DNA of 64,000 nt from Malacoraja senta (GCA_038087875.1 CM075995.1:5768001-5832000), one strand, 5' to 3'. Positions 1 to 64,000 are shown, numbered from the stretch's first letter. The notes: generated by a model from the sequence alone, not told the origin. Program-made: numbers and translations.

Positions 1-156
1 AGATAGAGCTCTAGGGGCTAGTGGAATCAAGGGATATGGGGAGAAGGCAGGCACGGGTTATTGATAGGGGACGATCAGCCATGATCACAATGAATGGCGG
101 TGCTGGATCGAAGGGCCGAATGGCCTTCTCCTTCACCTATTTTCTATGTTTCTATG
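1..156 (+). mobile_element. CR1-clade (HER1-like) LINE 3' end
   Basis: Encodes the end of ORF2 (..DRALGASGIKGYGEKAGTGY*), followed by the 3' UTR shared with other CR1 copies in the window and a (tttctatg)n tail. Confidence 0.85.
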
Positions 157-937
157 TAAAATCAGAGGGGTATGGGCCAAATGCAGCCAAATGGGATTGA
201 CTTAGTTGAGACATCTTGGTCAGCCTGTTTCCTTGTTATATCACTCTATAAATGAAAAATGTACACGACCCTCTCTGCTAAGCAGAAACAAATATTTTGG
301 AGCAGATTTGAATGAAGGGGTTCAAAGGGCTTCCTGCTTTCCACTTACACAGCTGGATGCTTTGGAAAGACAAGCAATTAATTTTCTTTTAAAAGAAGAA
401 ATAACGTAAGAAAATAAATTGCCGAATCTGCTTAATAGGTCATCAAAGGAAGTCCGTAGGCACACAGATATACAACTGTACCAGTGATTACAATGCAAGA
501 GAAGCAGGCTTGAATTGCCCGAGATTAAGTTATTGTAGCATTGGTGTAGATCACTGCTAAAAAACTCCAGGGCTTGGTCAACTAGTGCAGGATCTTCGAA
601 TGTTATAAGATACAAATGCATCCGATCGTGAAGCAAGACTGTTCATATATTTATTGAATGTGAGTTTATTTGTTGAATGTGAGCTTCCATTATAATGGCC
701 CATAGAGCAGAGCTGGAGAACACTTCCCTCAAGATGATCACTTTTCTACTGAGCGACTATGCTTTGAACACTGTGATCTTTCAAATCTGCCACTCTTCAT
801 TTTCTAAGTCACTTTGGAGAAACAAGTAGACTAGAAATAGAAGGCCAAGTTATAAATAGATCATTTTCATCTTTTCCTGTTAACTATTATAATTAATTTT
901 CCCTCGCATCTTCCTTCTCGCGGCCGCCTTCTAAGGA

Positions 938-1128
938 AGCATCGTCTGCATGTACATGAAACGATGTACATGAAGCATGTACATGAAACATGTACATGAA
1001 GCATCGTCTGCATGTACATGAAACACAAAATGCTGGAGTAACTCAGCGGGACTGGCAGCATCTCTGGATAGAAGGAATGGGTGACATTTCGGGTCGAGAT
1101 CCATCTTCACATCCTGTACATGAAACAC
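938..1128 (-). mobile_element. PLE-derived mini-insertion with an adjacent catgtacatgaa tandem array
   Basis: 1025-1110 matches the PLE pseudo-LTR seen elsewhere. tgtacatgaaacac occurs on both sides, and the left side is reiterated about 5 times. Confidence 0.7.
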
Positions 1129-1521
1129 CCCAGAAGTCGAAAATATCACAAGCTATCAATGAGACTCTGATCGCCTGACACACACACATTGACAACAAGC
1201 ATACTCAGGAAAGAAATAATGAGGCATAAAACCACAGTCGTCACAGGATGAATGGATGAATGCAATGGTACAAGGCCAAAAATACAGTGAGAGGACCGGC
1301 AATCTGCTGCCTGATTCTCAGCAGGACACCTTTAAAAAGAAAATAGCTGGCCAACTATTGCAAATTAGTACAATTGTGGCACTCTGTCAAAGCGGACACA
1401 AGCTACATATTTCTTACTGTTTACCGGCAAATGGATGGAAAAATCAACTTATATTTATATAGCAAATCTTACAGATTTAAAATTTCTCAAAAGGCTCTGC
1501 AGACAACAAGTTGTTGTCATT

Positions 1522-1742
1522 ATAGACACAAAATGCTGGAGTAACTCAGTGGGACAGGCAGCATCTCTGGAGAGAAGGAATGGGTGACGTTTCAGATCAA
1601 GACCCTTCTTCAGACTAAAGAAGCGTCTTGATACAAAACGTCACCCATTCCTTCTCTCCAGAGATGCTGCATGTCCCGCTGAGTTACTCCAGCATTTTGT
1701 GTCTATCTTCGGTTTAAACAAGCATCTTCAATTCCTTCCTTC
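1522..1742. mobile_element. Palindromic (inverted dimer) PLE-derived mini-element
   Basis: Two inverted pseudo-LTR copies meeting at ~1614. Direct repeat acaagttgttgtcatt at 1506-1521 and 1743-1758. Confidence 0.85.
1586..1613 (-). ncRNA. Minimal type I hammerhead ribozyme motif (PLE-associated)
   Basis: Minus strand reads CUGAAGA A GGGUC UU GAUCU GAAA CG UC. Confidence 0.55.
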
Positions 1743-3184
1743 ACAAGTTGTTGTCATTGTTTTGATGCAGGTAAATGTGGAACAGACAATTTGTCTCCAG
1801 CAGAACTTTCACCAGCATTTCATAACACTTAAACACTTAAGAGACAATTGGACAGGTACATGAATAGGACACGTTTAGATGGTTATGGGCCAAGGGCAGG
1901 CAGGTGGAACTAATGTAGATGGGGCATGTCGTTCAGCTTGGGCAACTTGGGCCTAAGCGACTGTTTCCAGGCTGTATGGCTCTAACAGTTTTATGATAAA
2001 GAATGAGTAAAACTCCTTTGGCAGTGTTGGCCAAGGTATGACCTCCCAGCCCTTGGCTAAATAGGTCCTAATCAGCAATGCATCATGCGTACATCTGCAA
2101 CTTTTACCTGGGAGCAGGAGTTTGGGAGCACTAACAAGAAGCTTTGTATGCCAGCCCCCAGACAAATCAAAATGCCTGCTTCACCCCCTGTGGAGATGCA
2201 GGCAAACAAATTCTCCCAGCGACCGTCTGTGTTTCCTCTGATTACTCCGGTTTCCTCCCACATCCCAAAGATGTGCGGGTTTGTAGGTTAATTGGCCCTC
2301 TGTAAAATTACCCCTAGTGTGTAGGGAGTGGATGAAAAAATGGGATAACAGAACTAGTGTGAATGGGTGATCAATGCTCAACGTGGACTCGGTGGGCTGA
2401 AGGGCCCGTTTCTGCGTTGTATCTCTAACTGAACAAAAACAATCACCACTCCCGCTTTTCAACCTTTAGTTAGTTTATCGACTTTAAAAGTCTTAGGTTC
2501 CTTATGCAAGGCACTAGGCATTTTCCATTGGCTACCCAAGGTCCTATATTTTATTAGGAAGACTTAATGGTGAATATATACTAACATTACAACCCAGCCT
2601 TATGCTGTAATCACCTGGTCATACGTTCATAAGTTATAGGAGCAGAATTAGGTCATTTGGCCCATCAAGCCTACTCCGCCATTCAATCGTGGCTGATCTA
2701 TTTTTCACTCTCAAACCCATTCTCCTGCTTTCTCCCTGTAACCCATAACCCCTGACATCCTTGCTAATCAAGAAACACCTACACCCACCATCCAGCTGTC
2801 ATCTGGAGACCAAGCAGGACCAAGAGTCAGAGAACTGTGAACCCATGTCAAAGATGAACATAAACAAGAGACATTTATGACAATAGCGTACATTTTTCTA
2901 CCACGTGGAGACAATTCCATGGAACATAAAGAGGGGTCTGGAGAAAATTATGAAGTTATACGGCTGAGCGAATTAAAAGTGAAGTTTATGTAGCCTCTTG
3001 GAGGAGGAGAGTTCGGAAGAAATGCAGAGAGGACTGGAGAATACAGGGCCCAGTCATCAAATAACATTGCCGCCTAAGATGGAGCCATGGGAAGAGGCCA
3101 TGAACGAGGTTTGGAACATTCTATAGGTTATGCAGACAGCTGCCTTTCTCATGTTACAGCCCTGTTACTTCAACAACCTTTTAC

Positions 3185-3475
3185 ATAGAAACATAGAAAA
3201 TAGGTGCAGGAGTAGGCCATTCGGCCCTTTGAGCCAGCACCGCCATTCAATATGATCGTGGCTGATCATCCAGAATCAGTACCCTGTACCTGCTTTCTCC
3301 CCATATCCCTTGATTCCATTAGCCCTAAGAGCTCTATCCAACTCTCTCTCAAACATACCCAGTGAATTGGCCTCCACTGCCTTCTGTGGCAGAGAATTCC
3401 ACAGATTCACAACTCTCCGGCTGAAAAAGTTCTTCCTCATCTCAGTCATACATGGCCTACACCTTATACTTATTC
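3185..3475 (-). mobile_element. CR1 LINE 3' fragment
   Basis: ORF 3276-3482 matches the CR1 ORF2 C-terminus (RVVNLWNSLP..GYGEKAGTGY). (catagaaa)n tail. Confidence 0.85.
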
Positions 3476-3857
3476 TTTTCAAGCTTTCCTACTTGAAAAT
3501 TCATTATTGACAACAACTGCAAAATAATTACTGGTGTATTCCAAATGATAAATCAGGCACCAGAGAGATGAGTTGCAAGCTTGTGCCAAGATGGTGGTAG
3601 AATCAAACTTAATAATCCAGCCTTGGAAAAAAAGTGAGAAGCCAACATTTTTTTCATTACCTGTCCACCATCTTAGTTGGAGGAATGCATGTAGTCAAAA
3701 TGGTAAGAGAAAGCTGCATGAATACCAACACAAAGAAAGAGGAGAAATACTATTCATTTTCTTTGAGGAAAGGAAGGGATGAGCGTGTAGTCAATGCAAA
3801 ACACATTGCAACTCAGGCAAAAATGTTTTCAGAACCTGCATGACCACCTCAATGTTG

Positions 3858-4062
3858 GGGCTCATGTTGTCGACCTCCCCGTGGTGAGCCCTGTCAACTG
3901 ACCTCAGTCAGGCGAACGACAACAAACAGAGACAGCAGCAGCGCCGCAGCTTGGCACCATCCTGGAGCATGCGCCCTTTTTAGGGCGGGCACCTACGGAT
4001 GTCGAACCGGATGGCATCACCCTGCCCAAGACTTCTGCTGCCTCAAACGCAAGAAGAAGAAG
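3858..4062 (+). mobile_element. Short retroposed element with (GAA)n tail
   Basis: Ends acgcaagaagaagaag. 12-bp TSD acctcaatgttg at 3846-3857 and 4063-4074. Confidence 0.7.
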
Positions 4063-5841
4063 ACCTCAATGTTGAATGAAAAGCTGTAGAGAGCCCCTTC
4101 AATAACGTTAATCTTCCCTGAACTCACATGCCCTCCTTAATGACAGTTCAGCTTAGCTATTATCACTCCCCTTCCATAAGTTGTGATTGGAATGACACCA
4201 AACTCTTTGAGACTAGTTATAAATTCTACTTCCTGGATCAGTTCCAGACAGTTGGAAAACTACTCAACATTCCAATATCTAAAACAAAAGGCCTACTCAC
4301 ACACCACAGCACTGTTCACACAACCAAATAGCAGCTCTTCTCCCATTGTTCTCTTCAGAGAGTGCCATTCCTGTTTGTTACTCAGCAGGCATTGAGTGCA
4401 AAATCAATACAGGTTACAAGGGGTTAAAACTAGCTCCAGCCCTGCCTCCACAACAGAGCAACGCTAGCTCCCACACCATTTCCTACACCAGCCTGAGTGT
4501 GAACAGTGCAGCGAGCATGCACTTGGCAGACCAGAAATGGGTCCAACTTTACAGGCTGGTTTGAAAGCAAAGAAGGTGCCTCCCCACCCCCCCAAAAAAA
4601 GACACAGCTGGTTGTTTCATTACCCCAAAAGTCTATTGTACAGTAATTCTTAGAACCGAGTAACAAAATTCAAAAGTGTAGCAAACAAACATCAATCACA
4701 TCGACAGATGCTGGACTATAAAAAATGCTGGGGTGACTCAGCGGATCAGACACCATCATGGAGAACATGGATAGGTGACCCCCTCCTCAAATCTGACCCG
4801 CTGAGTTACTTTAGCACTTTGTTGTCTTTTTTTAAAAATCAATCTCGTCTCCTTATATACTGCCCAGAAATTTCCAGGCACGATCAAGGATATGACTGCT
4901 AGCCAAAAGATGCTGCATGTATTTGAACCAAATTGCAGGTTTTAACTTGGGCAAGTTGCTTTACACCAAGGACCAGTACCAACATGCTGCCCTGCACCTG
5001 TTAAGAGTAAAGCTCTTGTACACATTCAAAACAGATTCACCACTCAGTATCACCTGCAGACAATATCTCCAATCATTTTTGTTTTATTCAAGAGTTTCTT
5101 ATTTAATTGTCATCTGCACCGGGAACGGAACAATTAAATTTTTACTTGCTGCAGCTTAACAGGCCTTTAATACAATAGCACAACAAATAAATATACAATA
5201 ATCAATAATGCAATAAATTATTAATGATACTAGGTATTACGTAACCAGTCTTAAACCGAAGTACGTAGATCAAATAGAACAAAGTCCGCAGTACATAGTT
5301 GCTGATATTGTGCTTAGGCTTGTGTAGTGTGGTTAAGGATCCCAATGGTTGATGGGAAGCAGCTCCAACCTGGAGGTCACTCTTCTCAGGCTCCTGAACC
5401 TTCTTCTTGATGGCAGCAGCAAGCTGAGTGCATGGCCACATTGGTAGGGTCTTTGATGATATTGGCTGTGTTTTTGAGGCACCCCCTCTGGTAGATTGCT
5501 ACGGTGGTGTGATCACGTTCCTAGGTGTTGGAGGTACCAAAGATAGACACAAAGTGCTGGAGTAACTCAGTGGGTCACGCAGCATCTCCAGAGAAAAGGA
5601 ATGGATGACTTTTCAGGGCAAAACCCTACAGTCCCAGTCAGAAGGGTTCCAACCCAAAACGTCACCCATCCTTTTCCTCCAGAGATGTTGCCTGAACCGC
5701 TGAGTTACTCCAGTACTTTGTGTCTATCTTCGGTATAAACCAGCATTTGCAGTTCCACCCTGCACATTTTGTATGAGTTACCAAACCAGGTCACGATGCA
5801 ATCAGTGAGTATGCTCTCTACTGTATAAATGTAGAAGTTCA

Positions 5842-5973
5842 TGTGTAGGAAGGAACTGCAGATGATGGTTTTATACCGCAGATAGACACAAAATGCTGGA
5901 GTAACACAGTGGGACAGGCAGCATCTCTGGAGAGAAGGAATAGGTGACGTTTCGGATCGAGACCCGTCTTCAG
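5842..5973 (-). mobile_element. PLE-derived mini-element inserted in the Rex LINE
   Basis: Pseudo-LTR sequence with 14-bp TSD aatgtagaagttca at 5828-5841 and 5974-5987. Confidence 0.85.
5946..5973 (-). ncRNA. Minimal type I hammerhead ribozyme motif
   Basis: CUGAAGA C GGGUC UC GAUCC GAAA CG UC. Confidence 0.6.
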
Positions 5974-7819
5974 AATGTAGAAGTTCAATTGAGTATTCAG
6001 CAACATGCCGAATGTTCTCAATCTTCAAAGGAAGTAGATACATTCATTGCCAAGCTTTCTTTGTGATTGCATCAACTTACAGAGCCCAGGACAGATCTTC
6101 AGATATTTGCAAGCCCAGGAAATTGAAGCTGTTGACTCTCTCCATGATCGTCCATTGATGAAGACAGGTTCATGGATCCTCAGCTTTCCCCTCCTTAAGT
6201 CAACAGTCAGTTCCTTGGTCTCGCTAACATTGAGAGCAAGATTGTTGTTCTGGCACCAGATATTCAATCTCCCATCTGCACACTGTCTCACCGTTATCCA
6301 TTTTACGTCCAACAACTGTGGGATCATCGGCGAATTTATACTTGACGTTGGAGCTGTGTCTGACTAGGCAGTCATGGATATAGAGAGAGTAGAGTAGGGG
6401 AATGAGCACACAACTTTGAGCTATCCCTATGTTGATGGTCATTGAGGAGAAAGTGTTGTTGCCAATTCGCAATGATTGAGGCCTACTGATGAAAGAGTGG
6501 GGGTTTCAATTGAATTGGGTCGAGCAGGGACGAGAGGGGATGAGGTTGAACCATGAGCTGCACACAATGAGCAACAGCCTGATGTATGTGTTCACATTGT
6601 CCAAGTGGTCTGGTACAGAGTGGAGACCCAGCGAGATCGCGTCTGCTGTTGATTTGCTGTGGCAGCTGGCAAATTGTAGATTCTAGGTCCTTACTAAGGC
6701 AGGAGTTGGTAAGCGTCACAACCAAACTCTCAAGCACTTAATCAGAACGGACATGAACGCCACCGGGCAGTAGTCATTGAGGCATGTCACCTTGCTCTTC
6801 TTGGGCCCTGGTATTATGGATGTCCTTGTAAAGCAGGTGGGGACCTCGGACTGTCATAGTGAGAGTTTGACGATGTCCACAAAAGTTGTAACCAGTTGGT
6901 CCATGCACATTCATGAATTCCAGGTGTAGAATTAGGCCATTCGGCCCATCGAGTCTACTCTGCCATTCAATCATGGCTGATCTATCTTCCCCTCTCAACC
7001 CCATTCTCCTGCCGTCCCCCCACGTGTTAAGAATGCGGCTGGTTACATCATCGGGGCAGGCGTTTGCCAGGGGTTCACCTTTGTGAAGGATTGTCCGACA
7101 TTGGCCTTGGAGACTGAGATCACAGCGTCTTCAGGGTTTGGGGAAGGCCGAGGAGATTAATCGATGTTCTCCCTTTCAAAGCGAGCGTAGAAAGCATTGA
7201 ACACGTCTGGACGTGATGCATCGCTCTCACTCCAGCTACTTGGATTCATCTTATAGGAAGAAAGGGTGTGCAAGCCCTGCCACAGCTGCAGAAAGTCTGT
7301 CTCATCATCTAAAGGAAAAGTGTCTCTTTGCTTTCTCAATGGCCTTCTTGAGTTTGTACCTGGACTTCTTATGGTAGCCTGTAATGCCCAACTCATTCAT
7401 AGGATGTAGACTTGTATTTACTGCCTATACTTTTGGCACAGGAGAGCAGACCTTTTGATACCATCGGGTACCTGGCAAGTGCAATTCAGACAGCAAGTGG
7501 GAGTCACTACGTTGGGATGGGACTGGTTCCACATTTAGTCCAGACTATGCAGGCCTGACACATTTCCTTCCCTAGAGGTTAACAGGACATTGGCTGGGTT
7601 TTAAAAGAGGTATTTTTTAGATACCAGCTATTAATTTCCAGAATATCTCTTTCTTTAAACTGAATTAATATTCTGAAGTTGCCATGATGGAGCTTGCATC
7701 CACAAGTTTTTAAATCTCATAATACATTCATGTCATATGCTGGTGTATTGCTATGGAGTATCCTAGGTTTTAGCTTGAATGGCAGTAACAGTGGAATTTA
7801 AATAAAGTGAAACTGAAGT

Positions 7820-8082
7820 AGCGGCACAGTGGCACCGCCGTAGAGTTGCTGCCTTACAGCACCAGAGACCCGGGTGCTGTCTATACGGAGTTTGTACGTT
7901 CTCCCTGTGACCGCAGGGGTTTTCACTGGGTATTCTGGTTTCCTCCCACACTCCAAAAAGGTTAATTGGCTTTGGTAAAATTTGTAAATTGTCCCTAGTG
8001 CATAGGATAGAGCAAGTCGCTGGCCGGTGTGGACTCAGTGGACCGAAGGACCTGTTTCCACACTGTATCTGTAAACTAAACT
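7820..8082 (+). mobile_element. tRNA-derived V-SINE (HE1-like)
   Basis: Head gcggcacagtggc..gtagagttgctgccttacagc, V-domain-like body (ggagtttgtacgttctccc), CR1-like 3' end with aactaa tail. Confidence 0.75.
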
Positions 8083-8764
8083 AGCTAAAGTTATTAGCTG
8101 CCAGACCTGCCCCTTGCACAAAGCATAGATAATTCAGATGCTCTCACCAAAGAATGCATCAAAGAATGAGCTTGGATTCATGAATTGCCTTTCAGGACCT
8201 TACAAAACCCAGTGCTATAGACCCTATAAAGCATCTTTGAAGTTTATCCACTGTTGTAAAATGGTACAGCTGGCAATCAAAGTGCAATGCAGATCATTTG
8301 CAGTAATGAGATCACCACCACATCAACTTCATTACTGCCAGTGATTAGGATATAAGATCTCTGCTGCTCTGTGAAATATAGGGTATCCTGCAAGAGTACA
8401 CAGGGCCTCTCTTTAACTTCTCATCATAAAGACATGAATAAAGTGCCAAGCAATGACCATGGAACTAGTGGTCGACAATCTGCTGAGGCAAACGCATTCC
8501 CTTCACATTCCCTGTTGACATAGAACACAAAACAGGAACAGGCCCTTCCGCCCACAACGTCTGTGCCGAACATACTGCCAAGATAAATCACATCTGCCTG
8601 CACGTGATCATAACCCTCCATTCCCTGCAAATCCGCCTATCCAAAAGCCTCTTAAAGCTACTAAAAAAAAAACAGCTTTAACTTCTGCAACAGATCTGGC
8701 AATGTGAAATTGCCAAAGACAGGATCGAAAACAGTGACTTCATATAATGCAGTCACTTGGGAGG

Positions 8765-9180
8765 GGTTGAGCCGGTTACAACTTTATTCCTTGGAGCGCA
8801 GGAGGATGAGGGGTGATCTTACAGAGTGTACAAAATCATGAGAGGAATATATAGAGTAAATGCACAGAGTCTTTTACACAGAGTAGGAGAATCAAGAACC
8901 GGGGACATAGGTTTAAGGTAAAGGGGGAATGATTTAATAGGAACCTGAGGGTTACCATTTTTTTTACACAAAGGATGGTGGGTATATGGAATGAGCTGCC
9001 GAAGGAGGTAGTTGAGGCAGGTACTATCATAACGTTTAAGAGACATTTGGACAGGTACATGGATAGATAGGTTTAGAGAGTTATGGGCCAAGTGCAGGCT
9101 GGTGGGACTCGTGTATTTGGGAAATCTTGGTTGGCGTGGGCAAATTAGGCCACAGTTTCCACACTGTATGACTCTATGAT
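8765..9180 (+). mobile_element. CR1 LINE 3' fragment
   Basis: ttggagcgcaggaggatgaggggtgatctt.. (LERRRMRGDL), ending in an actctatg tail. Confidence 0.75.
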
Positions 9181-9389
9181 GTGGCAGCTGTACCAATGAA
9201 ACAGAGTGGAACAGAAGAAAAAACTCACTTATGACAACAACTTCATCCACAGCTCTGCCAGCTGTCAGAGTGTATAAATTCTAAATATCTCTTGACACTC
9301 AGGAACATCCAAAATCTATCAAAAATTCGATTAAAATCAAAATAACGTGAAAATTAATTACATACATCATTCATGTTTGTTTTATAGGG

Positions 9390-9700
9390 CAGCAGGGTGG
9401 TACACAGTGGTGGAATTGCTGCCTTACAGCACCAGAGACCAGGGTTCGATATTGACCATGGGTGCTCCCTGTACGGAGTTTGTAGGTTCTGCTTGTGACG
9501 GTGTGGGTTTTCCCCAGGGTGTTCCAGTTTCCTCCCACACTCCAATGATGTACAGGTTAGTAGGTTAATTGGCTTTGGTAAAAAATTGTAAATTGTCCCT
9601 AGGATGTAGGATAGTTCTAGTGTATGGGGATCGCTGGTCGGCACACACTCAGTGGGCCGAAGGGCTTGTTTCCACGCCGAATCGCTAAAACTAAACTAAA
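9390..9700 (+). mobile_element. V-SINE (HE1-like)
   Basis: B-box-like ggttcgatat, the same body as the other copies, and a ctaaa tail. Confidence 0.75.
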
Positions 9701-9820
9701 ACTTAACATTTTTAATCAAAAGGTTACCTGAAACTTATTATCCTTAGAACAAGTTTACTCCATTCAAACGATAGTAATCTAACCTGGTGCAAATCCACCT
9801 AGCAGATTCCCCAGCCTAAA

Positions 9821-9913
9821 GGTAGACAAAAAATGCTGGAGAAACTCAGCGGGTGAGGCAGCATCTATGGAGAGAAGGAATTGGCGACGTTTCGGGTCGA
9901 GACCCTTCTTCAG
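9821..9913 (-). mobile_element. PLE-derived mini-element
   Basis: Flanked by cagatt(c/t)-type duplication: cagattccccagcctaaa at 9803-9820 and cagattctccagcctaaa at 9911-9928. Confidence 0.85.
9886..9913 (-). ncRNA. Minimal type I hammerhead ribozyme motif
   Basis: CUGAAGA A GGGUC UC GACCC GAAA CG UC, with a perfect stem II. Confidence 0.65.
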
Positions 9914-10089
9914 ATTCTCCAGCCTAAACGTTGATGAAACCATGCTTTTCACCAGACTACACGAGGAATTCAACGTAAGCCGAAACCAGTGTAAACCAGC
10001 TGATGCTAACTGGTGTATTCATGTAGAAGTTCCAAACCGGCTGACATTTACCTATAAACTCAGTCCGCCACTGGAGGTCACATATATCT

Positions 10090-10214
10090 GAGGAAGGGTG
10101 TCGACCCAAATCGTCACCCATTCGTTCTCTCCAGAGACGCTGCCTGTCCCGATGAGCTGCTCCAGCTTTTTGTGCCTATCTTCGGTTTAAACCAGCATCT
10201 GCAGTTCCTTCCTA
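10090..10214 (+). mobile_element. PLE-derived mini-element (degenerate hammerhead)
   Basis: TSD cacatatatct at 10079-10089 and 10215-10225. Confidence 0.8.
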
Positions 10215-10277
10215 CACATATATCTCATCTTTGGTTACAGGCCTCAGGAGTAAAGAGGAGTGGGGAAAAAAAGTGTA

Positions 10278-10570
10278 TGGTGTAGCGGTAGAGTTGCTGC
10301 CTTACAAGCCTCAGATCATGTTGTCATCAGTGAGTTCGATCCTGTCCTCGGACTCTGTCTGTGCAGAGTTTGCACGTTCTCCCTGTGACCGTGTGGGCTT
10401 CCTCCAGGTGCTCCAGTTTACTCCCACATTCCGTGTAGGTTCGTGTGTTAATTTGTTTCTGCAAATTGTCTAGAACTATCCTACACACGATGGTGATCAT
10501 TGGTTGCCATGGACTCGGTGGGCCAAAGGGCCTCTGCCCACGCTGCATCTCTAAAAATAAAAATAAAAAC
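10278..10570 (+). mobile_element. V-SINE (HE1-like)
   Basis: tggtgtagcggtagagttgctgcc head and agttcgatcc B-box. Confidence 0.7.
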
Positions 10571-11684
10571 TAAAAAAAATCCCAAAGTAACTCCTTATCT
10601 TAAATGACCTGAATAAAAATGTAGGCCAAAAGAAACTTCTCAATTTCATAATTCCCATCTTCAATTTCCTGCGTGCTCATCTCTGTGTCCCTCCTTTTCT
10701 GGCCTTGAACCGCCCTAATTTGTATCACCCATGCCCTTCCAGCCACTAAGATCCCCGTCTCCTTCCTTAATCTCAGCCTCTACACTCTATATTGCTCCTT
10801 AGACCAGGAACAATTCATTTCTGACATTAATCAAATTCTTGTAAATCCCCTTGGGACTTTTTACCACATTAAAAGCTTTTAGATTTTTTTATGGCAATCC
10901 CTCAGGATTGTCAATGATTTGCCTTCATTCAGGTTTTGTACCTCAGGATAGTGGTTGTGGTGGGAGGCAGATACAATAGTGGTGTTTAAGAGGCTTTTAT
11001 ATAGACACATGAATATGCAGGGTATAGAGGGATATGGATCATGTGCAGATGAGATTAGTTTATCTTGGCATCATGTTCGGCAGAGACGTGGTGAGAATGG
11101 CCTGCTTCTGTACTGGCCACACATGCCAATAGGCTGGATGGGTACACCAGTTTCACTCATCGGCTTAAGCAGGGCCCTTGTGCATTCCCACTGCATTCTC
11201 AATACTATCCCAAATGGTTCTACTCCACGATGTGATCATGGGCCAGAGGTTTCCAGGAATAAGCACAGATGCTGTATTTCTCAAAGGAGGCGTTAAGATC
11301 ATCCTCAAATCTTTCATTTATCTGGTAATCTCTACCCATGACACAATTTAGAATAAGCAGTGCATTTTTTTGGAAATCTTGTTTTGGACATGTGAACAAT
11401 GTGATCGGTGAAATTTAGGGAGATTCACCCATCCCCAATCCTTCTGGCAATACCACCCTAAAGCCCTTTACAACTTATACAGCACATCTGAAGTGTAGCC
11501 ATTGCTGTATTACAGGAAGTGATGCAGCCAATTTACACCTTAAGAACCATAATAAAGACACAGAGTGCTGGAGTTCCTCAGCGGATCAGGCAACACATCT
11601 TTGGAGAACATGGATAGATGATGAAACGTCACCTATCCATGCTCTCCAGAGATGCTGCCTGACCTGCTGAGTTACTCCAGCAGT

Positions 11685-11813
11685 GGGGGGGAAGATTGCA
11701 ACCTTCACATGTTTCGACGAATGCAATCAACCTGGTGTGCACAATCAAACAAGATCAAATAGAACAAGTTGTCCTACAACTTTAGGCTGTGCACGCCATA
11801 CGCAAGAAGAAGA
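11685..11813 (+). mobile_element. Short SINE-like element with (GAA)n tail, inserted in a PLE mini-element
   Basis: Ends atacgcaagaagaaga. TSD tactc(c/t)agcagt at 11673-11684 and 11814-11825. Confidence 0.7.
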
Positions 11814-11865
11814 TACTCTAGCAGTTTGTGCCTTTTTTGGTAAATCAGAATCTGCAATTCCTGGT

Positions 11866-12158
11866 TCAGTTTAGTTTGAGATACAGCGTGGAAACACCCC
11901 CTTCGGCCTATCGAGTTAGCACCGACAAGCGACCAACCATACACTTGTTCTATCCTACACACTCGGGACAATTTTTGCAGGAGCCAATTAACCTTCAAAC
12001 TTGCACATCTTTGGAATGTGGGAGGAAACTAGAGCACCTGGAGAAAACCCACGTGGTCATAGGGAGAACATACAAACTCCAAACAGACAGCACCCGTTGT
12101 CAGAATCAAACCCAGGTCTCTGGCATTGTAAGGCAGCAGCTCTACCACTACACCACTG
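11866..12158 (-). mobile_element. V-SINE (HE1-like)
   Basis: Reverse complement of the V-SINE consensus seen at 7820, 9390 and 30810. Confidence 0.75.
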
Positions 12159-12400
12159 CTGATAATTTTCATTCTAAAATAATGAACCAATCACTTCTTC
12201 CCGTCCTATTGAACATGCAAGAATTATGGACTAGGTCACCAGCATTTTAAAGCGTGCCACAGGATCAGTTTAAATAAAAATACAGGATGACCTTTGTTTA
12301 TTGTGGCCTTTGGACAACACCATCCACATTTTTTATACTAAGCCAAACGTTGCCAATATGCTAGGCCAGGACAAGGGCCATAGAACATACAACAGTGCAG

Positions 12401-12582
12401 AAGATAGACACAAAAAGCTGGAGTAACTCAGAGGGACAGGCAGCATCTCTGGAGAGAAGGAATGGGTGACGGTTCCGGTCGAGAAACATCCCCCTTTCCA
12501 CAGATACTGCCTATCCCACAGAGTTACTCCAGCTTTTTGTGTCTATCTTCGGTTTAAACCAGCATCTGCAGTTCCTTCATAT
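12401..12582. mobile_element. Palindromic PLE-derived mini-element
   Basis: Inverted pseudo-LTR halves. TSD acatacaacagt(g/a)cag at 12385-12400 and 12583-12598. Confidence 0.8.
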
Positions 12583-13005
12583 ACATACAACAGTACAGCA
12601 CAGGAACAGGCCTTTCAGCCCACAGCGCTAAACATGATGCCAAGACCAACCCTTATCTATCTGCGCATAATCCATATTCAGGTGTCTATCCAAAAGTCAC
12701 TTAAATGCCACGACCGTACCTGCCTCCACCACCACTACCCTGGACAGCACATTCTAGGCACTCAACAACCTGTACCCAACACATCTCTATAATACAAAAC
12801 TCTTCCTATTGTTTGTGTTTGTGCCGATGATGAGTCAATCTGTTTTTCCTACCTTCTTCCAAACGCTAGGCCACAGCCTTCCCATTTTCACATAACCTAC
12901 TCACATTTTTCCCATTGTGGCGATAAACATCTTCCAGTCGCATTCCCACCTATATTTCCGATGATATTAATCCTTTAAATTTTAAAAACAGACCCAAAAA
13001 CTCAC

Positions 13006-13095
13006 CCATTTCTGAAACAAATACCCGAGTGACGTCACAATGCACTCGCAAGGCAGGACGGGACACTCTGGGAGGGAGGGCACTCCAGCCCTCAT
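13006..13095 (-). CDS. Candidate first coding exon (MRAGVPSLPECPVLPCECIVTSLGYLFQKW) of an unidentified minus-strand gene
   Basis: Apparently non-repetitive CpG-rich patch. ttcaccATG start context, 90 nt open, then a consensus donor TGG|GTGAGT. No protein similarity recognised, so it may be non-coding. Confidence 0.35.
13030..13037. promoter_or_regulatory. Perfect CRE palindrome TGACGTCA within a CpG-rich patch
   Basis: Exact 8-mer, in a GC/CpG-rich context of about 13020-13205. Function untested. Confidence 0.3.
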
Positions 13096-13204
13096 GGTGA
13101 ACGAGGTGTGGCGGCGGCTGCCGGCGCCCGATGCCTGGTGGCGAGGGTGGTGCCGCAGGCCCTGGCTGAAACCGAGCCTGGTGCTGGAGCGAGAGTCGAA
13201 CCCG

Positions 13205-13492
13205 GGGCTCTCTACCCCCCTCCCTCGCCCTCTCCCTCTCGACCCTCCCTCCCCCCCCACTCTACCCCCCTCCCTCTCCCTCTCCCCCTCCCTCTCTCTC
13301 TACCCCCTCCCTCTGTCCCTCTCTACCCCCTCCCTCTATACTCCCCTCCCCTCCCGCTCCCACTCTACTCCCCTCCCGCTCCCATCTCTACCCCCTCCCC
13401 TCCCTCTCTACCCCTCTCCCTCTCTGCCCCCCTCCCTCTGCCCCCCTTCCTCTCCACCCCTCCCCCCCCTTCCTCTCTACCCCTCCCTCTCT
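13205..13492. repeat. C/T-rich low-complexity tract (G-rich on the minus strand)
   Basis: ~290 bp made almost entirely of ctctaccccctcc-like units. Confidence 0.9.
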
Positions 13493-13499
13493 AAGGATT

Positions 13500-13997
13500 G
13501 AAACATAGAAACATAGAAAATAGGTGCAGGAGGAGGCCATTCGGCCCTTCGAGCCAGCACCGCCACTCATTGTGATCATGGCTGATCGTCCCCTATCAAT
13601 AACCCGTGCCTGCCTTCTCCCCATATCCCTTGATTCCATTAGCCCCTAAAGCTCTATCTAACTCTCTCTTAAATCCATCCAGTGATTTGGCGTCCACTGC
13701 CCTCTGTGGCAGGGAATTCCACAAATTCACAACTCTCTGGGTGAAAAAGTTTTTTCTCACCTCAGTCTTAAATGTCCTCCCCTGTATTCTAAGACTGTGG
13801 CCCCTGGTTCTGGACTCGCCCCACGTTGGGAAATGTTTTCCTACATCTAGCTTGTCCAGTCCTTTTATAATTTTATATGTTTCTATAAGATTCCCCCTCA
13901 TCCTTCTAAACTCCAGTGAATACAAGCCTAGTCTTTTCAATCTTTCCTCATATGACAGTCCAACCATCCCAGGGATCAATCTCGTGAACCTACGCTG
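13500..13997 (-). mobile_element. CR1 LINE 3' fragment
   Basis: ORF 13596-14144: QRRFTRLIPGMVGLSYEERLKRLGLYSLEFRR..GYGEKAGTGY. catagaaa tail. Confidence 0.9.
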
Positions 13998-14467
13998 AAG
14001 AAGGAGGGTGAAGAGGAGGAGGAGGGAGTGCTGGGGGATGAGGGGAAATGAGCCGCGCCTGCGCAGTTGGGGGCTATGCGTGAGTGGTGCAATATTGCGT
14101 TGGGGGAACGGGTGAGTAGTGGAATCTTGTGTTGGGAGCTGCACTTGGTCTAGTCTCCTTTAAACTTTGCCCCTCTCGCCTTTGCCCTCTCGTATTTGAT
14201 ATTTTCATCCTTTGATATTTCAATGCATATACGAACACAACGAATTCCCCAGCGAAACTTTTCAATTCATTGAAGCACGTATCAATAATAGTGTACTGAA
14301 GCCATTTAATGCATTTTTCCCATTAATTTCTCCAAGTTAATCACGTAATGCAAAAACAGATGTTCTGGTTCAGAATTTTCTCACTACTATAATAACATTG
14401 CTAAAAATAAATAAGCCCACCCTTAACCATGAGTCAGTTTAAATAATAATTCCTTTCCAAACTGTTA

Positions 14468-14953
14468 AGGGGCTGTCCCACTGCGGCAACCTAATTGGCG
14501 CGTTTAGAAGAGTTTGATAAAGTGTCATGTTGAAGACCTCCTTCAGCTATGTAGACCTCTTTCGACCTCCTTCGACTATGTTGAAGACAGCTTCGACTAG
14601 CTTCGGGAAAATTGGACACCGAATAGTGGAGAGTGAAGACTCCCTTCGACTATGTTGAAGACTATCTACCCTCGATTACCTATGAATAACATGCCGACCT
14701 ATTTCGACTAAACCTACAAGTAAAAATATTGATTTTTTTCCATGGCGACCTTTTTTTACTCGCGGGCATTTTTCAGCATGTTGAAAAATACGCTGCGACC
14801 TAGCTGAGGCCTCGAGTACGTGGGGACCACTCTCGAGCATGAGAGAGAGTTACAAAGACCTCCGAGGACCTCGTGTCGACCATGCTGCGAGTATGAGGCG
14901 AGGGCAAACTCTTCTAAACTCGCCAATTAGTTCGCTGCAGTGGGACAGCCCCT
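14468..14953. mobile_element. PIF/Harbinger-type MITE
   Basis: ~50-bp TIRs (aggggctgtcccactgcggc..agaagagtttg / caaactcttct..gcagtgggacagcccct). TTA duplicated on both sides. Internal cttcgactatgttgaagac repeats. Confidence 0.85.
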
Positions 14954-15044
14954 TTAGGGTCCATCGTATAAATATCGCTAGGGGCGAGTTCCAATAAGTG
15001 GAATACTCAAATTCTACTCAAGTTTTCTTTACATTATGCATACT

Positions 15045-15452
15045 CTGTATACTCTGGAGTTTAGAAGGATGAGAGGGCATCTTATTGAAACATATAAGGT
15101 TATTAAGGGTTTGGACACACTAGAAGCAGGAAACATGTTCCCGATGTTGGGGGAGTCCAGAACCAGGGGTCACAGTTTAAGAATAAGGGGTAAGCCATTT
15201 AGAACAGAGATGAGGAAATACTTTTTCTGACAGAGAGTTGTGAGTCTGTGGAATATTCTGCCTCAGGTGGAGGCAGGTTCTCTGGATACTTTCAAGAGAG
15301 AGCTAGATAGGGCTCTTAAAGATAGCGAGTCAGGGGATATGGGTAGAAGGCAGGAATGGGGTACTGAATGGGGAAGATCAGCCATTGTCACATTGAATGG
15401 CGGTGCTGGCTCAAAGGGCCGAATGGCCTACTCCTGCACCTATTATCTATTG
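15045..15452 (+). mobile_element. CR1 LINE 3' fragment
   Basis: LYTLEFRRMRGHLIETYK.. plus the CR1 3' UTR. Confidence 0.85.
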
Positions 15453-16815
15453 CAATTTGCTCCCATGAGTTGTTACAGAATGTATCTACATTTTAAAAGG
15501 CTCACTTTTGCGGAAATAAAAACAATAAATTTCAACACGATGTCCCAGTAAAGTGAAAACAAACCCCGTGTTCTTTTCATACTGATCAATACGTTTTCCG
15601 AGTACTGTTTTGTTATAAAAAACGACAAACAATAACAAACGACCTGTTAAAATACAGCAGTTGCACTCAACCCAGCTTGTGCCTGCGTTTTATCTGGTTG
15701 GCAAGTTGTTTGTTTGTTCTAGTTCTTTAAAAAACGTGCTTCAAATCAATCATTTGGGGGATTGAAGTTGTGAATGCAAGAATTTGCCTCATCCTTCCAA
15801 GAAAGAACACAGCCTCTCCACTAAATTAGTAGTCATTCTTTCCATTGCCTGCCCATCACTCTGCTGTGGGGGGGGCTGCAAAATAAATGGGACACCTCAG
15901 TATGTAAGCAAGGAGCGTTTCATGTCGAGACCCTTCTTCAGGCTCCAGCATTTTGTGTCTATCTCCGCTGTTACTCCAGCACTTTGTGTCTATCTTCCGT
16001 GCAAACCAGCATCTGCAGTTCCTTGCTCCACAAGGGAGAGTTTCATACTGTGCGTTGCAGGAGACTTTTTCCAAGTGTTTTTCTAATGAAAAGTCAGAAT
16101 CGAGGCCAAATCCAGCTCGGGGTTTCCACTCCACCCACTGGACGCTGGCCTCGGGTGAGTGATGCAGCAAGGTTTGTCTTGGGATCGGGACCAGGGTTGG
16201 GGGGTGTTGGAACCACAGGCGGTGCAAGTGGACCAACATATGGCCGCGTCCCGCCCCGGGGAACTCCTGCACCAGCACCATTTTACACTTTTATTTTTGT
16301 TTTGGGTTTTTTCCTCCCCCCCCCCCCCGTGCCACTACCTTTAGACGGGGAGGGGATGCAGCAATAACATTGGTAATTGCAATCAATCCACCGAAAGGGC
16401 CCGATTGCAAAAAGCCTAATCTCTCCCTGCACCGATCACTGAATTCTTGAATGCATGCAAGACTGCGAGCAGACTGAGCTCGAGCAGTGGCTCGGGTCTG
16501 ACCGGCAACTAGTGATTAGAAGACAAGATGTTGCAAGCAGAGAGCACGAGGCCCAGTTGCAAACTGGAAATAGTGATATAATGCACCGGCTCGGGGAGGA
16601 GACCACGCACAAAGCTCAATTCAAACAAATTTTAAAAAACATTGCGGGGACGTTGAGGGGGGAGTTAAAATCCATTCGCTCCGCTTTAGGTTTATCAATA
16701 ATTACTTAAAGCAACGTTAATTTCACCCCCGCCCCCCCGCGCAAATCTAGTGGGGATGCTGACTTTAATTATTAACCGATTGCTCTGAAGAGGTCTGAAA
16801 GAAGCGATGACCTAC

Positions 16816-16843
16816 CTCCTAGTGCAGCCGTCTTCTCCACCAT
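16816..16843 (-). CDS. Candidate short first coding exon (MVEKTAALG, phase 1)
   Basis: GC-rich leader, gagATGG start context, donor GAG|GTAGGT. No homology recognised. Confidence 0.3.
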
Positions 16844-17849
16844 CTCAACCCCAGCAGCCGTGCGCTCTCTCTGCCGCTGTCACCCGTGCACGCCTCCTGC
16901 TGGTCACTCCCTTCAACTGGGAATCAACCCCCTTTCTTGATCAATGACCCATATTCAACTTTTGGCAGAGGAAAATAAACAACAAAATGTGTCTGAACTA
17001 GATATTTGCATCAGTGAAGCAATGTTTCATTGCACTAGATTTCTGATTTGCTCAGGTAATGAGATGCATGGGACGTAGTGGCATTAAAAAAAACACATTT
17101 GGACGGGTATATGGAAAAGAAAGATTTAGAGGGACAGACACAAAATCGCTAGAGTAACACAGCGGGACAGGCAGCATCTGTGGAGAGAAGGAATGGGTGA
17201 CATTTCGGGTTGAGACCCTTCTTCGGACTGATTCGCACAAGATTCAGGGATATGAGCCAAACGCGAGCAGGTGCGACTAGTAGGTCGGCATGGCCAAGTT
17301 GGGCCAAAGGGCCTGTTTCCATGCTCTGACTGCCTTTTGCGGATATGGTTCAGCGATATCACAGTAAATCCTTGGTATCAGAAGGTTGGGCACGGGAATC
17401 CAACGGCAAGGTTTCAAGGGTCAGTTTATTGTCACATGTAATTAAGGTACAGTGAAATTCGAATGACCATGTGTTTGAATGAGAAATGTACACTAACTCT
17501 CCTCAGCAGCACCAAAGCTGCACAATTGCAGTGCCAATCCTTCAGAGGTGGAGTATTGGTTTATTATTGTCATATGTATCAAAATACGGGTATGCTATTC
17601 TGGGATTGACACAAAAAACCCTACATCCCTGTTAGATCTGTTGAGCTTTTCCAACATTTTCTATTTTCATTTCTAATTTCTGCGGTATTTTGAAGAATAG
17701 AGGTGAGCCCTAGACAATTATCACGTAATCGATCCAAGGCTATTATCTGCTCTTTACCACATTTGTTTGTGGAATCTTTGCATTGAAATTGGCTGTCACA
17801 TTTCCTGCATCTCAACAGTGAATACACTTCATAAGAACAAACACAAGGT

Positions 17850-19155
17850 AGAAACATAGAACATAGAAACATAGAAAAATAGTTGCAGGAGTAGGCCATT
17901 CGGCGCTTCGAGCCAGCACTGCCATTCAATATGATCATGGCTGATCATCTAAAATCAGTACCCCGTTCCTGCTTTTTCCCCATATCCTTTGATTCCTTTA
18001 GCCCTAAGAGCTAAATCTAACTCTCTTGAAAACATCCAGTGAATTGGCCTCCACTGCCTTATGTGGTAGAGAATTCCACAGATTCACAACTCTCTGGGTG
18101 AAGAAGTTTTTCCTCATCTCAGTCCTAAATGGCCTACCCCTTATTCTTAAACTGTGACCCCTGGTACTGAAGGAACCCGGCAAAATCTGGGGAGGGAATG
18201 GACAGGCAACATTTCAGATCCTTTATCAATCTGAAGAAGGGTTCCAACCTAAAACATCACCTGTGCATTATCTCCCCAGATGCTGCATGACCCGCCAGAA
18301 CTTTGTGTTTTACTCAAGGTTCCAGCATCTGCAATTCCTTATGTTCACACTTAATAAGAATGTCATCATTCAAAATGCGTTAAGGTATTCTGTGGTATTA
18401 AAGATACTATATAAATGCAAACATCCTTCTGCACACTTGAGTGAAATAAATTGGCATTCATTGGTTCACTCAAAATGGTGCGCTTGTTTCCTTGCGTTAC
18501 CTGCTTTGATTTAGCTTTCCCAGGCATGAGAGGGGACACATGCTACTTGCAGCAAGGATTGTTCTTGTGACATTGAATTTATCCATAGTGAGGCCAGTTG
18601 ACAATAGGTGCAGGAGTAGGCCATTCGGCCTTTCGAGCCAGCACTGCCATTCAATATGATCATGGCTGATCATCCACAATCAGTACCCCATTCCTGCCTT
18701 CTCGCCATACCCCCTGACTCCGCTATCTTTAAGAACTCGATCTAATTCTCTTGAAAGCATACAGAGAATTGGCCTCCACTGCCTTCTGAGACAGAGAATT
18801 TCACAGATTCACAACTCTCTGGATGAAAAAGTTATTTGCTAATGTTACTTTTGGTAATGTTACCTTTAATCTAAATCATTAATGTATATTGTAAAGAGCT
18901 GTGGTCCTAGCACCGAGCCTTGTGGTACCCCACTAGTCACTGCCTGCCATTCTGAAAGGGACCAGTTAATCCCTACTCTTTGTTTCCTGTCTGCTAACCA
19001 CTTCTCTATCCATGTCAGTACCCTACCCCCAATACCATGTGCTCTAATTTTGCCCACTAATCTCCCATGTGGGACCTTATCAAATGCTTTCTGAAAGTCC
19101 AGGTACACTACATCCACTGGCTCTCCCTTGTCCATTTTCCTAGTTACATCCTCAA
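17850..19155 (-). mobile_element. Cluster of CR1 fragments (two 3' ends and an RT piece)
   Basis: ORF 18866-19135: [39 protein letters not shown]. 3' UTRs at ~17870 and ~18600. Confidence 0.8.
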
Positions 19156-19639
19156 AGAATTAGCCCAGAAGGAAAATAGAATCTTATGGAGAGAACCATG
19201 GCACAGAGACAATACATGGTATGAAACTTGCATAAGAATACCCTCGCACCAACTGAGCTCCCTGTATCAGCCCTTTCACCGCAGAATACCTGATGCTTCC
19301 GAACATGACAACTGAGGAAAGAAAATTGCAAATCATGTCTTGACCATTTTCAGTCCCACATGTGGCTGATTTTCGAATGGTTCTGACAAAGACCTGGAAA
19401 CAGGTTGCCTTTCACCTATGTCTCCTCTTATGTTTATCGGTGTATCCCACTGTTCCCTTCTCCCCGTTTGTGTGTCTGGCCTCCCCTTTAATGTGTCTGC
19501 ACAGTTCACTTCAACCACCTCCTGTGGGAGCAAGTTCCACATTCTGCACTTTGCGTAAAGAAGCTTCTTGCAATTTCCTCGCTAGGTTTCTTGGCAACTA
19601 TCTTACATTGATGGTATTGCTGTTCCTAAACGTGGTAGG

Positions 19640-20480
19640 ATATGGTTTCAAGCGCTGGTATCTTTGACCTGATAGGAAGTGAAGAAGAGAGAATGACGAG
19701 GGTGTGAATGTTCCTTGATTATGTTAGCTGCTATCCCAGGGCAGCATGAAGTGTGGATGGTGGGTCGATGGGGAGGGTGGATGGTCTGTATGATGGCCGG
19801 GATAGTCTGTATGATCCATAACTCTCTGCAATTTCTTGTAGAAATTGCCAAACCAAGTTGTTATACAACTTCAATAGTCTTCTGAGGAAGTAGAGTGTTG
19901 GTGTGCCTTCTTGGCCAGGACAAATTGTCGGGGATATTTACATCTTGAACTTGAAGCTCGTGACCATCTCCACTTCAGCACCATTAGTGGCTTGTACTTG
20001 GCCATGTACTCCACCTTGTTTCCTCAAGTTAATAACTAGCTCCATCATCTTGCTGACATCGAGGGTGAGGTAGTGGTCTTGACACCATTTAACCTCCGTT
20101 CTCCTTTCTGTACTCCGTCTCACTACCGTGGTGTCATCTGCGAACTTGCAAATTGAGTTAGAGCAGAATTTGGCCAAACAGTTGTGAGTGCAAAAGGAAT
20201 ATATATTAAAAGGTGCTGAGAACACACCCTTGCGAGGCACCGGTGTTGAGAATTATCACGGAGGATGTCTTGTCTCATATCCTCATTGAATGTGGTTTAT
20301 GGTCAAAGATCCAGTGGCAGAGTGGTGTGCTGACTCCAAGGTCTATGAGTTTGAAGATGAATTTGGTTGGGATTGTAGTATTGAAGGCAGAGTCAATGGG
20401 GCACAGCTGGTTAGGGAACACGCATATTATCTTCTTTGGCACGTATTTCTCTACATAATCACCAATGAGGTCCATGACGC
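19640..20480 (-). mobile_element. Decayed Rex/Babar-type LINE
   Basis: SNSICKFADDTTVV and SAFNTTIPTKFIFKLIDLGVSTPLCHWIFD motifs. Confidence 0.75.
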
Positions 20481-20507
20481 CAGTGGCATACTCATTTAGG
20501 TTAGCCA

Positions 20508-21636
20508 GACAATGGGGGTAAAGGGTTTAAGAAGGAACTGTGCCCAACGTCGCCCTCACCCTGATGGCCACCTTTGTGTGTGGCTGCATCAGGTGGAGTG
20601 TAGAGCCAAGGCATGTGGGCACCAAGTGTCACTACCTGCTGAGGTTCTACCTGTCCCCGGTGTTGCGAAGGATGGGCCTGGTGCAGATGCCATACAATGT
20701 GCCAGTCAGCTGGAAATTGCCACCCCATCTGTCGTTTGTGGAAAGGTTCTTCCAGACCAACACCTTTGACCACATGTCCATCGGGCAGTGGTCAGCACGG
20801 AACGTCCTGCAGGCACTGCAGGGAAAGGACTCGATGGATCCGGTGGCGAGGTTCCCAGAGCAGACTGCCCAGCTTGTCTGGCAAAATGGCTCATCGCCAG
20901 AACTGACCAACAAGCACCAAGACCTGGCTTGGCTGGCGGTGAGGGGAGCCCTCCCAGTCAGATCTTTCCTGCACCGTCAGAACCTCACTACCAGTGCACG
21001 CTGCCCTCGGGACAGCTGCTATGGAGAGGAGACGGTTGCCCACCTCTTCGCAGAGTGTGGATTTGCAAAGAGAGTCTGGAGAAGTATGCAAGGGTCCCTG
21101 GCACGCTTTATCCCGAACAGTTCCGTCACAGAGGACTCTGTGATTTACGGACTGTTGCCAGGGACACATTCAGAGACTGACATCGAGTGCTGCTGGAAGG
21201 TCATCAACTCGGTGAAAGACGCTCTTTGGTCTGCCCGAGCGTTGTTCACCACCCAGCAGAGCAAGATGTCCGTCAGGGAATGTTGCCGACTGGCCCGCTG
21301 CAGACTGCAGGAGTACGTGCTGAGGGACGCACTGAAGCTCAGTGCAGCCAATGCCAAGGCTCGGTGGGGGAGGACCAGCCTAGGGTTCTTCCGCTGCTGG
21401 ACATGGGGGGCACGGTATGGTGGAGACGCCCCTTAAAATAAGGGCAGGTATCGCACGCCAGGGGGCCACATGAGTGGCACGGGTGGGGGACAGATTTGTG
21501 AAATTTGAGAAATGTACATAAACTGTATTGAACAATTTGTATAGCCTCCGAAAATGTCAGATGAATTTTTCGCACGGTTCATGTATTGTGTATATTTATT
21601 ACCTGAATAAAGTCTATTTTGAAATTTAAAAAAAAA
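20508..21636 (+). mobile_element. 5'-truncated Tx1/L1-clade LINE (ORF2 C-terminal zinc-binding region)
   Basis: ORF 20540-21436 has W..VRGALPV..CPRDSC..EETVAHLFAEC (zf-RVT-like). aataaa and an A-tail follow. TSD actcatttaggtt(a/g)gcca at 20490-20507 and 21638-21655. Confidence 0.9.
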
Positions 21637-21673
21637 CACTCATTTAGGTTGGCCACAGAGTTTGTGGGGGCTG

Positions 21674-21760
21674 GTACACAAAAATGCTGGAGAAACTCAG
21701 CGGGTGCAGCAGCATCTATGGAACGAAGGAAATAGGCAACGTTTCGGGCCGAAACCCTTC
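21674..21760 (-). mobile_element. PLE-derived mini-element
   Basis: TSD ttgtgggggctg at 21662-21673 and 21761-21772. Confidence 0.8.
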
Positions 21761-22197
21761 TTGTGGGGGCTGCACTGGACTTCAATGCGTCCTTCTGCAC
21801 TGTGCTCCTGCACCTTTGAATGTGCCTGTCAGAAACATTTAGTTTAGTTTATTGTCACATGTACAGTGAAAAGCTTTTGTTGCGTGCTAACCAGTCAGCG
21901 GAGAGACAATACATGATTACAATCGAGCCATTTACAGTGTATAGATACATGATAAAGGGAATAACGTTTAATGCAAGGTAAAGCCAGCAAAGTCCGATCA
22001 AAGATAGTCCGAGGATCACCAACAGGGCCGGATTTACGTATAAGCTGGACATGCTTCAGCTTAGGGCCTCGAGATCTAGGGGGACCTCGCAGAGCCGGAT
22101 TTACCACTAGGCTTCATAGGCTGAAGCCTAGGACCTCAAAATCTAGGGGGCCTCCGGCCAAGGCAGGACACCTGCCGTTCAACTCTAGGCGGGGCGG

Positions 22198-22228
<31 letters not shown>

Positions 22229-23714
22229 CCGTCTCCCCCCGCTATCCGTCCGGGTCGCCGGGTCTCCGCTCTCCGCTCGCTCCTCATCCGCCGGCAGGGC
22301 AGGCCGCCTTGCACATGCGCATTGCTAGACCAACACATCCTCCCCCTGCACATGTGCACAACCACGGCCCGCACATCATCGGCCGCCCTGCGCATGCGCA
22401 CTGCCACGGCAACTGGTCAGCGCTGGGCAGTTTCTCCCTCGCTTTGAATTGTGGGAGATTTGGCCGCCATTGCTGTCCGATCGCTGCCTCGCCGCAACCG
22501 CTGAAAACTAAAGCAGAATCACTCCCTGACCCTGGATCAGGAGTAACTCCCTGGAGTAACTCTTGCTTCTGGTTTCCTGGTCCTCCATAAATATTCTAAA
22601 TGGAATTTAAACTGGAGGTGGTAGAGGGCTGAACAATAACAGCCTATTGCATTTTATCTGTTTATTTATTGTGTATATATATGGTCTATGGTATATAAAC
22701 ACACTGAACTTTTATGTCCTGTTCTGTATTATGTTCACATATTCTGTTGTGCTGCAGCAAGCAAGAATTTCATTGTCCTATCTGGGACACATGACAATAA
22801 AACTATCTTGACTCTTGACTTGGATTTAAGCAAAAAAGGATTCTTGGGGAAAAAAGAGGTACCTTAAATTTACTTGCTTCTGGTTGGGTAACTATGGTAG
22901 GGTGAAGAATATTCCATGGTTTAATTGTGCGGGGGAACTCCATGGAGCAGCCAGCAACTCAGGATAGAAGAAATTGGGTGACGTTTTGGGTAGAGACCCT
23001 TTTTAAGACTCCCTCTGGTTTTAGTGTCTTTAGTTTAATTTAAAGATACAGCGTGGAAACAGGCCCTTCAGCCCACCGGGTCCACGCCGACCACTGATCA
23101 CCCGTACACTAGTTCTTTCCCACACATTAGCGGAGTAAGTCAAGTCAAGAGTGTTTTATTCTCTCACGTCCCAGTTAGAACAATGAAATCCTTACTTGCA
23201 GCAGCACAACAGAATATGTAAACATAGCACTCTGTAAACAATGTTATAAACGAGAAAACAAAACGGTGCATATTTATATATGAATATATAACTATATAAA
23301 TATATGTGTGTGTGTGTGTGTGTGTGTGTATAATATATATACACACACACACAATTTCCCTCCTTGGATTAATAAAGTTCTATCGTATAGTATTGTGTGT
23401 GTAGGAAGGAACTGCAGATGCTGGTTTAAACTGAAGATAGACACAAACAGCTGGAGTAACTCAACAGGTCAGACAGAATCTCTGGACAAAAGGAAAATAT
23501 TACGTTTTGGGTTGGGTCTGAAATAGGTTCCTGCACACCTTTGGAATGTGGAAGGAAACAAGAGCACCCAGAGAAAACCCATGCGATCAAAGGGAAAAGG
23601 AGCAAACTCCATACAGACAGCACCCATTTTCAGGATCAATTCCGGGTCTCTGGCACTTTTAGGCAGCAACTTTATGGCCAATGTACAGCCCCATAGCCTT
23701 GAACTTAATTAAAA

Positions 23715-24308
23715 CGACAAGTGTAGCATTTCCTGCGGTTACAAGGGAAAGTGCCAGGAGAGGTTTGGGTGGGAAGGGGCGAATTGACCAGGGAGTTACG
23801 GAGGGAGCGATCTCTGCGGAAAGCCAACAGGGGAAGAGATGGGAAGATGTGGCCAGTGGTGGGATCCCATTCGTAGACAAAAAAGCTGGAGAAAATCAGG
23901 CAGCATCTGTGGAGCGAAGGAACAGACGACGTTTCGGGTCGAGACCCTTCTTCAGATTGATGTCGGGGGGGGATGACATGAAAAAGAAAGCAAGAGGCGG
24001 AGACAGTAGGCTGTGGGAGAGCTGGGAATGGGAGGGGAAGGGGGGAGAAAGCAAGGACTACCTGAAATTAGAGAAACCAATGTGCATACCGCTGGGGTGT
24101 AAACTACCCAAGCAAATATGAGGTGCTGCCCTTCCAATATGTGGTGGGCCTCACTCTGGCCATGGAGGAGGCCCAGGACAGAAAGGTCGGATTCGGAATG
24201 GGAAGGGGAGGTGAAGTGTTGAGCCACCGGGAGATCAGGTTGATTATTGCAAACTGAGTGGAGGTGTTGTGTGAAGCGATCGCCAAGCCTGCGCTTGGTC
24301 TCACCGAG
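23715..24308 (-). mobile_element. Penelope-like element fragments (GIY-YIG C-terminal part plus 3' pseudo-LTR)
   Basis: GETKRRLGDRFTQHLHSVCNNQPDLPVAQHF matches the ORF at 49064-49711. Confidence 0.85.
23928..23955 (-). ncRNA. Minimal type I hammerhead ribozyme motif
   Basis: CUGAAGA A GGGUC UC GACCC GAAA CG UC, sense to and downstream of the GIY-YIG fragment. Confidence 0.65.
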
Positions 24309-25036
24309 GTTGATCATACGCTGAATAATCCAACCACATTTTTGTTTGGAAGTGGAAAGAAATAATAGAAATTGCATTCATTGCAACGTGTAAAAAGAGT
24401 TGAGATACTGTATTATAATTTTGCTGCATGTCATTGTGGTATATATAATAATAATAATAATAATGGATTGGATTTATATAGCGCCTTTCTAATACCCAAG
24501 GCGCTTTACATCGCATTATTCATTCACTCCTCAGTCACACTCGGTGGTGGTGAGCTACTTCTGTAGCCACAGCTGCCCTGGGGCAGACTGACGGAAGCGT
24601 GGCTGCTAATCTGCGCCTACGGCCCCTCCGACCACCACCAATCACTCACACACATTCACACACATTCGCACGCAGGCAAAGGTGGGTGAAGTGTCTTGCC
24701 CAAGGACACAACGACAGTATGCACTCCAAGCGGGATTCGAACCGGCTACCTTCCGGTTGCCAGCCGAACACTTAGCCCATTGCGCCATCTGTCGTCCTAT
24801 ATCATGTCTTGATTGGTGAATATGTTCAGTTTGTGGCTTTATTTGAAGCAGAAATAATATGTGAGTGCTTCATTGAGCATAATTCCGACTTGGAACTACG
24901 CACTTCGTCCAAGCACATTATCGCATGCGCCATGCAAGCCGTCTTAAATGACCACCTAAACTGTAATTTGGCAACTTAAAAAGCCGGCAAGGTTGCCCGG
25001 CTGACAACAGAGAAAAAAAATTAAGTGAGAGCCCTG
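24309..25036 (-). mobile_element. Partial DNA-transposon-like repeat (CAGGGCTCTC terminus); a second copy lies at 50807-51358
   Basis: High identity in inverted orientation to 50807-51358. The CAGGG terminus is hAT-like. Confidence 0.7.
24447..24797 (-). mobile_element. tRNA-derived SINE with L2-type tail
   Basis: Minus strand has A-box tggcgcaatgg, B-box ggttcgaatcc, and tail gtaaagcgccttgg..aggcgctatataaat(tat)n. Absent from the paralogous site at ~51265-51280. Confidence 0.85.
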
Positions 25037-27228
25037 CGAGGTGTATAATATTTTTGACACTGTCATAGGCCTTTCTTACATATGCTGTCACAACGCACTG
25101 TAGTCTCTAAACAACTCTTCCGTAATTTTCCTTGCCCTCCATTTCAGAATAATAGTGTTGTAAGCCAATAACTCGACACTAGCACTGGCAATAAATAAAT
25201 AAATAAATAAATAAATAAAGCGCAGCTTTCCAGCCCCTTATCTCATTGGCCACACTCGGCTGCCAATCGGTGCAATCTGGTGAACCATCTTCCTCTAGTC
25301 GTGGGGGTGGGTGATTGGGGGGGGGCCTCACAAGTGGAACAGCTTAGGGCCTCTCTTCATCTAAATCCGGCCCTGATCACCAATGAGGTTGATGGTAGTT
25401 CAGGACTGCTCTCTAGTAGTGACAGGATGATTCAGTTGCCTGATAACAGCTGGGAAGAAACTGTCCCTGAATCTGGAGGTGTGCGTTTTCACACTCACTT
25501 ATGGCCAGGTCCTTACATGAGGAAACTAACAGATTTCAGTCAGACCAGTGTCAAGACGGAGATTTTCTGGCATCAGGTGATGTTGGGCTCAGTATGCATC
25601 CCTGGGAAGAGCCCATAGATCACAGATTTCTCTAATGCAGCTCCAGAAGGTGAAATTCAAAACAGGTGAGGGGGTGGGGAAGTGATTAGCGGATGGGTGG
25701 AGTAAGTGACACAGACTAGAGTTGAAAACATGAGCTCATCTGCCATTCCTGATCCCATATTTTCCCTTGCATTTCCCCTCCCCCTTTACATTCACTCTTC
25801 TTCTTTCCTTATCTGACACCCTTTTGACTCCTTTTCACCTCTAACCTTTCTCACCATTCCCACCCAGTTCCCAATCACCCATCCCCACCTGCATCCACCT
25901 ATCATTTACCAAGCTTTGCCCCACTCCCACCTCTCTTTTTCAGCATCCTGCCCCTTACTTCATCAGTCTGAAGAAGGGTCCTGACCAGAAACATTGCCTG
26001 TCCTTTCCCTCCATTGATGCTGCCTTACCCGCTGAGTTCCTCCAGCACATTGTGTTTTGCTCAAGATTCCAGCATCTTCAGTTTCTTGTCCCTCCATAGT
26101 AAATTGTTCATTTTATTCTCCTCTCTTTCTGTGTTGAAAGCAGCAATCAAAACATTCTACTACTTGCTCTTGCCCTCTTGATTTTACGATCTTATTCTTT
26201 AGTGTATACTAATGTGCTTTAGTGAGAAAAATTGCATTACCTCACAAATGAAATTATGCAATGCAAATAACACGTAAACAACTTATTTTTAACATTTAAT
26301 TATCAGATACTTTCAATTAAGTTAGTTTGTATAAAGGATTAGGCCATAATTTGAACTGGTATTTAACTCATTTTGTTAGCAAGGCCTTGCTAAGTTTACT
26401 TCTAAAATATCTTTCACTTGAATCTTTTATAATAGAGTGTAGAGTATTAAAATGCAATTTGCTTCACAGGTAATTCTTACAAACTCAGTTCAAAATCATT
26501 GACTAATTGGTTTATCATGGGCTGTCAGAATGGCATATTCAAATACTGCTCTCACCACATTTCCTTTTTCAGGTCAACACAGCCCGTTAGGAACCTTGGC
26601 ACCATCCTCCTGGAATTTAGCCAGGTCCTAGGCACAGTTCCAACAAGAAAAGTCAGATCCACTGCCAGACATTCAGTGACATATGTAGTTCAGAGGGACC
26701 TTACACAACCAAGTATGACTTCTGCACATTAACTGTCAGCAGGCAACTTTTTGAGATCTATAAGGAACCAAGAAGCTGAAAAAAAAGCAGAATAAATCCA
26801 ATTGGCATTGAGCTATTAGGCTCTTGACAAAAACAACATTAGGTGCACTCTGTGAACATAGAAGAAAGAAAGAAACAGGCATCTAAAGTTCTATTTTTCA
26901 AGAGCTCCATCGCCCTATGATTCTGATCCTGTAAAGTTCATGTGCAAGACAAGTAATCTACTCAAGCATCAAATGTGGCTTGCAGTCTTTGATGAGTTTG
27001 TCAATGAATCTTCATGGTCTGATAGATTGAAAGGAGAATTTACTACTTACTGTGCAGTCATTCTGAAGGAATCCATTTAATTCCTTGTTAAGTGAATTGT
27101 TTCAGTGTTAGGAATATATATTTTTAATCAGGAGGCACACATTTAGCAAGTGGGAGTTAGACCCACTGTAATTATCTATTCTGATATTGAGCAATATTAC
27201 GGTAGTCAGGACAACTTAATTAATGATG

Positions 27229-27355
27229 TTGAAACAGACACTGGTTTACAATTGAAGACAATTCTTCAGCAGGGTCCCGATCCGAAACATCACCTATCCA
27301 TGTTCTCCAGAAATGCTACCTGACCTACTGAGTTACTTCAGCACTTTGTGCCTTC
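27229..27355. mobile_element. PLE-derived mini-element
   Basis: TSD cttaattaatgatg at 27215-27228 and 27356-27369. Confidence 0.75.
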
Positions 27356-30300
27356 CTTAATTAATGATGGCAGGCTCTTAGCTGGAATTCCAGTTCTAAT
27401 GGAAAGCCAACCTTGAGAGTGAAAGAACAGTTATTATCAAATTGGTTGACAATGTTCAGAGCAGCTGAAGTGGATGCAATTAAAGACAAATAGACCGTGG
27501 TAGTATTTCATAGTAAACAATCGTTTCCATTGACCATTTCTGAATGGAAATTTGTCATAAAACAATTGATTAATATGGGTGTCAGAGGTTGTATGGAGAA
27601 GGCAGGAGAATGGGGTTAGGAGGGAGAGATTGATCAATCATGATTGAATGGCGGAGTAGACTTGATGGACCAAATGGTCTAATTCTACTCCTATTCCTTA
27701 CGACCTTATTACAATAAGTTCCAAATCCCCATCATTTATGTAGCCTAGCACATACCCGCTGTTGTTAGAGTAAACATATCAAATTCTTCGTCACCTCCAA
27801 TTCTCAGTCCAAGAAGTAGTTAGAAAGGATAAGAAAAATGGCTGCTGAATTTACTGATCTGAAAATTTTTAAAATTTGTTTTTTTAGTTCAGAGATACAG
27901 CGTGGAAACAGGCCTTTCGGCCCATCGTGTCAGAGCTGACCAATGATCACCCGTACACTAGTTCTATTCTACACACTAGGGACAATTTAACAAAGCCAAT
28001 TAACCCACAAACCTGCACATCTTGAGGATGTGAGGGGAAACCAGAGCACCAGGAGAAAACACATGCAGTCACAGGGGGGGCATGCAAACTCTGTAAAGAT
28101 AGCACCTCTAGGCAGGGATCCTGGAAAAACTCTGCAGGTCAAACAACATCTGCAGAATGAGAAACTGGTTTTGTTTCAAATCTGGGATGCTTTATCAGAA
28201 AAGGGAAAATGGGAAATGTTAATTTTCGGGAGCAGAATAGGTAGGATAGGGATGGGCAGAACAAAAGTAATATCTCTGACAGGGTGAGACCTGATGACTT
28301 GGTCTCCCTGCTATAGGAAAAGTGTCATTAAACTCTAAAGTGTACATTTATGAGGATGTTGCCAGACTCAAGAACCTGAGCTATTTGGAGAAATTGGGCA
28401 GGCGAGTTTATTCTGTGGAGCACAGGGTACTGAGGGGTGAATTTTTTGTGGGTGTCTAAAATTCTGAGGAGAATAGATCGTGTGAATTCACTGAATCTCT
28501 TGCCTAGGATAGAAGAAATCAAGAACTAGAGGACATAGAGTTAAGGTGAGAGGGAAAGATTTAATAGGAACCCGAAGGGCAACTTTTTGACACACAGTAT
28601 GGTGGGTGTACCGAAGAAGTTGTCAGAGGAAGTAGCTGAGGCAGGTACAATAACACATGAAAAGATGTTTATACAGGTACACAGACAAGAAAGGTTTAGA
28701 TGTATATGGGCCAGGAATGAACAAAATAGACCAGCTTGGATGGGGCACCTTCGTCAGCATGGATATACTGTATTGGGTCAAAGGGTCTGCTTCTGTTTTG
28801 TATGACTCTATGTTTTAAGATGGTAGTTAACAAACAGTTAAAATCAGATTAAACTTTTTTTGCTGCTATTTGTAAAACGGTGGTACATGCCCAGGAGGAC
28901 AGATTATACGAAAAAAATAAAATAAAAATGAGCCAAAATTATGATAGGAAGAAATGGACAATTCTGCCTGCATGTATTTTGACCATACCCTTCCTAGTAC
29001 AGTATTTCAAAAAATTAGTATAATTCCAACAGAAAATCCTGGTCATTGAGTTGACTGTGTAATTTTAGCAAAAGTTCCAAATTGGGTATTTATGTTCTTA
29101 GACCAAATAATCCTTATATCTGACCTAATCATCCATACATTTTCAGTTCAACTTCCATTAACTATGTTTGGTAACTTCGGATTCCAACTGAAAGTGATAA
29201 TGAAAAAGTCCAAGTGAAAGTGAAATTAAAGTTGTAGCGCAGTCCTAAAAATAAGCGAACTAACTAATAGTAAATAACCTAATGTCCTTGCCTTGTTCGG
29301 CCTGGTTGTGACTTTAATCCCATAACAGTATAATTGACATAACTTCAAGTATAGTCATTTTGCCAGGCACGCAGTTGTGCTATTTGTGTTAAGAATGACC
29401 AACATCAAACCTCAGCAGACAGATGGGAATCGACACTAAATGTTGGCCAGGGTAATAATCTCCTCACATTCTAAGAATAATCCAATGTGTATTTGCTATT
29501 GAGCTTGTTTTTGGCAATAATTGATGCTTCTTGAGATAGGAGATGTATCGGTTCCACAGTGGAGTCTAACTGGATATGGAAGAAAAAATCCCGGGGTAAT
29601 AGATATCATGAAGAATATAAACACTCCCACTCACCCTGTAGGAACAGTAACATTTTAACAGCTGGGACAAAACCTGTGTGTGTGTGACAGTTCCGACAGT
29701 TAATCATTACACAAACTGGAAATTGTGTTTCTGCTTTGAACTCACTTTCAGGTGCTACTTATAATGTATAATTCAGCAGATGGTGAATAAAAACTTCAAA
29801 ATGGCTTTCTGAAGACTGACTATCACTTTCTTGGATGAGAACGTTTTCCAACACTGTTTAAAGATGAAAGTAATGCCACATGATGCAATTGCTGGGAAAT
29901 ATGAAAGGAATGTTGAAAGACTGCAGTACAGAAAAATATTTCGCTGACATTCATCATATTTTAAAATTTACATCTGTTTTCATTTCTTGTCAACATTTTC
30001 CATAATAAATTGTTCTATCGTTTATTCCGACATCTATACTACATACTAATAGGACTTGATGTTTCAATCCCTGTAGTAAGTCGGCACTCTTGATATTGGC
30101 AATGGGATTGGAGTGGTGAAAGGTAGGATAGGTACGTCACCGGGGTCCACCAGCGTTAGTGGAGAGGTCGGTGGGGCGGCCGACGGACGAGGACGGACCA
30201 TGTGTAAGTGAGGACGTCGCTGGCGAGGGAAGGAACAATGGAGGACCCGGCATTGGGGGACCGCCGTGTGGGAGGGGGAAGATCAACGAGGACCCGGCCT

Positions 30301-30360
30301 GGGGGGACCGCCCTGAGGGGGGTGGTAGAACAATGAACAGTGGAGGACCCGGCATGGGGG

Positions 30361-30640
30361 GCCATTTAGAACGGAGATAGGAAACACTTTTTCTCACAGA
30401 GAGTGGTGAGTCTGTGGAATTCTCTGCCTCAGAGGGCGGTGGAGGCAGGTTCTCTGGATGCTTTCAAGAGCGAGCTAGATAGGGCTCTTAAAAATAGCGG
30501 AGTCAGGGGATATGGGGAGAAGGCAGGAACGGGGTACTGATTGGGGATGATCAGCCATGATCACATTGATAAATGGTGCTGGCTCGAAGGGCCGAATGGT
30601 CTACTCCTGCACCTATTGTCTATTGTCTATTGTCTATTGA
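30361..30640 (+). mobile_element. CR1 3' end inserted in a GC-rich tandemly repetitive element (~30140-30800)
   Basis: CR1 ORF2 end and (tattgtc)n tail. The flanking ggaggacccggc..gggggaccgc repeats resume after the tail. Confidence 0.8.
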
Positions 30641-30809
30641 CCGCTGTGAGGGAGGACGGAGGGGAGGAATAACAAAGGGAGAACTTTGTAATCTAACTTT
30701 GTAAGTGCCCTTTATGGGCGACTATTTGCATACCTTGGCAAGATAAGCAAGCAAAGAATTTCACTGTGACTTGTTACATGTGACAATAAAGTATTCTATG
30801 CTATAAATC

Positions 30810-31135
30810 GGGCAGCCACAGTGGCGCGGCGGTAGAGTTACTGCCTTACAGCGCTAGCAGCGCCAGGGACCCAGGTTCGATCCTGGCTGCGGGGGCTGTC
30901 TTTACGGAGTTTGTACGTTCTCCCCATGACCTCGTGGGTTTTCTCCGAGATCTTCCATTTCCTCCCACATTCCAAAGACTTACAGGTTTGTCAGTTAATT
31001 GGCTTGGTGTATGTGTAAATTGGCCCTAGTGGGTGTAGGATAGTGTTAGTGTGTGGGGATTGCTGGTCGTGTGCGGACTTGGTGGGCCGAAGGGCCTGTT
31101 TCCGCGCTGTATCTCTGAACTAAAATAAACTAAAT
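30810..31135 (+). mobile_element. V-SINE (HE1-like)
   Basis: Head gggcagccacagtggcgcggcggtagag, B-box ggttcgatcc, aactaa tail. Confidence 0.8.
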
Positions 31136-31627
31136 TAAATATATTGCTACCAGTGGTAAAAATATATAATACTAGACTAAGTGGGACCCGTTGGATCCCA
31201 GCATCACACGGGAGGGCTGGTCCCCCAACGCAATATTTCACCTCTCCACCAATTCCAATATTGGTGGCCAGTGGGGGGGGCTTTCTGGAGCGCTAGTATG
31301 GGTGTTGTGCATTGAGGGGACTGGTTTCCAGAGGGCTAGTAGGGACATTGTGGGCCGAATGGATTCTTGGGCTGGCGGCTCAGTCACTCAAGCCTGTTGT
31401 GCTGGCAGCTCACTCACTCACGGCTGGTGGGCTCGCAGTTGACTCACAGCCATTCCTTGAAATTCCATTTCACGCAGGGTGCAAGGGCACCAAATTCAAG
31501 TGCAGTTTCATACCATTTCAAGCAGGGTGCAAGGCCACTAAAGACAGCGAGTTATGACCTCTCCCTCTCCCATCTTGCTGAGACTGAACCACGCCCACAC
31601 TTCCCTGCTTCATCATCCCTGCTTCAT

Positions 31628-32003
31628 CCCTACGCTCCTGCTTGGTGCCTCACGCCAGCTGATCAGCTGCTCCTGGAGGTACCGAGGTTTAAGCGGAAGC
31701 TCAGAGGGGATAGAGCCTTCTCTGTTGTTGCTCCGACATTATGGAACTCTCTACCTTTGAACATTAGACAGGCCACTTCAGTGTCCATTTTCAAAACTAG
31801 CCTTAAAACCCTTTTCTAATCCTTGGCTTTTGACCCTACATGAGACTTTGCTCCTGTTTTAGTGTTTTTTATTGTGTTTACTGTCTTTTAATGTTTTTGT
31901 TGTTTTGTTTTATGTTTGTGATTGGTCATGTACAGCACTTTGTTGCAACGGTGGTTGTTTTTAAAGTGCTCTATAAATAAAGTTATTATTATATTATTAT
32001 TAT
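31628..32003 (+). mobile_element. L2-clade LINE 3' end inside the Helitron
   Basis: ADQLLLEVPRFKRKLRGDRAFSVVAPTLWNSLPLNIRQATSVSIFKTSLKTLF, then a gtgctctataaataaagttattattat tail. Confidence 0.85.
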
Positions 32004-32355
32004 TCCAGCTTTTATAGTCCCTTCCCCCCCTCCCACCAGAAGGGGCGTGGCCTTCATGAGATGATTAACAGGAGAGAGAATCTCAACATTTTTTAAACAC
32101 TAATAACTCTTTTATTATTCATCAAGGGGAAAAATCCTCAGCACCTGATGAGCGGAGGGGTACTCTGAGTAAGACGGCCAAAAATCCCAGCCGTACGTGG
32201 TAGCGTTTTTACTAAAATCAATATAAAGTGCAAACAGGAAGTGGTCAAGATTAGACTTTTAATTATATAGAAGGCAAGGCAGCTCTAATTAGGCAAGGCA
32301 GCTCTAATTAGGCGGCTGCTCTAATTAGGCAAGGCAACTCTAATTAGGCAAGGCA

Positions 32356-32560
32356 GCTTGCTTTAGCACTTTCAAAACCAAAGGCAACACAGCTTGCTTT
32401 AGCACTTTCAAAACCAAAGGCAACACAGCTTGCTTTAGCACTTTCAAAACCAAAGGCAACACAGCTTGCTTTAGCACTTTCAAAACCAAAGGCAACACAG
32501 CTTGCTCTAGCACTTTCAAAACCAAAGGCAACACAGCTTTAGCACTTTCAAACCAAAACG
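32356..32560. repeat. 36-bp minisatellite (gcttgctttagcactttcaaaaccaaaggcaacaca, about 5.5 copies), preceded by aggcagctctaatt repeats
   Basis: Near-identical direct tandem units. Confidence 0.95.
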
Positions 32561-34090
32561 CACTTTTGCATTTTCAAACTAGATTTTCAAACCACATTAA
32601 GGGCACTGACAGGTCAGTAAAACCACTCACAGTTTAGTAGACATGTGTTCAGTGTTATTCACAGCTCAGACTGAGAATTGCGACCTCTCGCTCCCCCATC
32701 TTGCAGAGAATTGAGGCACCTCCACACTTCCGGGTTTTATAGTCCCTCCGGAAGGGGCGTGGCCTTTATGAGAGAGAATCTCAACATTTTTTAAACACTA
32801 ATAACTCTTTTATTTTTCATCGATGGGAAAAATGCTCTTGTCCTGCGCAGCGGAGGGAGACTCTGAGTAAGATGGCCAAAAATCACAGCCGTAAGTGGCA
32901 GCGTTTTTCTAAAATCAAAATACAGAACACCAGGAAGTGGTCAAGATCAGACTTTTAGTAATATAGATGTCAAGAGATTAAAAAATCAAGTGTGTTTAAT
33001 TGTCATATGTACCAAAACTCAGCGGGTGAGGCAGCATCTATGGAGCGAAGGAAATAGGCAACGTTTCAGGTCAAAACCCTTCATTTTCTTAATGTTGTTT
33101 GAACAGTGTAACACATCATGAATCCAGTCATTTATCTGGAAGTTTGGAAACAATGAAGATGGGATGAGTAGTTTAATTAGTAATTCCGTTTTTGTTTTAA
33201 CATTATTATTTTATGTATTGTTTTGGGCTATACGGTGTGTGTGTAATAAAGTTACTTGAAATGACTTGAAAAATATTTTCACATGAGCTATAATAATGTA
33301 AAGAAAGCAGTGACAGGAGTAGGCCTCCAGGCTCTTTTCCCTGCACAATCTATATATTCCATAAGAGAGAGTCATAGATTTGCATTGAACCATTCAAAAT
33401 GGAAACAGGCCCTTCGGCCCAACATGCCCATGCCGACCAAGATGCCCCATCTATGATAGCCCCACCTGTCTGAGTTTAGCCCATTTTCCTCCAAACATTT
33501 CCTGTTCATTAATTTGATTAATAAGCAAAAAACGATCAATCTCATTTTCGAATGGACTCAATAACTGAGGCACCACAGCCTTCTATGGTAGAGAACCCCA
33601 AAAATGTATGGGCTACTCGATGAAGACATTTCTAATTTCAGTCCTAAATAGTTTATCCTTCACTCTGAGATTATGACCCCTAGTTCTACAATCCACATTC
33701 AGGGAAATCAGTCTTCCTGCATTTAGCCTGGCAAGACCTATAAGAATTCTATATTATCAATGAGATTGCTTCTCATTCTTCTAAATACTGAACAGTACAG
33801 TCCCATTCTAATCAGTCTCTCCTCATAAAACAAACCCAACGCCATGTGAATCTTTGCTGCTCTCTTTTAATGGCAAGTTCACCATTTTTTTTTGGGATGG
33901 GGAACAAAACTGTAGGTTAATGTACCAGGTGCAGTGTTACAAAGGCCCTGTATAATTGTAGAGCGATATCTGTACCTGTGTGTGCAAATCCTGTCATAAA
34001 GGTCAACAAACCATTTGCTATCTTATTATCATTGTCAAAAATTACTGAGACAATCAAAATGCTTTATATAGAGCACAGAAATAAACCCTT

Positions 34091-36285
34091 CAATAGACAA
34101 TAAGTGCAGGAGTAGGCCATTCAGCCCTTTGAGCCAGCATTCAATGTGATCACATTTAATGTCTGTATACATTTCCTGCCTTCTCCCCATATCCCCTGAC
34201 TCTGCTATCTTTAAGAGCCCTATCTAGCTCTCTCTTGAAAGTATCCAGAGAACTGGCCTCCACCGCCCTCTGAGGCAGAGAATTCCACAGACTCACAACT
34301 CTCTGTGTGAAAAAGCGTTTCCTCGTCTCCGTTCTAAATGGCTTACTCCTTATTCTTAAACTGTGGCCCCTGGTTCTGGACTCCCCCAACATCGGGAACA
34401 TGTTTCCTGCCCCTAGCATGTCCAAACCCTTAATAATCTAATATGTTTCAATAAGATATGTCTCCTCCTTCTAAATTCCACAGTATACAAGCCCAGCCGC
34501 TCCATTCTCTCAGCATATCCCGCCATCCCGGGAATTAACCATGTAAACCTACGCTGCACTCCCTCAATAGCAAGAATGTCCTTCCTCAAATTAGGGGACC
34601 AAAACTGCACATAATACTCCAGGTATGGTCTCACTAGGGCCCTGTACAACAACAGAAGGACCTCCTTGCTCCTATACTTAACTCCTCTTGTTATGACGGC
34701 CAACATCCCATTCGCTTTCTTCACTGCCTGCTGTACCTGCATGCTTACTTTCATTGACTGATGAACAATGACCCCCAGATCCCGTTGTACTTCCCCTTTT
34801 TCCAACTTGACACCATTTAGATAATAATCTGCCTTCCAGATTTTGCTACCAAAGTGGATAACCTCACATTTATCCACATTAAACTGCATCTGCCATGCAT
34901 CTGCCCAACCTGTCCAAGTCACCCTGCATTCTCATAGCATCCTCCTCACAGTTCACATTGCCACCCAGCTTTGTGTCATCTGCAAATTTGCTAATGTTAC
35001 TTTGAATCCCTTCATCTAAATCATTGATGTATATTGTAAATAGCTGCGGTCCCAGCACCGAGCCTTGTGGTAGGTAACCCACTAGTCACTGCCTGCCATT
35101 CTGAAACGGACCCGTTAACCCCTACACTTTGTTTCCTGTCACCCAACCAATTTTCTATCCATGTCAGCACTCCACCCCCAATACCATGTGCCCTAATTTT
35201 GCCCACTAATCTCTTATGTGGGACCTTATCAAATGCTTTCTGAAAGTCCAGGTACACTACATCCACTGGCTCTCCCTTGTCCATTTTCCTAGTTACATCC
35301 TCAAAAAATTCCAGAAGATTAGTCAAGCGTGATTTCCCCTTCGTAAATCCATGCTGACTCGGACCAATCCTGTTACTGCAATCCAAATGTGCTGCTATTT
35401 CATCTTTTATGATTGACCAGCATCTTCCAAACCACCGATGTCAGGCTAACTGCTCTATAATTCCCTGTTTTCTCTCTCCCGCCTTTCTTAAAAAGTGGGA
35501 TAACATTAGCTACCCTCCAATCCACAGGAACTGATCCTAATTCTATAGAACATTGGAAAATGATCACCAATGCATCCACAATTTCTAGAGACATTTCCTT
35601 AAGTACCCTGGGATGCAGACCATCAGGCCCTGGTGATTTATCAGCCTTCAGTCCCATCAGTCTACCCAACACAATTTTCTGCCTAATGTGGAATTCCTTC
35701 AGTTCCTCTGTCACCCCAGATCCTCTGGCCACTAGTACATCAGGAAGATTGTTTGTGTCCTCCTTAGTGAAGACAGATCCAAAGTGCCTGTTCAACTCAT
35801 CTGCCATTTCCTTGTTCCCCATAATAAATTCACCCTTTTCAGTCTTCAAGGGTCCAACTTTGCTCTTAACTAATTTTTTCCTCTTCACATACCTAAAGAA
35901 GCTTTTACTATCCTTTATATTCTTGGCTAGCTTACCTTCGTACCTCATCTTTTCTCCCCGTATTGTCTTTTTAGTTATCTTCTGTTGCTCTTTAAACATT
36001 TCCCAATCCTCGTGCTTCCTGCTCATCTTTGCTACGTTGTACCTCTCTTTTAGTTTTATACTGTCCCTGACTTCCCTTGTCAGTCACGATCACACCTTAC
36101 TCCCCTTGGAATCTTTCTTCCTCTTTGGAAGGAACTGATTCTGCACCTTCTGTATTATTCCCATTAATACCTGCCATTGTTGTTCAACTGACATCCCTGC
36201 TAGGGTATCTTTCCAGTCAACTTTGGCCAGCTCCTCCCTCATGGCTCCATAGTCCCCTTTGTTCAACTGTAACACTGACACCTCC
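34091..36285 (-). mobile_element. CR1 LINE, 5'-truncated, frameshifted ORF2 (reverse transcriptase)
   Basis: Colinear ORF pieces 36090-36281, 35400-36026, 35021-35386, 34879-35082 (FADD), 34413-34922 and 34156-34425. Confidence 0.92.
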
Positions 36286-37222
36286 GATCATGGGCGGGTG
36301 GAGGACTTGAGAGGTGGAGGACAATCCCGCCCATGATTTGTAATCCGGATTTAGAAATTCGGTGAAAAAAAATCGATTAAAATCTCCACTTTCTGCAGTG
36401 GGGGTGTCACTGTTAAGCGCTTGTTAAATGTCTCCATTAACATCATATTAACACGATGTGTCACCAATTGTGTTTGACCTTCAAGTATTACTGAAGGTAT
36501 TCACGGAGAATTTCTTAAAGCTGTCTGATGCGGGTACAATTACCATTTGAACTAATTGGATGTATTGGTGGATGGGAAAGATTTAAACAGGTATCAGATT
36601 TAAACGGGTCAGGTCATTAAGGGCTCCGGTCGAACGGGTTTCCTGGCTGGCTTGCAGGTAAGTCCCTCATTCACGGTCGTTATTCAGTATTTTTTTCCCC
36701 ATCTCTCTCTCCCCCCTCCAAGGTTGACTCTTCTGCCTTTATTTCCTTCAGTTTTATTTGTTTGTGTTATTTATCACATTGTTGCTTTTGAAAGATTCAA
36801 GTGGGTATCAGACCCTTTCTAAGGGCTGCATCGACCCGTTCGCAGGGCCTTTCATCGATCACGGCAGCGCTGGAGAGCCGGCCGTGATTTCAGCTTAAAA
36901 TCAAACTCCTGCATCGAGGCAATCGAGGCGGCCGATTTTAAGCCGCGCCGGGCGATGAAAGGCCTCATGAATTGGCCGATTCAAGCCCCACGATTCGGGG
37001 CGGGCGAAGTTGCTGTTGCGGGAGTTCGGAGTCGGTCACCAACCAGGTCAGCTCCCGATGTTACCATCCACAGGGCCCATGGCTGAAGCCTCCAAAGCCT
37101 TGTGTGTGTGTGTGTGTGTGTGTGTGTTCGCGCGCATGAATGCGCGTGCGTGTGTGCACGCATGCGCGTGCATATCAAGAAATTGTGTCCCCCCCATGTT
37201 TTGATAGCGATTTCCACCCCTG
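36286..37222 (-). mobile_element. Partial hAT-like element related to the MITE at 37385
   Basis: Terminus (reverse complement) caggggtggaaatcgctatcaaaacatgg resembles cagtgacgaaaatcgctatcaaaatatgg. Shared internal motif at 36864 and 37584. Confidence 0.6.
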
Positions 37223-37384
37223 CCTCTGATTTACCCTTCTCCCTCTCAAATTATAGATTAAAACTTACCATATTATGGTCACTACCTCCCAATGGCTCCT
37301 TAACCTCAAGGATAACCTTCGGCCCAATTTGTCCTTGCCGAACCAAGATGCTCCAGCTAAACTAGTCTCATTTGTCCTCATTTG

Positions 37385-37994
37385 CAGTGACGAAAATCGC
37401 TATCAAAATATGGAGGGGACCGGGGGACAGGGGGGGACACAAGTGCTGCTTCTCTGCGCTGGCTGTGGGCCTGGGGGCACCGCGCCCGTCTGACTCCCGA
37501 CGTCTCTGACCACCCCCGGGCGTGGGGGGGGGGGGGGGCACGGGTGGGGACAGGGATGGTCCAGTGGCGGTTTGGCAGCGATTGCAGCGCTGGAGAGCCG
37601 GCCGTGATCGATCCTGGCTGCGGATGAGGCGCAGGTCTGTGTCCAGGGCTGCCGTTGTGACCCTATTTTCTGGGCACATCTCCCTCCTCCAATCACCGCA
37701 CTCTATCCTCAGTCCCACCCCCCTACTTCCGCCTCTGACCGACACCTCCCTCCTCCAATCATCGCACTGAATCATCATGTCCCGCCCCCTTTGCCTGCTG
37801 ACCGACGTCTCTCTTTTCGCCCTCGATCAGCAGTCCCACCCCCACTGTCTCACGGAAAGCGGAGATTTCACCAGGTTTTAAAATCCGGATTACAAAAAAT
37901 GGGGGGGGATCGTCCCCCACCTCTCACAACAAAGGGGGACGGGGGGGCAAGGGGGGACGTGTCCCCCCTGGCCCCCCCGGGATTTCCGCCACTG
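37385..37994. mobile_element. hAT MITE
   Basis: TIR cagtg(a/g)cg(a/g)aaatc. Exact 8-bp TSD ctcatttg at 37377-37384 and 37995-38002. Confidence 0.9.
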
Positions 37995-38123
37995 CTCATT
38001 TGGCCCATATTGCTCTAAATCATTTCTATCCATGTACCTGTTCAAATGTCTTTTAAATGTTATTGTACCTGCCTCAATTACTTCCTCTGGCATCTCAATC
38101 CATATATCCACCATCCTCTTGGG

Positions 38124-39978
38124 TCGGTGGGGGCGCTGCAAGCCGGCGCCCTGTCAGCAGCGTGTCCGTTTTTTTCTACTTTTTCAATTTTTTTAGTATG
38201 TTTTAAAGTATATTTTTAATGTTTCTTTGTGTGTTTTGTGTGGGGGGTGGTGTGGGGGGGGGTGAGGGGGAAACAGCTTCGGTCACCTCCTCCATGGAGA
38301 GGCGACATTTTCCAGGTCGCCTCCCCTGTGGCCTAACATCGAGGATCGGGCGGCCTTTCCCGGAGACGCGCCCGGGCTTCAGCGGCGGGCGCAGCGCGGA
38401 CTCTCGGCGTGGAGCGGGCGAGCCCTCGCTGGGGCTCGCCGGAGGAGAGCGTTCCGTTTCGCTGGCTTGCGGCAGCCTGAAGCCGCGGTCTACAGAGCTC
38501 CAGCTGGCGCAGCGTCCGCAGCCTGGGATCTCTCGTTGGTGACCCAGGAGAACCCCGATCAGATTCAGATTCAACTTTATTGTCATTGTGCAGTGTACAG
38601 TACAGAGACAACGAAATGCAGTTAGCATCTCCCTAGAAGAGCGACATAAATATGAGCAGTAAATAAATAAATCTAATCTAATAAATCCTGGTGGGAGGAG
38701 TGTCCGGGGGGGGGGGGGGGTGTGATTGGCAGTCACCGAGGTACAGTGTTGAGTAGTGTAACCGCCGCAGGGAAGAAGCTGTTCCTGGACCTGCTGGTCC
38801 GGCAACGGAGAGACCTGTAGCGCCTCCCGGATGGTAGGAGGGTAAACAGTCTGTGGTTGGGGTGAGAGCAGTCCTTGGCGATGCTGAGCGCCCTTCGCAG
38901 ACAACGCTTGCTTTGGACAGACTCAATGGTGGGGAGTGAGGAACCGGTGATGCGTTGGGCAATTTTCACCACCCTCTGCAGTGCTTTCCGGTCAGAGACA
39001 GAGCAGTTGCCATACCATACTGTGATGCAGTTGGTAAGGATGCTCTCGATGGTGCAGCGGTAGAAGTTCACCAGAATCCGAGGAGACAGATGGACCTTCT
39101 TTAGTCTCCTCAGGAAGAAGAGACGCTGGTGAGCCTTCTTGACCAGAGTTGAGGTATTGTTGGTCCAAGAGAGGTCATCGGAGATGTTGACCCCCAGGAA
39201 CCTGAAGCTGAAAACACGTTCCACCTCCCTCCCGTTAATGTGGATGGGGGTGTGCATGCCGCCCCTAGACTTCCTGAAGTCTACAATGAGCTCCTTGGTC
39301 TTCTTGGAGTTAAGGGCCAGGTTGTTGTCAGCGCACCATGCTGCTAGGAGCTGGACCTCCTCCCTATAGGCCGACTCATCGTTGTTGCTGATGAGGCCAA
39401 TCACCGTTGTATCATCTGCATACTTGATGATGGTGTTAGTACCATGTACAGGTGTGCAGTCGTAGGTGAAGAGGGAGTAGAGGAGGGGGCTCAGCACACA
39501 GCCCTGTGGAACGCCGGTGCCGGCCCGCGGCCTCCTTCTACCGCGGGCCTGGCGTGGACTTGCCATCACCCCTGGAGGGGAGTTTCGACCGCCGGCCCTG
39601 CGGTCTGCGGTGCTTCTGGCTGCGGCGCGGCGGGAACTTTAAATCTTCGACCGCCGGCCTTCGGCCTACACCAACCTAAAGCCGTGGTCTCCGGTGGGGT
39701 AGAGCCGACTCTGGACTTACCTGGACTTTTACCTGTCTGCACATCTGGACGCCCGTAGTGACGGCTGCGGAGGGTTGAGGTCCCGACCACGAGGGAAAAT
39801 GGAGGACTGGCCAAATTGTGTGCCTTCCACCACAGTGATGAATGCTGTGGTGGATGTTTGTGTTAAAATTTTATTGTGTATTGTGTGTTCTTTATCATTG
39901 TACTGCTGCTGGCAAATTTATTTCACTTGCAATTTATGTGCAATGTGACGAATAAAGCCGTATTGTATTGTATTGTAT
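38124..39978 (+). mobile_element. GC-rich non-autonomous retroposon with aataaa-(gtatt)n tail, interrupted by a Rex LINE
   Basis: GC-rich body on both sides of the Rex insertion, a microsatellite tail, and interruption of an old CR1 fragment. Confidence 0.55.
38558..39520 (-). mobile_element. 5'-truncated Rex/Babar LINE with open RT C-terminal frame
   Basis: ORF 38733-39569: GVPQGCVLSPLLYSLFTYDC..IIKYADDTTVIGLI..SFFPAAVTLLN. aataaagttgaatctgaatctga tail. Confidence 0.9.
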
Positions 39979-41963
39979 TTGTAAAAAGGTTTGATTAAAT
40001 CTCTCTCTCTCCCCCCCCCCCCCTCCCAACTTGAAGGTCAATGTGGAGAGAGAAACAGAGACAATAGACAATAGGCCATTCGGCCCTTTGAGCCAGCACT
40101 ATTCAATGTGATCATGGTTGATCACCCACAATCAGTACCCCGTTCCTGCCTTCTCCCCATATCCGCTATCTTTAAGAGCTCTACCAAGAGTAAATGCTTC
40201 AGGTGGACAAACTTTCATCCAAACCAAAAAAAGAGAAAAACAAAACATTTTAATTTGAGGAAGGGTGTGATTGATGTATGAAGGGAAGAAATGGGATGTC
40301 TGCGATACAGTGGAGACCAAAGTAATTCAGATTATGTAAATGCTGATGGAACAATCTGCAAGGTTAGCAAATGTTGGTTAATCAACAGATCAGTTTACAC
40401 CTCCTCCAGACAGACTGTGATGAAAGAAGGTTGGAAAGAATGTGAGATGCAAAGCACAGCAGTTGCTGGAAATACACAGTGCAGGCACATTTTCAAATTG
40501 AATTAAGGTGATGATGACCCTGCATACAGCATAAATATTAAATTCAACATTGCTGTTTGTTGTGGTTCTCATTTAACTACTTGCTGTACTTATCAGTAAC
40601 TGTCCGTCATGGAAAGCCAAGCATCAGCAAGTGAGGTGAATTCATGACATCTTTTAACACTGAATACATTAGTTTTAAACATTATAGTAATCCGAAATGC
40701 ATGCGATAGAATTACAAACTGTTGGAAATGTCACCTATTCCTTTTCTCCAGAGATGCTGCCGAATCTGCTGAGTTACTCCATCATTTTGTGTCTATCTTT
40801 GGTGTAAACCAGCATCTGCAGTTCCTTCCTACACATTTTGTCTGCTTCATATGAAATCTCCTCAAAGTATGCCTACTTTGAAGAAGTTCTCTCTCCGACG
40901 ACAGTTCATACCTTTCATTCATGTGTTCTTTGTACCTCTTCATATCTTTACTTTCCATCTCCCCTGACTCACAGTCTAAAGAAGGGTCTTGACGCGAAAC
41001 TTCATCTATTCCTTTTCTCCAGAGATGCTGCCTGATCCGCTGAGTTATTCCAGCATTTTGTGTCTATCTTCGTCATAAAATTTTTACACTTAGCTTCTGA
41101 ATACCTTTGAATCAGCATGCCGTTGCATGCTCTAACCAGTAGGTGAGAGTCAAAAGCAGGCTGCTTTTTACCTTCTGCAAAAATTATGTGTTTTTTAATC
41201 TTTTAAAATATTACAGATTGTTATTTTGTTTGCAATTTGACTCTGCCACTGCTGATATCACATTATGTCTGAAGGAGCAGGCCTTCCAGTTGAGATTCAT
41301 ATCTACCTGAATCTAATAACTTTGCAATCAACTCCAATTCCACAGTTCTTAGGAGTATAACCTTGTTTTTCTTATGCCCAATCCTTAATTAGTAGTATGC
41401 TGTGCATCAATATTGCTCCTTGTGTTGTCACCTATGTGGAGATTAAGCAATTTGTATTTGTATCAGGCCTTTCCAGTGTTAAATACAAAATGATGGGCCT
41501 GAATATGCTGCCAAGAATAACAGTTAGAGACAAACACTCCACCAATATGGCATGCAAATTTAAGGCAGGAATTACAGACTAAGTGGCTGATTTCCTTTGC
41601 CATTAGCCTCACAAAATTGGTTCCTGACTGTGCAGAATAAATACAAATAAAATATCCCGAGTTTGATTCTAAGTGGAAGATTGTTTTTTTAGACTGGGGG
41701 TCTGTGATGAGTGGTGAGCCTCAGAGATTGGTGCTGGGCTCATTACTGTTTGTGGTTTATGTCAACGATTTTGTTGAGAATGTACAAGGCATGATTAATA
41801 AGTTTGCAGATGACACTAAAGTGAGTGGTATCGTAGGTAGTGAAGATGGTTATCAAATATTACAGCAGGATCTTGATCTGCTCGGTAAATGGGCTGAGGA
41901 CTGGTTGGTAAGAGTTTAATGCAGATAAGTGTTGTATTTTGGGAAGTCAAACTAGGGCAGGAC

Positions 41964-42435
41964 TAGGGTTGCCAACTGTCCCGTGTTTTGGGCTAAATTG
42001 GTTTGTCCTGTACAGGACCATCCTTGTCCCGTATTTGACTGCTACTACTCGGGTCGAGGGGACTGTCGGGTCGGAACGCCGCGTCCGGCCCCGCTTCACC
42101 AGACCATGGAATGCAGCGGCAGCGCCTCGCCCGTGGCCCCGTCGGTCGGCAACCCAGCCAACTGTCCGACCTTCGCTTACTGTCGACACCGCCTCCTTCT
42201 CATGGCTGATCATCAGTTCATGAGTTGGATGGGGTGCCGGACTTTGCGAGTGACGTCGCGCGGGCCAAAACTCCTCAGCTGGCCCGCCGGCTGGGCTTTG
42301 TGTGCATTCCAGCACCCGGGCCAACTCATCATTCACCCAGCCTCGGCCGAGTCGGTCAACGAATTGCCCACGGGTATTTGTCCCGTATTTTGACCTTTTG
42401 TCCCTTATTTGGGAGTGAGAAAGTTGGCAACCCTA
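41964..42435. mobile_element. hAT MITE (TAGGG termini) inserted in a CR1 RT fragment (~41665-42500)
   Basis: TIR tagggttgccaact / agttggcaacccta. Exact TSD ggcaggac at 41956-41963 and 42436-42443. Confidence 0.92.
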
Positions 42436-43647
42436 GGCAGGACTCACACAGTGAATGGCAGGACTCTGAGGAGTATGTAGAGCAGAGGGAACTAGGAGTG
42501 CAATACATACAGTAGTTCCCTGACTTCCAGGAGACCGCGCACAGCCGATGCTCCTAGGAGATCGCGGACCTTGCTCAGCCGAACGGTAGACCTGGCGGAA
42601 CGCGGCTTCAGGGAGAGCCGAATTCCCGCGGCTGAACAGAAGTAGTTCAATGGGTTAGAGTGCTCTCCATTTGCCTGAATACGTGCAGCTCCAATTACGC
42701 TCAGAAAACTTGACTCCATAAAGACCAAAATTGTCTGCTTGGTCAGCATCTAAAAACAATTACATTCCATTAAAAAAAAAACTCAGATAGTCGTGCAGTG
42801 TACACTATCTTTAAGAAGACAAAGATTCCACAAAAGCAAATCCAAGACCCTCACTTTTTACCACCTAGTATGTCAGCACCATCAGGCACTGAAGAAAACC
42901 ATCTCCAGGCTTCTCGCCAAGTCACATACTATACTGATTTAGAAATACACAGCTACACTTTCATCATCACTGGGACAATTTTGTCCTTAAAACTATTTGC
43001 TTCTTAATTTTCTTTTTGATGGAAGGCAATCTTAGCAGAGAGGGGTGCCTCCAGCATCCACATCTACACTTTCTGGTAGTGTAGATGGAAAAAAACTCAC
43101 GTGGAGCTCGGGTTTTACTTTAGCTTCTTCCCTGCAGCCATCAGGCTATTAAACACGACAACAAATAAGCTCTGAACTGCAACAGACTATTATTATTATT
43201 GAAGTATATTTGTTTATTTATTGAGGATGTGTGCATGTGTATATATACACACTGAACTTTTTTTCTCCCGTTATGTACTATGTTTACATATTCTGTTGTG
43301 CTGCAGCAAGTAAGAATTTCATTGTCCTATCTGGGACATATGACAATAAAAACACTCTTGACTCTTGACTAGAACAAACTCTCTTTATTACAAATTGGCC
43401 AATTTGAAAGTCTTGTCCGAGGACCGGTGGTCTTGTATCTTAGCACAGATATCCGCAGGTAATAAGCTTTTTATACTACATTCAACATTCCCAGACCCCT
43501 GGAGTTTGAGGACTGGTTGCAAGACAGTATCCAGGCATTGGTGCACGTAAGGAGACTGTTATAATCCAGTTTCAACAAGGTTTCAGTGAGGACCCTCACC
43601 CAGGCTTGAACTTCATCTCACGTCTTGGGTTTATCTGTCTTAGCCTA

Positions 43648-44110
43648 CTCCGCTCAGTCTGCCTGGACCTACCAGATCTCCCGGTTGCCAAACACTTTAA
43701 TTCCCCTTCACATTCCCACACTGTCCTAGGCCACCTCCATTGTCAGAGTGAGGCTAATTTCAAATTGGAGGAATAGCATCTCATATTTGGCTTGGGCAGC
43801 TTACAACCCAGTGATATGAATATTAATGTCTTTAACTTCAAGTTACCCCTGCACTCCCTCTCTCCCCCACCCAAGTTGCACCAGGTTCCTGTTCTCACCT
43901 AACAAACTGCTAACAATTGCCTGTTTCCTTAATCATAGTTACATTTTTACATATCTTCCATTCATTTGTTCTATATCTCTCTACATGACGGTTTATATCT
44001 CTCGTTTCCCTTTATAGTCTGAAGAAGGGTCTCACCCGAAACGTCTCCCATTCTTTCTCTCCAGAGATGCTGCCTGCCCCGCTGAGTTACTCCAGTATTT
44101 TGTGTCTGTC
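43648..44110 (+). mobile_element. Penelope-like element 3' fragment
   Basis: Decayed GIY-YIG tail (PDLPVAKHFNSPSHSH..) followed by the pseudo-LTR. Confidence 0.8.
44019..44045 (+). ncRNA. Minimal type I hammerhead ribozyme motif
   Basis: CUGAAGA A GGGU CUC ACCC GAAA CG UC. Confidence 0.6.
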
Positions 44111-44721
44111 CACTTTAACCCGTTGTCTGCCTTGACCCATGATGTCCATTTACAGGATTGAGTCAAAGTGTGCCCAGCCAGCATATCTCCCATTAGTAGC
44201 CTTTGCCTTGCCACCTACCGACAGTCATTCTAGATTTCCCCCACACCAAACGCACCTTCCTAACGCACTCCAACTCAGACAACTTGAAAATTGTCTCACA
44301 AAGACAGCCAGCATCATCGAGGACCCAGGTCAATAGACAATAGACAATCCGTCTATTGGATCCGATCAGGTGGATCCGTCTTCACTCAGGAAGACACAAA
44401 CAATCTCCCTGATGTACTCGTGGCCAGGGTGACGGAGGAACTGAAGGAAATTCACATTAGGCAGGAAATGGTGTTGGGTAGACTGATGGGACTGAAGGCT
44501 GAAAAATCCCCAGGGCCTGATGGTCTGCATCCCATGGTACTTAAGGAAGTGGCTCTAGAAATCGTGGATGCATTGGTGATCATTTTCCAATGTTCTATAG
44601 ATTCAGGATCAGTTTGTGTGGATTGGAGGGTAGCTAATGTTATCCCACATTTTAAGAAAGGCAGGAGAGAGAAAACAGGGAATTATAGACCAGTTAGCCT
44701 GACATCGGTGGTGGGGAAGAT

Positions 44722-47700
44722 ACATACATAGATACATAGAAAATAGGTGCAGGTGTAGGCCATTCGGCCCTTCGAGCCTGCACCGCCATTCAATATGATC
44801 ATGGCTGATCATCCAACTCAGTATCCCGTACATGCCTTCTCTCCATACCCCCTGATCCCTTTAGCCACAAGGGCCACATCTAACTCCCTCTTAAATATAG
44901 CCAATGAACTGGCCTCAACTACCCTCTGTGGCAGAGAGTTCCAGAGATTCACCACTCTCTGTGTGAAAAGGTTTTTCCTCATCTCGGTCTTAAAGGACTT
45001 CCCCCTTATCCTTAAGCTGTGACCCCTTGTCCTGGACTTCCCCAACATCGGGAACAATCTTCCTGCATCTAGCCTGTCCAACCCCATAAGAATTTTGTAC
45101 GTTTCTATAAGATCCCCTCTCAATCTCCTAAATTCTAGCGAGTATAAGCCAAATCTATCCAGTCTTTTTTCATATGAAAGTCCTGACATCCCAGGAATCA
45201 GTCTGGTGAACCTTCTCTGCACTCCCTCTATGGCTATAATGTCCTTCCTCAGATTTGGAGACCAAAACTGTACGCAATACTCCAGGTGTGGTCTCACCAA
45301 GACCCTGTACAACTGCAGTAGAACCTCCCTGCTCCTATACTCAAATCCTCTTGCTATGAAAGCCAACATACCATTCGCTTTCTTCACTGCCTCCTGCACC
45401 TGCATGCCTACTTTCAATGACTGGTATACCATGACACCCAGGTCTCGCTGCATCTACCCATTTCCTAATCGGCCACCATTTAGATAATAGTCTGCCTTCC
45501 CGTTTTGCCACCAAAGTGGATAACCTCACATTTATCCACATTATACTGCATCTGCCAAACATTTGCCCACTCACCCAGCCTATCCAAGTCACCTTGCAGT
45601 CTCCTAGCATCCTCCTCACAGCTAACACTGCCCCCCAGCTTAGTGTCATCCGCAAACTTGGAGATGTTGCTTTCAATTCCCTCATCCAGTTCATTAATAT
45701 AAATTGTAAATAGCTGGGGTCCCAGCACTGAGCCTTGCGGTACCCCACTAATCACTGCCTGCCATTGTGAAAAGGACCCGTTTACTCCTACTCTTTGCTT
45801 CCTGTTTGCCAGCCAGTTCTCTATCCACATCAATACTGAACCCCCAATACCGTGTGATTTAAGTTTGCATACTAATCTCTTATGTGGTACCTTTTCGAAA
45901 GTCCAGATACAACACATCCACTGGTTCTCCCTATCCACTCTACTAGTTACATCCTCGAAAAATTCTATAAGATTCGTCAGACACGATTTACCTTTCGTAA
46001 ATCCATGCTGACTTTGTCCAATGATTTCACCACTTTCCAAATGTGCTGCTATCCCATCTTTAATACTGACTCTAGCAGTTTCCCCACTACCGATGTTAGA
46101 CTAACTGGTCTGTAATTCCCCGTTTTCTCTCTCCCTCCCTTCTTAAAAAGTGGGTTACGTTTGCTACCCTCCAATCCTCCAGAATCTAAAGAGTTTTGAA
46201 AAATTATCACTAATGCATCCACTATTTCTGGAGCTACTTCCTTAAGTACTCTGGGGATGCAGCTATCTGGCCCCTGGTGATTTATCGGCCTTTAATCCAT
46301 TCAATTTACCCAACACCACTTCCCGACTAACCTGGATTTCCCTCAGTTCCTCCATCTCCTTTGACCCGCGGCCCCCTGCTATTTCCGGCAGATTATTTAT
46401 GTCTACTTAGTGAAGACGGAACCCAAAGTAGTTATTCAATTGGTCCGCCATATCCTTGTTCCCCATGATCAATTCACCTGTTTCTTACTGCAAGGGACCT
46501 ACATTTGTTTTAACTAATCTCTTTCTCTTCACATACCTATAAAACTTTTGCAGTCAGTTTTTATGTTCCCTGCCAGTTTTCTTTCATAATCTATTTTCCC
46601 TTTCCTAATTAAGCCCTTAGTCCTCCTCTGCTGGTCTCTGAATTTCTCCCAGTCCTCTGGTATGCTGCTTTTTCTGGCTAATTTGTACGCATCATCTTTT
46701 GCTTTGATACTATCTCTGATTTCCCTTGTTATCCACGGATGCACTGCCTTCCCTGATTTATTCTTTTCCCCAAACTGGGATGAACAATTTTTGTAGTTCA
46801 TCCATCAGTCTTTAAAATGCCTTCCATTGCATATCCACCGTCAACCCTTTTAGAACTAATTGCCAGTCAATCTTGGCCAATTCACGTCTCATACCCTCAA
46901 AGTTACCTTTCTTTAAGTTCAGAACCGTTGTTTCTGAATTAACAATGTCACTCTCCATCCTAATGAAGAACTCAACCATATTATGGTCACTCTTGCCCAA
47001 GGGGGCACGCACAGCAAGACTGCTAACTAACCCTTCCTCATTACTCAATACCCAGTCTAGAATAGCTTGCTCTCTCGTTGGTTCCTCTACATGTTGGTTT
47101 AGATAACTATCCCGCATACATTCCAAGAATTCCTCTTCCTCAGCACCCCTGCCAATTTGATTCACCCAATCTATATGTAGATTGAAGTCACCCATTATAA
47201 CTGTTTGCCTTTGTTGCACGCATTTCTAATTTCCTGTTTGATGCCATCCCCAACTTCACTACTACTGCTAGGTGGCCTGTACACAACACCCACCAGCGTT
47301 TCTGCCCCTTAGTGTTTCGCAGCTCTACCCATACCGATTCCACATCCTCCAAGCTAATGTCCTTCCTTTCCACTGCGTTAATCTCCTCTCTAACCAGCAA
47401 TGCTACCCCACCTCCTTTTCCTTTCTCTCTATCCCTCCTGAATATTGAATATCCCTGGATGTTCAGCTCCCAGCCTTGGTCACCCTGGAGCCATGTCTCC
47501 GTGATCCCAACTATATCATAATCATTAATTGCTATCTGCACGTACAACTCATCCACCTTATTACGAATGCTCCTTGCATTGAGACACAAAGCCTTCAGGC
47601 TTGTTTTTACAACGCTCTTACCCCTTATACAATTATGTTGAAAAGTGGCCCTTTTTGATTTTTGCCTGGATTTGTCTGCCTGCCACTTTTACTTTTCACC

Positions 47701-48344
47701 TTACTACCTATTGCTTCCGCCCGCATTTTACACCCCCTATTTCTCTGCTCACCCATTTAAGAACCCCACCACCTCTTATTCTCTGTTTATTATTGTTTTC
47801 TCTTTCCCCCCTACATGTTGGGTCTGAGTGCTTTCCTTCTCTGCCTCCTGCCTCACACACTGTCTAATAGCATTCTCTATTTGAGTCGCTCCCCCCAACC
47901 ATTCTAGTTTAAAGTCTCCCCAGTAGCCTTTGCAGATCTCCCCGCCAGGATATCGGTCCCCCTCAGGTTCAAGTGCAACCCATCCTTTTTGTACAGGTCG
48001 CACCTTCCACAAAAGAGGTCCCAATGATCCAGAAATTTGAATCCCTGCCTTCTGCACCAGTCTTCAGCCACGCATTTATCCTCACCTCGCTCCATTCCTA
48101 CTCTCACTGTCGCGTGGCACAGGCAGTAATCCCGAGATTGTTACCTTTGCTGTCCTTCTCTTTAACTCCCCTCCTAACTCCCTAAATTCTCCTTTCAGGA
48201 CCTCTTCTCTTTTTTTACTATGTCATTGGTACCTATATGTACCACGACCTCGGGCTCCTCTCCTGCCCTTTCAGGATATCTTGGACACGTTGAGACACAT
48301 CACAGACCCTGGCACCAGGGAGGCAAACTAGCATCCGGGTCTCC
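44722..48344 (-). mobile_element. Long CR1 LINE: ORF1 esterase-like region plus ORF2 APE-RT, with frameshifts
   Basis: ORF1 piece WCRRQGFKFLDHWDLF..YKKDGLHLN (SGNH-like DxxH). APE CLNARSIRNK..ITETWL..GDFN..SDH. RT FADD. TSD aagat at 44717-44721 and 48345-48349. Confidence 0.92.
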
Positions 48345-48941
48345 AAGATGCTGGTGTCAATTTATAAAAGATGAAATAGCAGCACATTTGGATAGCAGTA
48401 GCAGAATCGGTCTGAGTCAGCATAGATTTACGAAGGGGAAATCATGCTTGACTAATCTTCTGGCATTTTTTGAGGATGTAACTGGGAAAATGGACAAGGG
48501 AGAGCCAGTGGATGTAGTGTACCTGGACTTTCAGAAAGCATTTGATAAGGTCCCACATAGGAGATTAGTGGGCAAAATTAGAGCACATGGTATTGAGGGT
48601 AGGATAGAAAATTGGTTGGCAGACAGGAAAGAAGAGTAGGGATTAACGGGTCCCTTTCAGAATGGCAGGCAGTGACTAGTGGGGTACCGCAAGGCTCGGT
48701 GCTGGGACCGCAGCTATTTACAATATACATTAATGATTTAGATGATGGGATTAAAAGTAATATTAGCAAATTTGCAGATGACACAAAGCTGGGTGGCAGT
48801 GTGAACTGTGAGGAGGATACTGTGAGGATGCAGGGTGACTTGGACAGGTTGGGTGAGTGTGCAGATGCAGTTTAATGTGGATAAATGTGAGGTTATCCAC
48901 TTTCGTGGCAAAAACAGGAAGCAGATTATTATCTGAATGGT

Positions 48942-49658
48942 GTTCAAGAAGGAACTGCAGATGCTGGAAAATCGAAGGTAGACAAAAGTGCTGGAGAACT
49001 CAGCGGTGTGGCAGCATCTATGGAGGGAAGGAAATAGGCAACCTTTCGGGCCGAAACCCTTCTTCAGACTGATGCAAGGTGGGGGGGTGGGGAGGTGGGA
49101 AGAAGAAAGGGAGAGCCAGAGCGCTGAGGGAGAGCTGAGAAGGGGAGGAGACAGCAAGGGCTTCCGGAAATTGGAGAAGTCAATGTTCTAGCCGCTAGGG
49201 TGCAGACTGCCAAGCAGAATACGAGGTGCTGCTCCTCCAATTTCTGGTGGTGCTCACTCTGGCCATGGAGGAGGACCAGGACAGAAAGGTCGGATTCGGA
49301 ATGGGAGGGGGAGTTGAAGTGCTGAGCCACAGGGAGATCAGGTTGGTTAATGCAGACCGAGCGGAGGTGTTCGGCGAAACGATCGCCAAGCCTACGCTTG
49401 GTCTGACCGATGTAGATCAGCTGACATCTGGAGCAGCGGATGCAATAGATGAGGTTGGAGGAGGTGCAGGTGAACCTCTGTCGCACCTGGAACGACTGCT
49501 TGGGTCCTTGAATGGAGTCGAGGGGGGAGGTAAAGCGACAAGTGTAGCATCTCATGCGGTTGCAAGGGAAAGTGCCCGGGGAGGGGTGGTGCGGTTGGGA
49601 ATGGAAGAATTGACCAGGGAGGTACGAAGGGAGCGGTCTTTGTGGAAAGCAGACAGGG
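48942..49658 (-). mobile_element. 5'-truncated Penelope-like (Neptune-type) element: GIY-YIG endonuclease plus 3' pseudo-LTR
   Basis: ORF 49064-49711: PGTFPCNRMRCYTC..NLIYCIRCSRCQLIYIGQTKRRLGDRFAEH. Cys-rich linker and CxxC inside the GIY-YIG motif. Confidence 0.9.
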
Positions 49659-50987
49659 GCATCATGTTGGGAAATGGGGAAGTACGACAAGATCTGGAGG
49701 TTCTTGTTCATCAGTCACTAAGTAAGCATGCAGGTACAGCAGGCAGTGAGGAAAGTGAATGGTATGTTGGCCTTCATAACAAGAGGAGTTGAGTATAGGA
49801 GCAAAGAGGTCCTTCTGCAGGTGTACAGGGCACTAGTGAGACCACACCTGAAGTATTGTGTGCAAATTTGAGGAAGGACATTCTTGCCATTGAGGGAGTG
49901 CAGCGTAGGTTCACGAGGTTAATTCCCGGGATGGAGGGACTGTCATATGTTGATAGAATGGAGCAGCTGGGCTTGTATACTCCAGAATTTAGAAGGATAA
50001 GATTATTAAGGGTTGGGACACGCTTGACGCAGGAAACATGTTCCCGATGTTGGGGTAGTCCAGAACCAGGGGCCACAGTTTAAGAAGTAGGGGTAGGCCA
50101 TTTAGAACGGAGATGAGGAAAAACGTTTTCACACAGAGGGTTCTGAATCTGAGGAATTCTCTACCTCAGAAGGCAGTGGAGGCCAATTCTCTGTATGCTT
50201 TCAAGAGAGAGTTGGATAGAGCTCTTAAAGATAGGGGATATGTGGAAAATGCAGGAACGGTGTATTGAGTGTGGATGATCAGCCATAATCACAGTGAATG
50301 GCGGTGCTGGTTCAAAGGGCTGAATGACCTACTCCTGCACCTATTGCCTATTGCCGATTGTCTACTATAACTGAGTAAGGGATTAACTTTGTATTAGTGG
50401 AAACAATGCACTGCAAATGCTGGTTATTACACAAAAGGACACAAAGTGCTGAAATAACAGCCTATCGGGCATCATCTCTGGAGAACATGGCTAGGTGACT
50501 TATCGTGTCAAGACCCTTCTTCAGACTCGCGGTCTGGAACTGGGCCTGGATTCCTGGTGAGGTAGCCGCCGTGAGATGCGCAGATCAGTGGAGTCATTCG
50601 TCGTGGCTTGTGGACGGCCAAAGTGCAGGTAAAGTTGGCAGTGGCAGGCGTGACCTGGAAGTAGCCAAGGAGGCGGCACAGACCGGCATCAGCAGGCAGG
50701 CCTGAGAGGTGGTGCGGGCCAGATCTGGCATTGGGAGACTGGCAGTGAAGCAGCCGGGCATGGCGTCAGCAGCCCAGCCTGAAAGCGGCCGGGAAGGCAG
50801 GGGGCGAGGCTCTCGCTTAACTTTTTTCCCCTGTTGCCAGCCGGGCAACCTTGACAGCTTTTTAGGTTGCCAAATGACTGTTTAGGTGGTCATTGAAGAC
50901 GGTTTGCATGACGCGTGCGATAATGTGCTCGGACGAAGTGCGTAGTTACCAGTCGGAATTATGCTCAATGAAGCATTCACATATTAT

Positions 50988-51204
50988 GTTCAAGAAGGAA
51001 CTGCAGATGCTGGAAAATCGAAGGTAGACAAAAGTGCTGGAGAAACTCAGCGGGTGCAGCAGCATCTATGGAGCGAAGGAAATAGGCAACGTTTCAGGCC
51101 GAAACCCATCAGTCTGAAGAAGGGTTTTGGCCCGAAACGTTGCCTATTTCCTTCGCTCCATAGATGCTGCCGCATCCGCTGAGTTTCTCCAGCACTTTTG
51201 TCTA
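50988..51204. mobile_element. Palindromic PLE-derived mini-element
   Basis: 14-bp TSD cattcacatattat at 50974-50987 and 51205-51218. The paralogous site at 24854-24867 has a single copy. Confidence 0.92.
51114..51141 (+). ncRNA. Minimal type I hammerhead ribozyme motif
   Basis: CUGAAGA A GGGUU UU GGCCC GAAA CG UU. Confidence 0.6.
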
Positions 51205-51959
51205 CATTCACATATTATTTCTGCTTCAAATAACTCACAAACTAAACATATTCACCAATCAAGACATGATATATACCACAATGACATGCAGCAAAATTAT
51301 GATACAATATCTCAACTCTTTTTACACATTACAATTACAATTCAGCATATGATCAACCTACGTCAATAAATCCTGGACCATGGTAACATATATGCTTAAC
51401 CATACACACTACAGATTGATGCAAGCATGTTTTCTGTGAAGGACCGAAAATTACCATGACATGGCCATAGCATGGGTCGTTATTGCTATTGGCACAGAAA
51501 CACTCTGGCTTCCCACATAATTTATCCATAACAAAATATACAGGTTGCAAGGAAATTTCTGAAGGCATTTTATGATAATAGCTGTTAAAACCAACTATGC
51601 CCATCTGACATACCATATTACACTAACTGACAAGAGATGGCCAAAGGACATAACTGCAGCAAATGTTCTTTTGGTAATATGTTTAAAGGTGTTAAAACAA
51701 ATAATAACATTGGGAATTAAAACACATTTGATTACATTCCGTTATCAAACATAATCAATGTTCGCTCTGAAGACCATGAAGCACAATAGGGTCAGGGTGT
51801 GTGTGAATCAGTGCGGGGTGGATAGATGGCGGGGGGGGGGGGGGGGGGGTTGAGAAGGCAATCGGTGCGGAATGGATGGATTGAGGCAGGTGAATTAGTA
51901 CGTGTTGGTTGGAGTATGTAAAATTGTGAGGGGAGAGCACGGGGGATGTCAGTGGTGTT

Positions 51960-52500
51960 GAATGAGGGGATCAGTATGGGATGGATGGGGGGGGGGATCA
52001 GTATAGGATGAATGGGGGTTCAGTACAGGATGAATGGGGGTAAACAAAAATTCTAGAGAAATTCAGCGGGTGAGGCAGCATCTATGGAGCTAAGGAAATA
52101 GGCAACGTTTCTGGTCGAGACCCTTCTTCAGACTGTTCCCCCCATTCTCCTTGAATGGGTGGATCAGTACAGGATGGATGGGGGGGATCAGCACAGGATG
52201 AATGGGGGGGGTCAGGACAGTGTGGATCGGAGGGTCTATGCAGGATGAATGGGAGATCACTATAGGATGAATGAGGGGATCAGTACAGGATGAATGGGGG
52301 ATCAGTAAAAGATGAATGGGAAGATCACTACAGGATGGATGGGGGATTGGTGCAGGGTAAATGGAGAGTGGGTCAGTTTGGGATGAATGGGAGGGTCAGT
52401 GCAATATGAATGGGGGGAAAAGTGCAGGATGGATGGGAAGGGGGGTCAGTACAGGATGAATTGGGGGACCAGTGTAGGATGGATGGGGGGGGGGGGTGGC
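51960..52500. repeat. ~21-bp minisatellite (gggggatcagtacaggatgaat) interrupted by a PLE mini-element at ~52040-52135
   Basis: Degenerate direct tandem units. Confidence 0.85.
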
Positions 52501-52828
52501 AGGTGAATCAATGCGAGGTGGGTAGGGTGATGAATAGATTGGGGGGGGTAGATGCGGAGGGGAGCACAGGGAATGTCAGTGAGGACTGAATAGAGGGAAT
52601 GGGGATCAATGCGGGATGGAGAGGAAGGGTCCCAGGATAAGAGGGGTGGAGGGGGGCGTACAAGAGAGAGAGAGAAAGAGGGGGGGGGGGGGGAAGGGGC
52701 AGAAGAGGTGGGGAGGAAGGAAGGTCAACGCTCCTTGGACAACATCGCCCCGCTGCCTTGGCCGTCCCTGTCCAATGCCAAAATGCCGCCGCCTCCTCCA
52801 GGAAGGTGCGGGGCCGAGCGGTGCAGCT

Positions 52829-53192
52829 CAAAGATCCTATAGCTATAGGATCTTTGGTGCAGCTGCTTCAGACGGCGGAAGGAGACCTCCCTCTCCCTCT
52901 CCCCCCGGCCTCGGCGTGCGAGAGGGGTTGGTTTGAAAGTGCCATTAGCGGACTTGCAAGCAGTGGCCGCTATCAGGGCGATAGGAGCCGCTGATGGCAA
53001 ATCCGCAAAAGGCGCTTTCAAACCAACCCCTCGCACGCCGAGGCCGGGAGGACGGGGTGAAGGGAGGCCTCCTTCCGCCGGGCGGGGTGCGGGAGGAGGC
53101 GGTGGAGCCGCTGCTGTTCGGGGCCCGTCATTCGCCCCGACCCTTCGTCACCACGCACCTAGTATCTTTGACCCGCAATCAAAGATCCTAGA
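52829..53192. repeat. GC-rich fold-back element with nested inverted repeats
   Basis: Perfect palindrome caaagatcctatagctataggatctttg at 52829-52856. Long imperfect inverted repeat at 52875-53079. Matching end caaagatcctagag at ~53180-53193. Confidence 0.75.
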
Positions 53193-54600
53193 GGAATACA
53201 GTCGCCGACCCGAAACGTCAGTTCCTATTCGCCGGAGATGCTGCCTGACCCGCGGTGTTACTCCAGTTTTTTGCGTCTACCGGTATAAACCAGTATTTGG
53301 GAGCCAAGCCGGGCAAAATGAGTCGGCGTTTAGGTTGCCCGGGGGCACTTTCTGTGGTCAATGGCACCCGGGCAACCGCTAATTTCGAGCCCTGTGGGGG
53401 TGGCATCAACCGCCCGGCCTGGCGCTGAAGGTCAGCAGGTCAGTCTGCTATCCAAAATTCGTTATGACGACTCTAATAACAAAGGTTTACTGTATTGTTT
53501 TTTTTTTTATTTGTTTTTGTTTATTTATGATTTTATCTATTGAGTACTGTGTTTACAAGCCTGTTGTGCTGCCGCAAGAAAGAATTTCATTATTCCATTT
53601 CGGTACATTTTGCAACACAGCACTCTTGACTCTCTCTCTGAAAGACCAGTTCCTGAATACTTTGCTGAAATTATATAAAAGTGCCACATACATGCATTGT
53701 GCTGTTTAAATGCTAAAAAAGTGACAAGCACACCTTCTATGACATTGCTCATTGCAATAAAAGCAATGGATGTATTTATATAGCATCTTCCATATTTGCT
53801 TCATGGCCAAATAAGTGCATTTGAAGTGTGACCACTGTAATAACATGAACAACTGATGTTCCCACTTTGCACTGTCAAAATGAGTACTAAAATACATCAC
53901 AGGGCAATCTCCTTCAAAGGATCAGTGGTGTTGATGAAAGGATAAATGCGGGCCAGGTCATGTGGATTTTGTTAAAGCAAACCTGTAGATTTGATGATCC
54001 AATTTATGGATTAATTTAAGAATATGTTAAATCTTTCTAACTTTACAACTTGAATATGGGCAGGTGCTCACCTTGCTGAAAACATAAGACATCATTGTTA
54101 CCGAGGAAAGGCAAGGTTATGTAGAACCTGCACCACTTAAGAAAAATGAGCAAAACTGGCATTGCCAGCTTCTAAATATATTTTCTGCCAAAATCCAAGT
54201 ACTCTTCAAATAGCAACTATACTAACATCCCACATTTATTCTTTTCTACAAAAGAAAAAAGAGAACGCTCTGGTTGTGGTTATCTTAGCATCAATGATGT
54301 TTGTAAATTGGGTCCAAAAGTTGGAAGTCCAAAGAATCCCAAAAGATGGTGCGAAAGAATTATTTTGAGGCCTTTAAAAAAAAAAAATAAAGACTGCTGG
54401 CATATATTAAGGGATATATATTGCTTACATAGCACTATACAAATTTAAGATTTTAAGTTGCAAATGTCATATGGTTAGACTTATAATGTTAATATTAACC
54501 TTCCATCCCTATTGCCCTCAATGTTCTTATAATTTTAGTAATACTCTTCTGTAAGAAAAGAAGATAGACTTGCTTTCACTATGCCAGTGGTAAAGTAATT

Positions 54601-54606
54601 TTTATT
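54601..54606 (-). promoter_or_regulatory. Candidate polyadenylation signal (AATAAA) for RP9
   Basis: tttatt on the plus strand, ~390 nt past the RP9 stop codon. Confidence 0.35.
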
Positions 54607-54988
54607 TCCACTGCAACAGGTTAGGCTTACACTTCTTTAGTACAAAAATCAAAAGATGTCTTTCACCATTACAACTATTATAATGAAGATTTTTTTCACA
54701 GTCTGGTCTTTAATCTGACCCACCCAGGTTGAAGACCAGTAAGTAAAAAACAAGATCAGTATAATCCACACTTAAGTGGATGGATTATATATTACAAGTC
54801 ATGCTTAAGAATAAAGACAACCATCTAGTCTAAATTTTGGGGTTGTTGATTTTCAGTTTCTTCCCAATCTTGTTGAATATGTGATATTTATAACGTTGCT
54901 CAAAATAAACTCTTGTTGATGAATATAACAACCATTTCTCATTTTTTCACTTTGGGGAAAAATAGCTCATAACATTTGTTTTTTTGCC

Positions 54989-55163
54989 TTATTCTGAACT
55001 GTCACTTGATTTTTCTGTTTTATGTTTCTTTCTTTTCTTCTTTTTTTTCTTCTTCTTCTCTTTTCTCTTCCTCTTCTTTTTGTGCTTTTCTCTGGAATCT
55101 GAGGGACTGGAACTGTGACTGTCCGAAGTACTGTCTTCTAACATCTGTTTCAGCTGCTGTATC
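54989..55163 (-). CDS. RP9: RP9 (retinitis pigmentosa 9 / PAP-1 splicing factor), last coding exon
   Basis: Acceptor tttctttccag|G, then IQQLKQMLEDSTSDSHSSSPSDSREKHKKKRKRKEKKKKKKKKRKKHKTEKSSDSSE*. This matches the recalled vertebrate RP9 C-terminus (RIQQLKQLLEDSTSD..Lys-rich tail). No upstream exons were found in the window. Confidence 0.9.
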
Positions 55164-56777
55164 CTGGAAAGAAATTGCCACATTACTGTAATTAAATATC
55201 TATCCTTACTGACAATGGACTGTGTCTATTTTTCTTCCTCTCAATTATCAAGGATTGTGAAGTAAAGCAAAATAATAAATGTCGACAGGGATATCACTGA
55301 ACTGTTGCTCTCTTTCTCTGTCTGTCTCTCAGTAGAGTCCCCATCTCAGTTCCCTTATATCTAGATTCTAGAGGAAGTGGACTTGAATAGATAAACTGGC
55401 AATTAATCACTCATGATCATCAATCACCAGGACTGGAAGCTCCGTCATGCCTTTCTCTTATCTCCTGAATCTATTTACTGGTCTTGGAATGCCGAGATAA
55501 CCTCTGGCTTCTTTTCCTTCTTGCAGACTTAAACTACTCTAGCTTTCTCAATTGTCATCACTACCTCGTGCAAGTAATTGATAGACCCCTGATGGCAGCT
55601 CATGAACTTCCTTTGCAACTTCCTTCCCTACTTCACTCTGACCAGCTCAAACTTCCTTTATGTTTCCCACCATACTGAACAATGAATAACCCCGAACAAA
55701 TCTTTCAGCAGTTTCACTATTCACTTCCCACATGCTTCTCAGCAAAACAAAATCTAGTTCATATAACCAACTTCCTAGTCCTTTGAACCAATTCCACTAA
55801 ACTGCCAACCGCCCATCTTCCTTATGTGGTGACCATTTTATCAATTATTATTTTCATTTCTCTTTCTTTAGTTACAACTTCCCTCTTCTTCAAATCTCCT
55901 CTCTTCAAAACAATGTTTGTCCTAATTTATCATTCCTTGAAAGCCAATGTTGTATTTCCATTTGCTTTCCTCTACAAACTTCTCAAAATTGCTTCCTTCC
56001 TAAATTAATGCCCATCTTTCCGAGAAGTGTAGACACAAGAAATTGCAAATGCTGGATTCTTGTGTTAAAAAAAACAACTGCGGCAGGAACTCAATAGCTA
56101 GGCAGCATCTATGAAATTTGACAGATGATGTTTTGGGTCGGGACCCTCATCAAGCTGAAGTGCTTGCTGCCCATGCTGCTAACTGAGCTGCTGAGTTCCT
56201 CCAGACTTTTCCTAGAGGTATGTTGAATTCACACAATAATTCCTGCTAAAATGCAAGTTCTGCCACTTCAATGATTCTGACAAAGGTAAACTATTACCCT
56301 TATTTTTCTCATTCTGTCTGCAAACTTCATTGTCATTGGTCATGTCAACCTCCTCCAACTCTCTCTTGAATGGTCAGTCGATTGGGAATGCTAGTCTATG
56401 GGTTCCATTTTATTAAACATTTGCCATGCCTAAAATCCGTCCATAACACTTTATTTCATGAAGTGAATTACATTGTAACCTCTGGTGGTTCACTCTGTTC
56501 CACCATTGATACCCTATTTATCATGGATGATGATTAGTGTCTGATCATTTGCCATCAAAACACTCATCCATCCCCTGCCGTCCCTAGGCGTGACTATTCC
56601 AACATATTGCAGATCTGGTTCCTTCATTCTGCCTTCCAAACTTTAAAACGTGTCCTTTCTTTGCACCGTCCCACTCATCCATCAACCTTATGCGCAGTGA
56701 CTTACACTGGCTGGTATTTACGCAGTAACTCAGCTTTAAAATTCTTATCTTTATGTTAAAACCCTTCCAAAGACATG

Positions 56778-57120
56778 TAGACACAGGGAACTGCAGATGC
56801 CAGTTTACCAAAAAAGATACAAAGTGCTGGAATAACTCAACGAGTCAGGAAGCATCTCTAGAGAACATGGATAGGTGACGTTTTGGATCGGAATCCTTCT
56901 TCTGACTGATTGTAGTAGCGGGGAGAAAGTTGGACGAGAGGTGGGGGCAGGACAAAGCCTGGCAAGTGATAGGTGGATACAGGTGAGGATATTTTTTGAT
57001 AAGACAGGTGGTTGGACAAAGGTCAGAGATGAAAAGAGAAAAAGTGTGAGAAAAGGATAGAAAGAGGAGTGAAATGTGAAGCCAGGGGAAGTAATATAGG
57101 TGAAGCAGATGGGGCGGGAA
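56778..57120 (-). mobile_element. Penelope-like element 3' fragment
   Basis: Pseudo-LTR with a degenerate hammerhead motif (~56878-56905) and adjacent 3' UTR. Confidence 0.7.
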
Positions 57121-57972
57121 TGGGGCATCAACATCCCCTATCATCAACACTCCAATCGTGTTATCAGGTCCTTTCCAGACCTTTTAAAGAATTTCCCAAT
57201 AGAACTAGCCCAGCCTTCATCTCTTAAGGCCTTAAGATCTGATTTTGCTCCTAATATTTTTCTGTCTTTCCATCGCTCCTTCCTCCTTTATGGTTTTCCT
57301 TAAGTCCTAACGCTGATTTTAGCAATCTGGTCTGGCATCTTCTCATTTTGCTCAGTTAAATTTTGTTTAGATAACAGTTTGCTTTATTCACACCGTGTGC
57401 CTCCCCCCTCACCAACACAGGCGTGCACACAAGTTTACTATGATTCTATTCTGCAATTACGCTAATTACAATTTTGTTTAAACATTAAGATCAGCATTTA
57501 CCTGACTCTTCAGCACTAATCCTATCAAATAAAAAGTATTTTTAGTAAAACAATCAAGAATCAAGTTTAATTAATCTCAAATTCAATAAAAGTCCTGGCA
57601 AGTGAACATTAAGGATTAAAAAGCTTGGGTAAATACCTGTGGATATACCGCTTCTTATCTCAATAATTTTCTCCAGCACTGCATATAGATAGGATTTGTG
57701 TATTGCTTCATATCTAACGTAGCGTACATGCATCAATTTCCTTCACACAAAATGGTACGTGTGTGGCCCATTATCAATATCTTTTTTTGTTGCCAAAATT
57801 ACAAAGAACAGGCCTGTTTTGTGCAGAATGACAAAGTGGGATGAGATGATTCAAGAACATGGGAAAGGGTCAAGTGGCAAGACAGTGCACTTTCTGTCAT
57901 CCTGCTCTTCGCACCTTCTTCAGTTTTTTTGTGATTCATCAAGAGCCAGTTTCAGGTTGATGTGAATGATCA

Positions 57973-58385
57973 TAAGACTATAAGACAAAGGTGCAGATTT
58001 AGGATATTCGGCTCATCGAGTCGGCCCTGCCTTTCGATCCATGATCGCTGATCCATTTTTCCCTCTCAACCCCATTCTCATGCCTTCTCTCCGTAACCTA
58101 GACTCCCTGACTAATCAAGAACCTACCAATCTCTGCTTTAAAAATACCCAATGTCTTGACCTCCACAGCCGTCTGTGACAATGAATTCCACAGATTCACC
58201 ACTTTGTCTCCATTCTAAAGTTACGTCTGGTTCTAGATTGTCCCATTACTGGAAACGTCCTTTCTATCGAGGCCTTTCATTATTCGGTAGGTTTCAATAA
58301 GATCCCCCTCATTCTTCTCAACTTCAGTGAGTACAGGCCCAGTGTCATCAAACGCTCCTCATACCCAATAAACTCCCGGGATCAA
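57973..58385 (-). mobile_element. Decayed CR1 3' fragment
   Basis: CR1 3' UTR and ORF2-end similarity with deletions. Confidence 0.7.
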
Positions 58386-58597
58386 CATTAGTGTAGATCG
58401 AGATCTGAAGAGAGTTCCAGGCAACTGAATTAAGCATTCCGCACCAGTTCCATTTCAAGGGGAAATAACCTAGCATAACAACAAGTACAGAGTAGGCAAC
58501 AAATCAAACCATTATCTAGATTTTGGCAAAAATGTGCTAAGACTAGGTTTCGGCTCCAGATTCCCCGACTAGGAAATGTCAGGCTTTTATCACATCT

Positions 58598-58699
58598 AAG
58601 TAGTTGATCACAAAGTACTGGAGTAACTCAGTGGTTCAGGCAGCATCCCTGGAGAACATGGGTAGGTGACGTTTCGGGTTGAGACCCTTCTTCAGACTC
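58598..58699 (-). mobile_element. PLE-derived mini-element
   Basis: TSD ttatcacatct at 58587-58597 and 58700-58710. Confidence 0.8.
58668..58695 (-). ncRNA. Minimal type I hammerhead ribozyme motif
   Basis: CUGAAGA A GGGU CUCA ACCC GAAA CG UC. Confidence 0.55.
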
Positions 58700-59333
58700 T
58701 TATCACATCTCACTCCAGCCTTCACAGTGATTAAAACTAGTCCACCCGATTTTTCACTAAAGCTGGTACTGTGAATATTTCACAGCTGGTAGCAATGCAA
58801 GAGCAAAAATTCACTAAGAATTGAATGATTAAAAAATGTGTTTTGTTTCCCACCTAATCCTTTTGCAGGGTTGAATTTAGAAACAGAACACCTGTTGGAT
58901 AGGTTACATCACCTGCATGCCTGACCAATTTCCTGAACCAGATACTTTATTCCAACCTTTCTCGTGGCAAGAGACTACAGAGGTAACAGGAACAGATTCA
59001 AGGATGTTCTCAAAGGCTCCTTGAAGAAATGCAACATCCCCAATGACTCCTTAGAATGCCTGGCTCATAGTTCTCAAAAAGATCGCACTGAATATTAAGT
59101 TCATGCACTGGGAGCATTTGTATGCTCAGTGTCAATTGAACATACAAATTCACAAACTATCCTCTATCTACCCTTTTGCATACTTCCTGCTCCATGAAAA
59201 ATATGCAAGTCCTACATCGGTCTCGTCAGCTAATTAAGAACGTATAGGACCAAAGTGGAAGCAAGTCACTTCAAAGGGCAGATGAATTTTGCAAATCTAT
59301 TTCAGAATATCTCTTCTTCTCCCTGAGCAATTC

Positions 59334-62300
59334 AGGGGAGGGGAGGGACTCAAATAGAGAAAGATGGTAGAAAATGTGGGAGGCAGAAGGCAGAGAAGGG
59401 AAGCACTCGGACCCAAAATGTAGGGGAGAAAGAAGAAAAAGATAATAAACAGAGAATAAGTGGTGGTGGGTTTCTTAAATGTGTATATTTTAATGCTAGG
59501 AGCATTGTAAGAAAGGTGGATGAGCTTAGAGTCTGGATTGACACCTGGAAGTATGATGTTGTGGCGATCAGTGAAACATGGTTGCAGGAGGGCTGTGATT
59601 GGAAACTAAATATTCCAGGATTTCGTTGCTTCAGGGTGATAGAATTGGAGGGGCAAGAGGTGGGGGTGTTGCATTGCTTGTCAAGGAAGATATTACAGCA
59701 GTGCTTTGGCAGGATAGATTAGAGGGCTCTGTTGGGTGGAGCTGAGAAATGGGAAAGGTGTAGCAACACTTATAGGGGTGTATTATAGACTGCCAAATGG
59801 GGAGCGAGAATTGGAAGAGCAAATATGTAAGGAGATAGCAGATATTAGTAGTAAGCACAAGGTAGTGATTGTGGGAGATTTCAATTTTCCACACATAGAC
59901 TGGGAAACACATTCTGTAAAAGGGCTGGATGGTTTGGAGTTTGTAAAATGTGTGCAGGATAGTTTTTTGCAGCAATACATAGAGGTGCCTACTAGAGAAG
60001 GGGCAGTGCTGGACCTCCTGTTAGGAAATGAGACCGGGCAGGTGGCAGAGGTAAGCGTTGGGGAGCACTTCGGGTCCAGTGATCACAATACCATTAGTTT
60101 CAATATAATTATGGAGAGGGTCAGAACTGGACCTAGGGTTGAGATTTTTGATTGGAGAAAGGCTAACTTTGAGGAGATGCGAAAGGATTTAAAAGGAGTG
60201 AATTTGGGACATGTTGTTTTATGGGAAGGATGTAGAAGAGAAATGGAGGACATTTAAAGGTGAAATTTTAAGAGTACAGAATCTTTATGTACCTGTTCGG
60301 TTGAAAGGAAATAGTAAAAATTGGAAAGAGCCATGGTTTTCAAGGGAAATTGGACACTTGGTTCGGAAAAAGAGAGAGATCTACAATAATTATAGGCAGC
60401 ATGGAGTAAATGAGGTGCTTGAGGAGTATAAAGAATGTAAAAAGAATATTAAGAAAGTAGAAAAGCTAAAAGAAGATATGAGGTTGCTTTGGCAAGTAAG
60501 GTGAAAGTAAATCCAAAGGGTTTCTACAGCTATATTAATAGCAAAAGGATAACAAGGAATAAAATTGGTCCATTAGAGAGTCAGAGTGGACAGCTATCTG
60601 CAGAGCCAAAAGAGATGGGGGAGATACTGAACAATTTATTTTCTTCGGTATTCACCAAGGAGAAGGATATGGAATTATGTGAGGTAAGGGAAACAAGCAG
60701 AGTAGCTATGGAAACTATGAGATTCAAAGAAGAGGAGGTGCGGACACTTATGAAAAATATGAAAACGGATAAGTCTCCAGGTCCTGACAGGATATTCCCG
60801 AGGACATTGAGGGAAGTTAGTGTAGAAATAGCAGGGGCTATGACAGAAATATTTCAAATGTCATTAGAAACGGGAATAGTGCCGGAGGATTGGCGTACTG
60901 CGCATGTTGTTCCGTTGTTTAAAAAGGGTTCTAAGAGTAAACCTAGCAATTATAGACCTGTTAGTTTGACGTCAGTGGTGGGCAAATTAATGGAAAGGAT
61001 ACTTAAAGATAATATATATAAGCATCTGGATAAGCAGGGTCTGATTAGGAACAGTCAACATGGATTTGTGCCTGGAAGGTCATGTTTGACTAATCTTCTA
61101 GAATTTTTCGAAGAGGTTACTAGGGAAATTGATGAGGGTAAAGCAGTGGATGTTGTCTATATGGACTTCAGTAAGGCCTTTGACAAGGTTCCTCATGGAA
61201 GGTTGGTTAAGAAGATTCAATTGTTGGGTATTAATGGTGGAGTAGCAAGATGGATTCAACAGTGGCTGAATGGGAGATGCCAGAGAGTAATGGTGGATGG
61301 CTGTTTGTCAGGTTGGAGGCCGGTGACTAGTGGGGTGCCTCAGGGGTCTGTGTTGGGTCCACTGTTGTTTGTCATGTACATCAATGATCTGGATGATGGT
61401 GTGGAAAATTGGATTAGTAAGTATGCAGATGATACTAAGATAGGTGGTGTGGTGGATAATGAACTAGATTTTCAAAGTCTACAGAGAGATTTAGGCCATT
61501 TGGAAGAGTGGGCTGAAAGATGGCAGATGGAGTTTAATGCTGATAAATGTGAGGTACTACATCTCGGCAGGACAAATCAAAATAGGACGTACATGGTACA
61601 TGGTAGAGAATTGAGGAATGCAGTTGAACAGAGGGATCTAGGAATAACTGTGCATAGTTCCCAGAAGGTGGAATCTCATGTAGATAGGGTGGTAAAGAAA
61701 GCTTTTGGGGTGCTGGCCTTTATAAATCAGAGCATTGAATATAGAAGTTGGGATGTAATGTTAAACTTGTACAAGGCATTGGTGAGGCCAATTCTGGAGT
61801 ATGGAGTACAATTTTGGTCGCCTAATTATAGGAAGGATGTCAACAAAATAGAGAGAGTACAGAGGAGATTTACTAGAATGTTGCCTGGGTTTCAGCAACT
61901 AAGTTACAGAGAAAGGTTGAACAGGTTAGGTCTTTATTCTTTGGAGCGCAGAAGGTTAAGAGGGGACTTGATAGAGGTCTTTAAAATTATGAGCGGGTTA
62001 GACAGAGTTGACGTGGATAAGCTTTTTCCATTGAGAGTAGGGAAGATTCAAACAAGGGGACATGACTTGAGAATTAAGGGACAGAAGTTTAGGGGTAACA
62101 TTAGGGGGAACTTCTTTACTCAGAGAGTGGTAGCTGTGTGGAATGAGCTTCCAGTGGAAGTGGTGGAGACTGGTTCGATTTTATCCTTTAAAAATAGATT
62201 GGATGGGTATATGGACGGGAAAGGAATGGAGGGTTATGGCCTGAGTGCAGGTAGATGGGACTAGGGGGGGGGTATTTTTTTTTTTTTTTAAATAAAAAAA

Positions 62301-62380
62301 AATGTTCGGCACGGACTTGAAGGGCCGAGATGGCCTGTTTCCGTGCTGTAATGGTTATATGGTTATATGGTTATATGGTT
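59334..62380 (+). mobile_element. CR1 LINE covering nearly all of ORF2 (APE plus RT), within the presumed RP9 intron
   Basis: APE motifs (NARSI, ISETWL, GDFN, SDH) and RT. (ggttatat)n tail. Confidence 0.92.
60489..62264 (+). CDS. CR1 ORF2 reverse-transcriptase region (591-aa open stretch; upstream APE part frameshifted)
   Basis: [37 protein letters not shown] and YADD motifs. Confidence 0.85.
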   Translation: MASKVKVNPKGFYSYINSKRITRNKIGPLESQSGQLSAEPKEMGEILNNLFSSVFTKEKDMELCEVRETSRVAMETMRFKEEEVRTLMKNMKTDKSPGPDRIFPRTLREVSVEIAGAMTEIFQMSLETGIVPEDWRTAHVVPLFKKGSKSKPSNYRPVSLTSVVGKLMERILKDNIYKHLDKQGLIRNSQHGFVPGRSCLTNLLEFFEEVTREIDEGKAVDVVYMDFSKAFDKVPHGRLVKKIQLLGINGGVARWIQQWLNGRCQRVMVDGCLSGWRPVTSGVPQGSVLGPLLFVMYINDLDDGVENWISKYADDTKIGGVVDNELDFQSLQRDLGHLEEWAERWQMEFNADKCEVLHLGRTNQNRTYMVHGRELRNAVEQRDLGITVHSSQKVESHVDRVVKKAFGVLAFINQSIEYRSWDVMLNLYKALVRPILEYGVQFWSPNYRKDVNKIERVQRRFTRMLPGFQQLSYRERLNRLGLYSLERRRLRGDLIEVFKIMSGLDRVDVDKLFPLRVGKIQTRGHDLRIKGQKFRGNIRGNFFTQRVVAVWNELPVEVVETGSILSFKNRLDGYMDGKGMEGYGLSAGRWD

Positions 62381-62919
62381 AATATGGATTAAGCTCAATT
62401 TAAAGTGCAAGTGTTTCATTATATTTGATAAAAAGAAAGGAAATCAATTTTAAACAATTGTCTATAGATCAATGGAAGGAAATATTTAACGTCTTCAACG
62501 TTTTTCATCAATTAAATCATGTATTTTAACTATTCACTTGCTTTAGTTTTATTGGCCTAAGAGTGACCTATAAATTACTTTTGAAATAACCTCTCAAAAA
62601 CCTTATTTTGTGGGAGGGAGGGTGGTGGGTAAAAAGGGATGAAGAGAACAACAAATATCTACTACCTTTGCTTTCTAACATTCCACCAGAATGGTGGTAC
62701 CAAAATTTAAATTCTTATATGGCCATGGTTAGGACTCTTTGTGGAAATCATTACAATGTATCCTCTTAATTAATCATTTTAAGGCACTTAAGTGTGATGA
62801 GTGATGAGCATTTACTGATCCCTTAATATTTTATATACACTGGAATATAAACCCAATTTTCAATCAGCCGTCATAATTTTTAATCCTTCCAGCAAGTCTC
62901 CCCCCTTTTTTAAAAAAAG

Positions 62920-63960
62920 ATTGCAAAAGCAACCACACAGTGAACAGTAAGGCATTATACAAACAGGTACTGGAGTGAATTGTGCGATGAAATCCAAGCT
63001 GCAAGTGACTGTGGAAACCTTTGTGCTGTGCACAATGGCATAAACTGAGCAATTGGTCCAACCGTCTCCAAGATTGCTCCTTTGAAATCTGCAGATGGCA
63101 CTGTCTTCACTGACAAAAGGAAGCAGATAGAAAGCTGGGTGGAACACGACTCGCAGTTATGTTCATGCAAGGTTGACTTCTCCCCTGCAGCTCCTGATGC
63201 CCTCCCTCAGGTGCCAGTGATGAGTGAGTTCGAAGATGAACCACCCCTGCATGAACTGGATAAAGCCTGTCAACCAGGAAGGCTCCGGAACAGGATGGCA
63301 TATCTGCGAAACTCTTTTAAGTATGGAAACTATCAACTCTTGCTATATCTGCACTCCCTTCTCCTGCTCTGCTGGCACGAGGGTGGTGTCCCTCAAGACG
63401 TGTAATACCATCATCGTTACAGTGTGTAAGAACAAGAGAGATCGCAGCGATAGCAACAACTGCAACTGCAAGGGCGTATCTCTTCTAAGTGGTACAGGAA
63501 AGGGCTTGTGATCCTCAAGCAGAAATGTCTACGGCTTGGATGTGTACACAGGACAGGAAATGGACGCATCACCAAAGATGTGCTATATGTGGTGGAAGCA
63601 AAGGGGAAGACTAAAGCTTCGCCACAAGGATACGATTAAAAGAGATACGAAAAATGCTAACATTGGCATTGACAATTGGGAAGTGGCTGTCGAGGACCCA
63701 TGGAGGTGGAGGAAGGACCTCGAGGCAATTATGAAGCATCACATTAGCATAAGGTTCAAGAACCTGGAAGCCAGGCGCACACGCACAAATTGATCAACAG
63801 CAACGTACTCTCCTGTCTAACGGTCAGAGACAACTTCACATGTAGAAGCTGTGGGAGTGTCAGCAATAACAGGAATTAGAACCACGGATGACATTCCCTG
63901 CTCCAAACAAGATAACATCAAAGCCACACTGTCATCTCTCGCAGATGGACGGATGCTAAC
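62920..63960 (+). mobile_element. Decayed RTE-clade LINE
   Basis: PLKSADG..WVEH, K.K.DRSD..N..GVSLLS.TGK and RGR.KLR.KDTIKRD fragments. Confidence 0.7.
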
Positions 63961-64000
63961 TTAAAAGTCCCCTTCAATACTGTGTGGGCCCAAACAGGAT

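Follow-up and report, generated by a model that had tools for sequence, protein, structure and literature searches.

What made the short hammerhead-bearing insertions that crowd the genome of Malacoraja senta? The question arises in a window of 64,000 nucleotides (GCA_038087875.1 CM075995.1:5768001-5832000), the whole stretch of DNA analysed here, in which an earlier note had described seven intact minimal hammerhead motifs and a set of degenerate copies at a density of one per 3-4 kb. All seven intact motifs were found in their places, two on the plus strand (44019 and 51114) and five on the minus strand (for which the low coordinate had been used; their C3 positions are in Table 1), and the degenerate copies were likewise present. 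The motifs are real and denser than had been described, since a profile search gave 39 copies in the window, or one per 1.6 kb, with 0 matches once the first 80 sampled loci had been locally shuffled. A genome-wide sample of 1.598 Mb contained 668 copies, which extrapolates to a whole-genome total of ~0.8 million, and an exact minimal-hammerhead pattern matched 58,086 times genome-wide (control, 0), in line with the very high copy number proposed earlier. Most copies are stubs of about 90-130 bases, each with a minimal hammerhead motif, and an endonuclease was attached in just 42 of the 668. An Rfam scan matched no hammerhead family even at E<=10, and no sequence relatives were found in a PDB search.

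The minimal hammerheads of metazoan Penelope-like elements (PLEs) show a CUGANGA/GAAA/UH core, an unpaired base between 9 and 10.1, a G10.1-C11.1 pair and a 15.2-16.2 pair without loop III, and lie in pseudo-LTRs (pLTRs; PMC4209133). The same core was present in 7/7 named copies, each with a 4-bp stem II and the 15.2-16.2 pair, and in 152/370 sampled copies spanning the core, 87 of which were fully intact. Of about 365 copies having both letters at 10.1-11.1, 234 had GC and 66 GT; the 15.2-16.2 palindrome was CG in 191, the others being mostly CA/TG, products of CpG decay. The base after A9, earlier listed as a caveat, is A in 97% of copies and unpaired; it is a published feature of PLE hammerheads, conserved between 9 and 10.1 (PMC4209133). 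Stem II, proposed as 5 bp (GGGUC/GACCC), is better taken as 4 bp closed by a 4-nt loop; 5 bp would leave a loop of 2 nt. Stem I is 2 bp in 59/87 otherwise intact copies and in 30/37 endonuclease-attached copies; the seven named motifs, for which ~2 bp had been given as a caveat, have 0-2 bp (0 at 44019), and a 2-bp helix I is published for D. virilis Penelope (PMC4209133). Variation in stems I and II was one-sided only (U-A/U-G), with no two-sided compensatory change above noise in stem II of the sampled copies. Across families, 0/11 core columns were variable compared to 13-15/57 downstream, a difference that was not significant (p about 0.1 for K=4 and 6, 0.26 for K=8). The description of the motifs as PLE-type minimal type I hammerheads within the pseudo-LTR ends of a GIY-YIG PLE is supported.

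A near-full parent element was located at locus L031, where positions 4003-5643 gave weak Pfam matches to RVT_1 (E 5e-4) and GIY-YIG (E 1e-3), both below the cut-offs; no uninterrupted full-length ORF was seen. There were 2403 homologues at E<=1e-20, many with PF00078/PF01541, and homologues occur in sharks, rays and marine invertebrates. GIY-YIG candidates numbered 84,526 at first look. A CX4CX2C linker between reverse transcriptase (RT) and endonuclease could be read directly in L031 and in the 49-kb copy of the window, and it fits the CX2-5CxxC definition of the Neptune clade. In the parent structure, a pLTR with hammerhead and tail runs into an RT + GIY-YIG ORF that appears to start about 160 nt past the core; junctions of pLTR, hammerhead, tail and ORF were found in 20/24 loci (L132-L155), many of them near-identical segmental copies. 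As had been noted, GIY-YIG remnants at 23.9, 44.0 and 49.0 kb are sense and upstream of the motif. The stubs are dispersed, TSD-flanked hammerhead+tail ends of Neptune-type PLEs (RT + CX4CX2C + GIY-YIG), an association already known.

Table 1 Stubs, pairs and Penelope-like elements in the window, with a host exon. Near and far refer to the two start sites.
Position	Strand	Feature	Details
1011..1128	-	Single stub	Degenerate core; near site; 16-bp TSD (one mismatch)
1506..1758	.	Head-to-head pair	Joined at TCAG-x-CTGA palindrome; 16-bp TSD at 1506 and 1743
1522-1617	-	Arm of pair 1506..1758	Intact core (C3 1613); near site
1611-1750	+	Arm of pair 1506..1758	Degenerate; far site
4705..4826	.	Head-to-head pair	Tail fragments without core
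5526..5772	.	Head-to-head pair	Degenerate cores
5828..5987	-	Single stub	Intact core (C3 5973); far site; exact 14-bp TSD; 5' end at hammerhead edge
9803..9928	-	Single stub	Intact core (C3 9913); near site; 18-bp TSD overlaps first core bases (microhomology)
10079..10227	+	Single stub	Degenerate core; far site; 13-bp TSD
11551..11684	.	Head-to-head pair	Truncated within hammerhead
12385..12594	.	Head-to-head pair	Near+far sites; 12-bp TSD
15909..16037	.	Partial head-to-head pair	
17134..17231	-	Single stub	U4C in core
18227..18341	+	Single stub	G12A
21662..21772	-	Single stub	Start inside core; exact 12-bp TSD
22931..23515	-	Two more stubs	Degenerate; 22931-23010 and 23393-23515
23873..24320	-	5'-truncated PLE	GIY-YIG remnant (about 24096-24320), pyrimidine-rich 3' UTR, intact hammerhead (C3 23955), tail
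25963..26088	+	Older-family stub	Part of 3' UTR upstream; core intact, stems II/III damaged
27268..27359	+	Single stub	Start inside core
40724..41077	+	Internally deleted partial tandem	Tail, start of PLE ORF region, 3' UTR, degenerate hammerhead, tail
43612..44110	+	Second-family 5'-truncated PLE	Broken GIY-YIG remnant to 43797 (start approximate), 3' UTR, tail
	+	Hammerhead of PLE 43612..44110	Intact core (C3 44019); 3-nt loop II; stem I absent
48939..49630	-	5'-truncated PLE	CX4CX2C linker + GIY-YIG (49199-49630), 3' UTR, hammerhead, tail to far site
	-	Hammerhead of PLE 48939..49630	C3 49067; stem III broken
50403..50527	-	Single stub	Degenerate; 5' end at hammerhead edge
50974..51218	.	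Head-to-head pair	- arm far site; + arm intact core (C3 51114), near site; exact 14-bp TSD
52039..52135	-	Stub inside satellite-like repeat	Composite unit common to loci L075 and L095
54992..55150	-	Apparent last coding exon of host gene	Taken to be RP9-like, from the RP9 match of this exon
56037..56155	-	Stub	Degenerate; sense in apparent last intron of RP9-like gene
56785..56909	-	Stub	3' UTR upstream; U4A in core; apparent last intron of RP9-like gene
58584..58710	-	Single stub	Intact core (C3 58695); 14-bp TSD; sense in apparent last intron of RP9-like gene

Copies had also been placed inside host introns, and three appear to be (56.0, 56.8 and 58.6 kb), all sense in the apparent last intron of the RP9-like gene, further upstream exons of which lie beyond the window at window-equivalent positions 66349-66410 and 68992-69083. 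Pfam scans of the candidate host exons returned no host gene name.

Exact TSDs of at least 9 bp flank 41/287 copies, compared with 3 in a swapped-flank null, and are mostly 9-19 bp long. The 3' ends form two clusters, at +86..99 and +124..137 from C3, and loose ends at these positions were also present in four runs, which came from three organisms, none of them established as Malacoraja senta. The 5' ends accumulate at the 5' edge of the hammerhead, at 7% per base versus 0.3-0.6% in most other intervals; in the hazard table, 155/299 at-risk copies end at -6..+3, an excess of roughly 14-fold. No such excess was observed in the same table at the cleavage site (+28), where 13/374 at-risk copies end at +26..+32. 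Cleaved RNA is therefore unlikely to be the template, which was likely uncleaved RNA, and cleavage-bounded units were rejected on the same count.

The lack of a 5'-end excess there also bears on the suggestion that these are retrozyme-like insertions, an active population that self-cleaves, circularises and spreads as non-autonomous units. The number of exact core matches, the intact core in two fifths of core-spanning copies and the proposal that animal retrozymes derive from pLTRs (bioRxiv 10.64898/2026.07.22.740005) would fit such a population, as would one 168-bp tandem unit at L095 with a hammerhead motif per repeat. However, that unit is a dimer whose second core is mutated (G12A), and only 2/625 TRF arrays in a 1.66 Mb sample hold a core, one of them with a full-length unit. 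The copies are instead dispersed TSD-flanked monomers or head-to-head pairs that span the cleavage site intact rather than being bounded by it, and every cluster except the oldest includes endonuclease-attached copies. G12 is lost by neutral CpG decay among copies. Predicted folding points the same way, with a stem I pairing probability <=0.14 in all 16 folds, a stem II probability <=0.02 with 60 nt of context in 3/4 copies folded, and an alternative fold predicted to bury the core. We consider an active retrozyme-like population very unlikely, and "ribozyme-bearing" in the sense of active is doubtful given the G12 decay, the 87/370 intact copies, the alternative fold and the 5' ends. The hammerhead is probably a passenger in the stubs, apparently conserved in source elements and decaying neutrally once inserted; the motif is likely inactive in most copies, and cleavage would likely occur only as a dimer or with protein help.

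The upstream flanks of stubs resemble background (49% pyrimidine versus 81% for long copies), and upstream sequence is common to 11/153 stubs only, all host-repeat composites. Hidden family-specific 3' UTRs, considered as an artefact behind the 5' pile-up, were rejected. A SINE-like stub lineage with its own internal promoter, re-mobilised in trans by PLE protein, would agree with the presumed RT-binding tail in the stubs, with a stub to endonuclease-attached ratio that rises in older clusters, and with the internal promoter described in Penelope (PMC2377424). We regard it as unlikely: apart from those composites, the common flanks of a second generation are absent, and in the youngest clusters stubs and ORF-attached copies have identical letters.

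Neighbouring copies were arranged head-to-head in 123 pairs and tail-to-tail in 12, and 38/123 head-to-head pairs were bounded by a TSD, compared to 3 in the null. One arm ended at the far site and the other at the near site in 72/96 classifiable pairs (p=4e-7 vs 0.5) and in 35/38 TSD-bounded pairs, with 0 far+far among the latter. These far+near arms, and the 5' ends at the hammerhead 5' edge, go beyond what we found in print, and the strikingly fixed ends of the stubs hint at the likely mechanism of PLE copying. In our reading, the stubs are probably TPRT products of the hammerhead+tail ends of Neptune-type PLEs, begun at two internal sites and mostly halted at the hammerhead 5' edge. Target-primed reverse transcription (TPRT) would begin at one of the two sites, ~65 and ~100 bases past the cleavage site, with uncleaved RNA as its likely template and the 5' edge of the hammerhead as its usual stop. 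A dimeric PLE protein would nick both target strands, priming one per start site, and the two cDNAs would be joined head-to-head, often via microhomology at the TCAG-T-CTGA palindrome, while a single stub would represent one cDNA joined to the target.

For the stop at the 5' edge, we tentatively propose that the stubs are strong-stop-like run-off cDNAs. The PLE transcript would start 3-6 bases before the hammerhead, leaving the ribozyme uncleaved at the 5' tip of the mRNA, and a dimeric RT-endonuclease would prime two nicked strands at two fixed RNA sites in every event, the short cDNAs being ligated in. Such a start would explain a stem I of <=2-3 bp. About 13-17% of stubs (an estimate) reach -4/-5, past the proposed start, and were counted against a capped start. 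The cap-G signature that a capped RNA start should leave lacks specificity. At -4, G/(A+G) was 0.547 genome-wide (2002 vs 1655), a value that amplified composite repeats may inflate, compared to 0.488 (250/512) at control position -5 and 0.41-0.48 in context nulls; in the listed part of C1 it was about 0.49 (control 55/100), so that the genome-wide excess did not recur there and did not clearly exceed the -5 control. Among 13 G-class copies inspected, the G was clearly extra in 2, target-derived in 3, derived from a partner or partial copy in 3 and ambiguous in 5. Raw poly(A) RNA from a related organism (one run, ~6% read) covered the motif about equally on both strands, with read starts and ends unpiled and the bases just upstream repeat-masked in one pass, a pattern that is neutral as to cleavage or a start site.

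It is also possible, at less than even chances, that something other than an RNA end underlies the 5' pile-up, with no other change to the model: reverse transcripts of a long RNA would be cut or resolved at the palindrome (by fold-back, two-cDNA annealing or GIY-YIG cleavage) or stalled on entering the upstream C-rich tract. The commonest 5' end, -1 (29/436), is also the centre of the palindrome; 19/123 pairs are joined exactly there and 4 at the stem II palindrome, and microhomology around -3..+5 is seen at many single junctions. Rotifer PLEs, too, have been described with palindromes at their pLTR 5' ends (PMC3846280). Against this, single stubs without a partner show the pile-up too, and several copies begin anew at exactly -3 following a partial copy or filler, a pattern like that of template jumping at the end of an RNA. 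The perfect fold-back junction with a G loop has just 10 matches genome-wide, and fold-back was rejected as the source of the -4 G.

The letters upstream of the core invite a further reading, in which a 3' splice site (pyrimidine tract + CAG/TCTG) forms the boundary, as where the intron of D. virilis Penelope finishes at helix I (splice precedent in PMC4209133 and PMC2377424), and the stubs come from spliced or back-spliced RNA. Endonuclease-attached copies keep C at -4 in 36/37 and A and G at -3/-2 in 34/37, with pyrimidines before the CAG, and 3/10 matches to the region of a donor-like site ~160 nt downstream begin at that site. Yet the predicted donor-acceptor junction occurs only 2x genome-wide, at one locus, for which the ORF-as-intron/back-splice model was rejected; no upstream exon is common to the stubs, and no joint to this site was found among the joints listed, the tract being masked in one survey. 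We judge this origin quite unlikely.

Minus-strand strong-stop DNA of LTR elements is a short cDNA primed at an internal site and extended as far as the RNA 5' end, and in L1 twin priming two primers from a staggered target cut give an inversion. The TPRT products proposed here would share with these the short internally primed cDNA reaching the RNA 5' end and the two-primer inversion, but target DNA would serve as primer, at two fixed RNA sites without homology to it, and one region is copied by both arms. In Poseidon PAc of Anolis carolinensis, RT starts at two internal sites, nicking and extension affect both strands, the substrate is predominantly uncleaved RNA and protein assists the hammerhead (Frangieh et al. 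2024, PMC11167929). Here too, two RT start sites past the hammerhead delimit a 30-40-nt tail, the template is likely uncleaved and both target strands would be extended. Unlike in Poseidon PAc, the ORF has a Neptune-type Cys linker and apparently starts ~160 nt past the core, not inside it; the genomic record gives different start sites for the two strands within an insertion, whereas in that paper the strands did not differ in bulk, and 5' ends stop at the hammerhead edge.

The motifs agree with the minimal hammerheads of metazoan PLEs (Cervera & De la Pena 2014, PMC4209133) in core, palindrome, pLTR location, mostly single dispersed motifs and nearby opposite-strand pairs. They differ in stem length (4 bp in stem II; 2 bp in stem I, where most there have 4-5 bp and D. 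virilis 2) and in number, the exact matches here standing against ~4,000 in coelacanth and 9,000 in Xenopus, reported by another descriptor. Neptune-clade EN+ PLEs (PMC8557442, PMC3846280) share the RT, Cys-rich linker and C-terminal GIY-YIG, partial tandems, inverted 5'-truncated copies, a one-end tail and TSDs, but here stubs of ~100-130 nt dominate. Non-LTR animal retrozymes (bioRxiv 10.64898/2026.07.22.740005; see also PMC7229834) are likewise non-coding, pLTR-related and equipped with a type I hammerhead, but form head-to-tail tandem units.

For genome annotation, intronic hammerhead motifs of this kind are probably for the most part inert transposon debris, not regulatory ribozymes. If the run-off reading is true, few hammerhead-motif populations as large would have been reported for a vertebrate, and the PLE mechanism could be read out here at genome scale. 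The Malacoraja senta genome holds hundreds of thousands of natural PLE reaction products, in agreement with the in-vitro study of the anole PLE, in which cleavage was dispensable (PMC11167929), and adds two rules open to testing: within an event each target strand has its own start site, and the stop falls at the hammerhead 5' edge, not at the cleavage site.

Scanning the window with a regular expression and reading it directly located all seven hammerhead motifs named in the earlier note, five of them on the minus strand, and the degenerate ones listed with them. A profile from 21 natural copies detected 39 copies in the window but none when the first 80 sampled loci were shuffled locally. 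The core is spanned by 24 window copies, of which 10 keep CUGANGA/GAAA/UH and 7 have, in addition, the 15.2-16.2 pair and a stem II of 4 bp. No Rfam hammerhead family matched, even at E<=10. Genome-wide, the intact minimal hammerhead, searched as an exact pattern, gave 58,086 matches (reversed control, 0). In 160 evenly spaced 10-kb stretches of 17 large contigs (C1-C15, C18, C19; 1,597,695 non-N bases) we counted 668 copies, or 1 per 2.4 kb of large contig; extrapolated from these contigs, with small ones unsampled, the 1.94-Gb assembly would hold ~0.8 million. Only 42 of the 668 have an endonuclease attached. Of 370 copies spanning the core, 87 are intact throughout. G12, which lies in a CpG, is retained in 71% of 250 long copies, as at other CpG positions, while non-CpG positions in core and flank alike are mostly retained at ~90-96%; the copies therefore decay neutrally.

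The parent is a Penelope-like element (PLE). The GIY-YIG remnants at 23.9, 44.0 and 49.0 kb of the window do lie in sense upstream of the motif, and a GIY-YIG query of the genome returned 84,526 first-look candidates. One locus elsewhere in the genome (L031) carries a 547-aa frame with reverse transcriptase (RT), a CX4CX2C linker and GIY-YIG; 2403 homologs were detected at E<=1e-20, and among the named ones those of sharks and rays are closest. Its Cys linker is a published mark of Neptune-type PLEs (PMC8557442; PMC3846280, both in part), to which the linker would assign the element. Of 24 loci with the ORF 5' part, 20 have the hammerhead and its tail ~200-340 nt upstream of the ORF and running into it; many of these loci are near-identical and hence not independent. 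In the displayed loci a truncated copy of the ORF 3' end precedes hammerhead and tail, the classic partial tandem of a pseudo-LTR. Among loci L132-L155 one such junction, with ~1.5 kb of near-identical upstream flank, recurs on many small contigs and marks a PLE within a larger amplified repeat. Internally deleted partial tandems, with the ORF-start region fused to the 3' UTR or hammerhead, occur at 40724-41077 (+) of the window and at L165, L115, L183 and L213; 3 of 10 matches to the ORF-start region start exactly at a donor-like GTATG containing the first ATG. The motif is common to at least six sequence clusters differing in age.

The earlier description of these insertions as retrozyme-like was not supported. 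Non-LTR retrozymes are defined by tandem units (bioRxiv 10.64898/2026.07.22.740005, in part), whereas here a core occurs in 2 of 625 tandem arrays (sampled loci and window). One of the two, L095:5372-5764, holds 2.3 tandem units of 168 bp, each with a motif, the second bearing G12A, and is possibly the seed of a retrozyme-type array. At this locus, at window 52039-52500 (-) and at L075, a stub (a ~90-130-base hammerhead-plus-tail end flanked by a target-site duplication, TSD) lies in a satellite-like repeat and was amplified with it. Short arrays of alternating or repeated fragments from stem II to the cleavage site (~32-nt units; L209, L181, L098) apparently record successive template jumps at the palindrome in stem II.

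The ends of the stubs are sharply placed. Exact TSDs of at least 9 bp bound 41 of 287 single stubs (swapped-flank null, 3). Counting from C3 of the core as 0, 3' ends fall in two clusters, near (about +86..99) and far (about +124..137), in agreement with an anole PLE, whose 'tail' is delimited by two internal RT start sites (PMC11167929, in part). Four runs from three organisms, none of them demonstrated to be this species, contain the same two positions as loose ends. The 5' ends of 436 non-inverted copies are not spread as gradual truncation would leave them: the interval -6..+3 takes 155 of the 299 copies at risk (7.1% per base), against 1.6% on the shoulder at +4..+10, 2.8% at -16..-7, 0.5% at +11..+45 and 0.3-0.8% further upstream. 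A hidden family-specific UTR behind this pile-up was ruled out: flanks are 49% pyrimidine in stubs versus 81% in long copies, and only 11 of 153 stubs share junction-proximal sequence, all of these, as displayed, host-repeat composites or internal duplications.

No excess of 5' ends was seen at the predicted cleavage site between +27 and +28 (13 of 374 at +26..+32, 0.5% per base). In the anole PLE the motif cleaves only with protein and insertion does not need cleavage (PMC11167929, in part); the missing pile-up at +28 is genomic evidence that insertion proceeds without cleavage here too. Formally the fold is complete, yet it is weak. Of 87 intact copies, 59 have a stem I of 2 bp; this length and the extra base after A9 are described features of PLE hammerheads, and such minimal motifs cleave poorly alone (PMC4209133; PMC6765202, both in part). 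In four intact window copies the predicted stem I probability is <=0.14, and with 60 nt of context that of stem II drops to <=0.02 in three, a downstream pyrimidine run being predicted to pair with the core. Variation in stems I and II is confined to one-sided U-A/U-G changes. Across clusters the commonest letter changed in 0 of 11 core versus 13-15 of 57 downstream columns (p about 0.1; with K=8 clusters, 1 of 11 core columns, p=0.26), which is only suggestive of stronger core conservation.

Head-to-head pairs, two opposite-strand stub arms joined at their 5' ends, account for 232 of the 668 sampled copies; sample and window together hold 123 such pairs versus 12 tail-to-tail. An exact TSD bounds 38 of the 123 (null, 3). 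The 121 unique pairs comprise 72 far+near, 13 near+near, 11 far+far and 25 unclassified, so that far+near makes up 72 of 96 classifiable pairs against an expected half (p=4e-7). With TSD-defined ends the rule is near-strict: 35 of 38 are far+near and no far+far pair occurs, the other three being two far+very short and one with both its ends below +112. This suggests that the two nicked target strands would be primed at different start sites within one event, and a dimeric protein extending both strands would fit the pairing.

More than one candidate mechanism could account for the stop at the 5' edge of the hammerhead. A splice model was rejected, its predicted junction occurring genome-wide only twice, at one locus, and stubs having no common upstream exon. 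Our tentative and narrow preference is for an RNA 5' end at the edge. A capped start in the Initiator-like TCAGTCT there would give an extra G at -4. Genome-wide, 2002 of 4957 non-C letters at -4 are G; G/(A+G), at 0.547, exceeds both the context nulls (0.41-0.47) and the -5 control (0.488; Fisher p=0.012). However, in the listed part of C1 the ratio is ~0.49 (control 55/100), and G is clearly untemplated in only 2 of 13 inspected G copies. Resolution by a palindrome or nuclease is a serious though somewhat less probable source of the stop: in 19 of the 123 pairs the joint falls exactly on TCAG-x-CTGA, the palindrome at the 5' edge, and palindrome-guided joining accounts for a share of head-to-head pairs, though less obviously for single stubs.

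Insertion into a host intron, also claimed previously, is supported by three copies that lie in sense in the apparent last intron (~11 kb, with an L2/CR1-like element) of an RP9-like gene; the core of one is intact. One exon, of 30 aa, matches an RP9 cluster with a score of 0.87, which is no more than a lead; the other two exons resemble RP9. Window 353-405 (+) and 26862-27077 (+), and a stretch near the 3' end of L047, may be exons of another host gene, on the plus strand, which Pfam does not name. Many fragments related to the nearly intact LINE tabulated below occur at 13.5, 34-36 and 44-48 kb, and a sub-threshold match to an HDV-like ribozyme family (RF02682; 32.8 bits vs gathering 44, E 0.03) at 3857-3923 (+).

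Host-gene exons and other repeats in the window and at locus L048
Feature	Location	Strand	Basis
RP9-like host gene exon	window 54992-55150	-	resemblance to RP9
RP9-like host gene exons	L048:2349-2410, 4992-5083	-	resemblance to RP9
APE + RT LINE, nearly intact, 603-aa RT frame	window 59327-62264	+	
LINE 3' end with zf-RVT	window 20531-21436	+	
Tandem array, 36-bp units, ~6 near-identical	window 32310-32575		

The association of hammerheads with PLEs is already known. Neither the far+near rule nor the pile-up at the 5' edge turned up in the literature searched, most subscription papers, Repbase and supplements lying outside its scope; Fig. S2 of PMC11167929, on genomic end coverage, could already show a 5' boundary, and Figs. 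S2-S3 of PMC4209133 and the tables of bioRxiv 10.64898/2026.07.22.740005 (one chondrichthyan sampled) may list these motifs. The hammerhead stubs of M. senta are real, ordinary in kind and large in scale, and they are informative on mechanism.
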